DNA from: the human T2T-CHM13v2.0 reference genome, Homo sapiens
Reading direction: 5' to 3' (one strand)
Assembly (NCBI RefSeq): GCF_009914755.1
Contig: NC_060935.1
Length of the DNA stretch: 64,000 nucleotides
Shown here in pieces: positions 1-64,000 of the stretch; the first letter of the stretch is position 1, and each line of letters begins with the position of its first letter. The notes beneath the pieces are model-generated. The model was not told the DNA's origin and searched no databases. It saw only the letters and a list, made by a program, of their open reading frames with translations. Made by a program: the position numbers and the translations under genes.

Positions 1-605
1 CACCATAAACCCCAACAACTCACACTACTGCAACAAACATCCCCACTGTTGCATGCTGAGGATCCATGTAATCTTTGTCAGTACCAAACCCAGCTGACAG
101 AGCTGCAAAGAGACTGCACAGCTGTGCACTCAGTGATGCCAGAACTGCTGTTGCATCCCACCTAGCAAACACTCTTGCACCTCCTTTTTACCCATAGGAA
201 AAGGTGTTTATACAACAAAAACTAGTCTGTAAATTCTAGTATAGGTGACTGCTCTACAAATGCACAGAAATCAACATAAGGCAGTAAAGAACATGAACAA
301 CTAAGTAGACATACTACCAAAATAACACAGTCTCCCAGTAGCTGACCCCAAAGAAATAAAGATGTATAAACTGCCTCACAGACCATTTAAAATAATTGCT
401 TTAAGAAAGCTCAGCAAACTTCAAGAAAAAACAGATAAACAATTCAGTGAAATAAGGAAAATAATAAATGATCAAATGAATACACTTAACAGAGAGATTA
501 AAATTATTTTAAACAACAAATTTTGGAGCTGAAAAATACAATAAATGAAGTGAAAAATGCAATAGACCCAGTAATGCAATTGCTGAGTCAAATGAGGCAA
601 ATCCT
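1..605 (+). mobile_element. Old L1M 5'UTR/ORF1 fragment
   Basis: A-rich decayed ORF1 sequence; shares cccagtagctgaccccaaagaaat with the L1M at about 30927. Confidence 0.65.
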
Positions 606-2133
606 ATATCTTTGAGGATTTGCCACACTGTCTTCCATAATGGTTGAACTAATTTATACTCCCACCAAAACTGTGAAAGCATTTCTTTTCTCTGCATCCT
701 CTCCAGCATCTGTTATTTCTTGATTTTTTTAAATAATTGCCATTCTGACTTGCATGAGATGGTATCTTCCTGTGGTTTGGCTTGCATTTCTCTAATAATC
801 AGTGAAGTTGAGCTTTTTTCGTATGCTTGTTGGCCACATGAATGTCTTCTTTTGAGAACTGTCTGTTCATGTCCTTTGCCCAGTTTTTAATGGGATTGCC
901 TGTTTTTTTTCTTGTACATTTGTTTAAGTTCATGGTAGACTCTGAATATTAGATCTTTGTCAGATGGGTAGATTGCAAAAATCTTCTCCCATTCTGTAGG
1001 TTGTCTGTTCAGTCTGATCATAGTTTCTTTCTTTCTTTTTCTTTTTTTTTTTTTTTTTTTTTTTTTGGGAGACGGAGTCTCTGTCACCCAGGCTGTAGTG
1101 TAGTGCAGTGGTGTGATCTCAGCTAACTGCAACCTCTAGCCCCTGGGTTCAAGTAATTCTCTGCCTCAGCCACCCAAGTAGCTGGGATTACAGGTGCCCA
1201 CCACCACGCCCAGCTAATTTTTGTATTTTTAGTAAAGACAGTGTTTCGCCATCTTGGCCATGTTGGTCTTGAACTCCCAACCTCATGATCCACCTGCCTC
1301 AGCCTCCCAAGAGCTGGGATTACAGGCATAAGCCACCGCACCTGGCCTCATGATAGTTTCTTTTGGTATGCAGAAGTTCTTTAGTTTAAGTATGTCTGTT
1401 TTGTCAATTTTTGCTTTTGTTGCAATTGCTTTTGGCATTTTCACCATAAAATTTTTGCACTTGCCTATGTCCTGAATGGTATTGCCTAGAGTCTCTTCTA
1501 GGACCTTTACAGCTTTGGATTTTACATTTAAGTCTTTAATCCATCTCGAGTTAATTTTTCTATAAGGTCTAAGGAAGGGGTCCTGTTTCAATTTTCTGCA
1601 TATGGCTAGGCAGTTCTCCTAGCACCATTTATTAAAGAGGGAATGTTTTCCCCATTGCTTGTTTTTGTCAGGTTTGTTGAAGATCAGGTGGTTCTAGGTG
1701 TGCAGTCTTATTTCTGAGTTCTCTATTTTGTTCCATTGCTCTACATGTCTGTTTTTGTACCAGTACCATACTGTTTTGGCTACTGTAGCCTTCTAGTATA
1801 GTTTGAAGTCAGGTACCATGACATCTCCAGTTGTGTTCTTTTTGCTTAGCAAAAATTTTAAAATAGTTTTTTTCTAATCCTGTGAAGAATGTCAATGGTA
1901 GTTTAACTGAAATAGCATTGAATCTGTAAATTACTTTGAGCAGTATGATCATTTTCACGTTATTGATTCTTCCTATCCATGAGCATGGAATGTTTTCTTA
2001 TTTGTTTGTGTTCTCTCTAACTTCCTTGAGCAGTAGTTTGTAGCTCCCCTTGAAGACATTCTTCACTTCCCTTGTTAGCTGTATTCCTAGGTATTTTATT
2101 CTCTTTGTAGCAATTGCAAATGGAAGTTCATTC
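606..2133 (-). mobile_element. L1P ORF2 3' fragment, interrupted by Alu
   Basis: Minus-strand ORFs resemble L1 ORF2 ([22 protein letters not shown]). Confidence 0.9.
1031..1347 (-). mobile_element. AluS
   Basis: Poly-T plus dimeric Alu; TSD atagtttcttt on both sides. Confidence 0.95.
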
Positions 2134-2135
2134 AT

Positions 2136-2380
2136 ATCACTTGAGTCCAGGTGTTGGAGACAAGCCTGGGCAACATGGCCAAACCCTATCTCTACAAAAA
2201 AATTAAAAATTAGCTGGGCATGATGGCTCATGCCTGTAGCCCCAGCTACTCTGGAGGCTGAAGTGAGAGGATCTCTTGAGCCCAGGAGGTTGAGTCTAAA
2301 GTGATCCAGGATTGCACCACTACACTCTAGCCTGGACAACAGAGTGAGACCCTCTCTCAAAAAAAAAAAAAAAAAAAAAA
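2136..2380 (+). mobile_element. AluJ, 5'-truncated
   Basis: gagcccaggaggttgag J-type sequence; poly-A tail. Confidence 0.9.
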
Positions 2381-2856
2381 GAATATATAAAGAAATCCTA
2401 CTAAGTACTAAGAAACAGACTAACATAAAATTGGATATAAAATGTGAATAGGTACTTCTCAAATGAGGATCACCAAGTATCCAATAGTCATATAAGAATG
2501 TGCTCAACATCACTAGCATTAAAGGAAATGAAAAACCTCAAATACAACTCTACTACAAATATGCTAAAATATAAAATTACAAAAAATAAAAACATCAAGT
2601 ATTAGCAATATGTGCAAGTCTCATATTGTGTATGAGGGAAGCATAAATTGATATTTTTAGGAAGCTGTTTAGCAGAATCAACTATAGCCAATTAAAAGTA
2701 TGCCCATGACTCAGCAATCACATTCCTAGGTATATATTCCTAGGTATAACAGAAATTAGTCCATATTTGAACAAAAAAATGTTTAGAATGTTTCTAGTAA
2801 CTTTATTCAAAAATAGAAAACTGGAAAAAATTGAATCATCCATCAACTGTAAAAAG

Positions 2857-3297
2857 TGTTGCAGAATCTTGCTCCTTAGTTCAGCTAAAACTGGGTTCTT
2901 GTCACTAAACCAGGAAAATTTAGGCATGCAAACACATTGAAGGGTGAGTAGAACAAGATTTTACTGGGTGAAAAGAGAAAAAAAAGAAAAAAAAACTCAG
3001 CAAAGTGAGATGGAGTACTGCTAACAGGCCACTGACCTCACAGATTGGATACTGGGCCACCACACAGGAACTGAAGAGAGCAGCCTCCTCTCCTGCATAA
3101 GGCCTGAATTCCCCGTGGCTCCACCTACTTCCCCCAGTGTACATGTCGGCCTCCAGTCCGCTGTGGGCATGCCCAGACAAGCCCTGGGCAGGTTTCCCCA
3201 TCTGCACAAAAGCATCTGATGTAAACACTTCTGGGGCAGGTGGGAGATTCTCCAGGGACCTTTTTTTTTTAATCTGCCTAAGCATTTGGCTGTCTCA
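2857..3297 (-). mobile_element. ERV1 3' LTR, MER61-like
   Basis: Minus strand reads TGAGACAGCC...CTGCAACA and is preceded by a polypurine tract (revcomp of ttatcccctttaa at 3298). Subfamily is from memory. Confidence 0.7.
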
Positions 3298-5690
3298 TTA
3301 TCCCCTTTAATGAAGTACATCTAGCTGCCATTAGAATAAGGATACGGGTAAGGATGAAGACCGATCTTAACTGCTGCTTCCAACAGTGGGCGCTGTTCGG
3401 GAAAATGGCAGTCAGATCTCCCTCAGAGGCCTATCTAAGGGTCGTTGTTAAAGGGGCCATTGTTGGAGGTTCTGGTTGCATGACCATGTGGAGATTGATG
3501 GCCTGAAGGCAAGAAGAGACAAACAGGGTTATTAAGAAACACATATCAAAATGAAACAAGGGGTGGGTAAGGACAGCTCAGAGATCCTGAGATCTTTTAT
3601 TAGTTTGCACAGGGAGAGGGAGGCCAAAAACCCGACTGGTAAAAAAAGAAAAAGAAAAAAAAAACTTTTGCCCTTTTGCTAGCATGTGAGGCTTCTGGGT
3701 CCCTTCCCCTGAGCCCAATCCTAAGCCAATTGGTTTAAGGTTTGAGAAATTAATTCTTCCCAGTTTGGAGAATGCATCTGAGGGGAGTGTTCCATAGTAT
3801 GGATGAGAAGTGAAGCCAGCTGGACTTCCTGGGTCACATGGGGACTTGGAGAACTTTTCTGTCTAGCTAGAGGATTGTAAATGCACCAATCAGCGGTCTG
3901 TGTCTAAAGGATTGTTAACGCACCAATCGGCACTCTGTAAAAACACACCAATCAGCACTCTGTGTCTAGCTAAAGGATTGTAAATGCACCAATCAGCACT
4001 CTGTGTCTAGCTAAAGGACTGTAAATGCACCAATCAGCACTCTGTAAAATGGACCAATCAGCAGGGCGTGGGCAGGGAAAAATAAGGGAATAAAAGCTGG
4101 CCACTCCGGCCAGCAGTGGCAACCCGCTTGGGTCCCCCTCCATGCTGTGGAAGCTTTGTTCTTTCGCTCTTCACAATAAATCTTGCTGCTGCTCACTCTT
4201 TGGGTCCGCACTACCTTTATGAGCTGTAACACTCACCGTGAGGGTCTGTGGCTTCATTCCTAAAGTCAGCGAGACCATGAACCCATGGGGAGGAATAAAA
4301 AACTCTGGACATGCCACCTTTAAGAGCTGTAACACTCACTGTGAAGGTCTCCAGCTTCACTCCTGAAGTCAGTGAGACCACTAATCCACTGGAAGGAAGA
4401 AACTATGGACACCTCTGAACATCTGAAGGAACAAACTCTGGACACACCATCTTGAAGAGCTGTAACGCTCACCGTGAGGGTCCGTGGCTTCATTCTTGAA
4501 GTCAGTGAGACCAAGAACCCACCAGAAGGAATAAATTCCAGACACATGGAGACACAATTATGTATCAGTGAAGAGAGAAAGGGAAAGAAAAAGGAAAAAA
4601 TAAGGTATTTTTTTCAGAGGAGTCCTACAGGTTCAGGATGCATTTGAAAGGGGTACAGACTGAAGATGAATGACTACTCATCTAGAAAGAGGGGAGCAGG
4701 TGTCCCTGGTTACTTTCTCTTCCTAGTCAATGCCCAGGGTATATCAGGGAGGGAAAGTGAGACATTCCTCTTTCTTTCCTCTGTCCTTGTATCCCCAAGT
4801 CCTGGCAACCGTGATAGGGTGCCCTCCATGGGTGTCAAAGCAGCTTTTGCCCATGTTAATGGGGAGGGGGTGGGGAAGGGAATATTTGCTCTTACCCTAT
4901 CTCCTCTGCTGTCAGTAGCCTTTGAATTCCCTAGTCCTCATTTTGCACCATGGATACTAGCATGACCTTATCCATGAAATGGGAAGCAAACCTCATATCT
5001 GACCCGAATAATTTAGTTTGCCTATTTATATTTTGACTACATCTGCATTTCACCAAAAATCTTTAAGGCTGCTTTTATTTCTCAAAGATTAAAGTCATGT
5101 GAACTAAAATGTACCACAGCTTTTATCTTCCCTTTTAAAAAATATTTGATCCAAGTGCTTATCTTCCTTTAGGCCAATTAATTAGCAATTTTTTAATAGA
5201 CATCACACATACAATACATATATAACTACACAGACAGGCAGAAGAAATCCAGCATCCATAAGATTTTTCATTTGCTAATCTCCTAATTGGATTATTGGTC
5301 TCTGGGTGGAGCCCTTTAAGAGACAGGGCTAGGAAAACATGCAGCTTCTAGGGTCTAATAAACAGGCACGACTGGGAGGCAAAATAGATTTTGAGAGAGA
5401 TCAATCCACTTTTAATTCCTGGGGTTCCATGATGAAAACTGATTTCTTCCCAAAACAGGGTGAGTGGTGCCTTCGCCGTTTTTCCCAAGGAGTCCAATGA
5501 CCCCAGGAGTTATCTTAAGGCCTCTCATGTGTGTATCGAGTGGAAAGACAAAATGGAGAAAAAGAATTTAGACAACTGAGAACAAAACCTTTTTCCAGCA
5601 AAACAAGATCCAAGAAAAGAAAAACATAAAGGCCTTTTTAAATATACCTATAACTTGGATATCCACTTTTAATTAAGTTGAGTGCTCTTT
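3298..5690 (-). mobile_element. ERV1 internal sequence (MER61/HUERS-P3-like), no 5' LTR
   Basis: Contiguous with the PPT and LTR; interrupted by LTR12; ends abruptly at Tigger1. Confidence 0.6.
3804..4546 (+). mobile_element. LTR12 (ERV9) solo LTR
   Basis: TGAGAAGTGAAGCCAGCTGG...CCAGACACA; CCAAT repeat array; repeated U5 units; 4-bp TSD TGGA. Confidence 0.93.
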
Positions 5691-6414
5691 AATGCTCATT
5701 TACCATGCAAAAATCCTAAGCCTTTAAGAATAATGCCAAGTCTACTCTGCCTGCGCCCTATAAATGGAACAGCATATGAATAACACCTGGATAACAGCAC
5801 ATCTGTTTACAGCATGTTTACTAAATATTTTGAGCCCAGTGTTGAAATCTACTGTGCCAAAAAAAAAACACTTTAAAAATATTACTGCTCATTGACAATG
5901 CACCTACTCACCCAAGAGTTCTGATGGAGATATACAAGGAGATAAAGTTTTTTCATGACTTTTCCTTTTCCTCCTTTTCCTCCTATTGCTCTATAGGATA
6001 TTAACCATTTCATGATTTTAACACAATACCTATTCTGCAGCCAATGGAGCAAGGAGTAATTCTGACTTTCAAGTCTTATTATTTAAGAAATACTTTTTTA
6101 GGACTATAGCTGCAATAGATGGTGATTCTTCTAATGGGCCTGGGCAAAGTGAATCCGGGAAAACCTTCTGGAAAGAATTCACCCTTCTAGATGCCATTAA
6201 GAACATTTTTGATTCATGGAAAGAGGTCAAAATATCAACATTAAGAAGAATTTAGAAGAAATGAAGACCAAGCCTCATGGATGAGTTTGAGAGGTTTAAG
6301 ACTTCAGTAGAGGAAGTAACTGCAGATGCGGTGGAGATAGCAAGCAAACTAGAATCAGAAGTGGAGCCTGAATGTGACAGAATTGCTGCAATCTCATAAA
6401 ACTTGATTGCATAA

Positions 6415-6713
<299 letters not shown>

Positions 6714-7162
6714 AGGAGTTGCTTCTTATGAATGAGCAAAGAAAGTGGTTTTCTGAGATGAAATCTACTCCTGCTGCAGATGCTATGAGCACTGTTGAAA
6801 TGACAACAAAGGATTTAGAATACTACACATACTTAGTTGATAAAGCGGTGGCAGAGCTGAAGAGGATTGACTTCAATTTTGAAACAAGTTCTGTGAGTAA
6901 AATACTATCAAACAGCATCACATGCTACAGAGAAGTCTTTCAAGAAAGGAAGAGTCAATCATCATGACAAACTTCCTTGTCTTATTTTAGGAAATCACTA
7001 CAGCCATCCCAACCTTTAGCAACCACCACCCTGAGAAGTCAGCAGCCATTAACATCAAGGCAAGACCCTCTACCAACAAAAGATTATGACTCACTGAAGT
7101 CTCAGATGATCACTGGCATTTTTAACAATAAAGTATTTTAATTAAGATATGTCCAGTTTTAA

Positions 7163-7503
<341 letters not shown>

Positions 7504-7720
7504 TAATAACTTTTATATGCATGGAAAAACCAAAAAATTACTGTGATTCACTTTATTGCAATATTTGCTTTATTGTGGTGATCTAGAACTAAACCCACAA
7601 TATCTCCAAGGTGTGTCTGTATTTATGTATATATAATATTAAAATAATTCAAAGATCTAATATAGGGGCAAGTCATATTACAAATTAGACGGCTCAAATT
7701 TTAAAGATATCAATCCTTCC

Positions 7721-8105
7721 TGTGGCAAATTAGAAGTGATCATAAACTCTTTGACACTCCTTGACCACAGAAAAAGTCAAGTCTAGGTCCCTTTCTCTTG
7801 AATCTAAGTGGACTTTGAACATTTTGACTCACAGAATATAGGAGAAATGATACTGTGACTTTCTAGGCCCACGCTTCAAAAGGACACAGCTTCCATTCTC
7901 TATACCTTAGAGCACTCTCTCTGGGACCCCTGAGCTGCTATACAGGAAGTCCAGCTACATTGACACTGCCCTGCTGTAGAAGCCACCTGCAGTGGCTTTT
8001 ATCAGAGTCTCAGTTCAGCCAGCCTTACTTGCCAGTATATCAGGCATGAGTGAGGTCCTCTCAGACCCTTCAGACCAACCTATCCATCAACTGAATATCA
8101 CCAAA
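7721..8105 (+). mobile_element. MLT1G/H-like MaLR LTR fragment
   Basis: tgtggc...ctttgacactcc...cttgaatct start resembles MLT1G; a related piece lies at about 8460-8600. Confidence 0.6.
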
Positions 8106-8111
8106 ATTAAC

Positions 8112-8325
8112 AAGCTGAGAGAATACATGGACACATAGAGGGAAATGACAGACACTGGGGCCTATCCAAGGGTGAAGGGCGGGAGTAGAGAGAGGACCAG
8201 GAAAAATAACTAATGAGTATCAGGTTTAATACCTGCATGATGAAATAATCTGTTCAACAAACCCCCATGACACAAGTTTACCTATATAACAAACCTGCAC
8301 AGGTACTCCTGAACTTAAAATAAGA
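8112..8325 (+). mobile_element. L1PA (older) 3'UTR end
   Basis: aacccccatgacacaagtttacctatataacaaacctgcac terminus. Confidence 0.8.
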
Positions 8326-8829
8326 GTTTAGACACAAAACTCATTCTAAATGTATGTGGAAATTAAATGAGACAAGAATGTCCAAGTTTATGTTGAAGAA
8401 GAATAAAGTTGGAGAACTCATGCTACCAAATATCAAGACTTATTCTAAAGCTACTAGTTTCTTGAGACACTCTGTTTCTGGGGGAGCCATGAGGGGCCAT
8501 ATTACAAGTATAACTACACTGAGACTGCAGAACTGGAGAAGCCACCTATAGAGCCTGTTGTCAGAGTCCTAGCAATTGAGAGATTTAATAACTGTCCCAG
8601 TTATTAAGACAGTGCATGTGTAAAATATGCCAACAAAACAGAATAGAGTTCAAAAACAGATGTACACATTTTTAGACAATTTATAACAAGAACAGTTCAG
8701 AGCTGTATAAAGTATAGTTTTCAATAAATTGTCTTACAATGGGATAAAATGTACTTATAACTTTCAATAAATTCATAAAAATGAATGAGTTCCAGGCAGA
8801 TTATAGATCTAATTGTTAAAGATAATACA

Positions 8830-11305
8830 ATCAACAAAATATTAGCAAGTGAAACCCAACAGCATATTATTTACAAAGAAACAGAATTATTTAAAATGAC
8901 CAAGTTAGATTTATCCTAGAAATGCAAGGGTGGTTCAATATAAGAAAATCAATCAGTGTAATATATCAAATTAATAAAACAAAGGGGAATAAAATGATAT
9001 GATTATCTCAATTGTTGCAGGAAAAGCATATAACAAAATTCAACACCTTGCATGATAAAAACTCAGAAAACTAGGAATAGAGGAAAAATTTCTGAACACT
9101 ATAAAGGATATTTATGAATGAATACAGATAATATGATTATCTATGGTAAAAGACTGAAAGACTTCTCTCTAAGATCAGGAACAAGACAAGGATGCCCTCT
9201 TCCACCTCTGCTATTTGACATTGTACTGGAAGATCTAGCTAGAGCAGTTAGACAAAAAAAAAAAAAAAAAAGAAACAAAAGGCATCTAAATTGAAAAGAA
9301 AGTGGCAAAGCTCTCTCTGTCAGTAGATAACATTATCTTCTACATAGAAAATAAAAAAGAATCCATATAACAGCTAGTAAAAGCATTTATCAAAGTAGCA
9401 AGGTATAAGATCAACACGCAAAAATTAGTTATGTTTTTATATACCAGTAATGAACAATCCAAAAAGGAAATCAAGAAAGCAATACCATTTACAATAGCAT
9501 ATAAAAAACTAAATACTTAGGAATAAAACAAACCAAGGAGGTGAAAGACTTGTATGCTAAAAACTAGAAAATATTGCTGAAAGTAATTAAAGGAGATCTA
9601 AATAAATGTAAAGACATATGTGTTCATGGATAGAAAGTCTTAACATTGCTAAGACATTAATACTGTTACCCAAAGCAATATATAGATTCGATGCAATTTC
9701 TATCAAAATCCCAACAGCCTTTTTGCAAGAATGGAAAATAAGTTCTTCAAATTCATTTGGAATTACAGGCCAAAATGATCTTGGGAAAGAACAATAATGT
9801 TGGAGGACTCACACTTCCTGACTCCAAAAACTGTAGCAAAGCTACAGTTATTAAAAGTATGGTAATGGCATGAAGACAAACATACAGACATATTGAAAAA
9901 AATTGAGAGCCCAGAAATAAAGTCTTGCATATATGGTCAATAGATTTTTGTCAAGAATGTCAGGACCACTGAATGGGGAAGGGACAGTATTCTCAACAAA
10001 TGCTGTGGGAAAATTGGATATCTATATGCAAAAGAATCAAGTTGGACCCTTTATACCATATACAAAAATTAACTGAAGAGAAACTTAACATCTAAACTTA
10101 AACAAAAGACAAAACTATAAAATGCTTAGAAGGAAAGAGTGCGGAAAATATTTACAAGACTGGATTTGGCAATAATTTCATAGATATGACACCAAAGGCA
10201 CAAAGCAGCAAAAGCAAAAAGAGATAAATTCGACTTAATCAAAATTAAGAACTTCTGTGCATCAAAAAACACTCAAAAGAGTGAAAAGACAATCTACAGA
10301 GTGGGAAAATAGTTGCAAATCATATATCTGACAAGGAATTAATATCCAGAATATATAAAGAACTCCTATAACTTAATAATAACAAAAAATTTTCAAAGTG
10401 GGCAAAGAACTTGAATAGACATTTCTCTAAAGAACATAGACAATGACTAATAACCACATGAAAAGATGTTCAGCATCACTAACCATTAGGGAACTGAAAA
10501 ATCAAAACCACAATGAGATACCACTTCATACCCATTGGGACAGCCATCACTAAAAAAGGAAAGGAGGGAGGGAGGAAGGAAAGAAAGAAAAAAGGAAGGA
10601 AGGAAGGAAGGAAACAAGTGTTGGTGAGGATGTGGAGAAATTGGAACCTTGCGTCTGCTGGTGGGAATGTGAAATGTTAGAGCCTCTGTGGAAAACAGTG
10701 TGGTGGTTCCTAAAAAAGTTACACATAACATTACCATATCTTCCAGCAATTCCACTTCTAGGTATATACCTCCAAAGAACCAAAAGCAAGGACTCAAACA
10801 GATATTGGTACACTAAGTCAATGTCAACATTATTCATGATAGCCAAAAAATGGAAACAATCCAAATGGCCATCATCAGATGAATGAATAAACAAAATGTG
10901 TTATATATGTATGCAATAAAATATTATTGTCTTACAAATGAATGAAATTCTAATGCGTTCAACACCTTGAAAGCAAACCTTGAAAATGTTATGCTTAGTT
11001 AAATAAGCCAGGCACAGAAAGACAAATGTTGTATAATTCCACTTACATGAGGTATCTAGAATAGGCAAATTCATACAGCCAGAAAGCAAAATAGAGGTTA
11101 CAAGGAGACGGAAGAAGAGGAGAAGGGAAGATACTGCTTAATGGGGAGTATTTCATCTTGTTGGGATGATGAAAAAGTTTTGGTTATAGATAGTGATGAT
11201 TGGTACACAGCATTGTGAATGTATTTAATACCACTGAATTGTATACATACAAATGGTTTAAATGATAAATAATATGCTAAGTATATCTTACCACAATTGA
11301 AAAGG
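8830..11305 (+). mobile_element. L1MB ORF2 and 3'UTR
   Basis: Decayed RT and C-terminal domain; L1MB-type 3' end; (GGAA)n at 10557-10613. Confidence 0.85.
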
Positions 11306-11838
11306 ATAATACAATAGGCTTCTAGATTTTAGCATAGGTGATTATCATCATCATCTTGGAGCAGCTAAAGATTTCCTAAAATAGATACAGAGAGCACTGA
11401 TCATGGGGGATAATATTGATAAAATGGTATACATTAAAATCAGGAACATCTATTAAAGGACACTATTTAGAAAGTGAAAAGGCAAGCCACAGACTAGGAG
11501 AAGGTATTTCAAAGTATACAGTATCCTAAAAGGTTTACTTTCAAGTTTTGGTAACTTCAAAAGTACAAACTCAAACAAATCATTTTATCATTTAATTACT
11601 TAAATTTATTTTACATGTATTTAGTTTTATGAATTTTTAGTAATACAATTTAATGTCCATTTTTCATTTCAGTCACTCTGAAGATGGAAATTTTTTTCTA
11701 TAGAGTCAATTTGCTGAACATGAAAAAACCAGTGCCACATAGCACAGGGAGGTCTCCAAGAGCCCCTGTGTCTTTCTATTGAGCCCCAAAGCCCCATCCA
11801 GATCTCTTCATCCTTCTTGATGAGTTTTCCTATAGTAC

Positions 11839-12615
11839 CTTTTCTTTCTTTTTTTTTTTTTATTATTATACTTTAAGTTTTAGGGTACATGTGCACAACG
11901 TGCAGGTTAGTTACATATGTATACATGTGACATGTTGGTGTGCTGCACCCATTAACTCGTCATTTAACATAAGGTATATCTCCTAATGCTATCCCTCCCC
12001 CATCCCCCACCCCACAACAGGCCCCAGTGTGTGATGTTCCCCTTCCTGTGTCCATGTGTTCTCATTGTTCAATTCCCACCTATGAGTGAGAACATGTGGT
12101 GTTTGGTATTTTTGTCCTTGCCATAGTTTGCTAAGAATGATGGTTTCCAGCTTCATCCATGTCCCTACAAAGGACATGAACTCATCATTTTTTATGGCTG
12201 CATAGTATTCCATGGTGTATATGTGCCACATTTTCTTAATCCAGTCTATCATTATTGGACATTTGGCTTGGTTCCAAGTCTTTGCTATTGTGAATAGTGC
12301 CACAATAAACATATGTGTGCATGTGTCTTTATAGCAGCATGATTTATAATCCTTTGGGTATATACCCAGTAAAAAAAGAGCCTGCATTGCCAAGTCAATC
12401 CTAAGCCAAAAGAACAAAGCTGGAGGTATCATGCTACCTGACTTCAAACTATACTACAAGGCTACAGTCACCAAAACAGCATGGTACTGGTACCAAAACA
12501 GAGATATAGACCAATGGAACAGAGCAGAGCCCTCAGAAATAATGCTGCATATCTACAACCATCTGATCTTTGACAAACCTGACAAAAACAAGAAATGGGG
12601 AAAGGATTCCCTATT
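11839..12615 (-). mobile_element. Young L1PA with 5' inversion
   Basis: Poly-T plus antisense 3' end to 12371, then sense ORF2 piece 12371-12615; no TSD found. Confidence 0.9.
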
Positions 12616-12619
12616 ATTA

Positions 12620-16130
<3,511 letters not shown>

Positions 16131-16897
16131 ATTCTACATCCTTCACTAAACTCAGACTTCAGAGAAAGTCATCGTTTTCCATGCCAAGCAAGGAGATGAA
16201 ATGTGCACAGCATGTCAATCAGTGGGAAAAGTCCTATCCATTCCAGTTTCCCCTTGCTTCCTGCCACAGCCTGCCTGAAGTACCTCTAAATGCATAGTTT
16301 TGTGTTGCCTAGGGGTTAATCTGTAAGTGAAAATAGTATTTTCATTAATTAGCCACTTCTTGGCTCTCCCCAGAATCACACACCAGAACAGAAGCTCATT
16401 GCAAACTTCAAGTAGAGATGTCCAGTGTTTTAAGAAAATCTGTGAGAAAAATATGTCAGGAATCCCCAGACATTGTGAAAATATGGTTGCAGTATGGCAA
16501 AAGATGCTAAGTTATGAACTCCAATCCTGCTCCTTCAGCTTTTTCAAACTTAACCACTGCGCTTACCTGGGGGTGTAGGTAGGGAGAGTCGGAATGTTGG
16601 TTCATTCAGCTGTGGCAGAACAAAAGCACCCCTGAGAAATATCTACCTGAAAACCAACTGGAAGGCCCTACAGTGATACGTTAGAGGGCTCTTCATACAA
16701 CTTAGAATTGTCCTCCTCCTATGGCTCAGAAACTGTCATAGCTGGCCTATAACTTCTGTGGGTACAAATTATCTGAGACCTCCACATCAGGAAATAGCCC
16801 CTTGGAAGAGTGACAGAAAACCAAGGATCCCAAAGGCTCACTATCCTTTTGAAAGGACCCTCTTATAAAGGACCCAGGACTATCAGTTATAGATGTT

Positions 16898-16945
16898 ATG
16901 GAGGTGGGAAGAACAAAAGGAACCAAAGTCCAAAAATCAGCTTTG
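16898..16945 (+). CDS. Putative first coding exon of the MS4A-like gene (MEVGRTKGTKVQKSAL)
   Basis: ATG in gttATGg context; 16 open codons; TTG|GTAAAA phase-0 donor; 306-nt intron to the next acceptor; in-frame upstream TGA at 16850-16852. TKV..L resembles the MS4A pre-TM1 segment. Confidence 0.45.
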
Positions 16946-17251
16946 GTAAAATAAGAGAAATCTAGGGAAGGTCAGAAATACCAAGTCTAGTTGCCTGTAG
17001 AACATAAAAGCTGTATATTCAGGATAAGATTGTTGACCTAGGTCAAGAATTCTTGACCATACAGGTACATAGTCATTATATCTACAAACTGCTCTGAAAT
17101 AATAAACTTTCCTTATCTGAGTTGAATGTTGAGAAATTTAAAATTCTGTTAGGTCATCACCTTCTGTCTTCATCATGGCTTTTTCTTGATGTGTATTCCT
17201 TTCAAAGGTTGAACTAAAATAATAATTAGTGATAGTGTTATTTTCTTCTAG

Positions 17252-17398
17252 GCGATACAAGTAATGACTGGCATACTTCTTCACTGCCTGGGACTGCTCT
17301 GGATGTATTTGTTACTCACACAAACTACTGCATTTGGAGCCACATATATTCCTCTTGCATTACTAACGGCATACCCATTTTGGTCATCCTTGCTTGTG
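17252..17398 (+). CDS. MS4A-like exon encoding TM1 and first half of TM2
   Basis: ttttcttctag acceptor; translates AIQVMTGILLHCLGLLWMYLLL...AYPFWSSLLV; donor GTG|GTAAAT at 17399 (alternative CTT|GTGGTA at 17396). Confidence 0.88.
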
Positions 17399-18019
17399 GT
17401 AAATAATCAAATTTCTGATTGTTATTCATTAATTTATTCGTTACATGTAATGACTGTTTATCAGTCAAGCAGTGTGCCAGAGACTGAACACTAAAAATGC
17501 ACAATCTCTATTCTCAAGGAACTCATTTTACCTGGTTGAAAATAATATACCAATATGAAAAAACTTAGATTCTTATCAGTGATATTCTTTAATAATAAGA
17601 GTCTATTTTGTTAAAAGGCTACATTTTACATTCTTCTAGGATATGGAGAAAAATGATAAGATGCCCAAGGGGCATTTTGGGAAAACAGAAAATGGTTGGT
17701 GACTATTCAACTGCCCATATGGTATTTATTTTGCCAGTGGGGCAAATAAAAAATGAGAGAGCATAACTGCTGAGGAAATAGTGGGATATATACAATTTGT
17801 GTAGGGAAAGAAGCATAAAATCTTTGTGTTGTATTCAAGAAGTATTTGGTAAAATTGAACAGAGATTTTGAAATTGAATTTTATTGTGACTGATAGTATG
17901 ATGAGTGATGTGCCATTGTCTTTAAAGGGGATATCATGAAGAAGATATTATGGTGGTTGATGTGCCATGTTTCCTACAAAATCCTGAGTAAAGTTTATTA
18001 TAATATCACATTTGGAGTT

Positions 18020-19430
18020 TGATCACTCAACCAGTACTTATTGAGTACTATGATGTGTCAGGCACTGTTTTAGGTGCCTGAGATACATTAGCAAACAAAA
18101 CAAAGATCCCACTTCTTATGGAGCTTTTATTCTAGCATGGTGTAGTATATTAGAAGATGATAAGGCCATAGAAGCAGAAAGAAAAAGAGTAGGCTAAGGG
18201 GGACTGGAATTTTTGGGAAAGTGGCAAAGGGATGTAGGTTATCATCTAAAATTGGATGGTTGAGGTAGGGCTCCTTGAAAAAGTGACTCTATTACTGATC
18301 TATTGTTATATAATAAACCACCAAAAACCCAGTGGCATACAATTACAAGCATTTATTTTTTACTCATGCAGACTTGGCAGAGATTCAACTGCTCTTGGCC
18401 TGGTTTCAAGCTATAGGACAGGTCCAGATCCACTCCATATGTATCTTATTGCCTTTAGACTAGTGACTACTAGAGGCATATTCTTCTCACAATGAAAAGC
18501 AAGAACACAAGAGGACAATCCTAATCACACAAGACCATTTCAAGCTTTGGCTTGGGTCATGTTTGTTAAAATCCCAGCTAAAACAAATAAAATGATCAAG
18601 TCCTAAATTAAAGAGCAGGGAAGCATAATCTAAGCACCATGAGATCACAGCAAGAGTATGAAAATATATTATTATTACCTAAAAGTAAAAAATTGTGACC
18701 AACAGTTCAAACTACCATAGTGACATTTGAGCAAAGACTTGAAAAAGTGATGGTTTTGACCACAAGGATATGCTGGGAAAGAACATCTCAGGAGAACAGT
18801 TAGAATGAATTCTTCAATGAAGGTTCCTAGAAAAATGTAGTCAGTATTTCTGGAACAGAGTGAGCAAGCACAATAGTAGTAGAAAACAAGTTAGAAAAAA
18901 TAATGGGGTGCCGGTTAATATAGGGCTATGTAAGCCATTGTAAAGATTTTAGCTTTTACTGTTAGTGAAATTGGAGTTATTATAGTGTTTCATAAACAGA
19001 GTTAAATAATCTGGCTTAGGTTTTAAAGGAATCACTTTGGTTTCTGTGTTGAAAAGAGAATGAAGGGGTCCAAAGAGACTTTTTAGAAAGCTACTTCAAA
19101 AGTCCAGGTGAGACTCAAACAAAGTTGTTGTAGTGAAGGTGGTGAAAGTAATGATGTAGATATATGTTGAGGTAGAGCCAATTTAATATCCTGATGGATT
19201 GGGTATGGAGTGTGAAAGAAGTTAAAGATAATGCCAGGGTTTTTGTTCAAGCTAATAGAAGGAATGACTTGACATCAACTGATACAGGGAAGACTGTGTA
19301 CAGAACTGGTTTTCAGAGGAAGACAATGAGTTTGCTTTGAAAATGTTGAGTTTGAAGTATTTATTTAATATTCAACTGGAGATGTCAAGTAGCCTGTTGG
19401 ACATGGAATGTAGAGTTCAGAAGACAGAAT
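18020..19430 (-). mobile_element. L2 containing an MLT1 LTR (about 18290-18718); resumes after 23460
   Basis: L2 3'-end motif ttattgagtact...caggcactgttttagg. Confidence 0.7.
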
Positions 19431-19439
19431 TAGAATAAA

Positions 19440-22400
19440 AGATACAGACTTGCAGAAAGGACAAGACTTCACCAACCAAGTATCTGCTGCCTTCAAGAGA
19501 CTCACCTAACACATAAGGAATCACATAAACTTAAAGGAAAGGGGTAGAAAAAGATGTTCCATGCAAATGGACACCAAAAGCTAGCAGGAGTAATATTCCT
19601 CTATGAGACAAAACAAACTTCAAAGGAACAGCAGTTAAAAAAGACAAAGATAGACCTTATATAATAATAAAAGGCCTTGTCCAACAAGAAAATATCACAG
19701 TCCTAAATATATACGCACCTAATGCTGGAGCTCCCAAATTTATAAAACAATTACTACTAGACCTAAGAAATGAGATAGCAACACAATAATAGGGGGGACT
19801 TCAATACTCCACTGGCAGCACTAGACAGGTCATCAAGACAGAAAATCGACAAAGAAACTATTGATTTAAACTATACCCTGGAACAAATTGACTTAACAGA
19901 TATTTACAAAACCATTGTACCCAACAACTGCAGAATATGCATTCTATTCATCAGCACATGGAACTTTCTCCAAGATAGACCAAATGATAGGCCACAAAAC
20001 AGGTCTCAATAAATTTAGGAAAACTGAAATAATATCAAGTATTCTCTCAGACCACGTGGAATAAAATTGGAAATCAACTCCAAAAGGGACCTTCAAAACC
20101 ATGCAAATACATGGAAATTAAATAACCTGCTCCTGAATGATCATTGGGTCAACAATGAAATCACAATGGAAATTACAAAATTCTTTGAACTGAATAATAG
20201 TGACACAAACTATCAAAACCTCTGGGATACAGCAAAGGCAGTACTAAGAAAAAAGTTCATACCCTTACATGCCTACATCAAAAAGTCTGAAAGAGCACAA
20301 ATAGACAATCTAAGGTCACACCTCAAGGAACTAGAGAAACAAGAACAAACCAAACACAAACCCAGCAGAAGAAAAGAAATAGCCAAGATTAGAGCAGAAC
20401 AAAATGAAATTGGGGGAAAAAAGCAATGCAAAAGATAAATGAAACAAAGAGCTGGCTCTTTGAAAAGGTAAATAAAATTGATAGACCATTAGCAAGAGTA
20501 ACCAAGAAAAGAGAGATGATCCAAATAAGCTCAATTAGAAATGAAATGGGAGATATTACAACTGAAACCACAGAAATACAAAAGTTAACTCAAGGCTACT
20601 ATGAACACCTTGTGCACATAAATTAGAAAACCTAGAGGAGATGGAAAAATTTCTGGAAATTTACTACCCTCTTAGATTAAACCAGGAAGATATAGAAGCT
20701 CTGAACATACCAAAAACAAGCAGCAAGATTAAAATGGTAATTAAAAATTACTAACAAAAAAAAAGCCCAGGACCAGTTGGATTCACAGCAGAATTCTATC
20801 AGACCTTCAAAGAAGAATTGGTACCAATCCTACTGACACAACTCCAAAAGACAGAGAAAGAGGGAATCCTCCCTAAATCATTCTATGAGGCCAGTATCAC
20901 CCCAATACCAAAACCAGGAAAAGGACATAACAAAAAAAGAAAACTACAGACAAATATCCCTGATGAACATAAATGCAAAAATCCTTAACAAAATACTAGC
21001 TAACCAAATCCAACAGCATATCAAAAAAGTAATCCACCATGATCAAGTGGGTTTCACACCAGGAAGGCAGGGGTGTTTTAACATACTCAAGTCAATAAAT
21101 GTGATACGCCACATAAACAGAATTAAAAACAAAAATCACATGATCATCTCAATAGATGCAGAAAAAGCATTTGACAAAATCCAGCATCACTTTATTATTA
21201 AAACCCTCAGCAAAATTGGCATACAAGGGACATACCTCAATGTAATAAAAGCCATCTAACAAATCTACAGCCAACATAATACTGAATGGGGAAAAGTTGA
21301 AAGCATTCCCTCTGAGAACTGGAACAAGACAAGGATGCTCACTCTCACCACTTCTATTCAACATAGTGCTGGAAGTCCTAGCCAGAGCAATCAGACAAGA
21401 GAAAGAAATAAAAGGCATCCAAATCAATAAAGAGGAAGTCAAACTCTTGCTGTTTCCTAATGATACAGTTGTATATCCAGAAAACCCTAATGACTCATCC
21501 AAAAAACTCTTAAAACTGGTAAATGAATTCAGCAAAGTTTCAGGATATAAAATTAATGTACACAAATCAGTAGCTCTGCTATACACCAACAGCAACCAAG
21601 CTGAGAAACAAATGAAGAACTCAACCCCTTTTACAATAGCTGCAAAAAAAATAAAATATTTAGGAGTACACCTAACTAAGGAGTTGAAAGACCTCTACAA
21701 TGAAAACTACAAAACACCACTAAAAGAAATCATAGATGACAGAAATAAATAGAAACACATCCCATGCTCATTTGCTGGGTAGAATCAGTATTTTGAAAAT
21801 GGCCATACTGCCAAAAGCAATCTACAAATTCAGCACAATTCCCATCAAAATACTACCATCGTTCCTCACAGAACTGGAAAAAAACAATCCTACAGTTCAT
21901 ATGGAACCAAAAAAAAAAAAAAAAGCCTACATAGCTAAAGCAAGATTAAGCAAAAACAACAGATCTGGAAGCATCATATTACCCAACTTCAAACTATACT
22001 ATAAAGCCCAAACAGCATGGCACTGGTATAAAAATAGGCACATAGACCAGTGGAACAGAATAGAGAACCCAGAAATAAAGCCAAATACTTACAGTTGGTG
22101 TATCTTTGACAAAGCAAACAAAAACATAAAGTGGGGAAAGGACACCCTATTTAACAAATGGTGCTGAGAGAATTGGCAAGCCACATATAGGAGAATGAAA
22201 CTGGACCCTCATCTCTCACCTTATTCAAAAATCAACTCAACATGGATCAAGGACTTAAATCTAAAAAAAAATATATAGAAGATAACATCGGAAGAACCCT
22301 TCTAGACATTGGCTTGGGCAAAGACTTCATGACCAAGAACCCAAAAGCAAATGCAACAAAAACAAAGATAAATAGGTGGGATTTAATTAAACTAAAGAGC

Positions 22401-23450
22401 TTCTGCACAGCAACAGGAACAGTCAGCAGAGTAAACATCAGAGTAAACAGACAACCCACAGAGTGGGAGAAAATCTTCACAATCTACACATCTGACACAG
22501 GACTAATATCCAGAATCTACAAGAAACTCAAACAAATTAGCAAGAAAAAATCAAACAGTCCCATCAAAAAGTGGGCTAAGGACATGAATACACAATTCTC
22601 AAAAGAAGATATACAAATGGCCAATAAACATATGAAAAAATGCTCAACATCACTAATGATCAGGGAAATGCAAATCAAAACCACAATGTGATACCACCTT
22701 ACTCCTGCAAGAATGGCCATAATAAAAAAATTAAAAAAAATAGATGTTGGCATGGATGCAGTGAAAAGGGAACACTTCTATGCTGGTGGGGGAATGTAAA
22801 CTAATACAACCATTATGGAAAACAGTGTGGAGAGTTCTTAAAGAACTAAAAGTAGAACTACGATTTGATCCAGTAATCCCACTGCTGGGTATCTACTCAG
22901 AGGAAAAAAAAAGGTCATACAAAAAAGATACTTGCACCCACATGTTTATAGCAGCACAATTTGCAATTGAAAAAATATGGAACCAGCCCAAATGTCCATC
23001 AATCTACAAGTAGATAAAGAAGCTGTGGTATACATTTACAATGGAATACTACTCAGCCATAAAAAGCAACAAATTAATGGCATTCACAACAACCTGGATG
23101 GAATTGGAGACTACTATTTTAAGTGAAGTAACTCAGGAATGAAAAACCAAACATTGTATGTTCTCACCCATAAGTGGGAGCTAAGCTATGAGGCTGCAAG
23201 GGCATAAGAATGATACAGTGGACTTTGGGGACTCAGGGGAAAGGGTGGGAGAGGGTGAGGGATAAAAGACTACAAATTGGGTTCAGTGTATACTGCTCAG
23301 GTGATGGGTGCACCAAAATCTCACAAGTCACCGCTAAAGAATTTACTCATGTAACCAAATACCACCTGTTCCCAAAAACCTATATAAATTTTTTAAAAAT
23401 AATAAATGTAATGACAAAAAAGCTTAAAAAAGTAAGAAATCTTTAAAAAA
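19440..23450 (+). mobile_element. L1PB, about 4 kb, nearly whole broken ORF2 plus 3'UTR
   Basis: ORFs 20067-23013 are frameshifted ORF2 pieces; L1PB 3' end; TSD tagaataaa at 19431 and 23451. Confidence 0.92.
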
Positions 23451-23546
23451 TAGAATAAAGAGTCATTGGCATCTAGTAATGAGACTAGATGAGATCACCA
23501 AAGAAATAAATAAACATAGAAAAGAAGAGATAACTAAGGACTAGAG

Positions 23547-23851
23547 CAGCACTGTCCAATACAATAGTCACATGTACCTACTGAACCTGGAAAATGCAAC
23601 TAAACTGCCCTGAGAAGTGCTGTAAAGATAAAATACATATAAGATTTCAAAACTTAGTATACATTTTAAAATGTAAAATATATAATTATTTTATAGTGAT
23701 TCTGTCTCGAAATAATTTTGGATATGTGAACTTATAGAAAATATATTATTAAAATAAGTTGTATATATTTCTTTTTAGTTTTCTTAATATGGCACTTGGA
23801 AACTTACAATTACATATGTTGCTTGCATTATATTTCTATTGGACAGCCCTA
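23547..23851. mobile_element. MER33/MER3-like hAT-Charlie MITE
   Basis: Inverted termini cagcactgtccaata ... tattggacagccct. Confidence 0.8.
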
Positions 23852-24017
23852 GACAATATTCTGACTGAGGACAGTGCTATGATTAGGTTTGTTTTAATAC
23901 TATCACTCTATGAGTAATAAGAGATTAGATTAGAGGAGTTAGAAGAGGCTACTGCAGTGATTCAGACAAGAAAAATGGGGCCTTAATTCAATTTAGAGGT
24001 GCCAAAAATATAGGTTC

Positions 24018-24189
24018 TGTCTTAGTCCATTTTGTGTTGCTGTAATAGAACATCACAGGCTAAGTAATTTATAAAAGAAAACAAATGTACTTCTCACAGT
24101 TCTTCGGGATGGGGACTCTAATATCAAGATGCTGGCATCTTGTGAGGGCCTTCATGCTGCATCGTCTCATGATGGAAAGTCTAAGGGCA
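24018..24189 (-). mobile_element. MST/MLT1A MaLR LTR fragment
   Basis: tgtcttagtccattttgtgttgct terminus; truncated at an Alu. Confidence 0.8.
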
Positions 24190-24442
24190 GGTCGGGCGCG
24201 GTGGCTCACGTCTGTAATCCCAGCACTTTGGGAGGCTGAAGTGGGTAGATCACGAGGTCAGGAGATCGAGACCATCCTGCCTACCACGGTGAAACCTTGC
24301 CTCTACTAAAAATACAAAAAATTAGCCAGGCATTGTGGCGGGCACCTGTAGTCCCAGCTACTCGGGAGGCTGAGCCGAGATCATGCCACTGCACTCCAGC
24401 CTGGGCCACAGAGCAAGACTCCATCTCGGGAAAAAAAAAAAA
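24190..24442 (+). mobile_element. AluSc/Y-like with right-arm deletion
   Basis: gaggctgag|ccgagatc junction at about 24374; no TSD. Confidence 0.93.
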
Positions 24443-26680
24443 TCAATGAAACAGGTAGTTGGTATTTTGCAAAGTTTAACAAAATTGACAAATGTTTAGA
24501 CAGACTAACCAGGAAAAAAAGAGAGAAGATTCAAATAAATAAAATCTCAAATTAAAAAGGAGACATTACAACTGATGTTGCAGAAATTCAAAAGATCATT
24601 AGTGGCTACTATGAGCAACTATATGCCAATAAATTGGAGAATCTAGAAGAAATGAACAAATTCCAAGATACATACAACCTACCGAGATTGAACCATAAAG
24701 AAACCCAAAACCTGAACAGACCAATAACAAGTAATGAGGTCAAAGCCATAGTAAAAAGTCTCTCAGTAAAGAAAAACCTGGGACCGATAGCTTAACTGAT
24801 GAATTCTACCAAACATTTAAAGATTCTACTCAATTCTACTCAAACTGTTTCAAAAAAACAGAGGAGAAGGGAATACTTCCAAAGTCATTCTATAAGGCTA
24901 GTAAAACCCTAATACCAAAACCAGACAAGGACACATCAAAAAAATAAAAAGAAAAAAAAAACTACAGGCCAATCTGATGAATATTGATGCAAAAATCCTC
25001 AACAAAATAATAGCAAACCAAATTCAACAATACATCAGAAAGATCATTCATCATGACCAAGTGGGATTTACCCCTGGGATGCAAGGATGAATAAACATAC
25101 CCAAATAAATCAACATAATACATTATATCAACAAAATGAAAAATAAAAACCATCAGATCACTTCAATTGATGCTGAAAAGTCATATGATAAAACCCAACA
25201 TCTCTTCATGATAAAACTCTCAAAAAACTGAGGATAAAAGGGACATACCTCAATATAATAAAAGTCACTTATGACAGACCCACAGCTAGCATACTGAATG
25301 GGGAAAAATGGAAAGCCTTTCCTCTAAGATCTGGAACACAACAAGGATGCCTACTGCCACCACTGTTATTTAACGTAGTACTGAAGTCCCAGCTAGAGCA
25401 ATCAGACAAGAGAAAGCTATGAAGGCCATCCAAATTGAAAAGAAAAAAGTCAAATTATTCTTGTTTGCACATCATATTGTCTTATATTTGGAAAAACCTA
25501 AAGACTCCACTAGAAAACTATTAAAACTGATAAACTCAGTAAAGTTTGCAGGATGCAACACCAACATACAAAAATCAGTAGCATTTCTATATGCCAACAG
25601 TGAACAATCTGAAAAAGAAATTTAAAAATTAATCTCATTTACAACAGCCACACATAAAATTGAATACCTAGAAATTAACTAGGGAACCAGGAAACAAATC
25701 CACACACCTAGAGTGAACATGTATTCAACAAAGGTGCCAAGAACATATGCTGGGAAAAAGACAGTCTCTTCAATAAATGGTGATGGGAAAACTGGATATC
25801 CATATGCAGAAGAATGAATATCTCTCACCATACACAAAAACCAAATCAAAATGGATTAAAGACAAATCTAAGACCTCAGACTATGAAATGACTACAAGAA
25901 AACATGAGGAAAATCTCCAGGACATTGGTTTGGGCAAAAATTTCTTGAGCAATACCTCACAAGCACAGGCAATCAGAGCAAACACGGACAAATGGGATCA
26001 CATCAAGTTAAAAAGCTGCTGCACAGCAAGGGACACAATCAACAAAGTGAAGACACAACCCACAGAATGGGAGAAAATGTTTGCAAACTACCCATCTGAC
26101 AAGGGATTCATAGCCAGAATATATAAGGAGCTCAAACAACTCTATAAGAAAAAAATCTAATAGTCTGATTTTAAAAAAGGGCAAAAGATTTCAGTAGACA
26201 TTTCTCAAAAGAAGACATACAAATGACAAACAGGCATATGAAAAGGTGCTCAACATCACTGATCATCAGAGAAATACAAATCAAAACTACAATGAAATAT
26301 CATCTCACCCCGGTGAAAATGGCTTATATCCAAAAGATAGGCACTAACAAATGCTGGTGACGATGTAGAGGAAAGGGAACCTTTGTACACTGTTCATGGG
26401 AATGTAAATTATTACACCCACTACGCAGAATAGTTTGGAGGTTCCTCGAAAACTAAAAATTCAGCTACTATATGATCCAGCAATCCCACTGCTACATATA
26501 TACCCAAAGGAAGGGAAATCAGTATGTTGAAGAGATATCTGCACTCTTATATTTATTGCAGCACTGTTTACAATAGCTAAGATTTGGAAGCAACCTAAGT
26601 GTACATAAACAGATGAATAAAGAAAATGTGGTGCATATACACAAAGGAGGACTATTCAACCATACAAAAGAATGAGATCC
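24443..26680 (+). mobile_element. L1MA ORF2/3'UTR fragment with internal deletion at about 25680
   Basis: ORF2-like ORFs at 25419 and 25777. Confidence 0.85.
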
Positions 26681-26681
26681 A

Positions 26682-27305
26682 CAACTGTAGCAGCTCTGCT
26701 CCCACCTCAGGCCTGCAACACAGGAGAGCACAATTCCAGTGCTCACTGCTGAGACACTTTCCACAATTCTAGCTGTGGAGGCTCCTAGCCCACTCCAGGG
26801 CAAGAACTCCCATCTCTGGCCCAAGACTATAATCCTTACGTGGCCATGCTGCAGGGTCACCATAGAATGACTGACTTTGTATGCACCCAGATTAAAAATG
26901 ATGTCCTGCTATTGGTCCTGGGTTTGGGAAAATGTCTGCAGCTTTTCCTAGCACCTTTCCCTCTCAGTGTCTCCAAGCTTCTCCCTAAGTTAGCTCCAGG
27001 GCTTGGGAGAAATAAAATGCTCCCCCTCAGCCTGGGTTGCTTGGATTTCCAGTGGAAAGATGAGTCACAGAGGGACGCTTTCTGCTTCTCTCACACAGTG
27101 GGACTTCACTCACTTTTATCAGCCAGACATCATCACGGGGACTGTTTTCCCATGCTTTCTTCTCCAGGATCTGGGTGTCCTTAACAACACCAGTGAGTTT
27201 CTGTTTTCCTTTTTGAATTAAAGCTCACAGAGTTGATCTTTATGCACTGTTTTTTTATTTCCAAGTTGCTAACGTATGGTAAAAGCCCCTAATCTGCCAT
27301 CTTGG
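26682..27305 (-). mobile_element. L1 (PB/MA-type) 5'UTR
   Basis: Ends gccatcttgg, the revcomp of the L1 5' YY1 motif ccaagatggc. Confidence 0.65.
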
Positions 27306-27364
27306 AAAAAAATCGAAACATTATATGTAACTATTACAACACTACAACAATAACACAATGTAAC

Positions 27365-27490
27365 AGACTATCCTCATTTTACCAATGAAAAAAGCAAAAC
27401 TAAGTTATAGGTTAAGTAATTTTCCTGAGTCACAGAGAAAGCAAAGAGCAAAGAACTCAACCTCAGATCCTTCTTACTTCAAAATTCTAT
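27365..27490 (-). mobile_element. MIR
   Basis: cctcatttta...aggttaagtaattttcctgagtcacag core. Confidence 0.55.
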
Positions 27491-28186
27491 TTAGTATTGA
27501 CATGTGAGTTTCCAGATTTTTCTGGGAAAACAATATCCCTCTCCCATACTACTAACTGACCTGTTCATTTCTTAATGCTGTGGAAAGTTTTATGTGTTCA
27601 TAAATGTTGCATCTGTGAGGAAAATAAATTTCTGATACACCATAACTGCCATCTTTCTAACAAGTGTCACGAAATGATGGAATATCTCAGAAAAAGCTAC
27701 TCATGGAAGACATTGTATAATTCTTCTATTTAAATATGTAAACTGAAGCATCAATATTTTATGAATGATATTTTCTATTAATAAAATATTTAAGCATTAT
27801 ATTAAAAGTATTTTCATATGAAGTCACCAAGATATAACATTTCCCAGTAGTAAATTCATTAATTGGGTGCATTTTCTTCTAATTCACATATTGGCTTAAT
27901 AAATTATGATTGACAAAAACTAAGGAAACACTGAAACTCCTTTTTCCATAAAGTCACTTCAGAATGCCCTTAGATTCTATTTCCAATACATATATTAAAT
28001 TAGTAGCCAGAGATTTCATGGCTTTCTCCCATCTCCACAAATAAAAAAAACCCTTGAATTATATCCTGAATGATTTTCTCAATGGTCCCATATTCTTTAT
28101 GTTAAAATGCTCCGGAATTCTCTTACTTTTTAAGTTTATACATAAACATAATGACTGGGTATTAATAAATGTGATCTTGTTTCCAG

Positions 28187-28243
28187 TTTATCTTCACGGG
28201 AGCATTTACAGTATCGTTAGAAAAGATATGTTCACCATTCTTG
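28187..28243 (+). CDS. MS4A-like 57-nt exon (end of TM2 and inner loop)
   Basis: cttgtttccag acceptor; FIFTGAFTVSLEKICSPFL; TTG|GTAAGT donor. Matches the short FIISG-type exon of MS4A genes. Too short for the ORF track. Confidence 0.88.
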
Positions 28244-31200
28244 GTAAGTCAGAATGCTTATAGCAGCTCTAGAGTTTTATTTGCCAAAAGAAGGAAAGTC
28301 AGTGCGTAGGCAGCATTGTCTGTGTGTCACTAGAAACCTATATATAATTGAAGAATAGATTTTTAAAATGTAAGAAATGTAAGTTTCCATTGCATTTTCA
28401 AACAAAAACAGAATACGTGCCAGTTACTGAAGTCATTGTTATATTTCATTAGTTATAAAAATAACTCAGGATGTATGAAGTTAATCAAGAAACTAAATTT
28501 CTACATCATAAATCATTTAATGTAAATTAAAATTCAATTAAGATGTAAATACAGCTATCTTGAAATGACCCAGTTTCTGTTATTACCTTCTTTTTCTCTT
28601 GCTTCTTTCTTCACATGTCTAGAAACTTTTAATTGTATGGAGGCTACTGTGTATGTGGTGTTTTAAAGAGTCTGGATCATGTTGATTTCCTTTAGTGAAT
28701 ATTGCATTTTGTATTGATAGGAAGTGAGGTGAAAGAACAAGAAATTAGAATAATTATGTATGTAAATGCTAGGAGATTGACTTCTGGAATGGCAGACTGA
28801 GAACTCCATGAAATCGTTCTTTAACAAAAACAGAGAAACCGCTGGCAAAACAACCAAAAGTAATGATTTCAAAGCATTGGAAATTAATCAAAGCCACAGC
28901 TAAAACAGAAAATTATCTAAGAGATACTAGTAAACCTCAGAAAAACGGAGAGATCTATAATGTTTTAATTTGAGGCTAATTTCCATCCCCTCTCCCTTCA
29001 AGCTCCTTGGCAGAGTATGTATGAAAAGCCAGCAGTATAGCAACCAGCTGAGAGGACCAACATCATGTGATGCTCTATTAAAAGTGCCATCATCTGAGCA
29101 CAGTCAATATTTTGTCTGAAATTGCATCTCTGTTCCCAGGATATTTTGGCTATTTTTTGGATAAAGATTTCCGCTCAGTGAAAACAAAGTCCTACCACTA
29201 GATGGCTTAAACACTATCAATCTGCTAGCAATAGCACAGCTTAATAAGACTATGAATTCAGGTAAATAAGGGCTTGGTCAGAAATTTAAAAGACGATCCT
29301 GAATAACTAGATAATCATAAGGAGCTTTGAAAAGCTCTGACATATTCTTGGAGATCTAAAGTCCCTCACAAATATGGAAAGCTATGTGCATGCCCAGGAA
29401 GCAACAAAGAAAGAAGAAAGGCCCACCACTCATTTACCTCTGGCTGACTATGAGGCCCTAGGCAAGGAAGAAGTGAAAGCTGAAGCTGTCTTATAAACTA
29501 ACTGAAGTTTTAAGCATATATTCTCATACACACTCTCCTTGGCAAAGGATTATTGACTGACATTAAATTACACTGAGCCAGGGATGGCTCCTAGGAAGCA
29601 GATAACCCATGGGCTTGACATTGAGGGAATAAAATATTTGCAGAATTAATCCAGGAAACTTAACAAAGACAAAGGAATAAGAAAAACAACAACAACAAAA
29701 GCAAAAATAGCAAACCCTGGGGGTGGGGAAGCAATTAAATACCAAATATGCTACAATGTATTATGTAAAATGTCAATTTTTCTAAAAAACATAAAACATG
29801 CGAAGAAACTGAAACATATTTTACATACACAGGAGAAAAAAAGCAACCAACAGAAAAATATTCCTATGGGGGCCAAAATTTGGTACTTTAACTACTCAAA
29901 GACTTTAAATTAGATCTTTTAAGTATGGTCAGAGAACCAAAAAAAAATTGTTAAAAGAATTAAAAGAAAGCATGAAAGTGATATGTCACCAAATACAGAA
30001 TATCAATAAAGAGATAGAAATTATAGATTTTAAAAAATTAATACATTAATTGGATTTCCCATAGAAATCACTTTAAAACATGACTGAAAGTATACACAAC
30101 AAGAAATAAGGCCATCTCCAGTGATGCCAGGCACAAGTTCAGCTCAAACCATCCTAGACTCCAGACTAGTCCTACGGACCCAGACTCTACACCTGCCCTA
30201 GCACCAGGCCAACCCTAAGCTGCAGGCCAGTCCCTGTAGCCCAAGTCTCCAGAGGACCCAGGGTCTAGGCCTGCTCCAGCAGACCCAAGGTCCAGGCCCA
30301 CCCCAGTGCACCCCATTGCCAAAATGAGCCACATGGAATGAGGCACCATGACCACCCTTGCAGACCCATTCCAATGCCCATGGACTCAGGACCCAGACTC
30401 ATCCTTACAGACTTGGTTTAGACTAGCCCCAGCACCAGCCCAGCCCCATGGACTCAAAATGCAGACCCATATCAGTGGTCCCAGGTGCCAGGCCCATCAC
30501 AACATCTGAGTGACCCCTAAACAGTCAGGCTCAAGGTTCACACCAGTATCAGCTCAGCTCTTGTAGACTCAGGCTTCAGGCTGGCCCCCATGGATACAGG
30601 CCTCTGGCCCATCCCCATATGCCAATCAACAAGTCCACCATGGTAGATCAAGGCTACAGGCACAACTCCACAGAACCAGGATTCAGGCCTACCCACCTGC
30701 TAACCTGGTATCAGGCCATCTTGCCTGAGGACTCCAGCAACAAGCCAGCCATACCAGATGTCCTGCCCAGAATCTTTGAATGAGCTCACTGGTGAAAGTC
30801 TTTTCCAGACAAAGCCAGCATGAAAAAACTGGAATAAGGCTCCTACTTCAAATGGACAGATATCAATATAAGGCAAAAAAAGATGAGAAAACAAGAAGAC
30901 ATACCACCAAAAGAACACAATATGCTCCCAGTAGCTGACCCCAAAGAAATGGAAATATATGAACTTCATCATCAATAATTCAAAATAATTGTTATTGAAA
31001 GGCTCAAAGAACGTCAAGAAAATGCATATAATTTTATAAAATCAGGAAAACAATAAATGACCAAAATGAGAAATTTTACAAGAGTGAATAAAATTATTTT
31101 TAAAAATTAAATTCTGAAGCTGAAAAATAATGAATGAAATTAAAAATACAATAGAGAGCAGCAACAACAGAATTCATCAAGGAGAAGAAAGACTGTGACA

Positions 31201-32408
31201 TTGAAGACAAGGCGTTTGAAAATATACAGTCATAGGAGAAAAAAATGAAAAGGACAAAAAAGTCTATAGGATTCATGGGACAAGATCAAGAGAGGAAATA
31301 TTCAAAATATAGGAGTTCAAGAAGGAGAAGACAAAGACAAATGGGTAGGAATATTATTAAAATAACATAAGAAAGCTTTCTAAATCTGGGAAAAGATATA
31401 AATATCCAGGTACAGGAAGGTCCAAAGGTCTCCAATTAGATCAATCCAAGCAAGATTACACCAAGATATAATCAAACTGTCAAAAATCAAAGACCAAGAG
31501 AGGCTCCTGAAAGCAACAAGAAAAAAAGAAGTAACTAATGTATAAGAAAGTTTCAATAAGGCTAGTAGGAGATTTCTCAGCAGAAACCTAACAGACCTGG
31601 ACAGAATAGGATGATATATTCAAAGTGGTGAAAGAAAAATACTGTCAACAAATAACCCAGGAAAGCTGTTCTTCAAAAATTAAGAATGAAGACTTTCTCA
31701 GACAAACAAAAGCTGAGAGAGTGTATTATCCTGTGATGGAAGGGTCAAAGCTTACAAAATTTTAGTTAGTTAGGAGTAATAAGTGCAAGAGACCTTATGG
31801 TGCAACATGATGACTGTAGTTAAAAACACCAGATGTAACAGAGGTGTTGGAATTATCACACTGTGACTTAGAAAAGCTATGATTAATATGCTAAGAAATA
31901 TCACGGAAAAAAGTGGGCAACATGCAAGAACAGATAAGTAATGTAATCAGAGAAACAGAAATTCTAAGAAGTGATAAAAAGGAAATGCTAGAAATAAAAA
32001 ACCTTTTAACAGAAATGAATCATGCCTTTGATGGGCTCATTAGTAGTCTGGACATGTCTGAGGAAAGAATTAGTGAGTTTAAGGATCAGTAAATAGAAGC
32101 ATCCAAAACTAAAAAGTAAAGGGGAAAAAAACTGGAAAAAAAAAAAAAACAGGACAAAAATCCAAGAACTGTGAGATAAAGACAAAAGAAGTAACATGTG
32201 CGTAATGGAACTGCCAAAAACAGAACACGAGGGAACGCAAGAAATGTTTGTAGCAATGACTGAGAATTTCATAAAATTAATATCAGACCAAACCACAGAT
32301 CCAGAAACTTAAAGGACATTAAGCAGAATAAATGCCAAAAACATACACTTAGGAAAATTATATTTAAACCGCAGAAAATCAAATATTTAAAAAAATCTTG
32401 AAAGAAGT

Positions 32409-32823
32409 TTTATTAGTTTGTTCTTGCACTGCTATATAGAAATACCTGAGACTGAGTATTTATAAAAAGAAAAGAGGTTTAATTGACTCACAGTTCCTCA
32501 GGCTGTATAGGAAGCAGGATAGCATCTGCTCGGCTTCTGAAGAGGCCTCAGGAAACTTACAATCATGGCAGAAGGTGAAAGGGAAACAGGCATATCTTAC
32601 ATGACAGGAGCATGACCAAGGTGCGGGGAGGTGCCACACATTTTTAAACAGCCAGCTCTCATGATAATTCATTCACTATCATGAGAACAGAGGGGGAAAT
32701 CCACCCTTTTGATCTAATCACCTCCCACCAGGCCCTACCTCCAACATGAGAGATTACAGTTCAACATGAGAGATTACAGTTCAACATGAGATTTGGGCAG
32801 TGACACAGATCCAAACCATATCA
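32409..32823 (-). mobile_element. MSTB-like solo LTR
   Basis: tattagtttgttcttgcactgct...ccaaaccatatca; TSD gaagt/gaagc; internal 20-bp tandem duplication at 32742-32791. Confidence 0.88.
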
Positions 32824-33778
32824 GAAGCCAAAAAAAAAAAATTACCTATAGAGGATCAAGGATAAGAATTACATAGGACTTCTCCTCATGCAACATGCAA
32901 GTAAAAAGAGTGGAGTTAAATATTTAAAGTATTTGGAGAAGTGCCAACCTAGAATTCTGCACTCTATGAAATTATACTTCAGAAGTGAAGGAGAAACAAA
33001 GATTTTCTCAGACAAGCAAATTTGAAGAAATTTGATGAGAGTAAACCTGCCTTGCAAGAAATGTTAAAATAAGTTTTTTCAGGAACCAAAAAATATTGAT
33101 ATTTGTCAGACTCAGAACTTAATAAAGAAAAAAAGATAGAGAAAGAAAAAGTGAAGGTAAAAAATTAAAACTTTTATTTTTCTTATATTTAACCTAACAG
33201 TTTGCTCAAAATGATGATAGCAGCAATGTATTCAATGATCATACCCTATGAATAGATGTAATGAAAGAAAGCAATGATACAAAAGATGAGAGGAAGGAAT
33301 TAGGACTACTTTGTTAATATAAGATACTTGTACTATCTGTGAAGTAGTATATTGTTATTTGACAAATAGAGTTGGATTAGTTGTAAATGTATATTGAAAA
33401 CACTGTGGTAACCACTTTAAGAAGTTTTCTTAAATACTTGATTTGCTAATAAAGAAGAGAAAATAGAATCACATAAAATGTTCATTTAAGCCAAACAAAA
33501 AGGTAGAAAAACAGCATAATCTGAAAAAAACAATCAAGGACAAGGGAAATGAATAGAGACCAGTAATAAATATATGACAGATATTAATCCACCTCTATCA
33601 ATAATCACTATAAACACCAGTGATCTAAATGCACCTATCAAAAGACAGATTTTTGAAGAGTGAAACAAAAAACAATATTCAACAATATGTTGTCTACAGG
33701 AAACCTGCTCTAAATATAAAGACACATATAGATTGAAAGTAAAAGTATGGAAAAAGATATCACATGTTAACACTAATT

Positions 33779-33816
33779 ATCGCTTCTCGGCTTTTAGGCT
33801 AAGATCAAGTGTAGTA
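33779..33816 (+). pseudogene. U2 snRNA 5' fragment (nt 1-38), tailless retrocopy
   Basis: atcgcttctcggcttttaggctaagatcaagtgtagta has 2 mismatches to U2 nt 1-38; 17-bp TSD at 33762-33778 and 33816-33832 (1 mismatch). Confidence 0.93.
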
Positions 33817-35357
33817 CATGTGAACACTAATTGAAAGAAAGTAGGAGTAACTATATTAACTTCAGACAGAGCAGATATCAGAGCAAGGAAAATTATCAGG
33901 AATAAAGAGAGGCATTGCATAATGATAAAGGGGTCAATGTATGTGGCCAACAGCAAAGTGATAAAATACATGAGGCAATAGCTGATAGAACTACAAGAAA
34001 ACATATATGGATCCACTATTAGAGTTGAAGACTTTAACTCCTGTGATTAATAAAGACATTCTGCAAGCAGAAAATCAGTATATACAGAGTTGAACTCAAC
34101 AGCACTGTCAATCATCTGGATATGATTGACACCAATGCAATGCTCATACAATAAAATATTACATTTTTCTCAAGGACACTTATAACAGCCCCTAAGATAG
34201 ACCATGTTCTGAGTCATAAAATGCATGCTAGTTGATTTTTAAAAATAAATATTGTACAATTTATGCTCTCAGATCACACTGTGATGAAAATACAAGCCAC
34301 ATTAGAAAGGTAAGAGAAATGATTTCACTTTGACTATGTCACCTCTCCACAACAATGGCATAGCACCCACCACACAGAAAGGATTTCCCTAGGCCCAAGA
34401 TTTCTACAAGGGAATAAAGAGGGCGCCCGTGGTGGACATCCAGCTTCCCCAGCATTCTTGGGTGTGTTGCAGGAGGCCCACCTGCCAAATGGGGAACATT
34501 AGAAGTATCAGCAGGGGTAGACTATGTGGTGTCAGCTAGAAATAGAAAGTTGGGGCCCACAGCAACCAGCATGTGAATCTTGGCTGTGGCTCTGTATTCT
34601 GGTCAGCAGAGGCACCTGACCAGAGAGATTAGCCAAAAGCATCTCTCTGCAGGAAGCACAGTTGAGAGATTTGCCAGGCTCAAGTCTTTGTCTAGCTTTG
34701 ACACCCAGCATCAGAGCTCTGCATAAGGCTCTCCCAGGCTGAGAAGCAGGTCTGCATTTGTACATTACTACAGAGTGTACCTTCTGGCCCAGCTCAACAT
34801 GATTAGCTAAGCAGTAACCCAGCCTCAGAGACCTGCATAAGGATTTATCAGGCTGGGAGGCAAGCCAACATATGAGCATATCTGTGAAGCAAAGCATCTG
34901 GCTCTGCCTGACACTAGCAGTTGAGCAGAGGCCCCATCAATCTTCAGAACCCAGTCGGAGGTTCTGTCCAGACCCAGGCGGGGAGGGAATCCTATGACTA
35001 CACATATCTGTGGAATATAGTCTCTGACCCTGACCATTTCAAATAACATTTTCATAATTGAATTTATAGAAGGAAAAGAGAGAAAGCAAGAGCAAGCATA
35101 TTTAAGAAAATAATGGCTGAAAACTTTTCAAATCTGGAAAAAGATGGCAACATGCAGATACAGGAAGCTCAGAAGTCTTCAACCAAATTAAACCCAAAGA
35201 AGGGTTAACCGAGACATATCATGTTCAAACTAACAAAAATCAAAGACAAAGAATTCTGAAAGTAGCAAGAGATAAGAAACATATCATATTCAAGAGGGTT
35301 CCAATACAGCTATCGGCAGACTTCTCAGCAGATATCATGCAGGCCAGGAGAGAGTGA

Positions 35358-35918
<561 letters not shown>

Positions 35919-36074
35919 TGAAACCAAAAAAAGACACAAATTCATAACAAAAAACATATAAAAGTATAAAACTTGATGGTATAAATAATACGGTCATATT
36001 CAGAATATTCTACTACTGTAATGGTAGTACATAAAGCAATTTTATCTCTAATATGAGTGTTAAGAGACAAAACT

Positions 36075-36191
36075 TTTTTTTATTTTATTTTATTATTATT
36101 ATACTTTAAGTTTTAGGGTACATGTGCACAATGTGCAGGTTAGTTACATATGTATACATGTGCCATGCTGGTGTGCTGCACCCATTAACTC
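36075..36191 (-). mobile_element. Very short L1PA 3' end
   Basis: T-rich tail plus about 95 nt of L1PA end; TSD aagagacaaaact/aaaagacaaaact. Confidence 0.9.
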
Positions 36192-36722
36192 AAAAGACAA
36201 AACTATTAAAACAACTATAACTACAATAAACTAAGGGATACAAATTACAAAAGATATACTTTTTTGACATCCAAATAACAAAATAGGGGAAAAAGTAAAA
36301 TGTAGACATTTTGTATTGAAAGTTAAGTTGTTATCAGCTTTAAAAGCCTGGTACGACTACAAAATAATTTATTTGTGCCTCATGGTAACCACAATACAAA
36401 AACTTATAATACTTGCACAAAATATAAAAACCAAGAAATCAAATCATACCACCATAGAAAATCATCAAATCACAAAAATCAGTAAGAGAGGAGGAAAGAA
36501 ACAAAGGATGGTTTAAAAAGAAAATAAACCACAAAACAGCAATAAGAGTTCTTATATATTAATAATTACCTGGAATGTAAATTGATTAAATTCTCCAATA
36601 AAAAAATTAAGTAACTAAATGGACTGAAAAACAAAATGCAACTATATGCTGCCTACAAGACACTCGCTTCACCTTTAAGGACACATATAGGCTGAAAGTG
36701 AAGGGGTGAAGAAAGATATTTC

Positions 36723-37582
36723 AAAAAGTGGGCGAAGGATATGAACAGACGCTTCTCAAAAGAAGACATTTATGCAGCCAACAGACACATGCAAAAATGC
36801 TCATCATCACTGGCCATCAGAGAAATGCAAATCAAAACCACAATGAGATACCACCTCACACCAGTTAGAATGGCAATCATTAAAAAGTCAGGAAACAACA
36901 GGTGCTGGAGAGGATGTGGAGAAATAGGAACACTTTTACACTGTTAGTGGGACTGTAAACTAGTTCAACCATTGTGGAAGACAGTGTGGTGATTCCTCAA
37001 GGATCTAGAACTAGAAATACCATTTGACCCAGCCATCCCATTACTGGGTATATACCCAAAGGATTATAAATCATGCTGCTATAAAGACACATGCACACGT
37101 ATGTTTATTGTGGCACTATTCACAATAACAAAGACTTGGAACCAACCCAGATGTCCATCAATGATAGACTGGATTAAGAAAATGTGGCACATATACACCA
37201 TGGAATACTATGCAGCCATAAAAAAGGATGAGTTTATGTCCTTTGTAGGGACATGGATGAAGCTGGAAACCATCATTCTCAGCAAACTATCGCAAGAACA
37301 AAAAAACAAACACCTCATGTTCTCACTCATAGGTGGGAAATGAACAATGAGAACACTTGGACACAGGAAGGGGAACATCACACACTGGAGCCTGTCATGA
37401 GGTGAGGGGAGGGGGAAGGAAAGCATTAGGAGATATATCTAATGTAAATGATGAGTTAATGAGTGCAGCGCACCAACATGGCACATGTATACATATGTAA
37501 CAAACCTGCATGTTGTGCACATGTACCCTAGAACTTAAAGTATAATTAAAAACAAAAAGAATTTTAAAAACTGAGAAAAAAA
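36723..37582 (+). mobile_element. L1PA 3' fragment
   Basis: 14-bp TSD aagaaagatatttc at 36709 and 37583. Confidence 0.93.
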
Positions 37583-38036
37583 AAGAAAGATATTTCCTGA
37601 AAACAGAAGCCAAAAAGAGAAGAAATAGCATACTTAACACCACATGTCAACAAGTATGTGAAGAAAACAAGCCCTTCATATTGTCATTGGAAGTGTAAAA
37701 TGACACCATGACCTTGTAAAAATATGTGGTCATTCATTCAAAATTTAAATATATACCTGCCATATGACCCAGCAATTCATTGCTAGGCACTTACCTCTGA
37801 GAAATAAAAACGTATGTCAAAACCAGAAAACAAAAACTTGCCCATAGTTTATAGGAGTTTATTCACAATAGCCAAAACCTGAAATTGAACTAGGCAAGAA
37901 AACTTTTATCTGAAATGTTTTAGTTATTTTAGAAATAAAGCCTGGGTTTTTTTAAATAAAGGTTAATAACTGATTATTTTCTCTGGCTGCAATAAAAGTA
38001 TAAAAGTGTTCCTTAAAATATTCTTTATACCATCTC

Positions 38037-38385
<349 letters not shown>

Positions 38386-38484
38386 TCATAGTAGATGGCA
38401 GGGTCATAGAGGGTAGCTTATCCCATGCCTCACACTTTTTTACTGCATCTGGCTCTCATAGTGCCCCTTCATGCTCTTCTTTCT

Positions 38485-39110
38485 TAATTTTTAATAGCTT
38501 TATTGAGGCATAATTGACATATAATAATCAATAAGCTGTACATATTTAAAGTACACAATTTGGTAAGCCGTTAATACAATAAGACAGTGCATATGTTACC
38601 CCCAACAGTTTTCTCTGCCCCTTTGTCATCCCTCTTGCTTATCCCTCCTCAAAACCCTCCCTCCCCCAGGCATCTACTTATCTGCTTTTTATCACTACAG
38701 ATTAATTTGCATTCTCTAGAATTTTATACACATGGAATAATACAGTATATATGCTTTCTTGTTTCACTTATTTCATTCAGCAGAATTATCCTGAGATTCA
38801 TCCATGTATATAAATTATCAATCCCTTTTTTATTTCTAAGTGATATTCAATTTTATGGATATATCACAATTCATTTATCCATTCACCTATTGATGGAACT
38901 TGCATTGTTTCCAGTTTTGAGCTTTTACAAATAAAGCTACTATGAACATTTACAAGTCTTTGTACAGACGTATGCCCTCATTTCTCTTTAGTAAATACCT
39001 GAGTCATAGGGTATATGCATGTTTAACTTTTCAAGAAACTGCTAACCTGTTTTCCAAAGTGGTTGTAGCATATTACATTTCCACTCACAGGCTGAGTATT
39101 CCAGTTCCTC
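38485..39110 (-). mobile_element. L1M 3'UTR
   Basis: agctttattgaggcataattgacata 3' end. Confidence 0.7.
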
Positions 39111-39694
39111 CATACTTTCACTCTCTTCTTACAGTGCACTTATTGTATACCTTTTTGTATTAATGATTTATCAAATTGTGTACTTTAAATATGTCCAATA
39201 CCACCCCAACCGAGAGCAGGAATCAAAACAAGTGTTTCTGCTTGTTTTATTCAGATAAGTTTTTCCCAGAAAAACTTCATGCTCCAGAGAAGAACATCTG
39301 CTCCGTGGGGTCTTATTCATGCATTTCCTCAACAAGGTGGCTCTTTTCTAAATAAAAACAGATTATTTTGACATAGCTATTGCCTACTGTATAGTTGAGA
39401 AAATGAAATATTTACCAAATATACTTCATTTTAAAGACTGGATTATGTCAACATGCCAAAATTTACTAAGCAATACAGTTGTATGTTTACATAATAATAA
39501 ACATTTTATTTTAATTTGTCTTTCTTTAAGGGAGATTTGTTACAAAAGAATAAATTAGTTGAGATCACTATACAACATACAACAGCAACTTCGATAAACA
39601 CATCCTTTATCCAGTGAAACTGGTTTCAGAATTCAGTAGTTTAAGCTTTTGTAGTTATTATCTAATTCATATTAGATAGAAGGAAATACACATA

Positions 39695-43802
<4,108 letters not shown>

Positions 43803-43817
<15 letters not shown>

Positions 43818-44360
43818 TACAGGATATATTATATATATGATATCATATATATCATATATATCATATGCATAATTATATATAATATATATAATGATATATA
43901 ATCATATATCATAATTATATGATATATATGATATATTATATTTATATATGATATATGATATCATATATTATATATCCTGTACAAACTAGATAATACTAGA
44001 TAATTTCCAATGACCAAGTAATTATATATGGTATGTATCATATATTATATTATTATAATATTATTTTTATTATATATTATATTATATATTATATTATTAT
44101 AATAGTATTATATTATTATATATTATATATTATATATTCTTTGTCTATAAATGTAGACAAAGAAATAAAATATAGTATATTTTATATTATATATTATATA
44201 TCATATATATTATATGTCATATATATCATATATATTATATATCATATATATCATATTATATATCATATATTATATATAATATTATATATTATCTTATATT
44301 ATATTATATATTATATATTCTTTTTCTATAAATGTAGACAAAGAAATAAATATAATAAAT
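43803..44360. repeat. AT-rich low-complexity repeat with inverted and direct repeats
   Basis: (TA)-rich; 27-bp perfect inverted arms at 43803-43829 and 43970-43996; direct repeats offset by 181 bp. Confidence 0.9.
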
Positions 44361-45018
44361 AAGGATCTTCTTAATATCATATCACCTCTCTGATTCTATA
44401 CATGGACAAAGTGCAATTATGCAGCAGCATTATACATATGCATGCAGTTCTCTACCATCTTCAAGATAAAATCCTAAATATCTAGCTAGATAGCACCTAT
44501 CTTTCCAACAAAATTTTCTACATCTCTCCTTCTTCCACTCCAAAATGAACCATAACAAACTCCTGAAATGTTAGTTCTCTGATATCCTGAAACTGTATGG
44601 CACTATGAATTTGCCTAAATTATTACAGTTTTTTACATTCTATTCACATTTAACATGCACTTGTTTGTCTTCCTCAATAGTCTGAAAATTCCTTGAGTGC
44701 AGAGACCATTTCTTTCCTTTTTATCAACTAATGCAGAGCATAGATTGCAGAGTATAGAATAGGCATTCAATAAATTGTCAGTGGATAAATAAACTTGTTT
44801 ATTATATAAAAAGTTTTATCATCTCCAAAATTGTTTATTCCTATTGGGATCCTGACAAATCTGCAGTTCTGACAGTCTTTGTAATGATCCTACTATGCTG
44901 AAAAGATCAGAATTTATATAAACCTTTTACTTTTAAAAAAACTTTTACTTTAATATACTTGTCAATGATGCATATGGATAATTTCCAATGACCAAATGAT
45001 TATTTTTCTCTATTGCAG

Positions 45019-45138
45019 GTGTCTTATACTTTAGTAGCAAACATCGTAAGTGCCTGTATTTCAGTGACTGGTCTGCTTTTACTATCAGTTGAGTTTATAA
45101 TATATAGTAAAAGTTCAAAAAATTCTCTTTGGCCACAT
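45019..45138 (+). CDS. MS4A-like exon encoding TM3 and second extracellular loop
   Basis: tttttctctattgcag acceptor; 40 open codons VSYTLVANIVSACISVTGLLLLSVEFIIY...LWPH; CAT|GTATGT donor. Confidence 0.88.
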
Positions 45139-47479
45139 GTATGTACCAGGTTTCTGTGAGAATCTCATCACAATTTTAGAATTATGTGTTAAATATTTAC
45201 TAAGTGGTCAGAGTACTTAAGTACAATGCAAGTCATGGAGGTGACCCTCACCATTAGTTTACCTCATGGTATATGCATATATTAAAAATGTGAATCAAAC
45301 TACAAGTTATATTTCTAAACCTAAGACCAACCAAAACCTCAAGTAAACAAATGAAAGGTATTATACATATTAATAGATGCATTTTGAGTAACTAAGCATT
45401 ATATTCAATTCTGGACCCACCTGATAGCCATGATATTTTTACGATGGGCAGCTCAGTTCATTCCAGGTACCTGCATCTCTGAGGTCAGTTCTCCCAGGCC
45501 TTAAAAGATCAAGTTTGTTATAGCAAGACTTGGTCTTCCAAGAAGGAACTGGCATACTCATGTACCTGTGATACCCAAGGGCTTATGTTCAATGTCAGGG
45601 CTGTAGTTTACCGACAGAATAAAGCTGAACTCTGTACATGTATGTAATTTTGAATGCACGTACTCAGTTCTATATCGTTCATGACTATGTGGACATTTTT
45701 GCACTGCCTGCTTTGAGTCTGTCAGTTGTTCAGCAGGTCTGTGGGAGTCTAACTGTGTTCACATTTGCATTTCAATATCTGTGTATATCTATGTTCCCAT
45801 TCATGTGGAACTGTGGACATATGTGCATTTATCTGTATACATTCGTTGGTGTAGAGAGAAGGGGCTAGGAGGGCAAGAAGGCAGAAGTCAGTGCTAAGCA
45901 AGTTGTGCAGAAATTGAAGCGATAAGGGCCAAAGTCTTCTCTAGGATTTCGGTCCTTCTGCTCTATCCCATCTGCCCAGGGCTTGATGAAGGGCAAAATA
46001 GTGGGAACTTTTACCAATACTTAGAAATCAGCTTTTCTGAATTGAACCCATTGGATATTGCCTGTATTTAAATTCCTAACTAATTAAGTAAACTCTCCTT
46101 ACTTCAACATCCAAAACTCTTGGTTAATTATCTAGTTGCAAAGAATACACCAGTTTGCATTTTATTGGATTTTTCTTATTTCTATGTAGCTTTGAAAGTG
46201 ATTTTACAGTGAGTGCAATGGTAAACCTCCTTAGGAACGATTTATGTCTCTGATTCAATAAAGAAATGAGTTTAGAAATTTTAAACTACTTGCTCAGAGT
46301 CACGTGGCTAGTCACTTACAGATCATTTTTTCTAATGCAGAATGGTTTTAAATTCTAAATTATCTTACCCCACAAAATGGAGCTTTTACAAAAATCAATT
46401 CAGTGGCACATCAAAGAATCATTTTGCTGCTGCGGAGAATGCTAATATTTTATGACACATACCCTGATGGATACCTTAAAGTGGTATCTTAAATAAATAG
46501 AAACATAAAGATATTGCTTAAGATTATATTTGTATAACAAGAATGGCTCATTTTATTGGATTGATCTTTAATTATGATCTTAACTCTTTCATTTTTCTAA
46601 TTTATCTCTTAAACTATCATATTCATATTAGTAGGAAATCCAGAATCTTCCTTCTGAGGGCCCCTCCCTGTTGACCCTCTCAAGTTACTCAAAACCACTG
46701 GGATCCAAAGGTTCGATATTGACTCCAAGCCCTTAGTTAACAGAGTCATGTAGTATCTCATCAGTCCACCAGTGTGCCCTTAATTTCCACTGCTATGGTT
46801 CAGTTACTATTAAATGACGCCATTATTTAACACTGATTTGAGTAGCCCATGGTGACCTTGTCATAAAAGTGCACTGAGTACTGAAGAGGCTTGGGCTTCC
46901 AATATTACAGATTCTGTATTCTTGTCTCTAACCCAGCTATACTGTCAGGATATGGGTCTATTGGAGCTTATAGACAGAGGCACAATCCCAGGAGGAAATT
47001 CCTACCCCCAGGTCACATCAGCCCTTGTGTTGAGTCCAGGTTACAAGTCCAAACATTCTTTTCTTTCATTGTTTCTCTTTAGTGTCCTTTCCTATCAACA
47101 GGGCAAATTTATGTAAGTTTCTCTATTAAATAAGTTCTATAACACTAAACCTCAAGGGTGTCACAATTCCATCTTCCCCAGAGATTTATTGGCCTCAATG
47201 AAAATTTCCTGTTATTATCCACAACAATAAACAGGAAAACACAATCAATGATTCTCATCATCCATTTGGCAGAAATATATCAGTATATCATCATCCTCAA
47301 TAATTATCCATTGTAATTACAATTAAAAAATATTTAAAATACTATTGTTGAGGGTGGAGGATAGGGTGGGTAGTTTTTCTCTTCTATTTTTCTTCTTCAA
47401 TTTTAAGATACCTTTATTATTTCTAAAGTGCTCACATAGAAAGATCTGTAAGGAATGTACATTTTCTTTGTGGATACAG

Positions 47480-47590
47480 AAAAGTGGCAAACTCCTTTTG
47501 GAATATCTGTTCATATTAACCATCTTGGAGTTGTTTGTGGCAAGTATAGTCAGCCACTGGGCATCCCAAGCAAAAAAGAGAAGAAGATAA
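47480..47590 (+). CDS. MS4A-like exon encoding TM4 and short basic tail
   Basis: ttttctttgtggatacag acceptor; KSGKLLLEYLFILTILELFVASIVSHWASQAKKRRR then TAA ending at 47590 (tail of track ORF 47345..47590). Confidence 0.85.
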   Translation, partial: KSGKLLLEYLFILTILELFVASIVSHWASQAKKRRR

Positions 47591-47781
47591 AGATGCAGTG
47601 AGTATCCCATTTTTCCCTTAGTAGATCAGAAGATGTTGTCTTCTGTTATGAACACTATTTGAATAACTAAGGTTTTGATATGAATTAAGTATAAATAATG
47701 CCATCACTAAGCTGTGATTGTAGATAGCTGAAAACACTCGGCACTAACTGTCATGCACTTATATGGGTCCCTCCACAACTG

Positions 47782-47787
47782 AATAAA
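47782..47787 (+). terminator. Candidate polyadenylation signal AATAAA for the MS4A-like gene
   Basis: AATAAA about 190 nt after the stop, followed by T/GT-rich sequence. Confidence 0.4.
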
Positions 47788-48479
47788 TAATTTTCCCTTT
47801 TATAAAGGTGTTTTGCATTACAGGATGCTTTTATGTCCATAACATATGAGAGAATAAGGTAGAAGATATGTGATTTTCTGGCTCAGGTCTGTTTAATTCT
47901 ACAGACATTACCCTGGAAACAAAAAGCTTTGTAGAAGTTGTTACCAGGCACGGGGATATGGGACTACTGAAGTCTGAAGCCTTTATTTCTCAAAATTTGG
48001 GAGAACAAGTTGAATATCTGTGTAGAACTTTAGTGTCTTCAGAAACCAAGATTTGGGAGTAATGGAGAAGTTGAAAAAGATGGTAAAGCCTTTTTTCAAT
48101 AAAGCTATTTTCCTACTTTCTCCATATCAACTACTTCACGTCTAAAGGAAAACTTAACCTCCATTTGACCTCACTAAATCAGAGAACTTCAATCTCACTA
48201 AATCAGAGGACTTCAGTGAAAGATATGCCTGCCCTTTTTCCCCAGTACCCACTCAACAGGCCGAGGCTTAGAGATCTATGAGATCATAAAAACAACTGAG
48301 AAGGAGACCACAGTTAACACAAAGAAGAAAGTGAGTTGTCCATATATCCTAGACCACATGTGTAGAAAGGTTTAGGAAATTTAAGCTTCCTCCCCATTTT
48401 ACCACTTTCTAATCTCATCTGTTTGACCCTTTGACCTGCCTTCTTACCTGGGTCTTACTTAATCTCTTCAGGTTGCTGT

Positions 48480-49080
48480 TCTGTCCCTTGACTTTTCCAA
48501 CTGTACCTCTATAGTTTTTGTATAGGCAACACCATATATACCTACAGCTTGGTAGATGTATACCATCTATAAATTTATAATAATCCAAATGTTAAATCTC
48601 CACCCTAGACCTTTCTACTGAGCTCTAGGCTCATATTGCCAACTTCTCTCTAGAGAGTTTGATTCGAAGGATTCCAAAGCACCTCAAATAAAACATATCT
48701 AAAACTGAACTAATCATCTCACCCACAAAGTCATTACCTTGTCTTTTCCATTTAAGAGCACCACCATCTATCTACCTGCCTGCCCTGGCGAGGGAGCTGA
48801 GAAATACTCTCAAATTGAAACAATTTGACAATCCTTTTTACATGATCCCCTAAATGTATTTCAATTCTGTCCTCTGTTTCTTCATCTCCCCAAATGAAAG
48901 TTTAAACAGGAAACACTTACCACACGAAAGCCTGATATTCTAGCACAACATTCATTTCTGTAATAATTTAGCCCAATCTACTTTCTTGACTTCATTTCCT
49001 ACCACTCACGCCCATAAATGCTGTGCTCCAGCCTCACCAATTTACTTATCATTCCATAAATATGCCTTGTTAAGTTTACC
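48480..49080 (+). mobile_element. L2 fragment
   Basis: ctccaccctagacctttctactgagctc...cacctcaaataaaacatatctaaaactgaact L2 motif. Confidence 0.65.
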
Positions 49081-49448
49081 ATCTTAATTTGTAAATAGCT
49101 TTGTTTAGGAATCTCTATTTTGAATTAAACTGATAAAATGAATTAGGAGGGAGAGGAATTTATCATATAGATTTCTTTTCTTGTATTTCCCACTTTCTCT
49201 TGACACTCAGAGGCTACATCTTCATTTGTACTGCAAAAGTCACTTGCTTTTCAAAACATGTGAATTAGCTATAATTCCAGATGAATTAGGGTATTGAAAA
49301 CCTGTTATCTGGATCACTGATTGCCTTTCAATGAATCTTCTTTAAGTAAGGTATTAAAATGGGGAGCTGAAGTTCCATCTAAAGGTATTCAAACTCGAAA
49401 TCTCAAAAAAATATGGCTCTAACTAAAAGCAAAGTAAACAAAACACAC

Positions 49449-49451
<3 letters not shown>

Positions 49452-49483
<32 letters not shown>
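49452..49483. repeat. (CA)n microsatellite
   Basis: About 16 perfect units. Confidence 0.95.
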
Positions 49484-49488
<5 letters not shown>

Positions 49489-49825
49489 GAGGTCTTATTC
49501 TTAATTCTTCTCTGAATAAAGTGAAAAGAGAACAAACATGGATTGGGTATATAAGAACATATAGATTTCTACTCCAACTAAATAGAATTTAAACTGACAG
49601 CTATTCAATGCTATACTTAATAATGTAATCAAGTTTGAGTAGAAAACAATATGCCCTTTATGATCAATCATTGTCTTGGGGACTGTCTTTTCATATAGCA
49701 TTGTCTTTGGCTTTCAATCTATAGAAACAAAAAAGAAGGGAGGATGGAAACCAGGGAGAAAGGGAGAGAGGACAAAGAAAAAAACTAAAAAGTATCAAAA
49801 GCACATGGTTTAATTTAAAAATCTC

Positions 49826-50209
49826 GCCTGGTGGGGTGGTTCACACCCATAATTCCAGCACTTTGAGAGGCTAAAGCAGGGGAATTGCTTGAGCTCAGGA
49901 TTTTGAGACCAGCCTGGGGAACACAATGAGACCCCATCTCTACAAAAATATAAAATAAAATAAAATAAAATAAAATAAAATAAAATAAAATAAAATAGTA
50001 AAGTAAAGTAAAATAAAATAAAATAAAATGCATAAAGTTGAAAAAATTACCCAGGAGTGGTGGCACATCCCTGCAGTCCTTAGCTACTTAGGAGGGGAAG
50101 GTGGAAGGAGGGCTTGTGCCCAGGAATTCAGAGTTACAGTGAGCAATGATAGTGCCACTGCATTCCAGGCTGGGTGACAGAGACCTCATCTCTAAAAAAA
50201 TAAATAAAA
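49826..50209 (+). mobile_element. AluJ with expanded (TAAAA)n central linker
   Basis: TSD taaaaatctc at 49816 and 50210; pentamer tract at about 49950-50028. Confidence 0.92.
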
Positions 50210-53114
50210 TAAAAATCTCAATGAGGAGAATACTTCTATTAGAATTATTTCCAAAATTCTAACCCAAATTCTATAGTTCTTTATTTTAGAGTGTGCTAAT
50301 GATCAATTTACTGATATCTAACTTACCTCAGGTTCATGGCAGAAGGAGATCCTTTCTCTGCATATTAAAGAAACCATCAGTGAGCTCAGTCAAGGAGGAA
50401 AGTTTAGTGGCAAATGAAGAACTTCATTCTGTTCAAGAGGCTTCTTGGAAAATGTAATTTCATTAAATCCATCTCAGTATTCTCTTCCCCCTATTTCATT
50501 AATAAAAATTAAAATTGATGAATATGGTTATTTTTGTCTACATGAGGAACTGTGCATGAATTTATCTCAGTTTGAATATGGTCAGCCTGAGTTAAGGGAT
50601 TCTTCCATACAAGAGAAGTTCTATGAATGGGCACATGTTACTAGAGTAGAATCTATACCTAAAATTGATAATGATGTAATAAATGCTAACTCGAGAAAAT
50701 TATTTCATTGTGAGAAGGAGACTTCGCATAAATGATAAATAATCCCATTGCTTGTGAAGGCTTCTTTGCTTATTAGCTCTAAATACTACTAATTATTTCT
50801 TTCTCACTGGATATTATTAAAACATGCATAGCTTACCTACAGTGAAGAAGGTATATTACAATTAGCCATATCTTTATGTTATTGAGACTACATGAATTAA
50901 TAGCTACTGGATTTAGTTTGTCTAGAAAGTCCAGCTCCCAAAACGTTACATATTTTTGCCTATAATTTTACACTGTGGCTTATCACACTCAAATTTTAAG
51001 CAAATTATCTTAGAAATGTTTTGTTGTGTCTATAAGGATGCTTCCTATTTTTTAAATTTTCTTTGATCTCCATACCCCACTCCCCCTTCCCTCCCTCCAT
51101 GAGCAATTGTTCCACTTTATAAAACATGCATATTTTATTTGTCAGTATCTCCCCAAAAATGTATGGCATTCTATTGTAGGAATGTATCTGGAATCCATGA
51201 AGTTCATACACACCCATAAATTACATGCACAAACTTTGCTCCTCCTAACAGTAAGTTTTAAAGATCTATCCGTGTGGCTATCAGTACCTCTATCAGTTGA
51301 TTTTAAATGCTGCCTAAAGTCTGTGCCATGCACCCAGCACATTTATACATTCGCTGTCCCAGAAATGGGCAACTGGGTTCCCCCCATCTTGCCCCTTAAG
51401 TAATTTGGGGGGATACAAATTCAAGATTAGAGTATCTGTGTTATTTACATATATGCCATTTGTTTATGAAGTGCAAAAATTTCCACCATTTAGAACAGTC
51501 TTCTGTTGCAGGTCCTTTATTATTGTGTGCTTTTTCTTCAGTCTAGTCTGTATACTTTTGTTCTCTTAGGAATTCACAGATTCTGGTTCACCAAGAGAGT
51601 TGCTTCTTATTTTTCAATGTGGCAATGGAATTTTTTTTGTAAGTGTGCTCCTTGGAATTGGAGTTCATATGAAGAATAAGTAGCATCTGCTTGGTCTACC
51701 TTCATGAACTAAAAACCACAACTGTGAGAGAGACTTGCATAAATGTATGGGTTGAGAAGAAATACAAAGCAGGGAGTAATATTTGAATATACTGGGGAGA
51801 AAGAGATAATTGATGGATTAAGGTTTATAAGCCCTTTGAAGGACATGAGATTAGTAGCACAGGGACAGATTACACTTTAGAACAGAGGAAAGACACCTAA
51901 TTCTGATCAAGTAAGAAAATAGTGAAAAATTAGCTTTAATGTAAATGTTCTTTATCCATTCCTCCATATGAGAAGGATAAGAAAGAACATGAGAGACTTT
52001 GTCTTTCCTTTGAAAAAATTGACAAGGCAGTCATTTAGGAGTGAGGGGTGGTAATGAATAAAGTACTTGTTTGGATTAAGAGTTGCCAGGAATCAGAGGC
52101 AAAATTGGCCAAATTATACTCAACGATTTAATTAGAAGCACAGATGAAGATACTGGACTTTCAGATGACATCTTTGTTGGGTGTCTATCCATGCCATTGT
52201 GAGAGTTTCCCTAAAATATCCTACACAGAAAAGGTGGCATTACAAGGTGGCAAACTTGCATTTGTGGGTTTTAATAAGATGATAATTAGTGGATCTGTGG
52301 GATCCAGGCTGAATGAGGAAGGATATGATGCCAGAAATTTTGAAAGAAATGTAGAGATTGGGGGCCAATAATCTGAAAAGGGGCTGCTAACACCTAAGAT
52401 GCCTTTGTGCAAACTAGACAAAAGTACCCCGTTCAAAAGGACAGATTGCTTAATAACAGCTCCTCTGGGAAAATGAAATAGAAGGTAAGTCCCCTCTGAA
52501 CAGTACAATTAGAAATTGAGGCCCCTTCCTCCTAGCTAATCAACCCAGCACCAAGGGAGTCTGCCCTGCAAGTGGAGACCAGGTGCAACTGCAGCCCCAA
52601 TCTTTGACCCCATTTACATGCATCCTTGAACAAGGTCCCAGCTTCAGAGCCTGAGCTAGTTTAACACAAAGAACAGCTCTAGATAGGGAGTCATGACATG
52701 GCAGATCTGAAAGATATTTGTTTTTGATCACAGAGCAGGATATCACAATTGAGATACCGGAGAGAATGAGCCGCAAATGTAAATATAGGGTAGCTCCTCC
52801 ATTTATTCATACATTCATCATAAACTACTTTTTGACAATCTACTTTGCACCAGGCATAATTCTTGCTTCTGGCAACAGATTTAAACAGAAGAGACAAGAT
52901 CCTGCCTTCAGGGAGCTTATATTCTAGGGAGAGGAAGTCAGTGACACTATATGGACCATGCACTGGTCAACAAAGCAAATACATAAAAATTTAAAAGGCC
53001 AATCTCTCCTTCCCCCATAAAAAAAAAAAGAAAAAGAATCATAGTCACCCTTGGAGGGTGTTCATTATTTCAAAATTTCATAAGTAAAGAGATAAAGCAC
53101 ACATCTTGCCTTTC

Positions 53115-53890
53115 ATTTTTGTAACAGTTTCATTGAGATATAATTCACATATTATAAAATTTACCTATTTATTTGTGGGTTTTTTTTGTTTCTTTGTTTG
53201 TTTTTGAGATGGGGTCTCGCTCTGTTGCCCAGGCTGGAGTGCAGTGGCGCAATCTCAGCTCAGTGAAAGCTATGCCTCCTGGGTTCACACCATTCTCCTG
53301 CTTCAGCCTCCCAAGTAGCTGGGACTACAGGCACCCGCCACCATGCCTGACTAATTTTTTGTATTTTTAGTAGAGCCAGGATGGTCTTGATCTCCTGACC
53401 TCGTGATCTGCCCGCCTCCGCCTCCCAAAGTGCTGGGATTACAGGCGTGAGCGACTGTGCCCAGCCTGAAATTTACCTATTTAAAGTATATAGTTTAGTG
53501 GCTTTTAGTATATTCACAGAGTTGTGTAAGTAACACCACCTAATTTTGGACCCAAACCCATTAGGAGTAATTCTTATTCTCCACCCACTTACCTCAGTAT
53601 TAGCAAATCACTGGTCTACTTTCTGTTTCTGTGGATTTGCCTACCAGGGCTATTTTATATGAACGTCTTTTGTGACTTGCTTCTTTCACTTACCGTAATG
53701 ATTCCAAGGCTTATTCATGCTGTAGCATAAACTATAACTTTGTTGTGTTTCATTATCAAATAATACATTATATGGATATACCAAATATTGTTTGTTCATT
53801 CATGAGTTGATAGGGATTTGGGTTGTTTTCATTTTTGGCTATTAGGAATATATAAGAATGCTCCTATGAACATTTGTGTGCAAGTTTTTT
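53115..53890 (-). mobile_element. L1M 3'UTR containing an Alu (53171-53466)
   Basis: Alu TSD aaatttacctattt; the Alu lacks about 20 nt at agtagag|ccaggatgg. Confidence 0.8.
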
Positions 53891-53899
53891 TTGTAATGA

Positions 53900-54135
53900 G
53901 GACTTTCCTGACTCCCCTCATTTACATTTCCATTGACGCCACCTCCCTTTCATACTTTATTATTCTCCTTAGCTCTCATTATTCTTAACATGCTATAAAT
54001 TTTCCTTATGAATCTTATTATTGTTTTCCTTATTATTAGAATTTCATCTGTTTTGTTCACTACAGTATCCCCAGCATTGAGAACAATGCCTAGCACATAC
54101 TGGCACTCAGTGGAAATTTGCTAAATTCATTAATC
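53900..54135 (+). mobile_element. L2 3' end
   Basis: ttgttcactacagtatccccagc...gcctagcacatac motif. Confidence 0.65.
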
Positions 54136-54559
54136 ATAAAAACGGCAAACATAAAAGAGTTCAACAAACATGACTGTCATCTATTACTCATTAGCCAGCT
54201 GATGCTAACACTTTAATAAATTAGACAAAACCTTGCAATCATTCATTTATTCCTACTATGTGTTGAGGATAGTTGTTAAACACTGAATATACAACTCAAA
54301 CTGTCAGGTTCAGCATGACGGACATATATGCACCCGGTTATTGCAGTGGAATATGTTTGTAATCGCAGTGGAATGTGTTTGTAAAACATCTTTGGTTTTC
54401 AAAGTTCTGCAGTATAAGCGTATGAGGTACCTGAGCGGGTATCATCTCCACTCTACAAAATAATAAACTAAGGACCAAAGGAGTTAAGTGCAGTGCTGTA
54501 CCCACCACATCTTGCAGAGGATTCTAAGTGGCAACGAGCTTCTGACAACGATGCTGCTT

Positions 54560-55020
54560 CTAAGCGGGGGTGTGTCTGGGGTTAGCAGTGGGGCCACCAC
54601 GTGATCAGTCCGCCGACAGATCAAGCACAGCCTCTTCCTCCTGGGTGTGCCAGGCCCAGGGACAGAGGATGATGCCCACACAGCCAGCAAAGGGCAGCAT
54701 TGTTGTCAGCCGCCACCCCACCCTCGTCTTGGGAGCCTGCAGGCTCCGCGGAGCCATGGGAGCCCCACCGCGCCTCAGGTGTCCGCGCGGGTCTCTCGGA
54801 CAGCCCCGCTCTTGGACGTTAGAACCCCGCGAGGCAGGGTGAGGGGCGCCACCGAGGAAGCGCCCACCGGGCTCCCGGGGCTGCCAGGCCCCAAATTGAG
54901 GAAGTTGACTGCCAGATCACACTCTGTTGGCCCACGCGTGAGTGTAGGGATCCCTGGTTGGATTTGCACTGGCGCTGGGAATAAAACTAGCACCTGCTGA
55001 GGGTCAGGTGTTCCCCACGA
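54560..55020 (+). promoter_or_regulatory. CpG-rich promoter/first-exon region (possibly start of lncRNA LINC00301)
   Basis: Only non-repeat GC/CpG-dense patch in the window; CACGTG E-box near 54598; candidate donor CGC|GTGAGT at 54938. The identity is recollection only. Confidence 0.6.
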
Positions 55021-55305
55021 CCCCATAGTCACAGTGTTTTCCAAACCACTTCCAGTTGGAAAGAGCCTTAATTAATACTCTGTGGCACTTTTCACGTATT
55101 TCTTTCAATACCTTTTCTTCCAATGTGTGTTTTCAATAAGTGACCTGTTTGACACACCCAGCATCCTCTCATGTAAAAATAAATTGGCTAATTCACAGGA
55201 GGAGAATATGGAGATAGTGTAGTGAATTGGGGATCCCAGGGTCATGGTTGTGGCAATAATGACTCTTACTTTCCATCTTTTACCATCTTTCTATATTCTT
55301 TTTAG

Positions 55306-55395
55306 CTTAGGAGATGCGCCTTGGGTTTTGCGCTAGAGATCATATAAACAGAAACTCATATTTTGGATGATAGGAATGGTTGATTTCCAAGAACA
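55306..55395 (+). ncRNA. Candidate second exon of the CpG-promoter transcript
   Basis: Long polypyrimidine tract ending in AG at 55305 and 55310; possible donor ACA|GTAACT at 55396; no long ORF. Confidence 0.3.
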
Positions 55396-56314
55396 GTAAC
55401 TTAAGAGTTTCCCTGATTGTGTGTATTCCCTTTCCTGGCTGACCTACAAAGCTTTAGTAGGGAGAATCCTTAACCAGGATTATATAAGTAGATTCTGCTG
55501 CTGCTCCTCTGGAGCAGGCCACAGAGTCCTCGTGTGAAAAGTGGCTCTTCTGAGAATCGCCTCTTGAAATTCATATTGTCTGCGTGTATAAATTCAATTT
55601 GATCCTTAACATTGAAACCGAGGTTTGCTTTCTCAAGACTTTTTAGTACCTGCCGCATGTCTCAGTCAAGTCTGTTCTATCTCCTTGGGTTCATCTGCTA
55701 TGGAGAAAGACAGTATGTGTCTTTGGGGTAACCTTCCAAGGCTGCCCAAAACTAATTCAATAAATGCCAGAGAACCTATGCTCTAAGGCTGAACTTCCCA
55801 AACATGTTTCATGACTGGCATAAACAAATCTGCCCATTTATACGTAATGTGGTAATGTATCATGCATTTCCTGGTAACACATCAGCCAGGAAAGGGAATA
55901 CACAATCAGGGAAACTCTTGGAAAATCACTGTTCTTGGAAATCAACCATTCCTATCATCCAAAATATGAGTTTCTGTTTATATAATCTCTAATGCAAAAC
56001 TCAAGGCACAAGATACCCAAAATGGATAGAAAGGATTCTGCAAGCAATTATTGTTTTCCAACAATGTGCAAACTCATTGCTAGAGCCAGATACTGTGACA
56101 TTGTGAGATTTTGCAGCAGCAATGATGTATATGGGAAGGCACTTAAAAATCGTAAGGTACTTAAATATCACATGGTAGTGGAAATGTCAGCGGTCAGGAA
56201 TGGATGGAGTGCTGTGTGGGGAAAAGAAGCATAGGCCAAATATACCTGGCTCCAATGTGCCACACAAAGAAATGTGTACTGTGGCCCGAAGACAACAAGG
56301 AGCCATTGAAAGAT

Positions 56315-57110
<796 letters not shown>

Positions 57111-57289
57111 TAAGCAAGTGATTCCTACATGTGATTTCTGTTTTAGAAATGCCACTGTGGTCATATTATAGAGGCTGGATTTAAGCTTTTAGGTTCCTTT
57201 GCTGTGGTGATTGGGTGGTTTCATATTTTGCTATTTTGTAGCAAATTGTAACTCAAGGGAATAATTCAAAGGAATGGTGTGAAATAACC

Positions 57290-58294
57290 TGTAGGGTCCA
57301 GCCCTACAGGGCCTGTGGGTTTTTCTCTTCGTGTTCAGAGACAAGAGATTGTAGAAATAAAGACACAAGACAAAGAGATAGAAGAAAAGACAGCTGGGCC
57401 TGGTGGACCACTACCACCAAGGCGTGGAGACCGGTAGTGGCCCCGAATGCCTGACCGTGCTATTTATTGGATACAAGGCAAAAGGGGCAGGGTAAGGAGT
57501 GTGAGTCATCTCCAGTGATTGATAAGGTCACGTGAGTCATGTGTCCACCGGACAGGGGGCCTTTCCCTTTTAGGTAGCCAAGGCAGAGAGAGAGAGGACA
57601 GCTTACGTCATTATTTCTTCTATGCTCTTCTCAGAAAGATCAAAGACTTTAATACTTTCACTAATAATGCTACTGCTATCTAGAAGGCAGAGCCAGGTGT
57701 ACAGGGTGGAACATGAAAGTGGACCAGGAGCGTGACCGCTGAAGCACAGCATCACAGGGAGACGGTTAGGCCTCCGCATGGCTGTGGGCAGGCCTGACTC
57801 ATGTCAGGCCTTCCCCAAGAGATGGTGGAGCAGAGTCTTCTTTAACTCCCCCCGGGAAAGGGAGACTCCCTTTCCAGGTCTGCTAAGTAACGGGTGCCTT
57901 CCGAGGCACTGGCGCTACCGCTAGACCAAGGTCGGCTAAGTAATGGGAGCCCTCCCAGGCACTGGCATTACCACTAGACCAGGGAGCCGTCTAGTGGCCC
58001 TGTCCGAGCATGACAGAGGGCTCACACTCTGCTGGTCACTTCTCACCGTGTCCCTTCAGCTCCTACCTCTGTATAGCCTGTTTTTTCCTAGGTTATAATT
58101 GTAGAACAAAGATTATTATAATATTGGAATAAAGAATAATGCTATAAACTAATGATTAGTAATATTCATAGATAATCATATCTATATTCTATGTCTAATA
58201 TAACTATTCTTATTTTAAGTATTTTCTTTATTATACCAGAACAGCTTTTGCCTTCAGTCTCTTGCCTTGGCACCTGGGTGGCTTGCTGCCCACA
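57290..58294 (-). mobile_element. LTR13-family (ERVK) solo LTR
   Basis: Minus strand reads TGTGGGCAGCAAGCCACCCAGG...CCCTACA; 1005 bp; flanking direct repeat aataacc. Confidence 0.85.
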
Positions 58295-58899
58295 AATAAC
58301 CAGTGAGGTTGTTTCTAATAAAATCTGGAAAAGAAACCAAAAGTAGTGTCCAAAACTATAGGGGAATCGGGAATCTGATACAAGTAACTGGAGAGAGGTT
58401 GAAGGGAAACAGGAAAAAAGCATTATTGGCATTTGACTTTGTGGCAGTTCCTATTATTTGCTTCCCAAAACAACTCTGTGGGATTAGAAAACTAATTCTC
58501 TGAAATATTAAGTAGAACTTAACATTAGTAATTAATATAGACAACTGTTATTAGTCTAAAAGTAGTTGTACCAATTATACAGTTAGCAGTCAATATAGAC
58601 AAGATTTGAACTCAAGTCTATATCCACTTGTTTCACAACACTATGCTCCATTTTCTTAGTTTCATGTGTCATTGGTACATCTATTTGGTAACTGATCCTT
58701 AGGAATTAGTGGATGATGTAAATCAGAAAGAAAAATAATATAAGTAAAGATTTTGAAACCAAGATCTTAGACTTCAGAGTTGGCTATTGGCAAAATATTG
58801 AGAAAAAATCTAAACTAGGTAATGAACAAAGTTCCATCAGATATTGTAAAATCTAAAGAGTAAATTCTCAAAGCCATATGGCAAGAGTTATAAGAAAGA

Positions 58900-59860
58900 C
58901 AAATCAATAATTTAAAAAGACTTTGGCTGCAAGTAACAGAAAACAACTCTTGCTAGCTTAAGCAAAACAAAGAAACATGTATTTTCCAAGGGCAGGAAGA
59001 CATCTCAGCTTCAGAAAAGGACTATAACTAGGAAATTGAAAGTTATTAGGAACTCCAGTAGTTCTCTTGGTCTATTTTTTATTTTTTATTTTTCTGGACG
59101 TCTTCTCAGCTTATGCGGTAGAACACATTAATGTTCTTCATTTCAAGAGTTTATATAATCTCATCTAGAAGCAAACCCAGACTAAGGTTATAATATCTAA
59201 GTTCTAAATATACAATTCCTGGGAAAGTGACACTGATGGATCCAACATGAGACAGATTCCCCACCTCTCTTCCAGTTAGTACAATAAGGGAATAATTCCT
59301 ACAGATGACAAGCATGAAACAGAGGTGAGTGGGCCACATACCCAAAATGGTGTCCACAATAGCGAAGTCATAGAGATAATTTGTGGCTGCCATCTTTTAA
59401 ACATTCATGGCTGCCATGTGTTAAACATCTTCCCTACTTTTTTATTGGTCACTAAGTTGTAAAAGCTACCTTTCCCAAAATGGAATCCAAAAAATTATAT
59501 TCCCTTGCCTCCCTTGAAATCAAAGTGCAGGCATTTGATCTAGGTTCTGCCAATTACACATTCTTGCACTAAAGTTTGATTTAGGAGAGAACAACAAAAG
59601 AGACCCTACAGTAGGCATCAATTGGACAGATGATGGTCCAGGAGACAGGGAAGGTTTTATCATGATGCCAGTTCTACAACAGACTTCTGGGGCAGGAAAT
59701 GGCAAGAGCACTTCCTCCTCAGTTTTGATCAGCGATTTGTCTCTGGCATTATTTGAAAAGCCCACCCTTCCCAGTGATTACGTGAGCTCACTCATGTTCT
59801 ATTTTGCTTAAACAAGCCATATTAAATTATGCTGTCTGCATCTTAGCATCCTAAGGACCC
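58900..59860. mobile_element. Ancient MaLR/ERVL LTR remnants
   Basis: ggctgcaagtaacagaaa and ccttgcctcccttg...ggttctgccaat motifs; family uncertain. Confidence 0.4.
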
Positions 59861-60425
59861 ACAGGATGTCATTTAAAATTGGTAAAAATGTATAAAATCT
59901 AATAGGACAATTAGAATTGCCAAGAGGTTAGCCAAGTCCAAGAGAGCATATCAATTGATTAATTTTAAATACCTATTTCAGGGAACGGTTTCATTATTTA
60001 AAAATTAAAGACAACAATAATAGGGTTCTCAATGACCTTTAAGTGCTTATCTGAGATCACTATTTTTAAAATCACTATGTTTATTTTTTCTATGTTGCCT
60101 TTTAGAGATAGATTCCATTCATCCTTTCTAATGTCTACACCATATTTTGGATAACATGCCATCATCTCACATTGTGTTGAAAGAAGAAACCAGAATGTTG
60201 GGGGTAAGATTCATTGCTACTTGAGTAGATAAATGGTTTTAGTGTTGCAGATCCCAAATATTTAAGGAAAGAGACATTGATTCCTCTATCTCAGTTACCC
60301 AATGGGAGAGAGTTGATAAGCTGAGTCCCAGCAATCCTACTGCTGTGATTTTCCCTTTGTCTGTGTGTATCTATAAAGAGCTTGAAATAGAGACGCTGAA
60401 GTGAAGTTACAAAGGTTACACGTTG

Positions 60426-62804
60426 CCCTCTCCCTCCCCGTCCCCCTCCCCCTCTCCCTCTCCCCACGGTCTCCCTCTCCCTCTCTTTCCACGGTCTCCC
60501 TCTGATACCGAGCCGAAGCTGGACTGTACTGCTGCCATCTCGGCTCACTGCAACCTCGCTGCCTGATTCTCCTGCCTCAGCTTGCCGAATGCCTGCGATT
60601 GCAGGCACGCGCCGCCACGCCTGACTGGTTTTCGTATTTTTTTGGTGGAGACAGGGTTTCGCTGTGTTGGCCGGGCTGGTCTCCAGCTCCTAACCGCGAG
60701 TGATCCGCCAGCCTCGGCCTCCCGAGGTGCCGGGATTGCAGACGGAGTCTGGTTCACTCAGTGCTCAATGTTGCCCAGGCTGGAGTGCAGTGGCGTGATC
60801 TCGGCTCGCTACAACCTCCACCTCCCAGCCGCCTGCCTTGGCCTCCCAAAGTGCCAAGATTGCAGCCTCTGCCCGGCCGCCACCCCGTCTGGGAAGTGAG
60901 GAGCATCTGCCTGGCCGCCCATCATCTGGGACGTGAGGAGCCCCTCTGCCTGGCTGCCCAGTCTGGAAAGTGAGGAGCGTCTCTGCCCGGCCGCCATCCC
61001 ATCTAGGAAGTGAGGAGCACCTCTTCCCAGCCACCATCCCATCTAGGAAGTGAGGAGTGCCTCTTCCCGGCCGCCATCCCATCTAGGAAGTGAGGAGGGT
61101 CTCTGCCCGGCCGCCCATCATCTGAGATGTGGGGAGCGGCTCTGCCCCGCCGCCCCGTCTGGGATGTGAGGAGCGCCTCTACCCAGCCGCGACCCCGTCT
61201 GGGAGGTGAGGAGCGTCTCTGCCTGGCCGCCCCATCTGAGAAGTGAGGAGCCCCTCCGCCCGGAAGCCGCCCCGTTTGAGAAGTGAGGAGCGTCACCGCC
61301 CGGCAGCCACCCCGTCCAGGAAGGAGGAGGGGGTCACCCACCGCCAGGCCAGCCGCCCCGTCCGGGAGGGAGGTGGGGGGGTCAGCCCCCCACCGGGCCA
61401 GCCGCCCCATCTGGGAGGTGAGGGGCGCCTCTGCCCGGCCGCCCCTACTGGGAAGTGAGGAGCCCCTCTGCCCGGCCAGCCGCCCCGTCCGGGAGGGAGG
61501 TGGGGGGGTCAGCCCCCCGCCCGGCCAGCCGCCCCGTCTGGGAGGTGGGGGGCACCTCTGCCCGACCGCCCCTACTGGGAAGTGAGGAGCCCCTCTGCCC
61601 GGCCAGCCGCCCCGTCCGGGAGGGAGGTGGGGGGGTCAGCCCCCCGCCCGGCCAGTCGCCCCGTCCGGGAGGGAGGTGGGGGGGTCAGCCCCCCGCCCGG
61701 CCAGTCGCCCCGTCCGGGAGGTGAGGGGCACCTCTGCCTGGCCGCCCCTACTGGGAAGTGAGGAGCCCCTCTGCCCGGCCAGCCGCCCCGTCCGGGAGGG
61801 AGGTGGGGGGGTCAGCCCCCCACCCGGCCAGCCGCCCCGTCCGGGAGGTGGGGGGCGCCTCTGCCCGGCCACCCCTACTGGGAAGTGAGGAGCCCCTCTG
61901 CCCGGCCAGCCGCCCCATCCGGGAGGGAGGTGGGGGGGTCAGCCCCCCGCCCGGCCAGCCACCCCGTCCGGGAGGGAGGTGGGGGGGTCAGCCCCCCACC
62001 CGGCCAGCCGCCCCGTCCAGGAGGGAGGTGGGGGGGTCAGCCCCCTGCCCGGCCAGCCGCCCCATCAGGGAGGTGAGGGGCACCTCTGCCTGGCCGCCCC
62101 TACTGGGAAGTGAGGAGCCCCTCTGCCCGGCCAGCCGCCCGGTCCGCGAGGGAGGTGGGGGGGTCAGCCCCCAGCCCAGCCAGCCGCCCCGTCCGGGAGG
62201 TGGGGGGCGCCTCTGCCCGGCCGCCCCTACTGGGAGGTGAGGAGCCCCTCTGCCCGGCCACCACCCCATCTGGGAGGTGTGCCCGGCAGCTCATTGAGAA
62301 CGGGCCATGATGACAATGGCGGTTTTGTGGAGTAGAAAGTGGGGAGAGGTGGGGAAAAGAGTGAGAAATCAGATGGTTGCCGTGTTTGTGTAGTAGGAGG
62401 TAGACATGGGAGACTTTTCATTTTGTTCTGTACTAAGAAAAATTCTTCTGCCTTGGGATCCTGTTGATCTGTGACCTTACCCCCAACCCTGTGCTCTCTG
62501 AAACATGTGCTGTGTCCACTCAGGGTTAAATGGATTAAGGGCGGTGCAAGATGTGCTTTGTTAAACAGATGCTTGAAGGCAGCATGCTCGTTAAGAGTCA
62601 TCACCACTCCCTAATCTCAAGTACCCAGGGACACAAACACTGCGGAAGGCCGCAGGGTCCTCCGCCTAGGAAAACCAGAGACCTTTGTTCACTTGTTTAT
62701 CTGCTGACCTTCCCTCCACTATTGTCCTGTGACCCTGCCAAATCCCCCTCTGTGAGAAACACCCAAGAATGATCAATAAAAAATAAATAAATTAAAAAAA
62801 AAAA
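60426..62804 (+). mobile_element. SVA retrotransposon (C/D-like), complete domain set
   Basis: CCCTCT-like head, antisense Alu-like region, GC-rich VNTR (about 60870-62275), SINE-R, AATAAA and poly-A. Confidence 0.97.
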
Positions 62805-63970
62805 GCTACAAGAGTATGTTATAACTCAATGCAAGGAAGCTAAAAATCATAATAAAACATTGCAAGAGCTGACAGACAAAATAGACACTACAAGAATTTC
62901 ATAATGTAAACACAAGTATTAATAACAAAATAAACCGAGCAGAGGAAAGAATCTTAGAGCTTGAAGACTGGCTTTCTGAAAAAAGACAGGCAGACAAGAA
63001 TAGAGAGAAAAGAATGAAAAGGAATGAACAAAACCTCCAAGAAAATAAGGGATAATGTAGAGACTGGATCTATGACTGATTGATGTACCTGAAAGATATG
63101 GTTGGTTCTATGCAGAGAACAGAACCAATCTGGAAAACATATATCATGGTATCATCCATGAGAACTTCCTCAATATAGTGAGGGAGACCAACATTCAAAT
63201 TCAGGAAATGCAGAGAACTCCAGTAAAATACTCTACAAGAAGATCATCCACAAGACACACAATCATCAGATTCTTCCAACACCAATATGAGGAGAAAAAC
63301 ATATATTAAAGGTAGTGAGAGAGAAAGGCCAAGTCATGTACAAAGGGAAGCCCATCAGACTAACAACAGACCTCTCAGATGAAATACAACAAGCCAGAAG
63401 AGACTGGAGGACAATATTCAATATTCATAAAGAAAAGAAATTTCAAACCAGAATTTTATATCCAGCCAAACTAAGCTTCATAAGTGAAGGAGAAACACGA
63501 TTCTTTTTAGACAAGCAAATGCTGAGGGAATTTGTTACCACCAGACCTGCCTAACAAGAGCTCCTGAAGAAGGCACTAAATATGGACAAGAAAGACCATT
63601 ACCAGCCACTACAAAAACACACTGAAGTACACAAACCAGTGACACTATAAAGCGACCACATAAACAAGTTGACAAAATAACCGGCTAACATGATGATGAC
63701 AGGATCAAATACACACATATCAATATTAATCTTAAATGTAAAAGTGACAAGCTGGATAAGGAACCAAGACCCACCAGTATGCGGTCTTCAAGAGATCCAT
63801 CTCACATACAATGACATACACAGGCTCAAAATAAACAGATGGAGAAAAATCTACCAAACAAATGGTAAACAGAAAAAAGCAGGGGTTGCAATCCTACTGT
63901 CTGGCAAAACAGACTTTAAACCAACAAAGATCAAAATAGACAAAGTAGGGCATTACATAATGATAAAGGG
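62805..63970 (+). mobile_element. L1P ORF1 to ORF2 start, lacking its 5'UTR
   Basis: ORF 63315 (YKGKPIRLT...YPAKLSF) is ORF1p; atgacaggatcaaat is the ORF2 start at about 63696. Confidence 0.9.
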
Positions 63971-64000
63971 GAAGTCAGGAGGTATATGGAAAATTTCTGC

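What the first reader, a model, noticed from the sequence alone, without database searches (positions are those of the whole stretch)
16898..47590. Hidden intact four-TM MS4A protein at a locus probably annotated as a pseudogene
Seen: five phase-0 exons across 30.7 kb splice into an uninterrupted 160-aa ORF (140 aa from Met 17264) with four hydrophobic segments and canonical GT-AG sites. The ORF track shows only pieces of two exons. Known: exon layout and motifs match the MS4A/CD20 family, several members of which are testis-enriched, and MS4A13 also starts within TM1. Inference: this is probably MS4A19P, and it may encode an unannotated membrane protein or be only recently inactivated.
Basis: partly seen in the sequence, partly recalled or inferred. 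Interest (0 to 1): 0.85.

Follow-up and report, generated by a model that had tools for sequence, protein, structure and literature searches.

The report
MS4A19P: intact exons, start exon missing
The open reading frame is real, but it is the already annotated human pseudogene MS4A19P: four of its five coding exons are intact, and the ancestral exon that carries the start codon cannot be found anywhere in this human genome.

Summary
The five segments join into a 160-codon open frame, or 140 aa from Met 17264, with GT/AG at every junction.

Exons 2-5 (17252-47590) are the true coding exons of MS4A19. They match predicted MS4A proteins of chimpanzee, orang-utan, gibbons, and Old and New World monkeys exon for exon.

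Orthologues from primates, carnivores, bats, xenarthrans and rodents all start with a conserved 16-aa exon (MPRNRLW..EETRMLG). That exon was not found in the window, in the 30 kb upstream, or genome-wide (positive control).

Intact exons 2-5 say little. Under full neutrality since the chimpanzee split they would stay open with P about 0.62.

Best reading: a young 5'-truncated unitary pseudogene, confidence 0.7. Translation from Met 17264, as in neighbouring MS4A13, is not excluded (about 0.12-0.15). Interest is low to moderate.

The parts
16898..16945 (+). Probably not a coding exon of this gene.
Evidence: It is in frame with exon 2. The donor is weak and there are 38 equally good candidates in the 17 kb upstream. 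An out-of-frame ATG lies 5 nt upstream at 16893. Spliced at the same donor, that ATG runs into a stop early in exon 2. One macaque model (P0011) starts at the ATG 16893 equivalent in the other frame: 11 of 13 aa identical to the human translation, E 2.3e-4.
17252..17398 (+). Coding exon 2 of MS4A19: TM1 and the first part of TM2. It holds Met 17264 in the conserved AIQ(I/V)M motif.
   Evidence: Identity to primate proteins over this exon runs from 78% (macaque model P0011) to 94% (chimpanzee P0002). Pfam CD20 PF04103 gives E 0.0066 and 17 bits for this exon alone. Acceptor is ttcttctag; tandem donor is GTGGTAAAT.
28187..28243 (+). Coding exon 3 (57 nt, 19 aa): the end of TM2 and the short cytoplasmic turn.
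   Evidence: Acceptor is ttgtttccag and donor is GTAAGT. 18 of 19 aa are identical to chimpanzee and orang-utan. The one difference, R to C, is human-specific.
45019..45138 (+). Coding exon 4 (40 aa): TM3 and the start of the short outer loop.
   Evidence: 39 of 40 aa are identical to chimpanzee. The difference, I to T in TM3, is human-specific. Acceptor is ctctattgcag and donor is GTATGT.
47480..47590 (+). Coding exon 5 (36 aa plus TAA): the rest of the loop, TM4 and a basic tail.
   Evidence: 35 of 36 aa are identical to chimpanzee; the difference, S to L, is derived in human and also seen in the langur. RefSeq's pseudogene end at 47519 coincides with the end of the short alternative frame ('..NICSY', 47484-47516) that other primate models use.
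50325..50492 (+). Downstream exon used by some primate models and one unnamed record after exon 5. It lies beyond the stop of the TM4 frame, so for that frame it would be 3' untranslated.
   Evidence: tblastn of P0024 (54 of 56 aa, with one stop in human) and of P0003. It overlaps the minus-strand lncRNA exon 50332-50490 in the hub table.

Best explanation
This is the human remnant of MS4A19. MS4A19 is a small (about 159 aa) four-pass membrane protein gene of the CD20/MS4A family. It is predicted intact in many other mammals and has a named rat counterpart, Ms4a19. In the human genome the ancestral first coding exon is gone; that exon carries the start codon and 16 N-terminal cytoplasmic residues. 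Chimpanzee models still have it, so the loss falls on the human lineage, within roughly the last 6-7 million years. Coding exons 2-5 and their splice sites are untouched simply because too little time has passed for neutral decay to break them.

Shown: exons 2-5 are intact, the orthologues exist, and the start exon was not found by several searches, one with a positive control. Inferred: that the exon was lost by deletion, that this ended production of the normal protein, and the timing.
For: Orthologues:
- 13 primate proteins match exon 2 at E 7e-20 to 3e-13.
- The 159-aa siamang protein (P0009) and langur protein (P0010, a cluster of 18 member sequences) equal a 16-aa first exon plus human exons 2-5, junction for junction.
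- The same 16-aa start (MP..(E/K)E.R.LG) is present in sea lion, mink, meerkat, two bats, armadillo, tamandua, chinchilla, mouse and rat 'Ms4a19'.

Searches for that start exon in human:
- tblastn against the window: the only hit is a paralogous exon at 60156-60203, downstream of the gene.
- tblastn against the 30 kb upstream: best E 0.13, with two stops.
- Genome-wide degenerate pattern for codons 4-15, up to 3 mismatches: 0 hits.
- Pattern for codons 1-11, up to 3 mismatches: 2 hits, on chr7 and chr19, equal to the reversed-pattern control of 2.
- Pattern for codons 10-16 plus GT, up to 1 mismatch: 9 hits against 19 for the control. The only exact hit, and the only one near this locus, is the paralogous exon.
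- Positive control of the same design finds the paralogous exon, 1 of 1.

Other points:
- The genome holds no second good copy of the gene.
- Simulated neutral decay gives P = 0.62 that exons 2-5 stay open with intact splice dinucleotides over the whole human branch.
- Three amino-acid changes are derived in human (R to C, I to T in TM3, S to L). The first two are unique to human; the third is also seen in the langur. Chimpanzee has one, plus a one-residue insertion.
- RefSeq lists the locus as a pseudogene whose span begins at exon 2 (hub table).
Against: - Four exons, seven splice dinucleotides and the stop codon are all intact.
- An in-frame ATG exon lies 306 nt upstream, with G at -3 and at +4.
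- One macaque model puts a first exon in that same stretch.
- The neighbouring gene MS4A13, listed as protein coding in the hub table, begins at the homologous Met inside TM1. Loss of the N-terminal exon therefore need not end translation.
- The absence of the start exon rests on patterns back-translated from orthologous proteins, not on a DNA alignment with an ape genome.
- Only one human haplotype (CHM13) was examined.
- No expression data could be consulted.
Confidence: 0.7

Rival explanations
1. The locus still encodes a membrane protein. A transcript from an alternative 5' exon, either the reader's 16898-16945 or an untranslated one, is spliced to exons 2-5. It is translated from ATG 16898 (160 aa) or from Met 17264 (140 aa), giving a four-pass MS4A protein with a shortened or replaced N-terminus.
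For: - The frame is open with canonical splice sites.
- ATG 16898 has G at -3 and +4.
- Met 17264 sits in the conserved AIQ(I/V)M motif.
- MS4A13's TM1 exon has the same layout (..TIQI|M..) and its mole-rat protein starts at that Met.
- A macaque model begins in the 16893 stretch. Another primate model (P0013) begins at the TM1 Met.
Against: - The exon 1 donor is weak and chance supplies 38 equal candidates.
- An out-of-frame ATG 5 nt upstream would give a short dead-end frame.
- The peptide is not conserved: the macaque model reads the stretch in another frame.
- An open frame is expected anyway for a young pseudogene, P 0.62.
- Human carries three derived changes at sites conserved in other primates.
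- No transcript is given for the locus in RefSeq (hub table).
- No paper in the library names the locus.
Confidence: 0.15
2. The gene was already decaying before the human lineage. MS4A19 is under little or no constraint in apes or catarrhines, and the 'proteins' of other primates are automatic models of an open but dying frame. The human exon loss would then be just one more lesion.
For: - Amino-acid divergence equals or exceeds my neutral expectation even for a non-human pair. Siamang-langur is 25 of 159 (15.7%), against 12.7% expected (2.5-97.5% range 7.7-18.2%). Human-langur is 27 of 143 (18.9%).
- None of the 3 chimpanzee models and none of the 2 orang-utan models joins a complete exon 4 to exon 5. 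They read into the intron or use internal donors.
- The 2 New World monkey models end in a different frame of exon 5, without TM4.
Against: - Full 158-159-aa frames persist in siamang, in an Old World monkey cluster of 18 sequences, and in carnivores, bats and xenarthrans; mouse has 161 aa.
- Under neutrality a single lineage keeps exons 2-5 open with P 0.09 since the Old World monkey split and 0.015 since the New World monkey split.
- The neutral distances I used are recalled values, so the ratio is rough.
- Fast protein evolution is also what positive selection would give.
Confidence: 0.1
3. The start exon is present in humans but was missed. It might be polymorphically deleted in CHM13, or changed beyond what the patterns tolerate. 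The gene would then be intact in at least some people.
For: Only one haplotype was searched, and the patterns were derived from proteins rather than DNA.
Against: - Human and chimpanzee orthologous exons normally differ by about 1%.
- The three overlapping patterns between them would tolerate a single indel or up to 3 substitutions, and the control worked.
- tblastn in all frames over 47 kb upstream found no fragment.
- The curated gene type is pseudogene (hub table).
Confidence: 0.05

Closest known systems
MS4A19 orthologues: rat 'Ms4a19' (P0067), mouse LOC69416 (P0042), and predicted primate, carnivore, bat and xenarthran proteins of 158-162 aa
   Same: Same five-exon coding layout and the same position in the MS4A cluster between MS4A13 and MS4A8 (hub table). 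Human exons 2-5 differ from the siamang protein at 17 of 143 aligned residues. Each of exons 3, 4 and 5 differs from chimpanzee at 1 residue.
   Different: The human locus lacks the conserved 16-aa first coding exon with the start codon. It also carries three derived substitutions.
MS4A13, the neighbouring gene upstream, listed as protein coding
   Same: Its TM1 exon has the same acceptor-plus-motif layout (..TIQI M IGIF.. against ..AIQV M TGIL..).
   Different: MS4A13 is a different paralogue. I did not see its human coding annotation or any expression data, so it is a precedent for how such a gene can start, not evidence that MS4A19P does so.
CD20 (MS4A1) and the Fc epsilon RI beta chain (MS4A2), the members with solved structures
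   Same: A profile of the orthologues hits Fc epsilon RI beta at E 5e-17 and CD20 at E 2e-10. The AlphaFold model of the siamang orthologue (pLDDT 81.9) has these as its top 9 structural matches, TM-score up to 0.70. Pfam CD20 scores 62.6 bits against a cut-off of 27.9.
   Different: The protein is much smaller, with about 16 aa of N-terminal tail, a very short outer loop and a roughly 10-aa basic C-terminus. It has no ITAM-like or long cytoplasmic regions. No function is known for it.
LINC00301, the next locus downstream
   Same: It is also an MS4A-derived locus broken in human. Its exon 2 holds a paralogous MS4A start exon (60156-60203) identical, 16 of 16, to the start of an orang-utan 162-aa MS4A protein.
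   Different: It is a different paralogue. It keeps the start exon and a TM3 exon but lacks detectable TM1-TM2 exons, the reverse pattern of MS4A19P.

Membership tests
MS4A / CD20-like family (Pfam PF04103) | Sequence match to the family profile above the curated cut-off | tested here: inconclusive
   The human exons could only be scanned one at a time. Exon 2 alone gives CD20 at E 0.0066 and 17 bits, below the 27.9-bit cut-off; the exon 4 and exon 5 pieces give no CD20 hit. The orthologues pass clearly: 5 of 5 scanned, at 48-63 bits.
MS4A / CD20-like family (Pfam PF04103) | Four membrane-spanning helices with both ends cytoplasmic and a short first loop | tested here: met
   Hydropathy of the human exon 2-5 product gives hydrophobic stretches at about 2-23, 33-51, 62-97 and 109-136. 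The AlphaFold model of the siamang orthologue has four long helices. Topology itself was not tested.
MS4A / CD20-like family (Pfam PF04103) | Fold similar to solved CD20 and Fc epsilon RI beta | tested here: met
   Tested on the siamang orthologue as a stand-in. The top 9 Foldseek matches are Fc epsilon RI beta and CD20 chains; the first 4 have E below 0.001 and the best TM-score is 0.70.
MS4A19 orthologue group | Exon-for-exon correspondence and highest similarity to MS4A19-type proteins at the syntenic place | tested here: met
   All four exons match primate proteins at the same junctions. The own-genome search finds no other good copy. A rat protein named Ms4a19 shares the N-terminal exon type and the exon 3-5 layout. 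The position between MS4A13 and MS4A8 comes from the hub table.
MS4A19 orthologue group | Complete coding sequence including the conserved first coding exon with the start codon | tested here: not met
   The exon was not found in the window, in the 30 kb upstream, or genome-wide. The control pattern finds the paralogous exon.
Unitary pseudogene (a lost gene with no working copy in the same genome) | Intact orthologues elsewhere, no functional duplicate in the same genome, and a disabling lesion | tested here: inconclusive
   Orthologues with full frames exist, but only as predictions. No second copy was found. The lesion is loss of the start exon. Whether that loss disables the gene depends on alternative starts, which cannot be tested here.

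The most novel reading that the evidence does not exclude
Loss of the ancestral start exon did not kill the gene. Human MS4A19P would be transcribed from a new 5' exon and translated from Met 17264, as its neighbour MS4A13 is from the homologous Met, or from ATG 16898. That would give a human-specific N-terminally remodelled four-pass MS4A protein that current annotation misses.
Probability: 0.12. Interest if true: 0.55.

Novelty: already known. Interest (0 to 1): 0.28.

Why it matters
The locus is already annotated as a pseudogene, so the main result is a correction: an open, well-spliced frame is not evidence of a hidden gene when the pseudogene is young.

Two details seem to be unpublished. 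The only visible lesion in the human copy is the missing start exon, which chimpanzee models still carry. That would make MS4A19 a candidate human-lineage gene loss in a family with immune and chemosensory roles. No paper in the library contains 'MS4A19P' or 'Ms4a19'.

It would matter more if the truncated gene proved to be expressed and translated.

Tried and rejected
- Searching solved structures with exon 2 alone gave only chance hits, best E 1.3 for a fumarate reductase subunit. The profile of orthologues was needed.
- Pfam on single exons was weak or empty.
- A 6-aa match to the start exon at window 4427-4444 lies in repeat-like sequence with no ATG or EETRMLG around it. I rejected it as chance.
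- A match in the upstream 30 kb (8 of 15 aa, two stops, E 0.13) lies inside MS4A13 and is far too diverged for a human-chimpanzee orthologue. Rejected.
- The exon at 60156-60203 was considered as a displaced start exon of this gene. It was rejected because it is only 9 of 16 identical to the chimpanzee start, lies downstream of exon 5, and is 16 of 16 identical to the start of a different orang-utan MS4A protein.
- True dN/dS could not be computed because no primate DNA is available here. I used amino-acid divergence against a simulated neutral expectation, with recalled neutral distances.
- The donor-site matrix was also recalled from textbook frequencies.
- Earlier findings of this scan were not open to the session.
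- Literature searches found nothing on the locus: 'MS4A19P' 0 papers; 'Ms4a19' 0; MS4A13 + MS4A18 + pseudogene 0. 'Unitary pseudogene' + MS4A gave 1 paper and LINC00301 + MS4A gave 2; judged from the search listings only, these were unrelated.
- The spliced human protein was not submitted to Pfam, structure prediction or database searches. The siamang orthologue served as a stand-in.


Full report
**Observation.** Their lengths are 48, 147, 57, 120 and 111 nt. Joined, they give 160 codons and a stop with no internal stop. AG precedes exons 2-5 and GT follows exons 1-4. The second Met (ATG 17264) leaves 140 aa, and the junction peptide NSLWPHK is present. The stop-to-stop ORF list shows exons 2, 4 and 5 only as parts of longer frames, and the 19-aa exon 3 not at all. 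I found exon 3 independently among 346 open AG..GT segments between exons 2 and 4. It combines a pyrimidine-rich acceptor with a GTAAGT donor.

**What the exons are.**
- Exon 2 alone gives a weak hit to Pfam CD20 (E 0.0066, 17 bits) and nothing in the PDB.
- A database search with exon 2 returned 13 primate proteins at E 7e-20 to 3e-13. They come from chimpanzee, orang-utan, two gibbons, langur, two macaques and capuchin, and most carry PF04103.
- tblastn of six of them against the window places their parts exactly on exons 2, 3, 4 and 5.
- Further searches added sea lion, mink, meerkat, bats, armadillo, tamandua, rabbit, pika and rodents. These include a rat protein named Ms4a19 and mouse LOC69416.
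- The orthologues score 48-63 bits on Pfam CD20 against a cut-off of 27.9 (5 of 5 scanned).
- Their profile hits Fc epsilon RI beta (E 5e-17) and CD20 (E 2e-10) among solved structures.
- An AlphaFold model of the siamang protein (pLDDT 81.9, pTM 0.75, four long helices) has those two proteins as its nine best structural matches.

The family assignment and the identity with MS4A19P are sound.

**The first exon.** Every full-length orthologue begins with a conserved 16-aa exon: MPRNRLWIREETRMLG in apes and New World monkeys, with close variants in Old World monkeys, carnivores, bats, xenarthrans and rodents. I looked for the conserved exon in five ways.
- tblastn against the window found only 60156-60203. 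That stretch is 9 of 16 identical and lies 12.6 kb downstream of exon 5, inside LINC00301 exon 2.
- tblastn against the 30 kb upstream, reaching into MS4A13, found nothing credible (best E 0.13, with two stops).
- A genome-wide degenerate pattern for codons 4-15 with up to 3 mismatches gave 0 hits.
- The pattern for codons 1-11 gave 2 hits, on chr7 and chr19. That equals the reversed-pattern control of 2.
- The pattern for codons 10-16 plus GT, with up to 1 mismatch, gave 9 hits against 19 for the control. The only exact hit, and the only one in this region, is the 60156-60203 exon.

A control pattern of the same design recovers that exon, 1 of 1. Chimpanzee models from two sources carry the exon (P0001, P0002). 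A human orthologue should differ by about 1%, so I conclude that it is missing from this human genome.

The 60156-60203 exon belongs to a different paralogue. It is 16 of 16 identical to the start of an orang-utan 162-aa MS4A protein, P0043.

- Its donor (TTG|GTAAAA) scores -0.42 on a matrix I recalled from textbook frequencies. On the same matrix exon 3 scores 5.0 and exon 4 scores 2.3.
- 38 ATG-to-GT phase-0 open candidates with an equal or better donor lie in the 17 kb upstream, and 5 lie in the nearest 2 kb.
- An out-of-frame ATG sits 5 nt upstream. Spliced at the same donor, it stops early in exon 2.
- One macaque model (P0011) does begin in this stretch, but from the other ATG and frame. 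The stretch may be transcribed in primates, but the peptide is not conserved.
- In favour of an alternative start, ATG 16898 has G at -3 and +4.
- Also in favour, the neighbouring MS4A13 has the same TM1-exon layout, and its mole-rat protein starts at the Met homologous to 17264.

**Does an intact frame mean function?** I simulated neutral substitutions and indels on exons 2-5 and their 14 splice bases. The nucleotide distances were recalled values.

| Time since | P(exons 2-5 still open) |
|---|---|
| Human-chimpanzee split | 0.62 |
| Orang-utan split | 0.28 |
| Old World monkey split | 0.09 |
| New World monkey split | 0.015 |

(All.) So intactness in human is uninformative. Persistence of full frames in many other mammals, by contrast, does argue for function there.

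Human carries three derived amino-acid changes: R to C in exon 3, I to T in TM3, and S to L in exon 5. The first two are unique to human; the third is shared with the langur. Chimpanzee has one, plus a one-residue insertion. These numbers are too small to test.

Amino-acid divergence is high throughout.

| Pair | Observed | Neutral expectation |
|---|---|---|
| Human-siamang | 17 of 143 (11.9%) | about 8.8% |
| Human-langur | 27 of 143 (18.9%) | about 12.7% |
| Siamang-langur | 25 of 159 (15.7%) | about 12.7% |
| Sea lion-mink | 25 of 158 (15.8%) | about 22% |

(All.) This protein evolves very fast in catarrhines whether or not the start exon is present. The proxy therefore cannot single out the human branch, and it leaves room for earlier relaxation in apes. 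In line with that, none of the 3 chimpanzee models or the 2 orang-utan models joins a complete exon 4 to exon 5.

**Verdict.** The most likely reading (0.7) is a young, 5'-truncated unitary pseudogene. The start exon was lost on the human lineage and exons 2-5 have not yet decayed. The rivals are:
- continued translation from an alternative start (0.15);
- decay that began before the human lineage (0.10);
- a missed or polymorphic start exon (0.05).

**Smaller points.**
- RefSeq's end coordinate, 47519, coincides with the end of the alternative exon 5 frame that some primate models use.
- Some models continue to a further exon at 50325-50492.

**Literature.** No paper in the library contains 'MS4A19P' or 'Ms4a19'. 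Three further searches gave nothing relevant, judged from search listings only. Supplementary tables of expression atlases were not searched and could name the locus.

Noticed in passing
window 60156-60203 (inside LINC00301 exon 2, 60106-60203) and 67436-67555 just past the window (L030): LINC00301 looks like the human remnant of a second MS4A paralogue. Its exon 2 holds an MS4A start exon (ATG, 16 codons, GTAAGA donor) that is 16 of 16 identical to the start of an orang-utan 162-aa MS4A protein (P0043). A TM3-type exon follows 7.2 kb downstream and is about 37 of 40 identical. No TM1-TM2, 19-aa or TM4 exon was detected between window 50001 and 84000. The locus extends further, so TM4 may lie beyond what I fetched.
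   Followed up: partly
window -42777..-42646 (G000 chr11, loci L028/L029), the MS4A13 TM1 exon: The MS4A13 TM1 exon starts with ..cacag|ACT ATC CAG ATT ATG.., that is T-I-Q-I-M. This is the same layout as exon 2 of MS4A19P, and the mole-rat MS4A13 protein starts at that Met. MS4A13 thus seems to have dispensed with an N-terminal coding exon.
   Followed up: partly
window 47598 onward and 50325-50492 (+): A GTGAGT donor just after the exon 5 stop codon, read from the sequence printed, may link exon 5 to the plus-strand exon at 50325-50492 that some primate models use. In human that exon has a stop in the frame one unnamed record uses. It overlaps the annotated minus-strand lncRNA exon 50332-50490.
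   Followed up: partly
window 17396-17404: Tandem in-phase donors GTG|GTAAAT lie 3 nt apart at the end of exon 2. Orthologous proteins imply use of the first, which is weak on my matrix. The second scores better and would add one Val.
   Followed up: no
window 4340-4540: Repeat-like sequence with reiterated 'gaagtcagtgagacc' units. It produced a chance 6-aa match to the start-exon query.
   Followed up: no
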